From NCBI RefSeq assembly GCF_964188315.1, contig NC_135661.1, forward strand, positions 75,206,001-75,270,000: a stretch of DNA of 64,000 nucleotides, read 5' to 3'. Source of the stretch: Podarcis muralis. Taxonomy: Eukaryota. Positions 1-64,000 of this stretch are shown in pieces. The notes under the pieces were generated by a model that saw only the letters and a list, made by a program, of their open reading frames with translations, did no database searches and was not told the DNA's origin. The translations under genes and the position numbers were made by a program. Numbering within the stretch: the first letter of the stretch is position 1; every line of letters begins with the position of its first letter.

Positions 1-1155
1 CAGCTTGCACGAGGTAATTAGCGGCTGATTATGGGGAGTAAATCAGTCTCCCTCATCTTTCCAGGGAAAGGGGAAGATGCTGCCCTCGCCCGCGGTTGCC
101 ATAAATCACCCCCGAGTTCGGATGAAGGAGGGGGTGAGAGGCACTGGGCGGAAAGCCCTCGTGCAGGCTCGGAGCTCCCTGCCAGCTGCTTTCAGGAGCG
201 AGCCTGGTTGCGTTGCTTAAAAAGAAAAAAATTGGAGAAGTAAACGCACATGCTTCAAGAGAGGTCAGGAGTGTTTTTATCTGCTAAAATTTTTACCACT
301 GAGATGAAGAAGATCGGGACGGAAGGAAGGAAGGAACAGAGATAACATCAGAGAATCGCTGACTTGTTGGTAGGTGGAACGGAACGGAAAGGGGGGGGAA
401 GACTTTTTATTTTTTCATGTGATTACCTAACAACCCTCCCCCTTAAAGAACCGTCTCAACGACCAATTTGCAGGTGGGATTAAAAATGAACTGTGTGTGG
501 GGAACATGAATTAAAGGTTTTGCTTTGTGAAAGATTTGGAAAGAAGGGGGCTCTCTTTGTGACGCAGCAAGAAATGTGACCCGATATGGACAGGCAGACC
601 TTTGCTGCAAGATAGATGGTCTTAGGGAGGAAGAGCCGTGGATCTGTTATCAGGCTGGGATCGTAAATTTGAAAGGGCTGTTATCCTCCTGGAGAGACCA
701 ATTATGATGCAGCAGGTCTGGAAAGTTAAAGAGCGGACATTCAGACTGTATTTCATCGTAGCGACAAGATGGCGAATGTTTGCTCGAACGAAAGCCTGGA
801 CTGTTGGATTTCTGTGAGAGATCTACGCGAGAGCATTACAAAGCCCACACAGAGATATAAATAAGACTGTTTCTTTCAATCCACTTGTGGAGAGAACTCG
901 GAGGTGACTGAAAAGGAAAATGAGTAACGACAAAGAGTTGAGAAGATGGGACAGAAAACATCATTGTAAACATGAAAGCAGCAGAAATATGGATGATTGG
1001 ACTCCTGACAATCACGAAGCATGGGTACCCCCCACAAAAAAGTTTATTTGGAAAATATTTGGACTCTATGATGTGTATTGATATAATTTGGACTAATTGG
1101 TATGATATGTTTAATTTGGTAAATGGAAACTTAATAAAAAAAAATTTAAAAAAAG
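1..1155 (+). mobile_element. ~1.1-kb non-autonomous L1/Tx1-like retroposon, copy 1 (5' end outside window)
   Basis: Homologous in reverse complement to 35418-36497 and 22497-23629. Ends in AATAAA plus A-rich tail (1133-1154). No long ORF. Confidence 0.65.
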
Positions 1156-1549
1156 AAAATACTGACAGAAAGTACCTCGAGCTGTACTTCATGGCTAAGG
1201 TTTCCAGAACTTTGTGGGGCGGTTCATGGTCCTTCAATCCCCTATTGTGGAAAAAAGCAACAATCCATTGTTGATATAACTGCTGATATAGATACAGATA
1301 GGAATGAAAAATGCAACAGTTCTGCTTGCAAGAAGTCATTTTTGCATCAGCATGTCTCCTGAAGAAGCACCACACATCAGCCATAAACTCTTTACACCAG
1401 GCATAGGCAAATTTGGCCCTCCAGATGCTTTGGGACTATAATTCCCATCATCCCTGACCACTGGTCCTGTTAGCTAGGGAGTTGTAGGCCAAAAACATCT
1501 GGAGAAGAAGAGTTTGGATTTGATATCCTGCTTTATCACTACCCTAAGG

Positions 1550-2223
1550 AGTCTCAACATCAAAAAAATGAAGATCATGGCCACTGGGGCCATCACCTCC
1601 TGGCAAATAGAAGGGGAAGAAATGGAGGCAGTGATAGATTTTACTTTCTTGAGCTCCATGATCACTGCAGATGGTGACAGCAGTCACAAAATTAAAAGAC
1701 ACCTGCTTCTTGGGAGAAAAGCAATGACAAACCTAGTCAGCATCTTAAAAAGCAGAGACATCACCTTGCCGACAAAGGTCTGTATAGTTAAAGCTATGGT
1801 TTTCCCAGTAGTGATGTATGGAAGTGAGAACTGGACCATAAAGAAAGCTGATCGCCGAAGAATTGATGCTTTTGAATTATGGTGCTGGAGGAGACTCTTG
1901 AGAGTCCCATGGACTGCAAGAAGATCCAACCTATCCATTCTTAAGGAAATCAGCCCCGAGTGCTCACTGGAAGGACAGATCCTGAAGCCAAGGCTCCAAT
2001 ACTTTGGCCACCACATGAGAAGAGAAGACTCCCTGGAAAAGACCCTGATGTTGGGAAAGATTGAGGGCACAAGGAGAAGGGGACGACAGAGGACGAGATG
2101 GTTGGACAGTGTTCTCGAAGCTACCAACATGAGTCTGACCAAACTGCGGGAGGCAGTGGAAGACAGGAGTGCCTGGCATGCTCTGGTCCATGGGGTCATG
2201 AAGAGTCGGACACGACAACAACA
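1550..2223 (+). mobile_element. Bov-B (RTE) LINE, 5'-truncated 3' fragment
   Basis: ORF 1514-2257 reads KAMVFPVVMYGSENWTIKKADRRRIDAFELWCWRRLLRVPWTARRSN, the Bov-B RT C-terminus. Ends in a CAA tail. Confidence 0.95.
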
Positions 2224-2229
2224 AAATCA

Positions 2230-2728
2230 TATCTTCTCTCAGTCTTATTTTTTCTAGGATAAACATACCCAGCCCCTTCAAGTGCTCCTCATAAGGTTTG
2301 GTTTCCAGACCCTTGATCATCTTGGTTGCCCAGCTCTGCACATATTCTGGGCACTATACTTCAGTTGATGCTACTTTGAAGAGCGTTCCCCCTCTTTTTT
2401 CTTTTTCTGCTGCTGCTGCCTCACACTCTTGGCTCATTTAAGTTTGTCATCTACTAAGACTCCTAGATCCTTTTCACATGTACTACTGGTAAGTCAGGTG
2501 TCTCCCATCTTAGATTTGTGCAGCTAGTTCTTCCTGCCTAAGTACCGAACCTTACATTTGCCCCTGTTGAATATCATTTACTAATTTTTAGCCCAGTTCT
2601 CCAATCTGTTAAGGTCATCTTGAATCCAAATTCTGTCATTGGCTACCCCTTCTGGTTTGGTGCCATCTCCAAATTTGATGAGCATCCCCTCAATTCCTTC
2701 GTCCAAGCTGTTTATAAAGACATTGAAC
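2230..2728 (-). mobile_element. CR1 LINE 3' fragment
   Basis: Minus-strand translation [35 protein letters not shown] matches the CR1 RT C-terminus. Confidence 0.85.
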
Positions 2729-4011
2729 TAAAGGTGAACTGAACTGAATCTCTCCCTCCATTGCTACCTACACATGCTTTGGATGAACGATATTGTGATC
2801 TGCAAAAGTGGAAAACAGGGAGGCGGGAAGCTTGGCTTTCTCCTGTGACTTCAGCTGAACTGCAAACAGTGGCTCTGGCTTTATACAGTGTGGAGATAAG
2901 CAGCAGCAGCAGCTGCTGCTAATGTTTGCAGATCACGCTTCTGCGACAGTTACAAGAGGAGCCCTTGTAAAACAGTTGGTGAGCCTCATAGGTCGTGGGA
3001 TGAACAGGGAGGCAATAAAAAACTCACGCCCTTTTGTAACAGGATTGCCTCTTGGAGGCTTTAAAAGCAAGCAGGAAATAGCACTGTTTCCACTTGCAAC
3101 TGCTATTCAGGGGCATAGCCATGCAGTGGTGGGTATGCCTGCGCTGACCAGGGTGGGCACGCTCCCGAGGGGGGCGTGGCATGGAGAGTGCCCTCCCAGG
3201 CGTGGGATAGCCACTCGGATGCCCAGAGTGGTACATGTGCCCTGCAGCCGGGGGCGGAGTAAGCCTCCCATAGGGGCAGAGCAAGCCGCCCATGGCGGAC
3301 TTTTGGTGCGCCGCCTGCCAGCGACACCCAAGCCTCTCCCAAGTTGTCAAAATGAAGGAGGCACAGCTCCTCCCCTTACACCGAAGGCTCAGGGTAGGCT
3401 TGGGAGTCATGGGCGGGCGGTGCACTGAATATCACCCAGGGCAGTCCGGAAATGAGATGAAACCTACTTAATGTAGGCACAGCAGTCCAGGTTGTGCCAT
3501 TAAATTAAGCCTGCCTTTACAACCATTTTTCCCTCCCTGTACAGTTCATAACATCAGAATCAGAAAGTATATCCGTACTTCAAAGTGTCTGACCTGTTTG
3601 TTCTAATCCGCAGTAAAATGAAACCTATGCATATATAGAATTCTGACAATCCAAATGGTATCTTTATTTCTCAAGCATATTACAGATGCAGGCAGTATGT
3701 GAAGGTGGGACTTGATTTTCCAGATTCTCTTCCAGGGAACCAAAATGCAAATCTCTCTTTACAGCCTCAGCAATACCCCAAATACATTTTGAGGCAACGC
3801 CGAAGGTTTCTCATCAAAACGTTCTTCTGTTTCCATCTCTAGCAGTATTCAGTACTGTTTTTTCTACGCTCCTGCAGCCATCATAGTGCATGGCCATCGT
3901 GACTAGCAGCCACTGACACCTTCTTCATGTGAAATGGCAAGGACGATAAAAGACGCTTTTTATCCAGTCTGGTTTGATTTCATAAAATATATAAATAGGG
4001 GAGCAAAGGGA

Positions 4012-4090
4012 GAGCCAGTGTGGCATAGTGGTTAGAGTGTCGGACCAGGAGCTAGGTGACCAGGGTTCGAATCCCAACTCAGCCACAAAG
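4012..4090 (+). mobile_element. tRNA-derived SINE head
   Basis: Pol III A box TGGCATAGTGG and B box GGTTCGAATCCC at typical spacing. Confidence 0.65.
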
Positions 4091-4539
4091 CATTTCCCCT
4101 CCTGCTCTGTGTTTGTTGCCACCAGGGCTGTTTCTACAGTTTGGCTTCAGAGAATACCTCCGCTGTCCAGCTTGCTATCTTCTGTCGCCAGAACTGACGT
4201 AGTTAATCGTAGAATCATAATGGATTAATGTAATTAGTTATGTAATCAATTTCAATGGAAAAGAACATCTAAAACAACGCACAAAACAATGTAATTACTT
4301 AAGTAACCACTGCAAACCCAGAAAACGATGATAGCGAGTATTGCTTGTCTTCTCTCGCAAAATTTCCATTCCTGATCTCCGGCGAGCAGTCAGATTGCAT
4401 CAACATTTGCTGCTGTTTCCATCTCTGAGTGAATTCTCTGACATCCCTAGTCCTGTTCCAGATTCCTTCTCCCTCGCACTTTTCAAAAAGCATCCACGCA
4501 GTTGCTAACTCTGCGAAAAGAGTCTCATCCAGGCTTGCC

Positions 4540-5704
4540 CTGTATTTTTCGCACCATAGGACGCACCGGACAATAGGACGCACCTTGTTTTAGAGGGGGG
4601 AGAACAAGGGAAAAAAATTCTTCCGCTCTCTGCCCAGCGCCCCTTCAGTGAAGCGGCAGGAGGCGCTGCGCAGAGAGTGGGAGAATTTCCCCCCTCTTGT
4701 TTTCCTCCTCTAAAACAAGGTGCCGTTTAAGGTGCGTTCAGGCGGCTACCTTGGAAGCCTGGAGAGCGAGAGGGGTCGGTGCGCACCGACCCCTCTCGCT
4801 CTCCAGGCTTCAGGTTCCTTTCGACCTGCTCTTTGGGGCTGGCGGGGGGAAGCCCACCACCAGCCCCAAAGAGCAGGTCAGGGAGCAGTGGAAAGGCGCA
4901 GCAGAGAGGCTGCTACCATAGGCGCGCGTCACCTCTCCAGCCGGGAGAGGGTCGCGGGGGGCTGCTTTAGCCCCGCGCGCGCTCTCCCAGCTGGAGAAGT
5001 GACGCGCGCCTATGGAGGCTCCTGCCATAGGCGCGCGTCACTTCTCCAGCCGGGAAAGGGTCGCGGGGAGCTGGTTTAGCCCCGCGCACGCTCTCCCAGC
5101 TGGAGAGGTGACGCGCGCCTATGGAGGCTCCTGCCATAGGCGCGCGTCACTTCTCCAGCCGGGAGAGGGTCGCGGGGGGCTGCTTTAGCCCCCCCCCCGC
5201 GCTCTCCCAGCTGGAGAGGTGACGCGCGCCTATGGAGGCTCCTGCCATAGGCGCGCGTCACCTATCCAGCCGGGAGAGGGTCGCGGGGGGCTGGTTTAGC
5301 CCCGCGCGCGCTCTCCCAGCTGGAGAGGTGACGCGCGCCTATGGAGGCTCCTGCCATAGGCGCGCGTCACTTCTCCAGCCGGGAGAGGGTCGCGGGGGGC
5401 TGCTTTAGCCCCGCGCGTGCTCTCCCAGCTGGAGAGGTGACGCGCGCCTATGGAGGCTCCTGCCATCGGCGCGCGTCACTTCTCCAGCCGGGAGAGGGTC
5501 GCGGGGGGCTGCTTTAGCCCCGCGTGCGGTCTCCCAGCTGGAGAGGTGACGCGCGCCTATGGAGGCTCCTGCCATAGCCCCGCATTACCTCTCCAGCCAG
5601 GAGAGGGTCGCAGGGCTATGGCGTCTTCGCTCCATAGGACGCACACACATTTCCCCTTCATTTTTGAAGGGGAAAAAGTGCGTCCTATAGAGCGAAAAAT
5701 ACGG
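4540..5704. mobile_element. Non-autonomous Tc1/mariner-superfamily (Tc2/pogo-like) DNA transposon filled with hairpins
   Basis: Terminal inverted repeats CTGTATTTTTCGCACCATAGGACGCAC / GTGCGTCCTATAGAGCGAAAAATACGG. TA follows the right end; the left TA is not preserved. Confidence 0.75.
4916..5620. repeat. 109-bp GC/CpG-rich palindromic minisatellite (6 full units plus 1 degenerate)
   Basis: Units start at 4916, 5025, 5134, 5245, 5354, 5463, 5572. Each is CCATAGGCGCGCGTCAC(T/C)TCTCCAGC...GCTGGAGA(A/G)GTGACGCGCGCCTATGG plus a short linker. Confidence 0.95.
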
Positions 5705-5848
5705 TAGGTCGTAGAGTGCAATGTGGCTTAATCAAGAAGCCTAGCTAAGTGGGCTTTTATAAGTCAAAGTAAAAATAATAATAAAGGGTCAGAGTGAAGT
5801 AACATGGTGCTTAAATCACCTTCATTTCAATGTAACTTCCTCATCAAT

Positions 5849-6151
5849 CAAAACAAAAAAAATTCCTTCCAGTAGCACCTTAAAGACCAACTAAGTTAGT
5901 TCTTGGTATGAGCTTTCGTGTGCATGCACACTTCTTCAGATATACACACTGTGTATCTGAAGAAGTGTGCATGCACACGAAAGCTCATACCAAGAACTAA
6001 CTTAGTTGGTCTTTAAGGTGCTACAGTGTATCTGAAGAAGTGTGCATGCACACGAAAGCTCATACCAAGAACTAACTTAGTTGGTCTTTAAGGTGCTACT
6101 GGAAGGAATTTTTTTTGTTTTGACTATGGCAGACCAACACGGCTACCCATC
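5849..6151. mobile_element. Penelope-like element terminal-repeat fragment (inverted plus tandem arms)
   Basis: Inverted-repeat arrangement with a 75-bp tandem duplication. 18-bp flanking duplication TGTAACTTCCTCATCAAT (5831-5848, 6152-6169). The same terminal sequence is attached to the GIY-YIG fragment at 19.4-20.0 kb. Confidence 0.8.
5953..6065 (+). ncRNA. Two tandem minimal type I hammerhead ribozyme motifs (5953-5990, 6028-6065); antisense copy at 5906-5943
   Basis: GTAT-CTGAAGA-A-GTGTG-CATG-CACAC-GAAA-GC-TC-ATAC: CUGANGA and GAAA cores, hairpin stem II, stem I GUAU/AUAC, palindromic AGCU helix III. Activity not shown. Confidence 0.6.
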
Positions 6152-7345
6152 TGTAACTTCCTCATCAATGTCAGCAGCCGTTTTATTGATGCCCTGTGTG
6201 ACTCTCACAGCAGGCTGAACTTCGCATGTTGGTAGGTTTTTGTACTTACTTATCTCTATGTTGTAAAAAGTTTCACCCTTTATATTGCAGATGACTCACA
6301 CATTTATGTCAAATATTTGCTAGATGTACAGTACATTTAGCAGTTGCATATATTTTATCTCTTTTTCGCTACTGTTGATTTTTAATCCTCTTTTGAACGT
6401 TTTCTTTAAAATACTTGTGCTAACTGGCTTTTTAATTGATCATTTTAATGTTTTATCCTTCATTGTAAACTGCTTAGAGGTTTTTTTTGTTACAACCAAG
6501 CAGTATATAGATATCATTACACAAGAAATAAATAAATAAAACACCAGATGTGCAACACTGGAATCAGAAGCAAAGACAATAAAAAATTATCATGCTATCA
6601 GATTCCCTTGCAAACCTTAGAACAAAGCATATCTCATATTGGCTGATGAGGGTGGTTTATTTCTCCAACATTCCATAAATGTCTATCAGTTCTGCACAAA
6701 GCTGCCATATATGTTTGTCTTCATTATCTGCCTTCTTTCTCTACTTGATGTAAAAATTGGGGTTTGGCTTTTGCTGCTCAACTCCTCATGGGACTCTGAG
6801 TCCCCTAAGTCCATGATCAGTCAAAGAAGAATGGATGGAGGCAGGAGCCAGTGGGAACCAAGGCAGATATTTATTTTTCTGTGGCAACAGAGTTCCTTTC
6901 CCCTCCTTCCAAGGAGGGAGAGTCCCTGAACAAAAGTGTGCCTTTGACTTTTGACATTGCCCAACCCCCTTAGCTAAAGGCCACCCCAAAATCACCATGC
7001 ATACATTATAGGAGGCAGTCTACAGCAGAAATCCTGTCTGCCAGAATACCTGATAATGGTCCCTGATTGCATTACCTGGGCACAGGACCAGATTTAGGTT
7101 TGATGAGGCCCTAAGCTACTGAAGGTAATGGGGCCCTTTATATGTCCAGCTCTCCTTTGTCAACAACAAATTGTCACTGTTTTTTGTGTTGAATACATAC
7201 TATATGGTAATTTAGGGACATAATAGGTATCTAAAGCCATTTGCACATAACAAAATCTGTATTTTATCAAAGTAATTGTTGAACTGAAATACAATTAAGA
7301 AGTATATTAACAGTGAAATAATTATTAAGCTCTAACTGTATGTAG

Positions 7346-7687
7346 CTGTGGGTAAAACCTCAGCGCCTAGGACTTGCCGATCACATGGTCGGCAGTTTGA
7401 ATCCCCGCGGCGGGGTGCGCTCCCGTCGTTCGGTCCAGCGCCTGCCAACCTAGCAGTTCGAAAGCACCCCCAGGTGCAAGTAGATAAATAGGGGCCGCTT
7501 ACCAGCGGGAAGGTAAACGGCGTTCCGTGTGCTGCGCTGGCTCGCCAGATGCAGCTTGTCACGCTGGCCACGTGACCTGGAAGTGTCTCCGGACAGCGCT
7601 GGCTCCCGGCCTGTAGAGTGAGATGAGCGCACAACCCTAGAGTCTGTCAAGACTGGCCCGTACGGGCAGGGGTACCTTTACCTTTAC
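7346..7687 (+). mobile_element. Sauria SINE
   Basis: Typical body and (ACCTTT)n tail. 13-bp TSD TAACTGTATGTAG (7333-7345, 7688-7700). Confidence 0.9.
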
Positions 7688-8161
7688 TAACTGTATGTAG
7701 GTTTTATTTTATTTGTTTTTTATCTTATATTTTGGAAATGTACAGCCAGGTTGTTTTTTCTTTAGTTTTTTTTTTTTGGGGGGGGGGGCAAGAGAGTGAA
7801 GCCCTAAGCTATAGCTTGTTTAGCTTATACGTAAATCCGGCACTGCCTGGGCAGTCTGGCCATTCTTTTGTGATGGTTAATAGTTTACTACCTGAATCCA
7901 GGTCACAGTCTCACCCTATTCATACACAAATATGCCCTCAAAACAGGATTTGTAAGCAAAAAGACAATGGGAAGGTTTTCCCCAATTGCCTCCCTTACTG
8001 CAGAGGAATATTTGAGGTCATTGGGAGAGTCAAAATGGCTTCAGGATTGCTCTCCTGTACTATTTCAGACACATTTAGATATGTGAGCATTTATGAATAT
8101 TTATTCTGTATTTGAGACCTTAGAATTCTTATAAATCGTGACCTCCCTAAAAGAGGGCACG

Positions 8162-8701
8162 TGTTGCGGTGAGACCTGGAGACCAAACTCCTGTGTTGTG
8201 GGTGGGTAAGATTGGATAGCCGCAACACCCAATTGGTAGGTCCCTCGATGTTGGGTTCAATCTGACCAATGGGGCGCAGTCTAAATGGATCGAGGTACCT
8301 ATATATACCCATGCACGTGACCCAGAGCTTCCTCTTTTGGCTTGTGCATTCGGAACAGCTAAATGGCATGTCCTTTGTGCAACCGAGAAAGAGAGACTTA
8401 CCCTCGATGGATTGTCTTGGTGATATCTTTCCGTTATCTTTCTTTCTTTAGCTTTCTTTTATTTATTTTGTTCTTTATTGTTTTCCCCATTTTAAGTTCC
8501 CCTTCCTTCCCCTTCCCTCTTGCTAGCGGGGCTTGCCCCACAAGGTTTCAGCCTCTGAGCGTTCCTTGTTGCGGAGCCTGCCGCTACACTCACCTGTAAT
8601 CAATAAAGCTGTGGCCTAAATTCTGCCAAAAACCAAAACTAAAATTTGAGTCAAGTGTGACTTTATTTAGTGGGGAGGTCTCTGGGTCTGAACACGCAAC
8701 A
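8162..8701 (+). mobile_element. Solo LTR (ERV-like)
   Basis: TGTTGCG...CGCAACA termini, CCAAT (~8266), TATATA (~8300), AATAAA (~8602). No clear TSD. Confidence 0.65.
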
Positions 8702-10949
8702 GTTGCATTCACACTTTTTTGTATCATCAAAGCATCATGGATATGTACTATAACTGAAGTCTGTGAAATGGGCTTAAAACTTTTGTAGAACTAATGACTG
8801 CATCTCCGGACTGTTTCAGCATAAAATACCAGAATTAGCCCAAACATGTATTTCCGCTGACCGAGTTTCCCAGACTTACATAACACCATTACTGTTGACT
8901 TTCTCTTTGATTCAGAAGCTTTATTTTATTCTGACGCATGTATACCTTGGGTTCGGATAAGTTCCCTAAACAAATACTTTCAACGATTAATCCCTCAGCA
9001 GGTGGGGCTTTCCTCTTAAATCAGAATTACTGGATGACAAAGAAGAAGAGGAGGAGGAGGAAGAAGAAGAAGGTACTAAAAATTGGACATATATCAAGAA
9101 TAAAGAATAGCCAATGTAGTGCTATCCTGGTTTCAATTTCTGGAATCTCCAGATAAGACTGGGAGGGTCCTCTGCCAGATATTCTGCAGTCACTGCCAGT
9201 CAGTGCACACAATACTGGGGTAGATGGGTCAGTAGTCTGACTCTGTATAAGGCAGCTTATATGCATGGGTGCTAATTTAGAAATGGCGACTACAGTTTAA
9301 ATAGATACATCTCACCTCCTTAGGGTATTATACCTGAGAACTGAAGTTAAGGCTGTACAGCCCTTCAAACAGTGCAAAGAGTCCCCTGCCTTTCTGGGCT
9401 CAGGAGCGCATCTGGAACTCTTAAGTGGCTGTTGCCATCATGACAAAATGCCCATCTCACAGGCACGAAACTGGCAGTGCTCAGAATCCCTCTCCCAAAA
9501 CAACAGGTGAAACATCTACATGCAAGCAAAAACAAATGAAACACAGAGCAGAAAAAGCAGAGAACAGCCCCCAAAAGCAGGCAATCCTGCAAAAAAAACC
9601 ACCACCCTCTAAAAGTAAAAAAATAAATAAAAAAGCAACTCGATATTTTTATAAAAAAAACCCAACAACTTAAAAAAATGGAGGGCAGGGAAACCTTGAT
9701 GTGTGTCTGAGGGTGTCCACAGATTCTGTCCACAAGTGATACAGAATTTGAGAATATCTTCAAATTGAGAGAGGTCCTATGTAAAATAGGACTCATGACC
9801 ACCCCTTAATCCAACTAGAGTTTTTGGAAAAAATAAGCCCAAACTGTTGCAAACAAGTAGCCTGAAATGCCATCCCCCAAAAAGACAACAAAATTCTTTT
9901 GCGTAAATGAAAAACAAACAACAGAGTTATTGAACACTTAAAATGTGAAGGGCATCATATCTTGATTTTCCAGGAACCGAGAACGGGAACTTTGACAAAC
10001 AGGAAATCCTTGAAATTGGAAACGGCAGCAGTGTATTGAGGAGATATCAGTCTTTACATTAGATATAAACAAGGACTTCCCCTGTCAGATGACCATGGCC
10101 AGTGAGAGAACTTTCATTCACATATATATGCACACACACACACACACACACATCTCGCAGTCTGCTAGTATTGGTCAAGGCTGTACAAAAATGAAATGCT
10201 ACAGATTATTCAAAGTCTTGAAGCAATTGAGGATTTTCCTGCAGCTTGGCATTGGACTGGCTAAGCAACGGATCCTAAAGAACAACACAGTAAAATAGTG
10301 AGAACAATGTATTAGACCACATCAACAAAATGGTAAGGAAAAGAGTGGTTAAATTTATGGAAAGAAATGCTAATTGAGATTACCTTGAGTGATATGATAC
10401 AAAATACTATGGTATAATGGATTAATGTGATAGCCTTCCATGGCCTCACAGTTATGCTTGATGCTCAGTTATATAGGTCAATTCTCTCTCGCTTTCTGCA
10501 GATTTTTGGAAAGAGCATGTGAAAAGACTTCAATTAAATTGTGCACATTTGGGATAAGTTTTTAATGGGAAATGGGGGAATCGCCCATGTACACTAGGCT
10601 AGGGCTTAAATATTTTTTCTTCTCTGTGGTTTTATTTTAATTCTGGACACTAGAGGGCAATGTATTATTTTCTTTAAAAGCCATAGCTCTGGGATGTACC
10701 CGTTGAAACCAATGTGGGTCGAACACTCAAGAAGGTGGCTTCTGCACATACTGTAGAGGGAAGTTAGATTCAGATGGGGGTGGTCAACATGGGAAGGTAG
10801 CCCATTTAGGAGAAAGAAAGCTCTGATCCTAAACCTCTGCTACCTTATGGAAGAAGGAAAGGCTAAGGAGTAAACCCTATACAAATCCAGAGTCCCTAAG
10901 ACATTGGATGGCATATTGTACACCTCCTTCTGGCAACTCGTGCAGCCAA

Positions 10950-11108
10950 GATGGTGCCAGGTGTATTCTGTATCCAGGGCAGCTGTCTACCAGCTCCATC
11001 TGGTACGCAGGCTGAGACCCTCCCTGCCTGCAGACTGTCTCGCCAGAGTGGTGCATGCTCTAGTTATCTCCCGCTTGGACTACTGCAATGCGCTCTACGT
11101 GGGGCTAC
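10950..11108 (+). mobile_element. L2 LINE RT fragment
   Basis: Translation LVRRLRPSLPADCLARVVHALVISRLDYCNALYVGL. Confidence 0.85.
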
Positions 11109-11152
11109 TGCAATGCGCTCTACGTGGCTCTGCTTTCCTACAACTGCGATAA

Positions 11153-11392
11153 CTTTGGTCCAGTCGTGGCCGACCCTGGAGTTGCGGCGCTCATCTCGCT
11201 TTATTGGCCGAGGGAGCCGGCGTACAGCTCCTGGGTCATGTGGCCAGCATGACTAAGCCGCTTCTGGCGAACCAGAGCAGCGCACGGAAACGCCGTTTAC
11301 CTTCCAGCTGGAGAGGTACCTATTTATCTACTTGCACTTTGACGTGCTTTCGAACTGCTAGGTTGGCAGGAGCAGGGACTAAGCAACGGGAG
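11153..11392 (-). mobile_element. Sauria SINE, partial
   Basis: Reverse complement of the SINE body seen at 7346 and 30111. Confidence 0.85.
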
Positions 11393-13117
11393 TTACTCGG
11401 TGCTGTTTCCAAGGTGGAATAAAGCCACTGGGAATCCTCTACCATTATATTTTGGAGAGTATGGTGTACACACATTGAGTCCCTTTCAATTATTTGTGCC
11501 TTCCAGGACAGCTGCGCTACTAGCACACATGTTTGCGTTAATTAAAACACTGTTAAAAATAAACTGAATTATTTCATTTAAGGTCTTTCTATACACCACA
11601 TTTTGCAGCAGAGCCTGATGATGGCTTGTAGTGTAAGCATTAAAAATATAATGTGTTTGCTTGTTTGTTTGTTTATCTGATCTAATATGCCCACCCTTTG
11701 CACAGGCCATAGGGTGGGGAAGGTTCACAATAAGATCAAGTCGATATATCCCATTTTTATACAGAAACTACTTAAGGTACCTTTTAATGGAATAACAACA
11801 TGAACAACAAAAGAGAAAAGGGGCGGTGGATTTTAGCTCCAAGTTTCCCTCTTCCCAGTGGACTTGCAAATTGTAGCTCTGTCAGTGGAATCATATAGGT
11901 CTCCTAACTACTCTCAGAACCCTTAGCAAAGTAGAGATCCCAGAATTATCTGGAGGAAGCCCTGACTGTGTAAAGTGTTATGACACTGCTTTAAATGTAC
12001 AATGGAGACTGGGTCTTTCTCTGGAGAAAGCCTTTTGCACTGCAACAGCTTCAGGATGTGCAGAAATGCAGTCAGGGAAGACATGCACAACACTATGTCA
12101 GAAACAAAACCCTTTGGGGAAGAGTGTTGGGGCTTTAGTTTTCAGTGACATGTAGGGACGGGACAGTAATATGGTTTGGTTCACACTTTCATGCGAGCAT
12201 CCCTGATTCGCACCTTCCATCCAGCTCCATCAGGCTGTCCCAGTGGAAGAAGCAGGAAGCAGAGCTCCTTCTATCGGCTTTGCTGAAAGACCAGCTGCAT
12301 CAGGTACCTCCTTACCCCTGAACTGTGCCAGCTGGGGATTATAAGAGCAGCTGTTTAGAAATTGGTGTCTGGGTTTGACGTTTTCCTCTTCCCTCCCTAT
12401 TCCGTTTTCCTTGTGTGGCGTTTTTTAGCGGGAGGCTGCAGCTTAGACTGTAACTATCTTGTTTTAATTGATTGTATGTAAGCCACTCTGCGAGCCTTTT
12501 TGAGGGGTACATCTGTTCTAACAGATAAATAATAAATATATGTCACTGTCCTCTGAAATTCACGTGTCTCTGAATTTTGTGACGCTGTTATCCAATCCCT
12601 TCCCCCACAGATGGGAATAACACTCATGCTTATTCGTTCCATTTTCGAATCACTTCCTATCGGGCACCCATAAGTGATTTACAGTATAATAAAGCCTACA
12701 TAAAACAGTTAAATATGTAAATATGTATATAAATATGTTAAATATGTATATAAAAATAGTTTAAAACAACAGTGGCACGTACATCAATCAACACCCAGAA
12801 AGAAACAAACAGAAATAAATGTCTCCATTTGGAAAGCTTGCTGAAAGAGAAGTTTGCTGAAAGGGCAATAGAGAAGGTGTCTCTCTGATTCCAAAGGGTA
12901 TGGGACCACTCACTAAAGGCCTGATTCTGACATCATGCAGAATTTCACATTGCATACCCACTTTGCCATTTCTCCTTAGTCTGGTTAATGAAAAACTTCC
13001 ACTTTGCACCAAGGTAATGGCTGCTTGTTCGCAAGGGGTGTGGTCCATCTGTAATGATGCATTTGCATCGAAGAGCTTTGCTCCAGAGCCCAGCTCAGCT
13101 TCCAGAGACCTCCAGCA

Positions 13118-16100
13118 ATGTGGCAGATCCTTCTCCTGCTTGGCAGTCTGGCCTGCTGCTTGCTTGGCTCCACAATGCTTATTGCTTCTGTGTGTACCAC
13201 TAACTGGATTATTCAGCCCACTCTATTCGGCTATTACTACGAAGGGCTCTGGAACTTCTGTATAGAAGAGCAATGTATGAGCCTGAATCGAGATTGGGGT
13301 GAGTCTTTCTCTGGTGGCCAGTATGCTAAACTCTCGACGGATGTGGGTGGGGTGTTGTTACCAGATCAGGGCTGGCTCACTGATGAGGCAAGGCAAGGTG
13401 CCCACCTTGGGTGCAGAAGCCAAGAGGTGGCAGCCACCTCACCCACCTGCCACGCTGCCACCTCCATCCCTGTACCAGATACTGTTCCTGTGCTTTTGAC
13501 AGCAGCTTAATCTATATGCATCCAGAGTCCATAATGCTTATCTCTAGCCTGTGAAAAAGACATTGCTTGTTAACTCAGATGTGGCAAGCCTCTGGCCCTC
13601 CAGATGTTGTGGACTCCAGCCAGCATGGCCAACGATCAGGGATGATGAGTTGTGGCCCATCAACATCTGGAGAGCCAAGGGTTCCCATCCCGTGGGGAAA
13701 CCCAGCCAGATCTGTGGGGTATAAATAATAAATTATTATTTTGAATTATGGTGCTGGAGGAGACTCTTGAGGGTCCCATGGACTACAAGAAGATCAAACC
13801 TATCCATTCTGAAGGAAATCAGCCCCGAGTGCTCACTGGAAGGACAGATCCTGAAGCTGAGGCTCCAATACTTTGACCACATCATGAGAAGAGAAGACTC
13901 CCTGGGAAAGACCCTGATGTTGGGAAAGATGGAGGGCACAAGGAGAAGGGGACGACAGAGGACGAGATGGTTGGACAGTGTTCTCGAAGCTACAAACATG
14001 AGTCTGACCAAACTGCGGGAGACAGTGGAAGACAGAAGTGCCTGGCGTGCTCTGGTCCATTGAGTCCTGAAGAGTTGGACACGACTAAACAAATAAACAA
14101 CAACAAAAGTTATAACAATACCAAATACATATCCATATACAGAGATTTCTCTACACAGGGGGTAATGGTAGAAGGCAAGCATATCTGATTTTCCAGTATT
14201 ACTAATTCACTGTTGCTTCTCTTTTGCAGCGTACAAAGTGTTTGTTTTAGGATTCCTGAACATGGGAACATTTTCTGGATTCTTGTGCAACCTTCTTTCT
14301 CCACTCTTGTGGGTGTGTGGAAAGAAGGAGCAGATACGAAGAGCTACCTTCAACTCAACTTTCCTGTCAGGTATTGCAGATACAGAACACCCCCCTCTCC
14401 AACTACTCCGTTTCTTTTAATATAGCCACGGGTCTTTAAGTATCAAGAATATGATACTTAAGAGCCACTAAGCTCAAACCAGATCCATAAAATTGTTCCT
14501 GTTTTGCCCTGCACTGGAGGGCAGGACCCAAACCAATGGCTTCAAGTTACAAGAAAGGAGATTCTAGCTGAACACCAAGAAGAACTTTCTGACAGTAAGA
14601 GTGAATGAATGAATTTACTTTATTACGGTCATAGACCAGCATAAGCAAAACATCTAAATAAATAGCATAACAGTATGAATCTAAGCAAATAATTATTAAA
14701 TAAATGGGAGCAAGAACCATACATAGATTTAAACATATACATAGAATACTTAATTAAGCATAGATAATGATTGAGTAAAAACTGATAAGAAAAATTAAAA
14801 GATCAGTCAACACAGCTATATGGGGTGGACTTCAGAAGTGCGGGTCTAACAATATGGGCCTTCAGATTAGGACTGAGTTGTAGCATAGACCATTCTTCGT
14901 CAGATATCTATCATGGCAATCTGGAAAGAGTGGCTCATGTTCTCCTGTCCTGTCCCCTTTATAAAGATCTGAGGAATGAGATCATCACCCCACTCTTACT
15001 TACCATCCCAGGCTGCCCATCTGTGGCCACATTGTTCTTTCTTTCATCAGATCAAAATGATCAGACAACAGCAAAGGTTGCTAGGTTTATCCAGGGTGCA
15101 CGATAATCATGGTCATTTGATCGCCATTTTACCGATTGTTGTCTTTTTAATTGTATATATTGCTTGTTTTATGTTGTTATGGCTGTTGGCTAATGCGAAT
15201 AAAGTTTATCTATCATGGCAGCACAAAATCTGGTGACTAAATATGTGTGTGATGGCCTGGGATTCGGACTCAGACACGGAATCTGAGGAATCCCAGCCTG
15301 CACAGGATTCCCCGCCTCCAGAACCAGCTGAGCCGGGGCTGGGGCCTGAGCCTGAAGGGTCCTCACCTGTGCTGGATCCTCAGGTGCAGGCACCAGCTGA
15401 GTCTGCTCTGGCCCCTGAGGTGATGGAGGGCCCATTGCCTGCAGGTGCCCCACTCTCAGCCCCGTCAGGGGAAGAGGAGGTTGCCTCTGGGTCTGGTAAC
15501 CCTCCAGCCTCTCCTGAGCTACAGAGGCTCAGGGTAAACAGGCAGAGGGAACTATGTTCCCGCTGGAGGAGTGCTCGCCTCCAGGCCAGGAGAGGCGAGT
15601 CACCTGAGGACCGGGGCCGCCCTATGCCTCGGGGCAGATAAAAGGCAGTCAGCCCCTGTCCCAGGTTGCGGGAGCAACGTGGTCACTAGTCTGTTCCTGC
15701 CTGCACCCTGTCCTGCTCTTCTGCCAGAGTTCCTGACCCCACCTGACTCCCTGCCTTGGACCCAGCTGCAGCTTTGATGGACAGCCTCCATACCACACCA
15801 TTGACTTCGGACTGGACTCGGACCTCGCCTCTTGGTAGCCCCCAGGACCAGCACAATGTGACTTCTAGGGTCTTGTCCTGTAGTAATAGGGAGATGTTGT
15901 GTTGTTCTGAACGCCCAGGGAATTTATATAAGATGGGTTGGATAAACCTAGTTCAAATGTCTATATAATACTGGCCATGAAGAAGGGCATGCTCCGTTGT
16001 TTCCTGCTGCCCAGAGCCACATGGACATTTCCTCTCCTCATAAGGTATCTTCCTATAGTGGCCTTCCTGAATTGCTGAAGGGAGAGCCTGACAATGGGCC

Positions 16101-17132
16101 AAAGTGAAAGCCCTTCATTGTTTTGGTATTTCAAGATTGGCTATGTTTTGCATTTGGGAAGTCAAGTATCTTCTAGTTTCACTAATTAAAATTTTTGGGG
16201 GGACAGTAACAGGTGTTCAACAGTGGAACAGACTCCCTTGGGAAGTTGTGGACTCTTATTCCCTGGAGGATTTTAAGCAGAGCTTGGTTGGCTTTAGTTG
16301 AGATTCCTGCATTGCAGGAGTTTGGACTAAATGGCTCTCGGGCTCCTTTCCAAATTGATCAAAAGACCCAAGTGAATAACATCAACAGCCATAAGAATAC
16401 CTTCTAAGCTAGAACCACAGATCAAAATGCACATCGACATGCCTGGGTAGGCTTCCTTAAGCAGAAAAGTTTTTAGGAGTCTGCTAAAGTCGGTGGAAGA
16501 AGATTGGAAGAAATTTAAAGACTATCTACAGAAATATTGTAAAATTAATGAATGTTAGAATGATGCTGGATAAAAAGTTAAGTGGTTTTTAGCTATAACG
16601 CTATAAGGAATATGAAAAAATGGATTATTAACAGGTAAAAATTTAGTGGTATAATATTTTAAGATTAAAGACTAGGATAAACAAAGAGGGAAAGGATTTG
16701 CTGAACTAATAAATTGAATTGGAATACAAAAAAGGGAGGTGTGAGGAGGTCTGGGAAACAAACAAATGAAAAATAAGTGATGGAAAGATGGAATTGTTTT
16801 TTAACTATTTTTATTTTGTATTTTTCTTTTTTCTTTTTTCATTCTGTAAAATCTTAATAAATATCTTTTTAAAAAATATTTCTACCCAGCTTTTCAGGTG
16901 AGATTGGCTCAACAGGGTGAGGTAGTGGGGGTGTGGTAGATAACAGTGCATCTGACTGCTGGCTCTGGAAAGAGTCACCATTGACATGCTTCCGTTTGCT
17001 CGTTCCTAGTGGTTACTACGTTGATTGGAATGAGTGTGTACACAGGGAAATACACTCGGAGTACACCTCTGGAATACCGTGGGTGGTCCTTCATCTTGGC
17101 CTGGTGTAGCTTCTCCCTCTACCTTGTTGCTG
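13118..17132 (+). CDS. Gene A: PMP22/EMP/MP20/claudin-superfamily tetraspan protein (LIM2/NKG7-like), exon 4 not located
   Basis: Exons 13118-13298 (181 nt, MWQILL...NWIIQPTLFGYYYEGLWNFCIEEQCMSLNRDW), 14230-14370 (141 nt) and 17010-17132 (123 nt, VVTTLIGMSVYTGKYTRSTPLEYRGWSFILAW). All GT-AG, phase 1, in frame. W-GLW-C-C signature present. Confidence 0.85.
13740..14105 (+). mobile_element. Bov-B LINE 3' fragment
   Basis: ORF 13767-14063 [37 protein letters not shown] tail. Confidence 0.92.
14880..15215 (+). mobile_element. LINE 3' end with zinc-knuckle-like C-terminus (RTE-X-like), back to back with a similar minus-strand tail at 14603-14880
   Basis: Translation ERVAHVLLSCPLYKDLRNEIITPLL followed by AATAAAG and a short-repeat tail. 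Lies between two halves of a CR1 3' end (about 14520-14600 and 16210-16290). Confidence 0.5.
15248..15855 (+). mobile_element. Solo LTR (Gypsy-type)
   Basis: TGT...ACA termini with a perfect 5-bp TSD ATGTG (15243-15247, 15856-15860). Confidence 0.8.
16470..16875 (+). mobile_element. L1-type LINE 3' end
   Basis: ORF end EEDWKKFKDYLQKYCKINEC*, AT-rich 3' UTR, AATAAA and A tail. Confidence 0.6.
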
Positions 17133-18438
17133 GTGAGTGCGACTAGCAGAAATATCCAGGAGACTGAGGTTTGCTTCCATTCTGATAACAAGAGTTCCTC
17201 TCCCCCCCCCCCCCCATCATTGCATCTGCTATTGTTTCCTGGGATGCTCAATCGCTATATCCTGGGGGAATCAACATGGAGGCCTCCATAGGTTGCGGAC
17301 TTCAACTCCCATCATCCCTGATGGTCTGGCATGATGCCTGGGTCTGATGGGAGTTGTGGTCCAAATCCTCTGGGTGGCACTACAACAACTACTTCAGCTA
17401 TAAACAAACTTGGTTCTCTTATTTGCTTGTTATGTGGAGTCATGGGAAAGGCAGCACAGGGAAAGATAGAAACAGATTATGGTGGTAAGCATATCACTTG
17501 ATGTCAATTGGGCTTACTTTGGAGTAAATATGCTGTGGATGAGGCTGCCAATTTCTTTTCTGTTAGAAGAACGGAAGAGAGATCAGCGGCGAAACACCCA
17601 CTGTGTATGCAAAATGTCCCAGATTCAATAGCCCCCGATAGCTGTTTATGTTGGGGGAGGGAAGAGAGAGAGTCTGCATTTCCAAAAAAGGAATAAAATA
17701 TGGCCCAGATTTGTATAAAAATTGCATGTGTGAACATATGGCAAGGGAGGTGGAAGGTATGGTAAAAAGGAGTGTAAGAAATCTAATAAATAATAATAAA
17801 TGCTTTCATTTTTAAAGTAATTTTAATTGGTTTTCATAAATGTGCAACAAAATGTAGCTAGATAACTAAGCATAACATAATCTTGCCAGTGACCAGTTTT
17901 CATGTCTTTATAATATTTGTTCCTCTTTTAGCTTTCCTTCGGGTTTCTCCCTTGTTGTTCGGTCAGGGTTGTGTGGATACCTCCATCTTCCAGAAGTCAG
18001 CTCCTCCAACTGAAGTATCAGCAATTACCAACGGTCATGACAACAAGATTTGTAGTAATGAGGCTGATGAAATATCTTCCATGTAGACCCTTTTGGTTCG
18101 TATATAAAATAAGTGGCCACCGGATGGAATAAAAGGATTCATTTTCCCGTTCTCCTTTCAGCACTATTACATTATCGGTAATTTTCTAAGCTATAGCCAG
18201 CTTCCATACATTTCTATACCACAGGTCTACTCCCAAATCCTGTAGATTTCAACACGTTTTGGTAATGGATAGCCTTGCTGCAACAAGCAAAATTTCAGGA
18301 GTTTTCTTCTTTTAATGGACTTATTGGACCTTCAGAAATTGACAATGAACACAACTATGGGGTAAATCAATTTCTTCCCATGAAATATGAGAAAATTCTG
18401 AGTATATTAACCCCCCCTCAAAAAAAATTGTATTTTGA

Positions 18439-18921
18439 TGTCAGGGACTGGACAGAGGAGGAATGGTGGAGACCACCTCCCCAGCCTGACCCTTCCAGAG
18501 AAGAAGAAGACCGTTCAGAATTACAACAGGGGTTTGAGGGAGATCACAGCTCAGAGGAAGATGAGGGGGGAAGTTGGTAAATAATGGGAGAGGAGGAGGA
18601 GACAGAGCCGGAGCAGTTGGTTGACATGTTATCACTAGAAAGCATTCCAGACCCACCATCTCCCAGAACCCAGCGAGCCTTAAAAGTAGGAGAGCAAAGA
18701 GCTCAAAGACAGAGGGCCCTCAGTGCCACCCGTAGAAAGGATGACAAATGAGGAAGTGGGAGAGAAGGGGAGGGGAGATTTACCCAGGGCAACACCATTA
18801 TTCCAAGAGGCAGCATTCCCAATCCTCTCTCTGTGAATATTGAATAAAAAGCAATTGATAAGAACTTTTCATTGTCTTATCTGTTCCTGGCGACCTGCCT
18901 TGGGGGTTGGAGCCACTGACG
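18439..18921 (+). mobile_element. Solo LTR-like element
   Basis: TGTCAG...CTGAC(G) termini, purine-rich body, AATAAA (~18843). TSD imperfect. Confidence 0.55.
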
Positions 18922-19394
18922 CCTGATGGTTGGGCAGCCCCACCGCAAGTGGTGGTACGATTGCAATCTCTGCACCACGTTGATACTGTTCCAGAAGTAA
19001 TATGGGACAACTGCACTGGTGTTCTATAGATGCAAGTGGAGAAATAGCCACAATATATCTCACCACAGTGAGGAGGGCAACGACCAGATGAGCTGTGTAA
19101 ACTTGCTCAATTTACTGTTGAAAGTGCTCACTGTGAGTGGGCAGCTTCAAGCCCTCCTCCTCACTTTCCTTTCATGGTGTTCTTTAAAAAAAATTTGAAG
19201 CCAATAAATCAAATCCATACAATAACAATAATAGTGTTCTTTAAATTTAAAGCCATCTTGAACTGGTCAGCCTTCAAAACAGAGGATATCTTCAAACAGA
19301 GCAACTGTATTCTGTGACGTAGGACATGCAGCAATCCTGCCCCTACCACCGAAAGAAACACAGCTAACAGGATTTGGAAATAAATAAAATAAAA

Positions 19395-20035
19395 TAAAAA
19401 TTGTCCAGTAGCACCTTATAGACCAGCTAAGTTTGTTCTGGGTATAAGCTTTCGTGCGCATGCACACTTCTTCAGATACACTGAAACAGAAGTCAGCAGA
19501 CCCTTGTATATAGTGGGAGGGTGGGGTGGGGTATTTCTCAGAAGGGTAGTAGGAGATGGGTGATTGACTCAATGGGTATGGTAAACCTGTTGACGACTGT
19601 TAATGACTGCAATTAGTCCTACAGGAAAAAAAGAGATAGTATGCAGATGGCCAAAAATAGCTTTAGCATGTATAATGAGACAAGAATCTAATGTCTCTAT
19701 TCAGACCAGGTCTCTCCATAGTTTTCAGTTTGGTAATAACTTGTAATTCAGCAACTTTGTGTATGCCATCAAATGCCAGCAGTGCCCTTCAGCTCTCTAT
19801 ATTGGACAAACAGGCCAAACCCTACGCCAAAGGATAAATGGACATAAACCTGACATCAGGAAATACAAGACAGAGAAACCAGTGGGAGAACACTTCAGTC
19901 TTCCAGGACATTCAGTACAAGATCTCAAAGCAGCTGTCTTACTACAAAAGAATTTCAGAAACAGACTTGAAAGAGAAGTTGCTGAATTTACCATACCCAT
20001 TGAGCCAATCACCCATCTCCTACTACCCTTCACAG
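19395..20035. mobile_element. Rearranged Penelope-like element with GIY-YIG endonuclease fragment
   Basis: ORF 19759-20055 YAIKCQQCPSALYIGQTGQTLRQRINGHK...VGEHFSLPGHSVQDLK. An inverted 3' part (19395-19757) carries a hammerhead-like motif at 19442-19479 (-). Confidence 0.9.
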
Positions 20036-21595
20036 TGGATTTGCTCCAAGCTTAGGAAGGGCAGAGGCTAGACCCTAACACAGTGCGACAAGCCCTTCCT
20101 TCTGATCCCAGAGAATGACCCGTCAGCGGTAAGAAGAACACACTCTGCACATGCTCAGACAGAATATTTATTATAACTTTAGATATTCCAGGAATGAGCA
20201 CTAGTGGATTCAAGAGGAGGGTTCTGGAGGAGGCCGGCGACAGCAGCCATTGAGAAGCTCAGGACAAGTGCTCAGCGGTGGCTGTGTTAGAGGGAAAAAT
20301 CATGACATTCCTTGATCGAATCAGAAGCTGGGATGGCTTCTGTAATTCTGGGAGTGTCCCGGAGAAATTGGGACAGTTGAAGGGTATGCATCATTTGTCT
20401 AATGAAAAGATAAGGGCCTAAGGGAACAATGGTACTTGTCAGCTTGGAACACCATTTCATAAATGAGTGAAAGGTCAACAAGATATTGACAGCTGCTAAT
20501 GCCAGCCTGAGAAAATGTGTCACACCCAGCAGCACTCAGTTCTCGACCTTCCACATGGAGAGTCTTATCAACAAGGCTCAGCTCTTTGCTGGAGACTTTC
20601 AACCCCCAACACGTGAGAGGCTGCAGCGACAGGTGTGTGCAGGTGGGGCCAATGGCTTCCCAGCTTCTCTCTCCCTTGTGTGATGTATCAAGCTGACTGG
20701 GTGGCGTAACCATGAAATAGGTCATAACACCTGCCAGAAAGCAAGAGCCGTACATTAGGCAATCCAAGGGCTGTGAACCCTGCTGCCAAACGGCTTGGAG
20801 CCCGTTTTGTTGGCAAGATGCCTTCTGCTATAAAGATCTGATGAGGGGCGGGGGAACCTTTCTGGCTGGATCCCGAGCTTCCCATCCCTGGCTGGCTGCT
20901 TTGACAGGTGGGAGCCAGATCACCTGCCTATCTAGTGCCCAATATCACGATACCAGGTGGAAACTGCGAAGGGGCTCACTCTTAGCATCGATCAGGTGGT
21001 TGAAGCTGACTGCAAGCCTCCCCCCCCCCCAGCTGTACTATGGGGTTCCCAAGCACAGCTAATCCCAGTGGGGATCTCTGTCAGTGCTGTTCCTTTATAG
21101 CCATGTTTTTATATGCCCCAGACCTGACAGATGTGGGGCAGCTGGGGGCGGCTTGTAGAAAACAGCCTTGTGGGTCGTGTTTAGCACTCCTGCCGGGTCT
21201 AATTTGTCTCATGGACTGGCGGTTAACCATGTTTAATAATCTATGATGATGATGATGATGATGATGTCTGCCCTGCTACCAACACACAGTGGTTTAAGGA
21301 AAGGAAGAGGGAACAGGACGGAAAGTCCCAATTCATACCGTTCCAATGACTTCCCTTTGCACCATATGGGCCGACTGTACGTATGTCTGACTTTGAAAAA
21401 CTTTGCACTTTGTACGCAGCTAATGATAGCTTGCATCACACACGCCAGGGATATTCTCTGTGCTTAATATCTTTGCTGCTTCCTGTTCCTTTTCCTCCCT
21501 CTTGCCTACGGTGTTCCTATGCGATAGCACCGAAGAGCTTTGACTAGTTCTGCAGTTCTTCCGCCTAAAGATCCACCTTAAGAAGACCGCCGGCA

Positions 21596-24500
21596 ATGTG
21601 GCAAGTCCCTTTTCTCAGATTTGGCTGCCTGGGTCTGCTAACACTCAGCACGGCGATGCTACTTACTGCTATGTTTACTGGGCCCTGGGTTGTTTGGCCT
21701 TCCATTTTCGGACCTGCTTATGAAGACCTCTTAAAGCAGTGTTTCCTATCAACCTGCACATCCCTGGAGCGAGATTGGGGTAAGTGGCTGGTTGGTGACG
21801 ATCACTCCAAACATCTTGGATGAAATGCCCCCATCTAGGGCAGCATGCACTCCAACATTTCTCTGATGAAAATAGAGACCCCACCCACCAGACTGGGTTG
21901 CCCCAGCCACTCTGGGTGGCTTTCAACATACATAAAAACATAATAAAACATTAAATATTTTTTAAAAAATCTTCCCTATACAGGGCTGCCTTCAGAAGTC
22001 TTCTATAGGTTGTATAGTTACTTATCTTCTTGGCTTGGGGGGGGGGGTTGCATAACTCCATAACCTCCAACATTTATCCAATTAAAATAGGGACGTCCAA
22101 AGTAAAGCAGGACATTCCGGGATCAAATTAGAAACTAGGTTGGCTTCTGTAAATCGGATTACTATCTTTGGAAAATGGGGACACTTGGAGGGTATGGGTT
22201 TGCCAACTTTTCTTCTTCTTCTTGCCAGTCGCTGCTCCTCTGTTTTTTAACAGCAGCTAGATCTAGATCTTATCTTATATCCCTGTTCAGGGAAGTTTTT
22301 AATGTGTGACATTTTAATGTATTTTTAATCTTTGTTGGAAGCTGCCCAAAGTGGCTGGGGAAACCCAGCCAGATGGGCGGGGTACAAATAAATTATTATT
22401 GTTATTATTTACAGTGGTAGCTCCAGTTGTGCATGGAATCCGTTCTGGAGCTCTGGTCGGATCCTGAGGAATCCGCAACCAGAGGTGCTGCTTCTGGTTT
22501 TTTTTATATATATAATTTTTATTAACCGGCCAATCAAATCAAATTAAATCACATCACATAAATTCCGAATTACAAAGCCGAATTTTAAATTTTGTTGGGG
22601 GGACCCATATTTCAAGATCCGAAGGGGGATTCTGATCATCTTCTTGCTACTGCGTTAATGTCCAAATCAGTCCAAATCAGTCCAAACAGAGTTCATAATT
22701 CTATCCAGTCTTATCTTGCTGTTTCCACATCACATCTTGTTCATATATTTTCTTTTTTTTCTTTATGATCTCTTTTGATAGTCTCCTTAAGCCGATAAAC
22801 AGCAATAATAATCCTGTGTGAATTTTTCCGTTCTTCCAATCCTCAAATCGAGATGGTTTCCATATATCATCGCCTTCATAGATAACATCGCTCTTTCCAT
22901 CATTAATCTCGCAAAACTGTCGCTTTTAAGTCCCTCTGAGGAGTTTCACCCACAATATAAAAACAGCTCTATTTCTCTCTTTCTCCTCCCAGACTCAAGA
23001 CCTCCGACAGAACTTCCCAATATGTCGACGGCATTTTTAACTGCGTCATTCCAAAGCTCTTATACATTCCACGCTCTTCTTAAAACATGCTTTGGTTTGA
23101 AAGTGTATCTCCACACAGCTTTAAATCCACAGCTTAAGTCCTTAAAACGACATTTCTTGTTTAATCACATAACGGGATTCTTGTTTAATCATATAAGGAA
23201 AGAAAGGAAAGTTTTTTCCCCCTCCCCCATCAGTCATTTGCCATACCGAGTCTTGGCGTATCTTCTCATGATTTAATGTTGTCTTGTTTTATCAGAGATC
23301 TCTTCTGTTAGCAGTCTTTACTCCCCCTCCTTCCTTGAAATATGTGCATTCCTTCATCCAAATTGTTTCTTTTGAAGTTCTTGCAGCTAGTGGCGCGGAT
23401 CAGGGACGGCGTCCAGGAGCACCGAAATCCCACAGGAGGGCTTTGTGCCTAGTGCCCCCATCCCCACAAATTCGGGGGTGGTATAGGGCACAGCAGGCAA
23501 GGCAGTCCCCCCCCACCATCCTGGGGGGGTAGGGAGGCTAATTACTCCCATCATAGCCTCCAAATTACCTCGTGTGGGTTGGAGAGATGTTATTGTCAGC
23601 CATCTTCCGATGCGCCCCCTAGTGCCCCCCCAGAGGTGCTGCTTCTGTGCATGGTGCATAGAGTGCTTCTGTGCATGTGGAGAAACTCAGAAAAATACTT
23701 CTGGGTTTGCCACATTCGCATCCTGAAGGATACACAACCGGAGATGTTTGTGTCCAGAGGTACCACTATATATCTCATCTCCATGTCAAACAGAGCGCCC
23801 TTTGCTAATAATTCCTGCATATAAAGCTCGTCTCAAATGCACACGAGCAATTTCTAGCCTTCTCCTCCTGTTTCTTCTTCCTGGGTTTGAGCTAACGCAG
23901 AATCTCCCTTTCTCATGTGAGATAAATGTAATCCTGTGGCTAATTTCAGGACATGCTCAGTCCTCGGTAAAAGGGGAGGGAGAGGTAATGCCTGGAAGCA
24001 ATTGACTCTGGAGATGAAAGGTAGTCACACCCACACCAGACATTTAAAGCACTTGTAACAAACTACAGTTCCCAGGATTCTTTGGGGTAGGGGGAAGCCA
24101 CAACGGTTAAAGTGCTTTAAATGTACATGATGCTGTAGCATACTAGACTCATAAATTAACCTTGCAAAAGGGAAGGACAAAAACAAACTCCCCCTCCTAA
24201 GAAATTCCAGAGCATTGGTGCCACATGATGACAATGATTACTGTTGTTTCTCTTTTGCAGTGTACAATGTCACTGTCATAGGATTCCTTGTGCTTGGGGC
24301 AACCGATGGAGCCATTCTGGTTGTTGTTTTCATGTGGTTCTCCATCTGCAAGAAAAGCAAGAGGGTGAACAAGTTAATGAACAAACATGGTGCTGTGCCA
24401 GGTATTTCAGTCACTGAATGTCCCCTTCTGCCCAGTTCGGGGTTGACTTTCCTGACCCGTCATGCTCAGGAAGTTTCTAGGTGGGCCTGAACTGTACCTC

Positions 24501-27329
24501 CACTGTTGGAGATGACCTGCTTCTAAACACCAGTTGCTGGCAACCATGGAAGTGCCTGTTTGATCTCACATCCTATTTGTGGGTTTTGTCATCTAGTTGG
24601 CCATGATGAGAACAGGATGCTGAATTGGATTTGTCATCGGCCTGATCCAGCAGGCTTGTCTTACATACTTAATGTTAGCATTGCAAGTTGTATACTTCTG
24701 CCATGTTGGGGGTGGAGGATGGCTCCAACAAATTTTCCTAATCTGATAATGCTTGCAAAAATCCCAAAACAAAACCCTAATGCATAATCTCCTAGTCTGT
24801 GATACCTGGTTATTATTGCTCTTCTTTTTCTTCTTTTTCAAAGCACTAATTACACTCTGAAGATTGGCACAAACAGTAATGTCCAGATTGATAGTGGAGC
24901 AACTTGGGTGTATTATGTGAGAATCGTTGTGGGTTGTATTCAGCAAACCTTTACTCAAGAGTAGACCCATTGAAATTAACTCCGAGTTGTAAACCACTTT
25001 TTTAAAACAACAACTACAACACCAAAGCAGTGTATAAATTCAAATAAATAAATAAATAAAAGACTAACCTAGGTCCATTAATTTCAGCTTTTAGTTGTAT
25101 TTCTAATTACATTTAATAAATTTTCAAAAATTTCACATATACATTCCAATGCAAAATATTTTTTTCTTTTGCTTGGTTGACTTCCCACCCTATTTCCCAT
25201 GGTGTTTTTTTTATTACTCCCCCTTGCTGCACCCTGTCTTCCCTCTCTTATAACAATCATACAATATTCTCTAAATCCTTCTGATGCTCATAGTTTAAAT
25301 CCTGCTTGCGAATTCATCGTACTGTAATATTTCTTTAAATAGGTCCAGTAATTTCTATGGTTCTGCTCTGAGTAAATGTTAGTTGAATACCAACCATCCT
25401 GTGCCATTAAAAAAATTGGGGGGAAAATGATTATAGGCTCCTGTGGGTCCAAAGTACTCATCCACCATATAAGATTATTTGCGGCGCTTCTGCATAGTTG
25501 GTTGCTTTGGCCTTGACTCCCTTCAAGCAGCTCCCATTGTGGGGATGGGGATGGGGAAGAGCAGGGTAAGAAGACGGCAAGGTGGGGGGCAGCAGCCCCA
25601 CCATTGTGCACACACCCCAATGTGGCTGCTGTTGGCAACCCAGAACAACTCTCAGAACAACGCCATCCCCCTCCTGCCCAAAGTGTACAGTGCCACTTCT
25701 AGGAGGATCTCAATGCTTCAATCTCATGAGTTGCCTTTTCTGAGCTTCAGCTTGGACTCCATCACTTCCAGTGGGAGATGTCTTTTTGTGTCTTGGTGTG
25801 AGTCACTGGACTTCCTGCTTTCAACTGGAAGGTTCACCCAGGACCATGACTTGTGCAAAACCAGGGCAGGTTGAGGTTCCTCTTGGGACAGGTCATTTGG
25901 GCACTTGCCTGCTTTAAAAGCAAACCTCTGAAGTGTGCCACCTCTGACCATGTGTACCTGTGCGGCCGTTCCCCAAGTTTCTAGTAACAAGCCTTTCTGG
26001 TTTATCCACAAATGACAGTTGGAATGTCCAACTTCCCCTATATCTGCATCACTGGTTGACTGGACAGGACAACAGGGCAGCAGTCTGTAGTGAGTCAGGA
26101 GGAACCAAAAAAGCAATGAGGACCAGAGGACAAGGCAGGATTCAGGAGGCGTCAGATTAGAAACCAAGCCCCAAGTGCAAGACCAGATCTCAGGTAGAAC
26201 TTGGTCACTCATGCAGAGTCCCTTAGCCTCCTTATACTCTTTCCTTCCCAGGAGGAATCGGTAGCCATCTTGGAAGGTGTCAGCCCAGCAGCTGCTGTAC
26301 TGAGAAACTGCAGTGATGCAGCTCGCCACATGGGGCAATGGTCAGCATTTCCCAACAGGGACGGAGTGGGGCAGGGCAACTGTGTAAACTAAGGGGTATT
26401 ATGAATACTCCTCTATTTACTCCTTCCTAGTGGTCGCTACGTTGATAGGAATGTCTGTATATACTGGGAAATACACTCCACAAGTTCCTGTGAATAACCG
26501 TGGGTGGTCCTTCTTCATGGCTTGGTCTTGCTTTCTGCTTTTCTTCATTGCCGGTAAGTTAAAAAAAGATAGAGCTATTGGGGGATGGGACATGGACTTG
26601 CATCTCTTGCAAGGGGTATGGAGGCCATGGCTTCCTTCTGGAGGCGGTAGCATCTCTTGAGAGGATCTTCTTGTTGGTTGCAAGGAAAAGATAGGCATTC
26701 CCTGGACGCCGTTACCTCTTGGGCTTTTGCAGATTTGGGGGTTCCGCCTAGTCAAGTGACACCTCTCTCTTGCATGCAGGGGTTGTTCAGGGTGGTTAGA
26801 GAATTGTGACAAAAACGGAAACAGAACCAGACCTTGTGAGCTTCTCTTACTCACCCTATGTCTGGAACGGAAATCCGTCCCTGGAATACATTTTGCATTT
26901 GCTGCTATTGCAGATTTCAGTCCCCCAATGATGGCATTGTCAAATATGTATATTATGTAAGTTACCGTATTTCGCCACACACTGGGCACACTGAATAAAA
27001 TAGTTTCTGGTGGGAATGAACTGCAACAGAGAAGAAAGTGTACTGCATGCGATGAATACTGGGTGGAAGGAAAATGGCGCCTTCTTACATCCCTAGGGCT
27101 ATTTCGGTGGCATAAGGATAAATGCTTACTGCCTGAACTTTGGAGCTGGAGGAAATTATTTCCTCTCCCCCCTGACATTCTGACGAACATTTCTCTCTCT
27201 CCCACAGCTATAGGAATCCTGTTTTATCAAGTGTACCAAGAAATAGAAGAAGAGCTTGAGGACAATGTTGTACCGCAAGGGATGCCAAACGGCAGCTATT
27301 CCTTGGAAACGGAAGGGGCTAAAGGCTGA
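21596..27329 (+). CDS. Gene B: claudin-superfamily tetraspan protein, 189 aa (paralog of A)
   Basis: Exons 21596-21779 (184), 24261-24401 (141), 26431-26553 (123) and 27208-27329 (122, ends TGA). Total 570 nt in frame, all GT-AG phase 1. Exon 2 and 3 sizes equal those of gene A. Confidence 0.88.
22412..23768. mobile_element. Tc1/mariner MITE interrupted by a retroposon
   Basis: CAGTGGTAGCTC ... GAGGTACCACTA termini with TA flanks. Confidence 0.6.
22497..23629 (-). mobile_element. ~1.1-kb non-autonomous L1/Tx1-like retroposon, copy 3 (full length, diverged)
   Basis: G-rich 5' end with AAGATGGC, T-run at 22498, 18-bp TSD CCAGAGGTGCTGCTTCTG (22479-22496, 23630-23647). Homologous to 1-1155. Confidence 0.7.
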
Positions 27330-28100
27330 CCTTTCTCAGCATGGATGTGGAATGCATCCAGAATTATTTGCAATTTATTCTCGCCCCCACACCACCACCG
27401 AAGATTTGGAAGTTTAAAGTTACTTACTCCTTGCATTCTTCTTCTTCTTCCCTGAATTAACTATGCATAGGAATTCTCTGTCATTCTGTTCATAGATCCA
27501 AATTTTGTAGACTTTGCAGCAGGTTTCAGCTCCTTTGCATCTCTCTTAAACACATGTATTAATGCACATATAACATTATGGAGACTTCGGGGAGCCCTTG
27601 CTGATGCTGGCCTTAGGGTCCAAGCTCCCCAATGTGGCTGCAAAGCATCAGGTGGCAGAATTTGTCATCCGATGTGATTATGTGTATGGGGGCAGGTACC
27701 CACATTGAGGCATTTGATCAAGGCCTGTATTTTAAAATGAGCTTAAAGATTTGCAAATGTTTCATGCCAGGCAGAAAACCAGCTGGATAAGGACTTTGGC
27801 AGTTGTTTATCCTCCTGGACAAGGGCCCCCCTGATTTATAGTAGTAGCAGGAGACAGGTTTCTCAAGGTTGTAAAAGGGAAATACAGGCTGGGAGCAAAG
27901 GTTACACTGACCCTACATATTACAGAATACAATCAAGCTGCAAAAACACTAATTAAGAGTTGGTAAATAGTAAGATCTCTGTTTAGATAGAACTTAATAC
28001 CACAAGCCATCTGTTTTAGCCATTTGTTTTGGAATGTAGGGGCAACAGGGCAAAAGGGGCAAAAGGTGACCTGGTAATTAAGGTGCCTTGTTGAGGCAAA

Positions 28101-28456
28101 TGTAAGATATATGGCTACTTGTCTGCCATTTATGGATAGAAGGAAATATAGCTCTTTGTCTCCCATAAAAGATAATAGGAAATGGGTGTATCTTTTATGA
28201 TTGGTTCTAGCAAACAGCCAATAGGAATTTCAACCAGGCTGATTGGACAGAGGCAGCCAAAGGAGGAGCAAGGGGGCTGGGTTGAGGAAATATAAGTGCT
28301 GGCCATCAGGGCTGGAGGGCAGGCAGAGCTTTGGTAACCATATACCACTGTGCCTATCATTTATTTGTCTGACAAATAAATTATTATTTTAATTTCTCTA
28401 TTGCTGCATTGAATATTTCATTCCAGCTAAGCGTTAACCACAAGCAGGGTGCTACA
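28101..28456 (+). mobile_element. Solo LTR-like element, first of several LTR remnants to ~29.4 kb
   Basis: TGTA...TACA ends, CCAAT/ATTGG boxes, ATATAAG, AATAAA 28375-28380. No TSD found. Confidence 0.5.
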
Positions 28457-30110
28457 ACATGGCTTGAAAGGAGCAATAAGGAGCTTAAAGTGGGGCCTCT
28501 TGCTCATTTGCTGGAACAAGGTGCACTCCCCCCCAGCCATCAGCGCATGGGCAGTGGTGTGGAATGTTTTCCACTGGGAGCAGTCAAATACAACATTCCT
28601 TGTTTTCCTAGAGTGGACATGCAAGGGAATGTTTGGTACAGCCAGTTGAAACTTCCTGTTCTTCCTGGCCTGGAGCATCCTTCTTTGCATATGACTAATC
28701 GGTGGGCGTGACCTTTCCAGACCTGGTGAAAGGACAAGGCATGCTGCCTCTCTCTCTCTCTCTCTTTTCCATCTTCCTTTCGTCCTGCAAACTTCCTGGA
28801 TTGAACTGCTGGCTGCCAGCCAAGCAGCCCCCCAGGTCATCTCCCTTATGGGGTAAACCTGTTTTTATACATTTGTAACTTTAAGCCTAAAGCCTGCCTT
28901 CAGGGATCACACTGTGCTTTGCTTGATTGTGAGTAAACTTTATTTTTATTGCTTATGAATAAGACTGTGGTGTCTTTATTCTTTTAGGATGGATTCAAGG
29001 GGTCTTACCAGGAAAATATGAGAAGACATTTTGTAGCCTTATGGAGCTTTGCCCTCGGGTGGGGAAAATATTGTGCCTGGGAAAGGGAAGTGGGAGTCAA
29101 CAGACACTCAAGGAATAGTTTCGGAGAAAAAGTTTTTATTTCTACCATCCATGAACTGGTAGAAGGAGCAAGTGTGATAAGGCACAAAAAGCATGCAAGA
29201 AGTTCACAGTCCTGTGCACAAGCATATATACCCTTTTCTAGTTCCCTCCCCCTTTCTCCTCCCTCAGGAGTCCTGCCCCATGAGTTCCTCTGAGCATGAA
29301 CAGAAAGCTGTCTTGGGACTATTGGACTCTTCCCAGGAAAGGGGGGGGGGGTGAGAATCCTTGCGTTCAGCTTGTTCAGATGTCTTGCAACTAGAATGAG
29401 ATAAGATTCGTTTCTCAGGCCTGAGTATTCTTGGCAATGACAGAGTCTATTCATTAGCCTTTTGAAGCCTTCTCGTGCTGATAAAAGTAACGGTTTTGCC
29501 TTGCAACAGCAGAGCAAATGAGCAGATGCTTAGCTGCTGAGAAAATGATTTTGAAAAGCTTTGAGAAGCTTTGAGCCTGCTTTTGGGGGGGGGGGGTGAC
29601 TTCAGGCCTAGGTGGTGTCACCTGTCTTCACCTTCCTTCAATTTCAATCCAGACAAGCCAGATTGAATTGTGTATTGTCTTAAGAGACACAAGCGAGTTT
29701 GCAACTAGTTTTCTGCTGTGTAAAGGGGCAGTGCACTCTGCTAAGTAAAGGAACTTGCTGGCCCAAGTTAGGAAGGATATTAATAAACACTATATCATCT
29801 CCTGCCACCCTGAGCCTTCCCACAAGTAGGAGTCTGCCTTGCTCCAGAATCAGAAAAGAGTTTGCATGGGAACTCCTTCTAAAATGGAGGGGGGAAGCTC
29901 TGTTTCAGCAAGGGTTTCAATGCCACCACCTTCCTAATCTTGGAGCAACCCTCTGCGAAGGTGTGCTGGAAGAGGGTCATTGTGCCGTCAGGTGATGGAA
30001 TTTGTCATCCACCCAACTGTTAAATTAAACCCAGGATGGGTAGGTCAGAAACAGTTTTGGTCTGCTGGTGGAGGGAAAAGTTTCTCTATCACTGCATGAA
30101 ATGAACTACA

Positions 30111-30463
30111 GGACGCGGGTGGCGCTGTGGGTTAAACCACAGAGCCTAGGACTTGCTGATCAGAAGGTCGGCGGTTCGAATCCCCACAATGGGGTGAGCT
30201 CCCATTGCTCGGTCCTTGCTCCTGCCAACCTAGCAGTTCGAAAGCACGTCAAAGTGCAAGTAGATAAATAGGCACCGCTCCGGCGGGAAGGTAAACGGCA
30301 TTTCCGTGCGCTGCTCTGGTTCACCAGAAGCGGCTTAGTCATGCTGGCCACATGACCCCGAAGCTGTACACTGGCTCCCTTGGCCAATAAAGCAAGATGA
30401 GTGCCGCAACCCCAGAGACAGCCATGACTGCACCTAATGGTCAGGGGTCCCTTTACCTTTACC
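30111..30463 (+). mobile_element. Sauria SINE, full length
   Basis: GGACGCGGGTGGCGCTGTGGG head, B box GGTTCGAATCCC, ACCTTT tail. Confidence 0.92.
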
Positions 30464-31092
30464 TATATAATATCCCCTTACACCCAGGCTAGTAGTTACA
30501 GTTCCTACCTCCTCCTTCTTTTTCCAATTTATATACCACCCTTTATCAAAAGATCTCAGGGTGGTATACAACATTCAAAACACATTACAAGACCTCAGTG
30601 ATAAAAACACAGTAAAAAGCATATTGACAGACAGCATAATGGTGAAATTATAGTAATACCCACACTTCTACAGGACATAGATTATTTAATAGCCATGGGC
30701 CTGGGTAAAGAGGAATGTTTTTGCCTGGTGTCTAAAGACATGTAATGATGGCACCAGGCGAGCCTCCCTTGGGGAGAGCATTCCACAATCGAAGAGCCAC
30801 CACAGAAAAGGCCCGTTCCTTGTTTCCACCCCCCAACCTCTCTTTGGCCTTAACTTGAGTGAAGCATTGCAGATATGCTCATATGAACCTGCCCAGGTTC
30901 TGTTCTCCCAAGAGCATGGAAGTTCCATGGCAGTTGGAGTCATAGAATGATAGAAGTAACGGGAAATAAACATTATCCCAGGACCCTTCTTGCACTGTAC
31001 TTTACCTGCCCCCACCTCCTGTGTAATTCTAGGGCAAGGCAAGGATTGGGTTAAAGGCAAATACAAGCAAAGCCTGTCCAAACGTAGGCCCA

Positions 31093-34000
31093 ATGTCTCT
31101 TCACAGGGCCATAGGTTTTTCACTTTCCCTCATCCACATTGTTCTGCTCTTCATCGTCCATGCATCTCATGGCTGGATGATGACTGACTCTCAAGTAGAC
31201 GAGTATCATGCTGGCCTCTGGACCATCTGCTCAGAAAAATTTGGATGCAAACCCCTGAGACCTCATGATGGTATGATAGATGGGGCGAAACGAAAATCAG
31301 TATTGTGGTTTTGTTTGACATATGAATGTAGAATTTGAATTTATTGTGATTTGAAGCACCCTTTAGAAAGAAGAAAGAAAAGAAAGAACTCTGTTGCAAA
31401 GTAGCCAAATTATCCACAGCAGGGATGAAGAACTGACAGCATTCCAGGTTTTGTTGGACTATAGCTCCCATCATCCTTGACCATTGGCCATGCTGGCTGG
31501 GGCTGGTGGTAGCTGAAGGTCCCAACAACTATCAGTTCTTCACCTCTAGTCTGGAGGCCCAGAGCAAAACATTTTGCCTCTTCAACTGGCTGCTGTGTAC
31601 GGAAGTTACTAGTCCAAGAGTTCCCTGGGAAAAAGGGTTGACTGTTAAGAGTGGGGTGCAGTAACATTCATTGCTGGGTCAAACCACGTCCACTGGTGCA
31701 AGAGAAATTTAGCATGACCTGCAGGTATATTGGTCAAAACGTCATGGCTCCTTAATGCCACAGTACTGCAATGTGAAAAGAATGTTAGAAAATGGTGCTG
31801 CTAGGGTTATAATCAGGAAAACTAACACAGTATTCCCCACATCTGAATGTACCCAAACGCTGTGGCTGAAGGAACTGGGCTATCTAGATTGGATTCCTTG
31901 CTTTTTGGGGGTGTTTGAACACTATAGGGGACATAGTCCCCTCTCTGACATCATGTAGGATTGACAGAGAGCCAAGCCACTGTATTGGAAGAGATAAAAC
32001 ATAACTAGCTGTATTTTCCGGCTTGCATCCTCTAACTTCTCTGCCTAGTGCCACCTGTTGGTTCGTGCCTGTGCAACTAATGTCTCCATCTTCTACTGTT
32101 GCCTGGGTTTTAGCTTCATGCTTGTTTGCTGCTGCATCGCTTACCACGATGCCCAGGACTCTGTCTCACCCAAAGCAGCAAAAAGCTTGCCCAAAGGTCC
32201 TAGCTGCTTATCGGAAAACAACACAGACATGACACAACGCCGTATTCACTGTACATTTGAAGCACTGTGGTGCCATTTTCAAAAGTCATGGCTTCCTCCG
32301 AATAATTCTGGGAGCTGTGATTTGTTATTATGGGTGCTGAGTGCTGTTAGGAGACTCCCTCTTCCCCTCCCAGACTTGCAGTTCCCGGAGTTTCCTGAGA
32401 AGAGTGACTGATTGTTAAACCACTCTGAGAATATCCTGTCTTAAATCTCAGGCACTACAAATGTTAGAAATCCTCCCTCTCTCTTAAAGCTGGCAATCTG
32501 TGGATTATGGTTCATCCTTTGCCAGCCCCCTTGCCCCCCCCACCTCTGTGGAGAGATATGCTCCTAAGTCCTACATGTTTTTTCATGGGAGATACATAGG
32601 CCCTCCCTTTATACCACATTATTTCAAATACCACACCTCGTTTTGACTGCTGCAGGTCTAAATTTCGTAGGAAAGGGAACTGCTTTGTATAATGACACGC
32701 TCCCACAGGGTTTTTCTTGGGGGAGGGGGGCAGAAACCCTGGGAAATATATTTGTTTAATCTGTGTCGTTATGAATTGATTCAGACCCATTGCCGACCAC
32801 ACCTCACAACTAGAGAGCCATAGAATAAAATCTTTGTTGCCCCACCTATCCAGTTACCCAAACCTCCACTCCTCCCCAACTTTGGATGATGGAAGAGAAG
32901 AATAACTTTCACAAACTTCCCCCTTCTTCTTTTAGTGCACCTGGACCTCATCCGATGCTTCATGGTGCTAGCAACACTTGCATCTGTCTCAGCTATGCTA
33001 TGGACAGTGGAATGGGACCACGTCATCCACTGCAACTACTGCTTTCCTCCCAAATCCCTGATTACTTCCATCTTCAACTTCCTTGCAGGTACCATTGTGA
33101 ACTGAATAAATTTTAGGTGGCCGTTGTTTGCGTCCTATCGCTTTTTGCATGGAATTAGTTTTGGTGTGGTGCCCTGGTGCAAGCCAATGATTCGTGCGAG
33201 AGCACGAACCTTCCCCCACCCCAGATCTTTTGGTCTGTCGCTCTGTCCCGATGCCAGACAAAAAAGGAGGATATTCCAGGATCCAATCAGAAGCTGGGGT
33301 GGCTTCTGTAATTCCAGGATGTCCTGCTCAAAACGAGACAGTTGAGAGGTGTGTCCTGCAGGCCACCATTTTGTCTGCAGTATATGAAGCTGTTGGGAGC
33401 AGTTATCTGGCATTTTGGAGCGCACATCTCTATTTCTCCACAATTTCTGAATCAGCAGAGGTTGTGCAAGCCCTGCACTGGTGCCGTATTGCAGCGGTGA
33501 ACTGGATGAGGGCCAATAGACCCTACAGGTGGGTGGGTGATTCCTGAGTCTGCAAGATGGGCCCATCGCCTGTTCTGACATGGTTTCCATCCCTCTAAGG
33601 AAGCAGGTACAGAGCTGGAGGGTACTCTCCTGTTTACATACCTGCCATTAGAGGCCCAAGTGACCCCTGTGGCTAAGACTGTCTTTTGCCCGCTTCATCT
33701 GGCATGCCAGCTATGGCTATAACTGGAAAGTGCAGTGGCTGGACTGCTGATGGGGGCAGATGGCTATTGGCCAGTAGCATTTGACACTTTGGCTAAGACA
33801 TCACTGGTATACTATGGGGTCAGTTTCCTGGTTCTTGTGCTTAAAGCTGGGCTCCAGGATACCTTAAAGACGGTTTGAGACCTTATTTCCCAACTCAGTC
33901 AAGGCTGTCTCCCATGTTATGGAGGTCCAAGTGGCTTCACCTAGATGGCGGTCATTTAGTGTCGCTAGTCTCATGCTGTGGAACGCTCTTCTAGCAGAGA

Positions 34001-34549
34001 TCTGGCAAGCATCCTCATTTTTGATTTTCAGGTGTCTCTTGAATACGTTTTTGTGCCAGCAAAGCCTTTACAGCAATTTGATTTTTGTTTAGCCCATCCC
34101 CTTAATGATTATCTCTGTTAGTTTCTGTGAACGCCACTGAGCAGCGTGTCAGTACAATCTCAGTACAAACCCAATTTCTGTACATAGGTACAGTGTTGAT
34201 CCCTTGGAACAACCTTGGACAATAAATCAGCAGGAATTTCGTTACCTGGTATGTAGGACACCATTACGAGTCCTTTCTGAACACATTCTCTAGCATGTTG
34301 CAGCTTCAACTGCAAGTGCTTTGTGCTTTGCTTGCAACCTGTGCTGGAAACTCTGCTGGATGAAGAATGTGCCTGAGGCCTTATCAAAGGCTCAGGTCGT
34401 TATTCATCAGGAGGCGATTCCGAACGGCTCGGGGGAAGAAAATGAGCTTTATCAGCTTGGTTGAGCGGAGATCCCGACAATCTCTACGTATATATGGTGC
34501 TTTATGTTTTAAAGGTGCCTTGATATTTAACGAGACAGGAATACCTCAG

Positions 34550-34586
<37 letters not shown>

Positions 34587-37500
34587 TCCACAGGAATCTT
34601 TGTGCTGGTTGCTGTGGTGGTGTTTCACATCAAAGTCAACCAGTTATCAACAGCTGTGCCTCCTGCTAAGAAATGGGCTTTCTACTTAAGCTGTGCCATC
34701 TGCATCCTGTGTTTCTTGACAGGTGAGTGTGAAGGGATGAACATTATTCCTGAAAGGCTAAAATTAATATTGTGAAATCTCCTGTGTTGGTATGTCACTC
34801 TCTGGTGGGCCAAAGAAAGGAAAGGGAGCCAGATTGGCTCTGTAGGCTGCTAGGCTACACAGGAAAAACCCCCACAATAAATAAGTCAGAAATTAGATCG
34901 TTTAAAAAATATATGGAAAAACGTGTATAAATTATGTTTATAGTGCATTCAAATCATTGTTTCTTTACTAATGTAGCTGAGTCCCCAGTTGCCTACCTGC
35001 TCTCAAGAGCTCAGCCCATTTACTTACAAGGTGGCCTATGAACTATGATTCTATGAGTTCAGAGACGGGACAATCCAACACACACTTTTTTAATGGATCG
35101 GGCAGTCTGTTTACATTGGTACCGGCATCTCCAAGGTCTATGCAATGGAGGGAGTACCACACAGTCTCCAATTTGTCACCAGGCACCTCTGAGGAGGAGA
35201 AAGGCTCAGTGCTAGCATGGTGTCCGGGGTGGCTCTGTAGCAGGAGGAGCCCCAAAAAAGAGTGCCTGATATAACACAGGGGTGCAATCTTTCCCTCACA
35301 ACCGACTTGGCCCTTCTCCTGGAGCCACATCCTTGCTTCCCTGCCTGCAGACCTTCTCCTCTTCCACCGAAACTGTTTCACAGGCATTGCCTTCCAAACC
35401 CCGCTGGAACCTTTCTCTCTTTTTTTGCAAATAATTTTTATTAAATTTCCATTTACCAAACCAATCATATCATATTAATTATTCCAAATTATATCAATAC
35501 ATATCACAAAGTCCAAGTATTAAACCAAATTTTAATTTTTTTGTGGGGGGTACCCATGCTTCGAGTTCGGTAGGAGTCCAATCATCTTATATTTCTGCTG
35601 CTTTGATGTTCACAGTCCCATCTTCTCATCTCCTTGTCGTTATCCTTTTTCTTCTTAATAACCTTCGAGTTGTCTCCACAAGGGAGTTGAAAGAAACAGC
35701 CTTGTTTATATTTCTGTGTGAACTTTGTAATGCTCTCCCGTAATTCATCTCACATAGATCCAAGAATCCAAAAGTCCTGTTCAAGCAGCAGTCGCCATTT
35801 TAGTCAGTTCCGATGAAATACAGTCTAGGCGCCCGCTCCTTAATTTTCCCAGACCAGTTGCACCATAAACCAGTCTTTCCAGAAGGGTTATTGCCCTTTC
35901 AAATTTACGATCCAAACCTGATAACAGAACAGTGGCTCACACCCCCCCCCCCCAAGACTGCAAATCTTGCAACAAGGTCTGCCTCTTAATGGCGAATCGC
36001 TTTTGTAACTACGCCACAAGAAAGCCTCCCTTCTTTCCAGATCTTTCACAGAGTAAAACCTTTTATTAGTATTTTTTATTTCCGCACAGTTTATTTTTCA
36101 GTCTCACTTGCTATCAGTCATTGTGACGGTTCTTCTAAGGGGGGGGGGTTGTTAGGTAAATCATATTGAAAAAGAAGAAAGTTTCCCCCCACCCTTTCCG
36201 TTCCGTTCAACATACTGACATGGCTGTGATTCCTTGATGCAGTCCTCTGTTCATTCTGTTCCATCACTCTATCTTCTCAGTAGTAGATTTATTTAGCAGA
36301 TAATACACTCCTGACCTCACTCGAAACATGTGCATTTACTTCTCCAATTTTTTTTATCTTAAGCAATGCAGCTAGTTTCGCTCTTGAAAGCGGCGTCCAG
36401 GCGCTCCAGAGCTCGCACAAGGGCTTTCCGCCCAGTGCTCCCACCCCCTCCTTCTTTCAAACTCAGGGGTGATTTATGGGCAACCGCGGGTGAGGCAGCC
36501 CTTCTCCAGGAGCCACATCCTTGCTTCCCTGCCTGCAGACCTTCTCCTCTGCCACTGAAACTGTTTCACAGGCATTGCCTTCCAAACCCCGCTGGGACCT
36601 TTCTCAGGGTTGTATGGTTCTCACATCCAAGCTCCTCCCAACCCTCCTCCTGATCTGACCACTCGCTCCAAGACACCACCACAGAGCTCATGACAGTACA
36701 GTGGTACCTCTGGTTACAGATGCTTCAGGTTACAGATACTTCAGGTTACAGGCTCTGCTAACCCAGAAATAGTACCTCGGGTTAAGAACTTTGCTTCAGG
36801 ATGAGAACAGAAATTGCGCAGTGGCGGCGCAGTGGCAGCAGGAGGCCCCATTAGCTAAAGTGATACCTCAGGTTAAGAACAGTTTCAGGTTAAGAACGGA
36901 CCTCCGGAATGAATTAAGTTCTTAACCCGAGGTACCACTGTACTGCCATATTTGTGTGCGTGCTTGAGAGATCATATAACACCTATAGGAAACCGCGGGT
37001 GAGGTCAAATGTGTATTTAGAGAAAGATGCCCTTCACTAGGCTGGCAATACACACCTCTTTTTCGTCAGAGGATGAAAGAAAGAGAGGAATGGGGAATGT
37101 CAGGTTCAGGGGCCAAATGTGGGCCCCAGGCATCTCTCATTGGCACTGGGCTACATCTCCTCCGCCTCAGACACATCCCCTCTCCCAAGGCTACACCCTT
37201 CACAGCCCCTGCTTCTCCTTCCAAGGGTTTTTGCCTGGTTGGAAGGTGTCTTTGAATTGGCCTTGAGAATGCCTCTTGCTTGCCTCAGTGCAGGACAGAG
37301 AGGGGTATTTGAGTGTGTGTGGAACCTGCCTCCTTTACAAAGGTAAAATTTACATTACAGTGGTACCTCAGGTTACAGACGCTTCAGGTTACAGATGCTT
37401 CAAGTTACAGACTCTGCTAACCCAGAAATAGTACCTCGGGTTAAGAACTTTGCTTCAGGATGAGAACCATAGCTGTCAACATTCCCTTTTTTGTGGGAAA

Positions 37501-39288
37501 TTCCCTTATTCCAGTGCCGTTTCCCGCTGCTTCCTGCTGCTGTCCCGGATTGTTAGATATCCTGTAGACTGTCCCTGGGACAGGTGAGGCTGCTGATCCC
37601 TTATTTTCAAATCTGAAAGTTGACAACTATGATGAGAACAGAAATCACACGGCAGCGGCAGGGCGGCGGCAGCGGGAGGCCCCATTAGCTAAAGTGGTAC
37701 CTCAGGTTAAGAACAGTTTCAGGTTAACAGCGGACCTCCAAAACAAATTAAGTTCTTAACCTGAGGTACCACTGTACAGTAGAACCTCACTTTGCGAACA
37801 TAATCCATTCCGGAAGTCTGGAAGTTCGACTTCCGAAACATTTGAAAACCAAGGATCAAAGGGCTGCCACGAAGTTCAATGGGGGAAATTGAGAAAGCCA
37901 TTCGACTTCCGAGGTGCATTCGAAAACAGAAGCATTCACTTCACGGTTTTCAGCATTCGGCTTCCAAAACAGACGAGACATTGAAAAACCGAGGTTTGAC
38001 TGTAGTTGCTCTGCCTCTTTTGCCTCTGGTCCAGCCCACCACTGGCATGTTGCTCAGAAAGGACTGTGGCCTTCTATCTGAAAAGGTTTGCCTGCCCCAG
38101 GCTTAATATGTAATATGCAGCTATGCTGAGGTTCCCATCTGTCTGAGGTCTGCCGCTCTCCAGGCACCTCAAGTTAACATAAGAACCTGCTGGGTGAGGC
38201 CAATGGAAAACTAGCCCTGCTGTACATCAGGGAGGGCTGTGTGGAGAGAGTCTCTTCCTTTAAATTCCTAGGAGTTTATCTCAGTGAAGACCTTACTTGG
38301 AAAATCAATACAACCCAGGTGGTTAAGAAAGCCCAACAGGGACTCCATCTCCTCAGAGTATTGCAAAAGAACGATGTCAATCAACATTTGATGATCTCCT
38401 TCGACTGGTCCATAATAGAAAGTGTTCTTTCATACTGCATCACAGTGTGCTACGCTGGTTTGACCTCAACTGATAGGAAGTGCCTACAGAGGGTGGCGAA
38501 TACAGCACAAGATATTATGGGCTGTCCCGTAAATCCACTGGATGACATTGAGGAAGAACGTTGCCTCAAAAGAGAGAGGAAAATTCTCAGGGATGATTCA
38601 CACCCTGGCTGGCACTTTCTTGATCTCCTGCCCTCGGGCAGAAGATATAGAAGCATGATTAGTCGCACCAACAGGGTAAAGAACAGCTTCTATCCGTGGG
38701 CTGTTAGGCTGCTGAATGAAAAGATAACAACAGGGCAACTGACTTTCGGGTTTGATGCGCGTGCGTCAGTAAGGGGAATTAAGACTAAGAGAGCTGAGTG
38801 GGGGGTGATCGTGTAATCTCACTGTATACAAGTTGTACAAGTGACAATAAAGTATTTCATTTCATTTCATCTAGTTCAGCATCCTGTTCCCACAGGGGCC
38901 AACCAGAGCTCTGCAGGAAACCCGCAAACAGGATTTGAGCATAAGAGCCCTTTCCCCTCCTGTGGTTTCCTGCATGGCTATTCAGATGCATGGCTGCCTC
39001 CGACAGTGGAGGCAGCGCAATGCCATCATGGCTAGTTGGCTGCCAGAGAGGTGCCCCTTCATCTCACAATGGAGGCAGCCACTGTCTGCTGGTGCTAAAC
39101 ACCTGCGGAGTGCTCCTCACAATTTTAAGCCTCTTTCCACCACTTCTCTCCCAGGTATTTACAACTTCTTGTGCTACAAGTTCTCAGTGTGGGGGACAGG
39201 AACGTCAACCACTCACGTTGGCCCGGATATCGAAACACCTGTGCTGCTTCCAGAAAGACATAAGGCTGTGCGGCCTTCTCTGCTCTGA
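31093..39288 (+). CDS. Gene C: claudin-superfamily tetraspan protein, 197 aa
   Basis: Exons 31093-31270 (178, ...GWMMTDSQVDEYHAGLWTICSEKFGC), 32936-33088 (153, VHLDLIRCFMVLA...SIFNFLA), 34594-34722 (129, GIFVLVAVVVF...KWAFYLSC) and 39155-39288 (134, GIYNFLCYKFSVW...). Total 594 nt in frame, phase 1. ATTAAA at 39653 is followed by a GT-rich tract. Confidence 0.88.
34140..34510 (-). mobile_element. Ty1/Copia LTR-retrotransposon pol fragment (RNase H end)
   Basis: Translation STKHLQLKLQHARECVQKGLVMVSYIPGNEIPADLLSKVVPR...KLGL matches the Copia TKH...ADILTK...KLGL motif. Confidence 0.75.
34549..34586. repeat. (CAAT)n microsatellite abutting gene C exon 3 acceptor
   Basis: Directly visible tandem ATCA units. 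Confidence 0.95.
35418..36497 (-). mobile_element. ~1.1-kb non-autonomous L1/Tx1-like retroposon, copy 2 (5'-truncated)
   Basis: Reverse-complement homolog of about 80-1155, T-run at 35420. Flanked by 108-bp direct repeats 35310-35417 and 36498-36605. Confidence 0.8.
36699..36940. mobile_element. Tc1/mariner MITE
   Basis: TA-CAGTGGTACCTC ... GAGGTACCACTG-TA. Confidence 0.9.
37358..37774. mobile_element. Tc1/mariner MITE (same family) containing a nested hAT MITE at 37468-37631
   Basis: Same TIRs and TA flanks. The insert has TIRs CATAGCTGTCAAC/GTTGACAACTATG and an 8-bp TSD ATGAGAAC. Confidence 0.88.
37777..38002. mobile_element. Second Tc1/mariner MITE sharing a TA with the previous one
   Basis: CAGTAGAACCTC ... 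GAGGTTTGACTG-TA. Confidence 0.75.
38210..38871 (+). mobile_element. Rex1/Babar LINE 3' fragment
   Basis: ORF 38241-38816 ERVSSFKFLGVYLSEDLTW...HPG...LLPSGRRYRS...SFYPWAVRLLN. AATAAAG plus (TTTCA)n tail. Inserted into an older repeat. Confidence 0.88.
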
Positions 39289-39726
39289 ACGAACCAGGTT
39301 CTTAATGTCCAAATTCATCTCATCGTGTGCGCATGCTCAGTGGAGGAGCCTCATCCTTGCAGGGCAGTTCACCATCTGCACCAGCTTCTTTGAGATGCCC
39401 TCTGCCATCCAGTTGGGAGGACTCTTTGATTTTCTGAACACTTTGGGAACTACTGAAGATCTCCCTTCCTTGCTTTGTGCTACTCAGCAACACTGGAGAA
39501 CATTTTACTTCAGGAGCACTTTTCTTGATCAATGAAATATTCCTTTTGTTACCTGGACTCTTGTCCCCTATGTTAAACATCCATTCACTCAATATGTTTC
39601 TGCTGACTGTACTTCAATGGATAGACGTGTACCTCCCACCCCATCTATTGCTATTAAATATCCCTTTACTGACCAGAACACTTTCATGTTATGCCATTGG
39701 GATCCTCTCCATTTTGTCTGTGTGAT

Positions 39727-39727
<1 letters not shown>

Positions 39728-39761
<34 letters not shown>
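39728..39761. repeat. (GT)n microsatellite
   Basis: Directly visible. Confidence 0.95.
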
Positions 39762-39763
<2 letters not shown>

Positions 39764-39800
39764 GGTATATTTATATTTATAAATAACTAGGCAGATAGAT

Positions 39801-40151
39801 GGGGACGCGGGTGGCGTTGTGGTCTAAACCACAGAGCCTAGGGCTAGCAGATCGGAAGGTCGGCAGTTCGAATCCCCGCGACGGGGTGAGCTCCCGTTGC
39901 TCAGTCCCTGCTCCTGCCCACCTAGCAGTTCGAAAGCACATCAAAGAACAAGTAGATAAATAGGTACCACTGCGGCGGGAAGGTAAATGGCATTTCCGTG
40001 CACTGCTATGGTTCACCAGAAGCGGCTAAGTCATGCCACATGACCCGGAAGCTGTCTGCGGACAAACGCCAGCTCTCTTGGCCTATAGAGCGCGAGGAGT
40101 GCCACAACCCCAGAGTTGTCCGCAACTGGACCTAATGGTCAGGAGTACCTT
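39801..40151 (+). mobile_element. Sauria SINE
   Basis: Full head and body. 13-bp TSD TAGGCAG(A/G)TAGAT. Confidence 0.9.
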
Positions 40152-40450
40152 TAGGCAGGTAGATTGAACCTGCATTGCAGGTTCAATATCCTTCTAATAT
40201 CAAACTTGGGTGAAAAGGGCTGTACATTTGTAGCCAAAATGGGGCCGCTGAGGAATATGAGGAAGTTGGAAGCATGCCTGGAGGATTCTTGAAATTCACA
40301 GAAGTATGGGAAAATAATATTTACAAGGTGAGTGAATCACATAATAAAGCATAATACAATATATACAAAAAAAAAATCCGATATAAAATCCGCCCCCCCC
40401 CCAAAAAAAACCCAAGTACAGTACCAACAAGAAAACCAAATCAGTTGTGG

Positions 40451-40765
40451 AGGTAAAAGGTAAAGGGACCCCTGACCATTAGGTCCAGTCGTGGCCGACT
40501 CTGGGGTTGCGGTGCTCATCTTGCTTTATTGGCCAAGGGAGCTGGATTACAGCTTCCGGGTCATGTGGCCAGCATGACTAAGCCGCTTCTGGCGAACCAG
40601 AGCAGTGCACGGAAACACCATTTACCTTCCCGCCGGAGCGGTACCTATTTAGGTTGGCAGGAGCAGGGACCGAGCAACAGGAACTCACCCTGTCGCGGGG
40701 ATTTGAACCGCCGACCTTCTGATCGGCAAGTCCTAGGCTCTGTGGTTTAACCCACAGCGCCACCC
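40451..40765 (-). mobile_element. Sauria SINE
   Basis: Reverse complement, with AGGTAAAAGGTAAAGG tail. Confidence 0.9.
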
Positions 40766-41751
40766 ATGGTACTTAAATAATTCCCCATCCAAATCAACCC
40801 CAATTAAAACAGTTTTTCCTCACAGTTCCTCTTCAGCTGTTTAGTGGAGGGAAGCAGTATCTGGAGCCTTCCAGATATGGCGAGACCACAGCTCCTATCA
40901 TCTCTGACCGATGGCCATTCTTGCAGGGCTGATGGGAGTTGGAGTCCAACAATAGGTGAGGGCTGATTTAGCCCCTCATTCCCCTGAGTGCCCCCCCCCA
41001 AAAAAGCAAGAGGCAGGTAGCTGCTATTCACAGAAAAAACTGTATTTTAAGGGTACTTTGTTAACAGCACCAGGGTACTTTGTAAGCACAGCACAGAATG
41101 TACGCCTCTTGTTATCTTTCCCCTTTGATCTTCGGTTTGCAGATAAGTAACAGTGTGCACCTAGCCTGGGTCTTGATGAGCTTTGAGGGTAAGCTATGTA
41201 ACTGTCACCCTCTTCTTCTCTCAAGTTCTCCCTCCACCGCTGCAGCTGGAAGGACACTGAGTTGTAATCAGTCATGGTGAATGAGCTCTTCACGGTTCCC
41301 TTAAGTGGAGCCCAACCAATCTTCCCAGAGACACACTCTCCTCTCTTTCCTTGACCTAAGCGGAAACCTAAACTACAGTTCCCACCAGCCCCAGTAAGCA
41401 TGCCTAATGGCCAGGGATGATGGGAGTTGTAGTTCAGAAACACCTGGAGAACCAAAGGTTCTCCCACACCTAAGGGTTGAGCAAAGAGCCCTGTTAGTGA
41501 AAGGGGCCAAGTTGGTGAAGGATGGCTTAGCATTATGCACAGACCAGACCTGTGTCCTTATTGCCCATTGAACCTTTGGTGATTGAATTCCAGCTCCACA
41601 CAAGTACTGGTGATTCAGCTGATTCATTGACAGCATTCAATGGAACGCCCTGGCAGGGCTTCTTTAGATAAGCCTACAGGAGGGTTTCTCTTAGGACAAG
41701 GGAAGGGAAGAGTGTGCATCTGTGTTGAGACTGCCTCAGCTCCACTTAATG

Positions 41752-41889
41752 CAGCTGTTCTCAACCTGTGGGTCCCCAGATGTTGTTGGACTACAATTCC
41801 CATCATCCCTGAGCTCTGGCCTTGCTAGCTAGGGGTGATGGGAGTCGTAGTTCAACAACATCTGGGGACCCACAGGTTGAGAAAGGCTG
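41752..41889. mobile_element. Palindromic hAT MITE
   Basis: Long inverted arms. 8-bp TSD ACTTAA(T/G)G. Confidence 0.8.
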
Positions 41890-42342
41890 ACTTAAGGGAA
41901 CAGTAAACAGCCAATTGACCAAGTATAACTCGGTGTCCTTCCACCTGACGTGGGGGATTCACAGAATCTCCACCCCCTGTTCTAGGTGTTCCAGACTACA
42001 ACTTCCAAGCTGGCTGGGGCTGATGGGAATTGTAGTCCAAGACATCTGCTGGGTTCCAGGCCATGTAGACATTGTAGAGCATTGGGTCAAACATGCCTAA
42101 GTCAGTTCCCCATATTCCTTACCAATGACCTGGCATCTCAAAGGTGGTTCAGTCATAACTTCTTGAGAACCATTCCAAACTGCTCTGTTCCAGAAGCAGA
42201 ATGGAAGTTCCATGGCAGTTGGAGGCCAGAGTGGAGGGAGGTGTATAAAACTGCCACCCTTGGCAAGAACTGGGTGCTGCTATCCCCATGGTGGGGTGGA
42301 GGGTGTCCCTCCTGTTCCAGACCTTGGAAGGAAATTGTGGAG

Positions 42343-45300
42343 ATGCCATTCGTGGCCTCGGGTCCTTTCTACAGGAGCACCAGCATTCTCTTTTCCATGA
42401 TTAATTTTCTGCAACTCGTCATCGCCCATGCATCTCCCACCTGGACTTCGTATATTGCAGATGTGGACCATTTTGTTATAGGACTCTGGCTCCTCTGCTC
42501 AGACAAATATGGATGCCAACCCACAGGAACTCGTGATGGTATGGTATATGGCAGGGTTAGGGAACTGTTGTCAGCTCAACCTTTTTTGGGGGGGGCACAT
42601 GTGGGAGTGGCCAGAGGCAAAAGTGGGTGGGGCACCATGTTATCTTTGTACAAGAGCCTAGCTTCCACAGACACCTGCACATCCCTCTCTGACCTCCATC
42701 CAGGCATGCAAAAAGACGTTATCCATGTTCAGTGACAAATTGCAGCCAGGGGTGGGATATCCAAGAAGGATGCAAACCAGGACCTGCGTCATTTGAGCGT
42801 GCATTTGAAAGTATGAGAGAGAATGGGGGCAGCATTTTCCTTTGCAAAATAAAGGTCTTGATCAGGTGTGGGGAACAAGCATGGCCAATGACTAGAGATG
42901 GTGGGAGTTCAGCAACATCTGGAGGTATGATGGTTCCCCACACTTGCTCTAGAGGTCCTCAAATGTTTTGCTACTCTAATTAGTGGCAGCATGTGGTCTG
43001 TCCTCCCAGCATCCCTTGCAATGTCCCAAAGGATGATGGGGGCACAACTCTTGGATTTCATGGGACTTTGCCAATGCATGTACAAATACTCTGGCCCTGA
43101 GCAGCTGGTTCCTACTTTTAAAACTCAAATGCAATCTGGGTCCCAAGTTGTTTACCCTTTCTGCATTAATGTTGGAGCAGCCATGTCATTGAACTCGATT
43201 TCCCATCAGCCCCAAACAGCATACCAGGCGAACAGTCAGAGATGAATAGGACCTGGATTCTAACAACATCTGGAGGGCAAGATATTGGCTGCCCCTACAT
43301 TGATGTAAGCACCTTGAATTGGGCTCAGAAGTAAATGGGCTGCCAGTGCAGATGCTTCAGGATAGGTGTAATATGGGTCCTCGCAGTCATCCCAGATAAC
43401 ATTTGGCACAAGTTGCAGCCTCTGAGCCATCTTCAAGGGGAGCCCCACATAGAGTGCATTGCAGTAGTCCAATCTGGAATTTACCAGGAAAGGAATGCAG
43501 TGACCATCCAGTCATTTCTGTCCAGAAGGGTCTGTAGCTGGCAAACCAGTTAGAACTTGAAATAGGAGTGCATACATTTGATCATATGCGTCTCCAAATA
43601 AGAAAGGTACACAAGTTATTCTATTGCACATTATACAATGGGCACGGTAACTTCTGAGTCTTCCCTGGGAAGAGGGACCATTGGTTAAAGCACGCTGCCA
43701 TTTATAGCTCTGTGGGAGAATCGGGGTCTCCTAACAACTTTCACCATCCTAAATGAACTACACTTCCCAGGATTCTCTGTGGGAAGACATGACAGTTAAA
43801 AATGGTGTCACGGTAGTTTAAATGTATAGTGCAGTTGGGTTCTTACAAAGATGAATCCGTTTCAATGGGTCTGCCCTTAGTAGGGCCAGCATTGGGATGT
43901 AACCCATACCTTGTGACTGAAAATCAATTGTATATTCCATGTGAAGTCGCTGAATTTGTTCTGTTTGAAGTAGCACCAAAGGAACAAGTGAATGTAAAGG
44001 CCAAATGACAGATCTGACCAATTTCCCCATGAGTACAAACTGATGTGAAGAGAAGACTCCCTGGAGAAGACACTGATGCTGGGAAAGATGGAGGGCACAA
44101 GGAGAAGGGGGCGACAGAGGACGAGATGGTTGGATAGCGTTTTCGAGGTTACCAGCATGAGTCTGACCAAACTGCGGGAAGTAGTGGAGGACAGAGGTGC
44201 CTGGCGTGCTCTGGTCCATGGGGTCACGAAGAGTCGGACACGACTAAACGACTAAACAACACAAACTGATGTGGCTGTGACCAGGCTCTTGCAAGGGGGG
44301 AGAAAAGGCTGAGAATTGGCCTCCGTTTTCACAATATCTCTCCTTTTTATCTCTCTCTCCTTATAGTATCCCTGAATATCACTCGGATCTTCATGATACT
44401 TGCTCTCATTATGTCCTTCGTAGCTTTGGCATTATCAATGCCATGGGAGTGGATTGTTCGCTGCTCCTCTCCCTTTCTTAGCAGACCTCTGCTTATTTCC
44501 ATCTTCAGCTTCATTGCAGGTATCATGGAAAGTGCATAAATATACACATGACAAAGCTGTAATTTGTGACAGGCACCGTGAGTTGCAAGGAGCCTCCCTG
44601 TTCCCCTCAAGGAGCTGCAATTCCCAGAGTTCCCTGGTAAGAGGGATTGATGGTTAAACCACTCTATGAACTGTAGCTCTGCGAGGCAAATAGGAGTCCA
44701 ATGAGAACTCCCAGAATTCTTTGGGAGAAGCTATGTCTGTTTAAAGTGGTATGACAGGGCTTCAAATGCAAGGTGTGGATGTGGCCAAAATTGTATCACA
44801 TAATAATTTTGATTTAATAATAATTTATTAAAGTTATTATTGTGTTTTTAATATTCTGCTGGGAGCCGCCCAGAGTGGCTGGGGAAACCCAGCCAGATGG
44901 GCAGGGTATAAATATCTGGCTGGGTTTCCCCAGCCACTCTGGGCGGCTCCCAACAGAATATTAAAAACACGCTAAAACACCAGACATTTAAAACTTCCTG
45001 TTAAGTTGTGGGTGAACATATCAGACAACACAGCGATTCTTCAAACAGCTCTTGTTTATTCACAGGCCAGGACAGAACTGAACTGAAGGGTTCAGTCAGC
45101 CTGCTTATATAGAGCTCCAGTACAACGTTACTGTAACAACTTTCTGAAACTATCCAATCACTGAACGTCACTTTCGATCCCTTATTTGCATAACTATCTA
45201 CAGTATCCCCCTGCTGGCTCAGGGTGAGAACTTCAGTACATAACACTTCCCTAAATAGGGCTGCCTTCAGATGCCTTCTAAAAGTCAGATAGTTGTTTAT

Positions 45301-48067
45301 TTCCTTGACATCTGGTTGGAGGGAATTCCACAGGGTGGGCGCCACTACCAAGAAGGCGCTCTGCCTGGTTCCCTGTAACCTTGCAGTGAGGGAACCACCA
45401 GAGGGCCTCAGAGCTGGACTTCGGTGTCCGGGCTAAATTATACGGGGTGGAGACGCTCCTTCAGGTGTACTGGGCTGCAGCAGCGGAGCTTCAAGCTCCA
45501 GCAGGCGGCAGGGCGGAGAGCAGGCGGGGGCGTGGCTGGCACATGTCCTAGGGGCATGGCACGCCACCTGTGGAGGAGCAGGGCACCCTGTGTGGGAGGG
45601 CAGCCGTGATAGCACCCCACCGGGATCGTGCGCTCCCCCCCTGTTCCTCTGCCAGTGCTGGGCTGAGGCCATTTAGGGCTTTAAAGGTCAGCACCAACAC
45701 TTTGAATTGTGCTCAGAAACGTACTGGGAGCCAATGTAGATCTTTCAGGACCGGTGTTATGTTGTCTCGGTGGCCACTCCCAGTCACCAGTCTAGCTGGT
45801 GATGCAGCTGTTTTTAGGGAAGAGCAGTGAAACATCTCTTCCTCCTCTGGGGAGTGGCAGGAATAGTTTGGTACACTATGGCTTCCACAACCACCTTGGT
45901 GTATTCAGAGGTCTGCAACTGCTGTCCTTGCTCCTTTGGTGTCCAACGTGACGGCATGGAACCAATTTCGCAGCTCCAGTGACACAGCATGGCTCCTGGC
46001 AGTCCTGCTTCCATGTGCCATTTTCCTCCAGGGCTTCATCACCTGCAACAAGCAATCTTCCTCCTCCCTGGGGCAGCTTGCCTGTGCCACTGTTCCAGGA
46101 CAGTTGACTCTGCTCTGTTGAGAAATTCCACATCTTGGCCAGTAGCTTGAAATGTGGATAGGTGGACCTCAGGGTGCTGTACCTTTTCTTCCAACGAGGA
46201 AGCCAGCTTGCAGTTGCTGCGGGTGTAGCTTTGTGCCTTTGTTGGGTTTGTTGGATTAAGTTGCTCGCTTGGAGCTGTCTGCGATCCAGAAATCCACACA
46301 CCCCGCCCCACATTGGTCCTGTTATCAAACCAGAACACAGCATAATCTCACTGAGGGCTTTTGCCAGGCTGCCACAGGTTAGATTCCCTCCACTGGAACT
46401 TCCACCCAGCCACCATTTTATTGTGTAGATCTGGAAGCTCAGTGCCAGAGGTGTGATGGCAGCATCACTCCATGGACAGAGGCCAGCAGAGCTGTGTTGG
46501 GCTGGCAGAGGTGGGGAGACCTATGTCCCATCCAAGCTCCACCTCACCCCAGTTGCAGCAAAGGGTTGAATTGCAGCCTTACTTTTTTGAAAAAGCAGAA
46601 TTCTAAAACTTTGAGGGTAATGTATAATATAAAGCACATCTAAACAGAACAGTTTTGATAATCTTTCTAAAGGCTGGTGGAGAAAAGGTGAAATTAGCCC
46701 CCCAAGAGGCTGTGTTTGAGCCAAGGGGCCATCAGTAGGAAGGTCCTGTCTGTCAGATTCACGTTTTTCCAATCTTTCAGTTCACCCCATTTCCATATCA
46801 GCTTTTGTTGCTATTTTTTAATCATGAAAATTCATGAGCAAACATATTTGCAAAAAAAAATTCCCCCAAACATAATACATTTGGGTATCTTCTGCCCCTC
46901 CCGTTAATATAAGCACTTTCATGCACACTCTGCCTCAAAATTATACTTAGGAACCATGCATTAGAGTCTAAGAATTCCCCCTCTTTCAGGTCTCTAATAA
47001 TATCACAAGCAGGCCAGAGGTGGGGAACCTGTGGCCCTCCAGATTTTGTTGGACTTCAGCCCCCACCAGCTCCAGCCAGCATGGCCCACAGTCAAGGATT
47101 ATGGGAGCTGGAGTCAAACAACAGATTTCTCCATCACTTATCAAAATTCTAAGTATCTCCTCTGTGTTTTGTAGCAATCTGTTCGCTAACTGCTGTGGTG
47201 GTATTTGGGGTCCAAGTTGATCGGAAATCAGACTCCGCACATCCTTCTGGGAAAATTGCTTTTTACTTAAGCTGTTTCACCTCTGCTTTTTCCTTCTTGG
47301 CAGGTAAGTATCAGTGGGGGGCTGGACATCTTTTGCAACAAACCGGCTTCTCCCGAAGATCAGACTTTTGGTGATAAGAAAACTGATGGGAGAAATGCAG
47401 CATAAACGTCATCTCAGCTCCCCACAAACAAATCAGCATAAATGCTAACTCAGTAGCCAACATCACCTGATCTCCCTGAAAACAAATCTGGATGAATGTC
47501 CTACCTCCAGTTGCTGGGAATATCAAGTGTGGAGTGTGCTCTTGTGCTTGATGGTTTCTCCTAGGCCTTTGGTTGGCCACTCTCAGACCAGGATGGTGGG
47601 CTACATGGGCCTCTAGACTGACCCAGCACACCTTTTTCTTACTTCCTTATGCTCAATACACAGTTCATTTGGAAGTGCCCTGAGTGTCCCTCACAATTTC
47701 TAACGGAAAGACATTATTATGCACAGCGCAAAAGAGGAGAATGTGAGACCTCCTCCACGTTATAAAATATTTCGGTTGCTATGTTTGCATGTGGTAATGG
47801 GAGCTGCCACGTTAACTGGAATACGGCAACTTAAGGAGAAATAAGTTCTGATGTAATTCGACCACCACATAGGAGGTTGGGTTTTGTAGTAATGCTGGCT
47901 TTTTGTTCTTTTTGTAATATAAGAAAGCAAAAGAAAAAATTTCCAATTTCTTTTTGCTGCTTTCTCTTCCAGCTGTTTACAATGGTTTGGTCCACAAGTT
48001 TTCACTCTGGGAGGTTGCAAGCTCAGGCCGTGTTGAAGATACACAAAAGCCGGATGAGACAGCCTAG
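42343..48067 (+). CDS. Gene D: claudin-superfamily tetraspan protein, 190 aa
   Basis: Exons 42343-42538 (196, ...SPTWTSYIADVDHFVIGLWLLCSDKYGC), 44367-44519 (153, VSLNITRIFMILALIMSF...SIFSFIA), 47175-47303 (129) and 47973-48067 (95, AVYNGLVHKFSLW...TAG). Total 573 nt in frame, phase 1. Start ATG inferred. Confidence 0.88.
44048..44260 (+). mobile_element. Bov-B 3' fragment
   Basis: Bov-B terminal sequence. 13-bp TSD ACAAACTGATGTG. Confidence 0.92.
44914..45800 (-). mobile_element. L2 LINE 3' part, interrupted by a solo LTR and a hAT-like insert (45478-45657, TSD CTGGGCTG)
   Basis: Matches the reverse complement of the L2 copy at 58948-59530. Confidence 0.75.
44999..45245 (-). mobile_element. 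Short solo LTR (247 bp)
   Basis: TGTTA...TAACA termini, 5-bp TSD CTTCC. TATATAAG and AATAAA on the minus strand. Confidence 0.8.
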
Positions 48068-48779
48068 AAGCCAAGGCCTGCGAGCTCCATCGCTCTCCGA
48101 ACAAAGTGGACTCTAAACCCCCAGACCTATTTGCTCCATGGACGTGTGAGGCTGTGGAGTGACCTCAAGCAGGGCAGGTCACAATCTTCATCTCCTTTGA
48201 GATCTCCTCTGCCTGGACTCATTTTGACAGGGCAATCCATCAAAAAAACTTCTTTTTGCCTACAACACTTTGGACACTGCTGAGTAATCCCTTTGTGTCT
48301 CAGTGCTGCTCAGTAATCCTGGAAAGAACATTACTTGGGGAGATATTTTTCCTCTTCAGTGAAATACCCCTCTCCCACCTGAACTCTTCTCCTCTTTGTT
48401 AAAATCAGTCAATATATTTCTCTTGGCAGAACTCATATGGACACATATTTCTAATGTTTAGATTGCATTATATTTTATAAATATAATTCTCATGCATGTG
48501 GTTTATTGTATGGTTTATGTATGTGCAGTTTCAATTTTTAATGGTGTGTTATTTTGAAATTCATAATTAACATGCAAACACCACGTCACTAGTGCAACCA
48601 CTTTGCCAGTTCCCATGCAGTCTATCTACCCATAGGAGCCAACTCCTAACAGCTGTGGTGCCTTCGCCCTTTCAATAATTGTTGAATTAGGACCTGGGAA
48701 AGCAGGGTTCAAATCCCCACTTGGCCAGGAAGCTCTCTGGGTCACCTTGGGCCAGTCCCTGCCTTTTAGTTTAACCGCC

Positions 48780-48912
48780 AAAAGCAGCTTAGTCATGCTG
48801 GCCACATGACCCGGAAGCTGTATGCCAGCTCCCTCGGCCAATAAAGCGAGATGAGTGCCGCAACCCCAGAGTCGGCCCCGACTGGACCTAATGGTCAGGG
48901 GTCCCTTTACCT
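48780..48912 (+). mobile_element. Sauria SINE 3' half
   Basis: Matches the 3' part of the 30111-30463 copy. Contains AATAAA at 48840. Confidence 0.85.
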
Positions 48913-49134
48913 ACCTTGCATGATTTTTGTGGGGATTAGTTGAGGAGGGGGAGAACCATGTGTACGACCTTAAGCTTGAAGGAAAAGATGAGGTATAAAT
49001 GCAACAAACAAATATGGATGGGCGGATTCAGTTGGTTCACATTTTATTGTGGAAACCCATAATTAACAAACCCTACAACAATATGTTGTCTTTGTCCGTT
49101 GAGTTTTCTTGGCAAGGATACTGGAGTGGCTTGC

Positions 49135-49580
49135 TGGTTCCTGCTCCAAGTAGTGATGTATGGAAGTGAGAGCTGGACCATAAAGAAGGCTGATCGCTGA
49201 AGAATTGATGCTTTTGAATTATGGTGCTGGAGGAGACTCTTGAGAGTCCCATGGACTGCAAGAAGATCAAACCTATCCGTTCTTAAGGAAATCAGCCCTG
49301 AGCTCTCACTGGAAGGACAGATCCTGAAGCTGAAGCTCCAATACTTTGGCCACCTCATGAGAAGAGAAGACTCCCTGGAAAGACCCTGATGCTGGGAAAG
49401 ATGGAGGGCACAAGGAGAAGGGGATGACAGAGGATGAGATGGTTGGACAGTGTTCTCAAAGCTACCAGCATGAGTTTGACCAAACTGCGGGAGGCAGTGC
49501 AAGACAGGAGTGCCTGGTGTGCTCTGGTCCATGGGGTTAAGAAGAGTCGGACAACAACAACAACAACAACAACAACAACA
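49135..49580 (+). mobile_element. Bov-B LINE 3' fragment with (CAA)n tail
   Basis: Same sequence family as 1550-2223. Confidence 0.92.
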
Positions 49581-50163
49581 TGTAACCAGAAATGCAACCT
49601 GCTTCAAAATTCTCACTTTTCCAACTGCTGCAATGCAGTTCTTCAATCCAATAATAATAATATTTTTTTAAAATGATACCTTAGGGGAAAGTGTGAAAAC
49701 AACATACCAAAAAATGCATTATGTTCAGGGAAATGTGTTTGAAAAAAAGGGGGGGCTGTATATCCTGAGCCTTTCACACGAAGGGGCCTGGTTGAATTTC
49801 CAAGAGAACTATAGTCCAGTAAATGAGTCACAAACTGATCCATTGAATTGTGGAGAGCTGAACTTAAGCTCAGAGGAAACAAGAAGCCAAGGCGAACTGA
49901 AATGGACAGATTCGTCCAATTCTGAACTTCTAGCTACTCCCAGAGGAAGGTTCTCTCCCACCCACTTCAAAGGTTCCATTTCAGTTGAAGGAACGGAACA
50001 GAGGAATCCAGTAGAAACTGTTTGAGGAGCACTTTGTCTGGCGGAAACTGGATCTCAGTGATCTCCTCGGAGCCTCCTGGGGTGGCCTCGCTAGCACCAC
50101 CACTAGCCTCCCTGCCTCTTCAGGCTGCTGCCAGCGCCAAAGATCAGGAGAAGGAACCCCACC

Positions 50164-50639
50164 ATGCTTCTCTACAGGGGAATTAGCTGCATCCTCTCCT
50201 GCATCAGTTTTGTGCTTCTCTTGGTTGCTCAAGCATCCTCTGGGTGGGCAGTGCACGAAACAGATATCCTGGAAGCCTCATACACTGGTTTATGGACCAC
50301 CTGCACAGAAGATGGCTGCAGTTTCTTGGCCATCAGAGAATGTACAGTATGCCTGGGTTGGGCTGGGTGAGGTTGGGTTCAACAGACATTGCCGCTGCTG
50401 TTTCCCTCAGGCTTTGAATTCCTCTTTCCACATGCACACATACTATGGGTGCTGCTACTAGTGACTTGTGACAGAAAAAAAAGATGGCTTCCCTCATAAA
50501 TACAGCTAAAAATCTTTTTGTTATTTGTTTTAAAGAACAAACAAACAAACAAAAATGGAAAAGGAAAACCCAGAAGGCTCTTAGGCTGACTCTATGGGTT
50601 TTATAGTTGCTTGGGGTTTTTTGTAAAGATTTTTTAGGA

Positions 50640-50691
<52 letters not shown>

Positions 50692-52026
50692 CCGCTTTAT
50701 ATTTTTCAGAAAAATCTCAAAGTGGTTTACAGCATATTAAACATCAGTAAAAAAAATGCAGAATCAAACATTTCTGAAGGAAATTCTGCCATTCAACAGA
50801 ATGGGCTGGCCAGTCTATTCATGTTCGAAGCACATGAGCTGAATTAAGATCATTCCCTATACACCCCGGACTGGATCCTGCCCATGTTTATTCTGACTAA
50901 CTGATATGATCGACATTTGCAATTATTATACAATCACGAAGGTGCATTTATTGCAGAAAGTGCTTTAATATGTCATTGCAAATCGCTGTTGCCATTATTA
51001 TTCCACTATTCATTTATCTCTGCAACCATAGCAGCTGAATGAGTGCAGCTCTGTGAGGGGGATAAGGGGTCTCCAAATAACTTCCAACACCCTTCCAGCT
51101 ACAGCTCCCAGAAATCTAAGGGGGCGGAGAGAGAAGCCATGACTGTTTAAAGTGTTTTTGATGTACTTTAAAAGTATGGCGTGAATGTGGCCCTATATTT
51201 TAATTGTCGCAACCTACCATTGTGGCACGCTCTTGAGTCCCTCCTGCAAAAACACTGATGATCTGGAGGCATCCATACATTTCATGTCCTTTTATTCCCA
51301 GTCACAGAATTTGGGTTGCAGAAAGGAGAGACTTTCTCCATGTTTCCTGGGTGCTGTTGTTTGGGTGGGGAAGAGCTGCCTGGGACCACCCTCAGCTATT
51401 TTTACAAGTCTCTTATTCCACTTTAGTGAAACTGGACGTCGTCCGGAGCTTTATGCTCGTGGCTCTCTTTTTTTCCTTTCTGGCCATACTGTGCTCTGTG
51501 GAATCGAAGTACTGGATGAACTGCACTGAGGACTTTTTCATGGATGGCCCTATGGCGGCTGTCTTCAGCTTGACCTCAGGTACCAATTTCGAGAGGAATC
51601 ATTTGTGTCCAACTGGGATGTAGCTGAAGACAGGAGTGCCTGGCGTGCTCTGGTCCATGGGGTCACGAAGAGTCGGACACGACTCAACAACTAAACAACA
51701 ACAACAACGGGATGTAGCTGCTTTTGGGGACAAAAGCAAGGAAACTGGCGGGGAGCAGGGGGAGCACAAGTACTCGAGAACTGCCTTCTGAAAACAGGAC
51801 ATTTATTTGTCTGTTTATAGCATTTATGCCTGTCTTTCAGCCAAAAGAATTCTCAAGGGTGGCTTACAAACACCAGTTCTAAGATGGCCGGTTCCCTCAG
51901 ACTCTTGATCTAAAAAGACACAACGCATGAGGAAATGGGGAATGGGAGGGAGAAGGCAAAAGCAAACTGCTAAATTCCATAACTGCTAGCTCCTAGGGGC
52001 TGAGGCTTTTTTGGGGCCCTCACCAA

Positions 52027-52072
<46 letters not shown>

Positions 52073-54617
52073 CCTGCCTCTCAGTCGAACCTACCACATG
52101 GGGTTGTTGTGAAGAGTATTTGAGGAGAGGGAGAACCATGTATTCCACCTTGAGATCCTTGGAGGAAAAAGGTGGGATAAAGATGCAATAAATGAATACA
52201 TAAATGCTAACCTGCCGTCCTGGGCTCCGTTAGAAGGAAGGGAGGGGTATAAATTGGATAGCTAAAAAAGAACCACAGCACACCAGGGAGAATAGTGTGT
52301 GAATACCATCCATTCACCACGAGCACTGTTGCATTTGCAGGACTAACCAAATATAATATTTGAATGGACCCTAATCCACTGTTTCTTGTAGGGATCTGTG
52401 TGCTGGTCGCTGTGGTGGTATTTGATAACTCCGTCCGCGAGACAACAGAGCCTCAACTGCAGGACCCTTCTGCTAAATGGGCTTATTTCCTAAGCTGTGT
52501 TGTCTGCGCCCTTTGCTTGGGGACAGGTAAATGCAAAGGCTATAATGGTTATAATGGCTATTATAGTCCTTGGCTATAATGGCCTATAGCCAATTACACT
52601 TTAGAGTAGACCCATTGAAATTAATGGTCTTACATTAGCCATGTTAATTTATTCCAGTGGGTCTGCTCTAAGAAGAACTGGCCACAATTCATATAGAGAT
52701 AGAGGTTCCAACTTTCTCCATAAGATCTCAGGTTGGGTTACAACCATTAAAACACAGTATTGAAAACAGTTTTAAAAACAACAAAAATTTACAATCGGAG
52801 AAAGCAGGTGGGTCGTAAAAATAAGGTCCATATAGTTAAAGCTATGGTTTTCCCAGTAGTGATGTATGGAAGTGAGAGCTGGACCATAAAGAAGGCTGAA
52901 CACAGTGGAAGACAGGAGTGCCTGGCATCCTCTGGTCCATGGGGTCACGAAGAGTCGGACACGACTAAACGACTAAACAACAACAAGTGTCAAAAGCCAG
53001 GGTAAAGGGGTGTGTTCGGTGTTCAGTGAAACCTGTATAATGAAGGTGGCCAGACACACCTCCATGGGGAGGGAATGCCACAGGCTAGAGGCTGTCACAG
53101 AGAAGGCCCTTTCCAAGACCACGCACACACCCGTGCACATCTGAGGAACTGCCAAGAGGGTTAACTCTGCCAATCTTAGCATCTGAGAAGATCTGGAGGG
53201 ATGGAGGTGGTCTTTCAGGTATCTGAAAGGAGACATTCAAAGTAACCAGTTCTCATGTTTTGACTCAGAGTTTCAGCATCTTGGAAGGGGCTTGTCATGC
53301 TGAAAAGTCAGAAACAAGGGAGGCTCCCCCTCTCTCATTGACTACGGAATTTGCTCTGACAAGACATAGGGATGGCCAGAAACCTAGATGGCTTTGATGG
53401 AGGAAAGGTCTATCAGTGGCGGTTGGTCACAATAGCTATGTTGTGTCACCACTGTATGCCTCTGAATGCTGGTTGCTGGGAATCACAAATGCGGGGGAAG
53501 AACTTTTGAGCTCAGGTCCTGCTTACAGGATTCCCAAAGGCATCTGGTCGGCCACTGTGAGAACAGGATGCTGGACTAGATGGTAAAAGCAACTTACGCA
53601 AATGCCTTATATTAGGGGAAATGGCCCAGTTAAACCTGCATAGAACAATGTGTTACCTTGCAAGAAAACTGTACTAAAACGCAAAGTGGGGTTTCAGGAG
53701 GAGAAATTCTCTTCGTTTTCGAAAATTTCAAACTGCTGCAAAATGTGGATAACTAAATTTATGATTGGAAAACAAGAAACCGAGAGAACGGAAGTTGATA
53801 GGCCTTCTACACCTCAAGCCCTGAGGCTTTTTCTGGTGCCTGCAGGGTCCCACCCCCTGCCCCTCCCCCTGCTGAAAGAAACGTGGAGATGCTTACGGAT
53901 AAGCAAATATTTTTTCAGTGGCAGAACTGCATTTCAAAATTTGGATAAGTATGAATTTTGGAGGGTGGTGGTGTTTGGGTTAGCATACTGCTATAGAAAG
54001 TGTGAATTTGATAGATTTTTTACTTTAAATACAGTGGTACCTTGGTTCTCAAATGACTTGGTACTCAAACAACTTGAAACCCAAACACTGCAAACCCGGA
54101 AGTAAGTGTTCCGTTTTGCAAACTTTTTTCAGAAGCAGAACGTGCTCCATTTTGAGTGTTACGCTTCCGATTTGAGTGCCACACTTTTGTTTTGAGTGCC
54201 ACACTTCCGTTTTGGGTGTTAACACTGAAGTCTGCCTGTTTTTGCTATTTATTTTGCTTTTTTGTTTTTGCGGCTTTTTGTTTTTTAAGAGTCTGGAACG
54301 GATTGATCCATTTTGCATTACTTTCTATGAGAAAGTGTGCCTTGGTTTTGGAACGCTTTGGTTTTGGAACGGACTTCCGGAACAGATTACGTTTGAGAAC
54401 CAAGATACCACTGTATGTACTGAACCATATTTCTCCTCCCCCCTTCCTGAGAGTCCATGTGTGTCCACAGGTACCATGCTGACAAACCATGCCATTGCCC
54501 ACTCATTTCTGTACCTCTCTCTTTCTCTCTCTCCCAGGGATATTCAGCATGGTGTTGTACCAGCTCTCCCTCTGGAAACCAACAGCTTATTCCTCACAGG
54601 TGGCTCCCAAAGGGTAA
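50164..54617 (+). CDS. Gene E: claudin-superfamily tetraspan protein, 181 aa
   Basis: Kozak CCACCATG. Exons 50164-50341 (178, ...GWAVHETDILEASYTGLWTTCTEDGC), 51427-51579 (153, KLDVVRSFMLVALFF), 52392-52526 (135) and 54538-54617 (80, GIFSMVLYQLSLW...TAA). Total 546 nt in frame. Exon 1 donor is weak (T|GTACAG). Confidence 0.85.
51627..51708 (+). mobile_element. Very short Bov-B tail
   Basis: Bov-B terminus flanked by a 12-bp TSD GGGATGTAGCTG. Confidence 0.85.
54032..54413. mobile_element. Tc1/mariner MITE
   Basis: TA-CAGTGGTACCTTGG ... CCAAGATACCACTG-TA. Confidence 0.85.
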
Positions 54618-55897
54618 TCAGACACCAAAGGCCAAAAATCTAAAAGGAAGACAGCATTGTATGCTTCCCCCATTTTTGAAGTGGCACTGGATCCTTGGAA
54701 TCTACATTGACCATGTGCATTTTTAAATGGAGATGTGCACAACCGGGCCACAAGATTCACTGTTTGCATTGGATATCATCCTTCCAGCACACCTTGAATT
54801 ACATACCCACTGGACTTAGTGAGATCAGAGTCTTTGAACAACCCACGTGCAGCGTACTGCGTTTCAGCAGCACTGAAGAAGAAACGACCCTTTCCCAGGT
54901 CTCCTCTTCATTCATCCCATTTGATGTGTATTTAGACAATTTTTTTCTTCCTTTCTTTTCTTCCTGCTCCAGTGCCTTGTCCTGCTATTAAATCATTGGT
55001 TTGTATGGAAGATTGATAGCCCTCTCCACCTCCTTGATCAAACGGAGGCCAAAGCAACAAGTTACAGATCTCGCATCGCAGGGGAGTTGGACTCGGTTGA
55101 CTCTACAATTCTATTATTCTGATAGCAGGGCAAAGCAAATAGCTCATTCCTTGGTGGTGGAGCTGCTATTACAAAAGAATGCTATGGGTGAAGATGCTAT
55201 TCATTGCAGGGATGGGGGATCTGGTGCCCTCTGAATGTTGCTGGACTCCAAAGCCCATCCTTACCATCCTCAACAGCAGCACTCTGTTGTGCGGGGGGCA
55301 CACAGAGAAGACCACACGGCACTAAGGGGGGCGAGAATCTATGAATTTTGGTTCCCCTCAGCTTCTCATTTTTGCCATCTTAAATTCAGTTCACATTTCC
55401 ACAGCAATTTGTAACAACAACAACAACACCACTCACAAACATTTGTCAACATTTCAGGGCAAATTTATCGCAATATATGTCTCTTTGTATGACACTTTTA
55501 ACTAATCTTCTCAATTTTGCAAACCATTTCCTTTACCACAATGATTTTTTGTATGCTATCTTCAGTAATAGGTATGAGTAATTCCGCGCTCACTTTCCCC
55601 TAATATATGCTTTTCTATACCAAATGTTTAGTTACAGAGAACCACACTGCAAAATTCAGAGATGTGTAAATATTGAAGGATAATTGTATTTCGCTTTGCA
55701 TATTGGTATGAGAAGTGTGAATTAGATAGTTTCTGATAAAAATACAAACAAAATCATTTTTCTCCCCTATCCCTACATAAGCACAACTGGCTCTGTCCTC
55801 TACCCCCTCACAGTTGTTCCCTTTTCCTTAGCATATGAGGCCTGAGGGAGCCTCTTCACTCTTCCTAATGGTAGGACTGGCCCTGATTTCAAGAGAT

Positions 55898-58800
55898 TCA
55901 TGAATTTCCAGTAATAATATGAGAAGCGAAAGTTGCTATAAGACATTTAATAATTAAGTGTTCATCCATAGCACCACATCTGACTGAGACATGGCCAGGC
56001 CTCACAATGTATACATATATTGTAATAAAAACTACAGCAGCAACAATTAGAAGCAAGTGGGGAAATGGGGCAGTCTTGGAAAGCAAGAGGGATATTCAAT
56101 CCGAGGCAGAAACAATTGCTGAATAAAAGGTATCTTAGTAATGGATGAGATCATTTTAAGGGTTCCAGCAGGGCACTTGGGTAAGATGGCTTCTCAAAAG
56201 TGATGTCGCAGAGATGAAAGTGGGCATCTTTTCTGCAATCCAGGCTTATTCCAAACGGCTCTTGGTTAAGTGACATCACCAAACAGAACGCCCATTGGCC
56301 AGTCAGGTTTCAAGGCCCCACCTGACTGGGGAAAACCTGTGACAGGTGTCATAGCCGTGGGCTACACTCAAGGGTCACTGGGTGTTGATGGCTCTTCCTC
56401 TTGGGATGGTTTTACTTTTTTGTGGAACTTCCTGTCCCATAGCAGGTTTTGTGTACCTGGAAAAGAAATTGGGAAATGAGAAGACTAATCCTGGAAGTGT
56501 GAGAAAATGAAGCTTTTATATGAAATTGAAGCTCATTTTCTCATATATATATTCATTCATATATATGAGAGAAAACAAAGCTGACCCCACTTTACCAAGA
56601 TTGTTATCTGACTCAGAATAGGATGTACTCACCCAACACTAAGCTGAGAGAGAAGGAGACACAAGCTATGCAGAAAGCCCAGTCTGGTGCCAGGTGTATA
56701 ACATCTGCATCTATGGCAACACGGACCTCAAACAACACAATCATTAGAGAACTGACAGTGCAGAGTCCTGCAAGCAAGCAAGAAACTCTTATTAGACAGG
56801 GATGTCCCAAGACATTTTGCTGCCTGAGACAAAGGAATCTTCCACTCTTCCTCCAACCCCCCCACATGGCATGTACTAAGCCCTATGAGACTGGTGACTC
56901 GGTTTGGATGGACCTTTCAATTATAGTTTGGTTTAACCCATTGCAATTCGTTTATCTGAAGTGGAAATTTGTATGTGTTTTTGTGCATATTTTCAAAAAT
57001 AGGTGCACTTTCTTACACAGTTTTGCCTAGTATAAGCATTTTTGCAAGCAATTTACCCCTCACCAACCCCACAAGTTGAATGTGTTTCTTTAGGCTGTTT
57101 TCAGTAATATGCACATTTTTGTAATCGTTCCTTGGTTGGAAGCCAACCACTATTCAAAATTGCAAAATTCAGAGAAGGGCAAAATTCAAAAGAGAGGTAT
57201 GTTTTGGTTTGTATACTGATTTGAGAACATTGTATTAGAATGCGAACTAAATGAATCCCCTCCAACACACAATCCTTACTGGAAAATGAATCTAAGGTTC
57301 CACCAGCACTATACATTTAAAGCTGTGTCGCAGTGGCCACCAGGCCCATAGGTGTCACAGTGCCCAGGAAGGTTTTCACTACTGCTCCCAGACAAATGCC
57401 CCAGACTCTGAGCTTTCATTAAAAAAAATGAGTACATCTCTAGCTCTCCTAGAAAGAAAGTTACAAAGCAAAATGTGCAGGCAGCCTTCTAAGCAATCAG
57501 TGTTTTTAGCCAATGAATGAAGTCAGAGCTGTGATTGACAAGTAGGTTGTTTGGACACCAGGCAACAGGAATCCCTGGAGTCCTAAAGAGCTTCTGTTTC
57601 CTCCCCTTCTCATTAGTGTTCCTACTTTTGTCTTATTTTCAAGTAGTCCTTAGGATCTCTGCATTTTGCCCTTTCTTTGTCCCTTGCAACTTGCTAAAGG
57701 TTATTATCTTCAAATACCACTCAACAATAATTGTGTGTGGATGTTAAAGAGTGCTGCCCCCCCCCCCAAATTCCAAAAAATTAAATATGAAAACTTGGGA
57801 AAGAGACTTGGGCATGTTTCCTGCTATGAAGGAGCTGATGTCCAGTCACTCATTAATAATGTCCAGTCACACATGCCTATTTCTGAAGTAAGTCTCTTTG
57901 TGTTTAATGGGGCTTTCTTCCAGATAAGTAGATACAGTATTGGCATTAAGGAAAACAGAGTTCTTGTCCCATTTAGAGCTGTATCTTCACAACTTTCTAT
58001 AGTTAGTATGGGGTTAACCAGGGGCAGGAACAATGAAACAGCAGTGGCTGTACTCTAACGTTATGCCATGCTGCCCACAGCAGCCATTTTGTCTTACACC
58101 ATGTCCCCTCCATGGCAGCCATTTTGTGACTGGAACCCTCGGCACTCTCAATATTGCCCTCTGGTCCAAAAAAGTTTGGCAACCCGCTGCTGCATCATGC
58201 CATTTTCAACAGTCATGGCTTCCCCCAAAGGACCCTGGGAACTGTAGTGCAGAGAGTTGCTAGGAAACTCCCTATTCCTTTCACAGAGCTACAATGCCCA
58301 GAGCATGCAAACAGTCAAGCCCTCTTCCCAGAGAACTCAGAGTTCCTCCGAGCATACTCCACTCTTGCCCATGGCTGGCACTGTTTCTGCTCCATGTGGA
58401 GAAGCACTAAACTAAACTCACTGTTATGCTAGATAATGAAGTGCCCTGACACGATACCTGCGCAGTAGTTAGCAATGGATGAAATCATACAGTCGGGAAT
58501 CTCCTTCTTTGTGATGCGGCTTAAAAGGTTCTGTCCGCACAGTAAGGCAAAGCAGGTAAAAATGAGGGCTATTATCATAAGGCCTCGGACAGCCTCCAGA
58601 CTCTCTAGAAAAAAAGAAAGAAAAACAGTCCCATTGCAAGTGCATTCGTGGCATTATGCCAGTGCTTCTAAGAACAGATTTGCAGTGCATTCCTAGTCAG
58701 TGTATATATGAATGGGAGGTCCACATGCAACCAGGGTGGCAACTGCATGTTTAGTTAATGTAGTGCCAGGGAACAGGTGGTGCAGGTGGTGCTCCTGTGT

Positions 58801-61514
58801 CAATTTAACTGTTATTCTTAGGTACATGCTTTGATAGATGTATAGCCAGCATAATGTATTGGCCTGGCCAGCCACAGAGAAAAGGAGCATGAAAAAGAAG
58901 GGAGTGAAAGAGTTCACTTCAAAGATGAACTTTGTCTCAACTCTGTGTGAGACCCTCCCTGCCCGCAGACTGTCTTGCCAGAGTGGTGCATGCTCTGGTT
59001 ATCTCCCACTTGGACTACTGCAATGCGCTCTACATGGGGCTACCTTTGAAGGTGACCTGGAAACTGCAACTAATCCAGAACGCGGCAGCTAGACTGGTGA
59101 CTGGGAGTGGCTGCCGAGAACATATAACACCAGTCCTGAAAGACCTACATTGGATCCCAGTACGTTTCTGAGCACAATTCAAAGTGTTGGTGCTGACCTT
59201 TAAAGCCCTAAACGGCCTCGGCCCAGTATACCTGAAAGAGCGTCTCCACCCCCATCATTGAGGCCCACGGCCGAGGGCCTTCTGGCGGTTCCCTCACTGT
59301 GAGATGTGAGGTTACAGGGAACCAGGCAGAGGGCCTTCTTGGTGGTGGCGCCCGCCCAGTGGAACACCCTCCCTTCGGATGTCAAGGAAATAAACAACTA
59401 TCTGACTTTTAGAAGACATCTGAAGGCAGCCCAGATTAGGGAAGTTTTTAATATTTAAAGTTTTATTCTGTTGGGAGCTGCCAGTGGAAACTCAGCCAGA
59501 TGGGTGGGGTATAAATAATAAATTATTATTGTGATCATGAACACCTGTATCAGAAATGATGTAATCTTGGCACAGAGCCCCTACAGCCTATGTACAGGCC
59601 CTTTGCCAAGATTACAGCTCCAGCAATTCAATGAGACTTTAGCCACGGGGTTTCCGGGGGCTCTGCCCTGGCACATCAGACTGGCCTGTGCCAGGGGTGC
59701 CATTGTAACTGGGGTCTCTCACAGCAGGAATGATGGGTGGCTGAGCTAGCTTCACAGCTTACCTTTAAGTATTCTTTTATGTCCTTTAGTTATCTTTGCT
59801 TTGTATACTAGCACCTGTTGCTGTTTCTACACTTAGTATTATAGTAGTTAATAAAGTTTGCTTCTGCTCCTTAAGTGTTTGTTGCCCTCCGTTTACTGAT
59901 AATCCAAGGGACCTGATACTGCTTAGTGGTAGCTACTGACCGGGGTAATTATTGAGCAGGCAGGACAGTTAAATACAAGGTGTTCATGTGAGCTGTGTTG
60001 GCAACTGCATATCCAAGTCCTCCAAACCACTGAGATTGCAGTACAGAGTGGATGATTCCAGGCAGCCCAGAAGCAGGGCATGAGGGCGATAGCGTCTTCC
60101 CATTGTTGGCCCTCTCTTAAAGAGGAAAATGGCCAGTAAAGGTTCAATATCAGCAGTGAGCAGAAAGCAGATAAAATCTATCAGAGCAGAACTCAGAGAT
60201 TTTGAACAAACCAACAAGGATTTCTGGCTCTGCATTGTTTAATAATGGGGGAAAGGGACATTTGTGTATGCATTGTACATTCATTCTTATAACAAATTAG
60301 AACTCTGTTTGCTTTGGTAGGAAGGCTGGGGGGCAAACCAAGGAGACTGCTGAAATCTAAGAGGTGGGGGGGGGGGGTTGGCTTGGAATCCAAACCAGCC
60401 ACAGCTTCATCTCTGACGTCTAATAGTAACAGTGAACTACAGTGCAAGGCTGCTGTATAATTTATGTATTTAATCATATGAAGAAGAAGTTTACGTTAAA
60501 TAATATAAAACATAAGAAAACAACCCCTAAAATCAACAGAGTTTAAAAAGCAAGAAGACATAACAACATCACCAAAATTTAGATGAAACCAACAGTTTTA
60601 CAAACAAATGTGCAAAACAAACAAAAATTGCATGTTCCTTTAGGCTTGTCTAAACAAAAAAGTTTTTAGCAAGTGTTGAAAACAACGGGCCGGTTCTTCA
60701 CTAACTTTTACTCATAGTAGACCCATTAAAAGTAATGGACCTAAGTTAGCTATGGTCATTAATTTCAGTGACCCTACTCTGGGTTGGCTACAACCAAGGT
60801 GTTGGCCTAATATTAAGTTCCAGAGCATAGATGCTGCCACACTATAACTCCATCTACCCTGTACATTTAAAGCAATATCATACCATTTTAAACAGCTATG
60901 TCTTCCTCCAAAGAATCATGGGGACTGCAGTTTGTTAAGGGAGCTGAGAGTTATTGGAAGACCTCTATCTCCCTCTGCCCCAGAGCTACAATTCTCAAAG
61001 GGGTTTAACAGTCAACTTCTATCCCAGGAAACTCTGGAAATTGTGGAGACTCTTAGCAACTCTCAGCATACTTAACGCACTATAGTTGCCAAAATTATGT
61101 GTGGGAAGCCATGATTGTTTAAAGTGGTCTTATATTGCTTTGAATGTATAGCTGAGGTCTGAAAAAAATGCTACTTCTGCAGACAAAAGCTACTGAGTGG
61201 GTACCTAAGGGGTAAGACCGTCATTCAAGTCAACTCGTCCTAGCCTCCACTGCATGGAAATAAAACTCCTACCCAGAAGTCCGTTTGGCCCATGACCCTT
61301 AACCCAAGAAAGAACAGTAAACCAGTTGTGCCTCCTAACCGATGCTGTACGGGTGTGGTTTACAGTCCTTCTCAAAGCAAAAAAGCCACAACCCCAAATG
61401 AACATTGGATTTCACACAGTGATGGACCAGCCAGTTGGGAGATGCTATGCAGATGATGAGCAAGACGATATTGACGCAGCACATGACGCTGTATGTTTTT
61501 CTGACAAAAGGCAT
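55898..61514 (-). CDS. Gene F: claudin-superfamily tetraspan protein, ~196 aa, convergent with gene E
   Basis: Minus-strand exons 61514-61340 (175, MPFVRK...SPNWLVHHCVKSNVHLGLWLFCFEKDC), 58604-58458 (147, ESLEAVRGLMIIALIF), 56767-56633 (135, GLCTVSSL...DWAFCIAC) and 56031-55898 (134, less certain). All GT-AG, phase 1, in frame. Confidence 0.83.
58948..59530 (+). mobile_element. L2 LINE 3' fragment
   Basis: ORF HALVISHLDYCNALYMGLP...LQLIQNAAARLVTG...HITPVLKDLHW, then a (TAT)n-type tail. Confidence 0.92.
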
Positions 61515-62532
61515 TGGCCGGACTTTGGCAAGGATCTGCAGAAAGAGGAAAGGCCAACATTCAGAAGCCCTAAGAATGATACTTGGAATCTAGGTATGAG
61601 GGATATGCTGGAGGGGATCATTTGCCAGCTTGGTGGTCTGTTCTACCCCAGCATCATCATGGCCTCCAGCTATGTGGCCTCCGGTTACAGGGCATGCCTT
61701 GGCTACAACCTGAAGAAACTCAACTAGAAAGAAGTCCTTTTCTATGGTGGTACCCACTCTCTGGGGCCACAGGGGCCAACCAGATGCATGTGGGAAACTC
61801 TCCAGCAGGACCAGAGTCCAAGACAATTCTCCCTTCCCGCAGTTTTCAACAACTGGTACCCAGAAACATTGCTGCCTCCAACTGTGAAGGCAAAGCATAG
61901 CCACGATGGCTAGAAGCCACTCCTAGCCTTCATGTCCATGAATTTGTCCAATCTTCTTTTAAGGCCATCTAAGTGGGTGGCTATCACTGCCTCCCGTGGA
62001 AGTGAGTGCAATGAATTATATGCTGCATGTCTAAGGACTTTATTTTATCTGTTCTGAGTCTCCCAAGAGTCCTCCTCTGTTTCATAATTTTCAAATGTGA
62101 TGGCCATGGGGTAACCAAAGGAGAAGTTTGGGGTACAGAACCTTACAATCCTCTGCCCTTTCCTCCCCAAACTTGCACAACAGCAACAACCAGGTCAGTT
62201 GTAACTGCAGCAGGATTAAGAATGAGAAGGCAGACGTGCCACAAGGCAGGTCTGACCAATGAAATAGACCTGAAGCTTCTGTTTTCCATAGGGGCCATGC
62301 ATTTCCCAGCAACCTTTAGTCAAGCTTTAGCATAGTATTGTCTTCCCAACCATTATGCATCCAGGGACACAAAATGGAACCTCAAGTTTAGACTTGGGGC
62401 TAAAGACTGGCCTTGGTCCTCAAGTCCCCAAACAACATCGCCTTGGCTATATATATATAATGCTATATCAAAACAGGGACCAGACTTCCCCTGCAATGTG
62501 GAACTCATACCATTGTACCTTAAGTTGGCAAG

Positions 62533-62678
62533 CATAGAATCACAGAATTGCAGAGCGGAAAGGGACACTGAGTGTCATCTAATTCATCCCTCTGCAATAC
62601 AGGAGTCTTTTGCCCAACATGGGGCTCGAACCCATCACCTTGAGATTGAGAGTCTCACGCTCTACCAACTGAGCTACC
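62533..62678 (-). mobile_element. tRNA-Lys-derived SINE with CR1-like tail
   Basis: Minus strand GGTAGCTCAGTTGGTAGAGCGTGAGACTCTCAATCTCAAGGTGATGGGTTCGAGCCCC followed by a CR1-like ...ATTCTGTGATTCTATG end. Confidence 0.75.
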
Positions 62679-63659
62679 CCAGGTCCATCATAGGTTTAGC
62701 AGAGCCCTCCATGGAAAACTCAATTTTCCCCTGCTGATTATTTGTGCCTGATCATCTGTTGCCTTTTTAAAAGCATATCTAAGGTTCTCAGTCATCCCTT
62801 CTTTCAACTGAGTATTTTACCTTCCCTTGAATATCCCTCCCTTGGAGGAATATTTGGGGGAGGTTCTTAAAAATGTTTTCAGTATTGTTTACAGTCATTT
62901 TGGCAAATCATATTGCGAGTTGTCTTGGGCCCTACTGTGTGGGGTAGAGAAGAATACTATTTACATTTCTATTCTATTATTTCTATTATTGATATTCTTC
63001 TTCTGGATATGTCTAATTTCCTTGTGGCTTAGGGCCTCAGTAAGTGGAGAAAGGGAGGCACAAGGGCCATCACTCTTGCTTTTGGACTCACCATAATTCA
63101 ACTTGAAACATGAAAGCTTTGGCCACCCAACATTCCAGGCATGCACCATACCCTCTTCTTTGTTGTTGCTCCTCTCTGTTGCAACCCAAACAAAAAAAAC
63201 CAGAATGGCCACCCAGCTTCTGAGAGTCTTGCTTTTCAACTGTCATGGAATTTTCCCTCCTTCCATGAACAGAGGGTTGTCTCCAACTAAGTTCTACTCA
63301 GAATAGACTGGTTGAAATGAATGGACTAAGTCAGGCCCATTCATTTTAATGGGTCTTTTCTAAGTAGTCAGGGTTCATAAATTCCAAATATTTCTCAAAG
63401 TGATATCAAAATGATATTTGAGAATCATTTGAAAAGAGGTCTGTACCCTAATCTCCTGTATAAGGAGGCATCTAGCTCCCAATTTTCTTTGCCTGGGTTG
63501 CAGATATGTCTGTTTAATGCAGGAAACATGATCCATTAAGAATTTAATTTGACCAAATTTGTATTACTGGCTTTTGGTGAAAAGCTAGGTTGTCAAGTTC
63601 TTGTCTGAATGTTGATATTTTGATCTATTTAAAGTTTAAGATTTATAAGGCTGCTTATT

Positions 63660-64000
63660 TTATTTTATTTATTTTATTGCATTTTTCTTTTTTAAAAAAA
63701 TACGATAGCATACATTAAACATTACATTTGGGGGTGGGGATAAACAAGTATACCAAATTATTCAAAGGATACAAACAGTGATTTGATTTATCTATACGCC
63801 AAGTTCCCAGAAAGAAATTACATTTGTACTCCTTTTCTTTCTTTGCAGTCACCTTTCTGTTCCGGAAAACTATTTAAAATCCCTTCTATGTTAGTTGACT
63901 TCCCTCTATCTCTTTGCGGTTTCAATACTTTCCTTAGGTAGTAAGTGTTCTGAATTCATTTATTAATCTCAGTTTTTCCTGTATATCTGTGAAATTAATC
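63660..64000 (-). mobile_element. L1-type LINE 3' end
   Basis: T-rich tail and AT-rich 3' UTR resembling the other L1 ends in the window. Confidence 0.45.

Follow-up and report, generated by a model that had tools for sequence, protein, structure and literature searches.

The PMP22/EMP/MP20/NKG7 group of tetraspan membrane proteins has few members in mammals, each of them of medical or physiological importance (myelin, lens junctions, cytotoxic granules). LIM2, also known as MP20, is single-copy and slow-evolving. In classical claudins, ECL1 is longer and its cysteines lie further apart, the coding sequence is mostly confined to a single exon, and the C-terminus ends in a PDZ-binding YV. In cattle, NKG7, CLDND2 and LIM2 are found side by side, adjoining ETFB and VSIG10L (PMC12071107). 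MP20 carries a conserved cysteine pair (Cys46/Cys51) that is possibly disulfide-bonded, and it forms head-to-head junctions via its loops (PMC11947226).

The window analysed here is a stretch of 64,000 nucleotides from Podarcis muralis chromosome OZ076960.1. Gene modelling yielded six complete four-exon genes between positions 13118 and 61514 (Table 1), each with GT-AG boundaries at every junction, three phase-1 introns and a full ORF. These intact models bear out the six spliced, in-frame genes of the initial annotation in strand and place, and the exon-size ranges given there (175-196 / 141-153 / 123-135 / variable) fit all six. We propose, with a probability of roughly 0.8, that A to F are six functional paralogous genes coding for four-helix membrane proteins of about 180-200 aa from the PMP22/EMP/MP20(LIM2)/claudin superfamily, and that they make up the left and central portion of a squamate cluster with at least 9-10 members.

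Table 1. Gene models in the P. muralis window; positions are counted from the first letter of the window, and exons are listed in the direction of transcription.
Feature	Position	Strand	Product (aa)	Coding exons	Exon sizes e1/e2/e3/e4 (nt)	Database counterpart or remark
Gene A	13118..18086	+	199	13118-13298, 14230-14370, 17010-17132, 17932-18086	181/141/123/155	NCBI 199-aa gene at exactly 13118..18086
Gene B	21596..27329	+	189	21596-21779, 24261-24401, 26431-26553, 27208-27329	184/141/123/122	P. muralis LOC144328483 product (P0003), identical
Gene C	31093..39288	+	197	31093-31270, 32936-33088, 34594-34722, 39155-39288	178/153/129/134	LOC144328482 product (P0006), identical
Gene D	42343..48067	+	190	42343-42538, 44367-44519, 47175-47303, 47973-48067	196/153/129/95	LOC114603496 product (P0002), identical
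Gene E	50164..54617	+	181	50164-50341, 51427-51579, 52392-52526, 54538-54617	178/153/135/80	LOC144328605 product (P0010), identical
Gene F	56368..61514	-	181	61514-61340, 58604-58458, 56767-56633, 56456-56368	175/147/135/89	
Gene F alternative first coding exon	63092..63149	-			58	Phase 1, GT donor present

For B, C, D and E, our models reproduce the NCBI products without a single difference, and A agrees with the NCBI annotation in position and length. The P. raffonei ortholog of A (P0001, 96% identity) is named 'lens fiber membrane intrinsic protein-like'. Splice-junction support comes from Gnomon models. For F, the P. muralis annotation holds only a 142-aa form (P0040, LOC144328606), which starts from the alternative first coding exon and comes without TM1 and ECL1. 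The full-length F modelled here is identical in 177 of 181 residues (98%) to 181-aa products of P. raffonei (P0039) and P. lilfordi (P0037). Its fourth exon was begun at acceptor 56456 rather than 56490, because the resulting tail motif, 'LG|T.(N/S)LL', is common to most members of the F-like clade; acceptor 56490 would give a protein of 190 aa with a loosely C/D/E-like tail and was dropped.

A family-HMM scan detected neither a seventh copy nor stray exons in the window. The ORFs of the window flanks and introns yielded nothing beyond traces of retroelements or transposases, and none of them is a cellular gene; the 4.4-kb intron 3 of C, for example, has a retroelement ORF inside. The databases carry the cluster through automatic annotation, and the genes themselves are already listed. 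A literature search with the LOC identifiers, lizard NKG7 and the LIM2-like name returned no relevant paper on the cluster.

Membership in the claudin/PMP22 superfamily, for which the initial annotation had suggested a search with the PF00822 HMM, holds for all six proteins. Against a gathering cut-off of 26.7 bits, the whole-protein scores were 36.8 (A ortholog P0001), 33.0 (B), 36.0 (C), 34.3 (D), 58.7 (E) and 41.1 bits (F ortholog), with the matches covering about positions 3-160 of the 161 in the profile. Single exons also match PF00822 at their correct profile positions. Because of these exon and whole-protein matches, together with the NCBI identities, A to F are not chance ORFs. E in addition lies above the cut-offs for Claudin_2 (39.5 bits) and TM225 (33.3 bits; see below).

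When the family profile was compared with the PDB, human MP20 (9cbv) was the top match (E 1.9e-20, profile positions 9-164). The AF2 model of D (pLDDT 79.6) has helices at residues 8-30, 66-89, 105-134 and 144-177 and four ECL1 strands at 35-60; that of the A ortholog is equivalent, the pLDDT of the two models being about 80-82. Hydropathy peaks of C, E and F are consistent with four helices. The best Swiss-Prot structural match of both models is LIM2 (TM 0.67-0.80), and the D model fits the solved MP20 structure with TM 0.69/0.78 and an rmsd of 3.2 Å. The predicted fold is that of claudin/MP20, in which a bundle of four helices is joined by a four-stranded sheet in ECL1. For both subfamilies (see below), profile and structure make LIM2 the closest named relative, in line with the LIM2 part of the kinship suggested at the outset. 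None of A to F is a LIM2 ortholog, because identity to human, bovine, mouse and rat LIM2 is just 16-20% in structural alignments. No LIM2 ortholog was among the matches of D in a phmmer search of 1.84 billion representatives.

A, C, D, E and F carry the ECL1 signature W...GLW..C...C. In B, E-D-L-L-K-Q-C stands in place of the GLW stretch (GLW to DLL) and the W and both ECL1 cysteines are kept, so that the signature is intact in five of the six genes and altered in B, as had been noticed before. The TM4-start motif described there was recovered as well, as GWSF in A and B, KWAF in C, KIAF in D, KWAY in E and DWAF in F. An RxFM-type start of TM2, claimed for C to F, is present in C, D and E (R-x-F-M); F has R-G-L-M instead. 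The ECL1 cysteines are spaced C-x4-C in A (48/53), B (49/54), E (47/52) and F (46/51), and C-x5-C in C and D; the Cys46/Cys51 pair of MP20 can also be seen in its alignment with the family profile. The C-termini of A to F read SSM, AKG, SLL, ETA, PKG and SDP. In an alignment of 19 C-H-type sequences, the invariant columns are G47, W49, C52 and C58 (D numbering). ECL1 holds all four of them, and its conservation equals that of the helices (30-33% vs 30-37%). The most divergent parts are the intracellular loop, ECL2 and the tail, so that divergence is not centred on the extracellular loops, whose diversification had been postulated. Pairwise identities confirm two subfamilies, A/B (36%) and C/D/E (C-D 38%, C-E 37%, D-E 30%), with F nearer to the latter (25-27% to C/D/E); A/B and C-F share 13-19%.

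The array was initially described as having six genes. It runs on past F, outside the window, with at least G, I (202 aa), H and J, the last of these being similar to turtle T2. An exhaustive phmmer search with D among the 1.84 billion representatives gave 23 clusters, 22 from squamates (P. muralis, P. raffonei and P. lilfordi among them) and one from a turtle. At the turtle locus, where exons were found by HMM-guided search, there are three tandem family genes, with T3 on the opposite strand. In a tree of squamate and turtle family genes, the squamate C-H types form one clade (96/94) with the three turtle genes outside; trees in which a turtle gene was forced into a subclade were borderline rejected (p-AU 0.03-0.055). 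Gecko sequences nest inside the E-type clade, and the gecko shares the gene order C-type, E-type and, on the opposite strand, F-type. The duplications are therefore squamate-wide and old rather than recent: the C-H types arose by duplication before the crown-squamate radiation. The cluster has undergone birth-and-death since, as exemplified by an additional A/B-type copy without a start in P. raffonei that P. muralis does not have. A lineage-specific expansion, as first suggested, stands for the C-F type in the form of this clade without turtle genes. Each gene has orthologs across squamates.

For the A/B type, a 209-aa gecko gene upstream of the C-type gene has A/B/T3-like exons. Word-indexed searches with A and its ortholog matched Podarcis proteins only, so that, beyond Podarcis, the A/B type is documented by this one gecko locus. 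That the C-H types are a squamate-born MP20-like subfamily lacking one-to-one equivalents among turtles, birds and mammals, which radiated to at least six genes before the gecko split and has been kept since, is a tentative reading that falls just short of an even bet. The gecko lineage split from other squamates roughly 200 million years ago.

Alternatively, the cluster could be the squamate counterpart of the CLDND2-NKG7-LIM2 neighbourhood. A/B, along with turtle T3 and the gecko 209-aa gene, would then be fast-evolving NKG7 co-orthologs in cytotoxic-granule membranes, and the C-H types expanded CLDND2 co-orthologs. We regard this as possible and rather doubtful. It would fit the adjacency of the three genes in cattle (PMC12071107), the turtle locus of three tandem family genes with its inverted T3, the A/B/T3-like exons upstream of the gecko C-type gene and the 'NKG7-like' names on some P. 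lilfordi members. CLDND2 is among the structural matches (18-21% identity), whereas NKG7 is absent from the best 30 Swiss-Prot structural matches of either model. The best tree places A/B with T3, but weakly (73/32), a grouping that lacks support and is susceptible to long-branch artefacts. Moreover, ETFB, VSIG10L and a true LIM2 were not found in the window or the fetched loci.

It is improbable that some of the six genes, with B and F as candidates, are decaying or non-functional birth-and-death copies that are open by chance. The signature of B is without its G and W, the sole P. muralis product of F is without TM1 and ECL1, and P. raffonei has an extra start-less A/B-type copy that is missing in P. 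muralis. ORFs and splice sites are nevertheless intact in all six genes, and full-length F has its counterparts in intact products of two other Podarcis species. Between P. muralis and P. raffonei, the coding sequences are better conserved than the DNA around them, with a divergence of 2.0% (A) and 1.4% (B) compared with 4.3-8% in flanking blocks (Poisson P 0.002 for A and 0.0001 for B). The dN/dS values, based on 8-12 substitutions per gene, are 0.59 for A and 0.17 for B. For A this means weak constraint, which would fit decay; B, on the other hand, is the most constrained gene measured, with 8 differences observed vs 24.5 expected, and is also intact in P. raffonei.

According to our proposal of six functional membrane proteins, A to F would be placed in the membrane like MP20, with both termini cytoplasmic. 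A disulfide-braced ECL1/ECL2 face may bind partners. These would be other membrane proteins or else further copies of the protein itself, in cis or trans, with a role in adhesion or membrane organisation. The paralogs probably differ by partner or tissue. Candidate sites would be lens-like junctions, cytotoxic granules (cf. NKG7), testis (cf. TMEM225, CLDND2-type) and the epidermis. Fold and motif suggest an adhesion role; a transfer of MP20 function by analogy would be weak, because none of the characterised proteins exceeds 21% identity. That the proteins are auxiliary channel or receptor subunits like TARP/CACNG gamma instead of adhesion proteins is quite unlikely: the calcium-channel gamma-1 subunit is the second-best PDB sequence match (E 4.6e-10) and many TARP structures match the D model (TM 0.55-0.69), but these matches reflect a fold common to the whole superfamily, the proteins agree with the MP20/PMP22 group in ECL1 C-x4-C spacing, size and exon plan, and the best TM-scores go to MP20.

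The locus, an old cluster that lizards and snakes have retained and that counts at least nine genes, shows this scaffold to be capable of radiating in the manner of immune or reproductive gene families. If the C-H types are indeed squamate-born, they would stand for unstudied lineage-specific membrane-contact functions, e.g. in the shedding epidermis, reproductive tissue or cytotoxic cells. For structure-function studies, the cluster also supplies naturally occurring variants of the adhesive face of MP20. The database names 'LIM2-like' and 'NKG7-like' are to be taken here as placeholders, not as statements of orthology. The practical weight of these genes is modest pending tissue and partner.

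Among the known systems, TMEM225-like proteins (PF25452) are approached by E, which exceeds the cut-off of 27 bits, and by sub-threshold matches of C, D and H. PF00822 outscores TM225 in every case, and the match of E probably reflects the kinship of the two Pfam families and not membership. With the classical claudins (e.g. claudin-15 and -19), the six proteins share the fold (TM 0.58-0.69) and the W-GLW-C-C logic of ECL1; they differ from them in that all have three phase-1 introns and none ends in YV. CLDND2 and NKG7 are likewise small spliced tandem tetraspans of the same superfamily (cattle locus, PMC12071107), and CLDND2 is similar in structure, but mammals have one copy of each. LIM2/MP20 has in common with the array the Pfam family, the helix order, the folded ECL1 sheet, a similar length, a multi-exon coding sequence and the motif G-L-W-x-x-C-x4-C, the cysteines of F being at exactly the MP20 positions. 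The array differs from LIM2/MP20 in the C-x5-C spacing of C and D, in C-terminal tails that bear no relation to that of LIM2, and in being multi-copy and fast-diverging.

A motif scan of the window located the GLW..C signature of the first extracellular loop (ECL1) in five stop-free segments, from each of which a gene was assembled exon by exon, following ATG/GT, AG/GT and AG/stop rules and paralog similarity. The sixth gene, B, was detected through its likeness to A and carries the motif E-D-L-L-K-Q-C. In the six final models (A-E on the forward strand, F on the reverse strand), all introns are in phase 1, all junctions are GT-AG and all ORFs are intact, with exons 1 to 4 measuring 175-196, 141-153, 123-135 and 80-155 nt. 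A different acceptor for the last exon of F was dropped because the tail that follows from the acceptor of the final model, 'LG|T.(N/S)LL', is common to most members of the F-like clade. When the window was scanned in six frames with a family HMM, only the 24 exons of A-F matched, so that positions 1-64000 contain neither a seventh copy nor a stray pseudo-exon. Pairwise identities separate an A/B group from a C/D/E(+F) group. The initial annotation, which had described six genes with these exon sizes (the last one variable), an ECL1 signature altered in B and two subfamilies with F near C/D/E, is confirmed as an observation.

The 191-aa ORF in intron 3 of gene C is taken here for a retroelement ORF2 tail because its domain is frequent in such tails; it probably accounts for the 4.4 kb length of this intron.

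Features in the window and in fetched loci of relatives (L005-L008)
Feature	Location	Strand	Remarks
GLW..C segments	window 13244, 31213, 42481, 50287	+	stop-free
GLW..C segment	window 61394	-	stop-free
Repeat	window ~4980-5462		five copies, spacing ~109 bp; within the GC-richest stretch of the window (4001-6000, GC 0.56)
ORF, gene C intron 3	window 38241-38813	+	191 aa; PF09004 (ALKBH8_N), 43.6 bits
ORF, gene D intron 2	window 45876-46340	-	weak Tc5 transposase HTH match (16.9 bits, below cut-off); probably a DNA-transposon remnant
Alternative first exon of F product	window 63149-63092	-	142-aa product
Segment missing from P. muralis	window 11108-11393 vs L006 (P. raffonei) 2582-8192		5.6 kb
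Third A/B-type copy, P. raffonei	L006 4238-4420, 5803-5946, 6845-6976		TCG at the position of A's ATG
Turtle genes T1, T2, T3	L005, Pelodiscus sinensis CM112034.1, 3.12 Mb	+, +, -	tandem
Gecko C-type and E-type genes	L007 and L008, Paroedura picta CM110980.1, 8.78 and 21.43 Mb		97-98.6% identity over 15 kb, 12.6 Mb apart, inverted

Exon 1 of D, used as query, led to a 190-aa Podarcis muralis protein at NCBI that is identical to model D, and by the contig of this protein the window lies at OZ076960.1:75206001-75270000 (assembly GCA_964188315.1). Models B, C, D and E agree in every letter with database products P0003, P0006, P0002 and P0010, respectively. Gene A matches an annotated 199-aa gene; the P. 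raffonei protein to which it is 96% identical bears the name 'lens fiber membrane intrinsic protein-like'. F is represented in the P. muralis annotation solely by the product starting at the alternative exon; its full-length form (181 aa) appears in the annotations of P. raffonei and P. lilfordi and is identical to our model at 177/181 positions. Automatic names for these genes are 'uncharacterized', 'LIM2-like', 'NKG7-like' or 'membrane 1', and a literature search found no paper on them: the subfamily is previously undescribed, yet automatically annotated, within a well-known superfamily. Several database products (P0004, P0026, P0028, P0005 and P0012) join neighbouring paralogs into one protein: C with D in Podarcis (278-306 aa), and others in Phrynocephalus (488 aa) and Lerista (665 aa, containing four family stretches). 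They represent read-through or wrongly joined models of tandemly arrayed genes.

Six genes lie in the window, but the cluster continues beyond it. Gene G (193 aa) comes about 9 kb beyond F and shares its strand, and after it there is one more copy; accession order in P. lilfordi and cluster look-ups add two genes, I (202 aa) and H (207 aa). The gene that comes after H in Lacerta and Crotalus has the reverse orientation, and the first of its exons is similar to turtle T2. P. raffonei has an additional A/B-type copy, which lies 5.7 kb upstream of A within the segment missing from P. muralis and lacks a start codon; it is probably a decaying paralog that was deleted in P. muralis. The cluster shows a birth-and-death pattern.

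When 1.84 billion representatives were searched exhaustively with phmmer, only 23 clusters matched D at E <= 0.001; they belong to lacertids, agamids, iguanians, skinks, cordylids, geckos and snakes, plus a single turtle. Gecko sequences fall within the E type in the tree (98/97), and the F-like clade takes in snakes, Sceloporus, Anolis and Hemicordylus (99/99). A gecko locus has an A/T3-like gene followed by C-type, E-type and, on the opposite strand, F-type genes, the same plan as in Podarcis. The two Paroedura loci arose either by recent segmental duplication or as a duplication in the assembly. The models of turtle T1 and T3 were derived from the Pelodiscus locus; T1 has exon sizes of 175/147/135, equal to lizard F. 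The squamate clade of C-H types (96/94) excludes T1, T2 and T3 alike; if T1 or T2 is constrained to fall within the F-like or the C/D/E subclade, the log-likelihood drops by 8-10 units, with a borderline p-AU of 0.03-0.055. A/B form a long branch whose grouping with T3 is weak (73/32). Given the tree, the shared gecko gene order and the exclusion of the turtle genes, the C-H radiation most likely took place on the squamate stem, after the turtle split and before gecko divergence. The squamate-specific expansion proposed initially is thus lineage-specific for C-H but ancient, and orthologs of each gene in the window are spread across the squamates.

The coding sequences of P. muralis and P. raffonei differ at 12/600 sites in A and 8/570 in B, compared with 4.3-8% in the aligned blocks around them (Poisson P = 0.002 and 0.0001); dN/dS is 0.59 and 0.17, respectively. 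Although the counts are small, both genes seem to be under constraint, clearly in the case of B, in spite of its altered motif. Specially diversified extracellular loops were not borne out: divergence among paralogs is evenly spread, with 30-37% identity in helices and ECL1 and 12-22% in the intracellular loop, ECL2 and tail. Of the earlier interpretation, superfamily membership and a lineage-specific C-H group are supported; loop diversification and the limit of six genes are not.

Single exons match PF00822 at the right profile positions, and the spliced proteins score 33-59 bits (cut-off 26.7), in agreement with the membership claimed; the gene E protein also exceeds the Claudin_2 and TM225 cut-offs. 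The family profile matches human MP20/LIM2, the lens fiber membrane intrinsic protein (PDB 9cbv), over almost its full length (E = 1.9e-20), with the calcium-channel gamma-1 subunit and claudins far behind. AlphaFold models of D and an A ortholog (pLDDT 80 and 82) have four helices and a four-stranded ECL1 sheet; for both, the best Swiss-Prot structural match is LIM2 (TM 0.67-0.80, 16-20% identity) and the best solved structure MP20 (TM 0.69/0.78, rmsd 3.2 A). G47, W49, C52 and C58 (D numbering), all within ECL1, are invariant across 19 C-H-type sequences. In A, B, E and F the cysteines are arranged as C-x4-C, like the Cys46/Cys51 pair of MP20; the spacing in C and D is C-x5-C. A-F are therefore superfamily members nearest the MP20/PMP22 branch and are not LIM2 orthologs. 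A live rival is that they are co-orthologs of NKG7/CLDND2. CLDND2 is a lower-ranked structural match (18-21% identity), and NKG7 is not among the top 30 Swiss-Prot structural matches of the two models; a VSIG10L-ETFB-NKG7-CLDND2-LIM2 neighbourhood is documented in cattle (PMC12071107), but the window and the fetched loci contain no marker gene.

The best-supported inference is that the array proteins would offer an ECL1/ECL2 face, braced by a disulfide, for contacts in cis or in trans, and that paralogs may differ in partner or tissue. This reading builds on the fold, topology and cysteine pair which they have in common with MP20, whose tetramers bind opposing tetramers head-to-head via the extracellular loops (PMC11947226).
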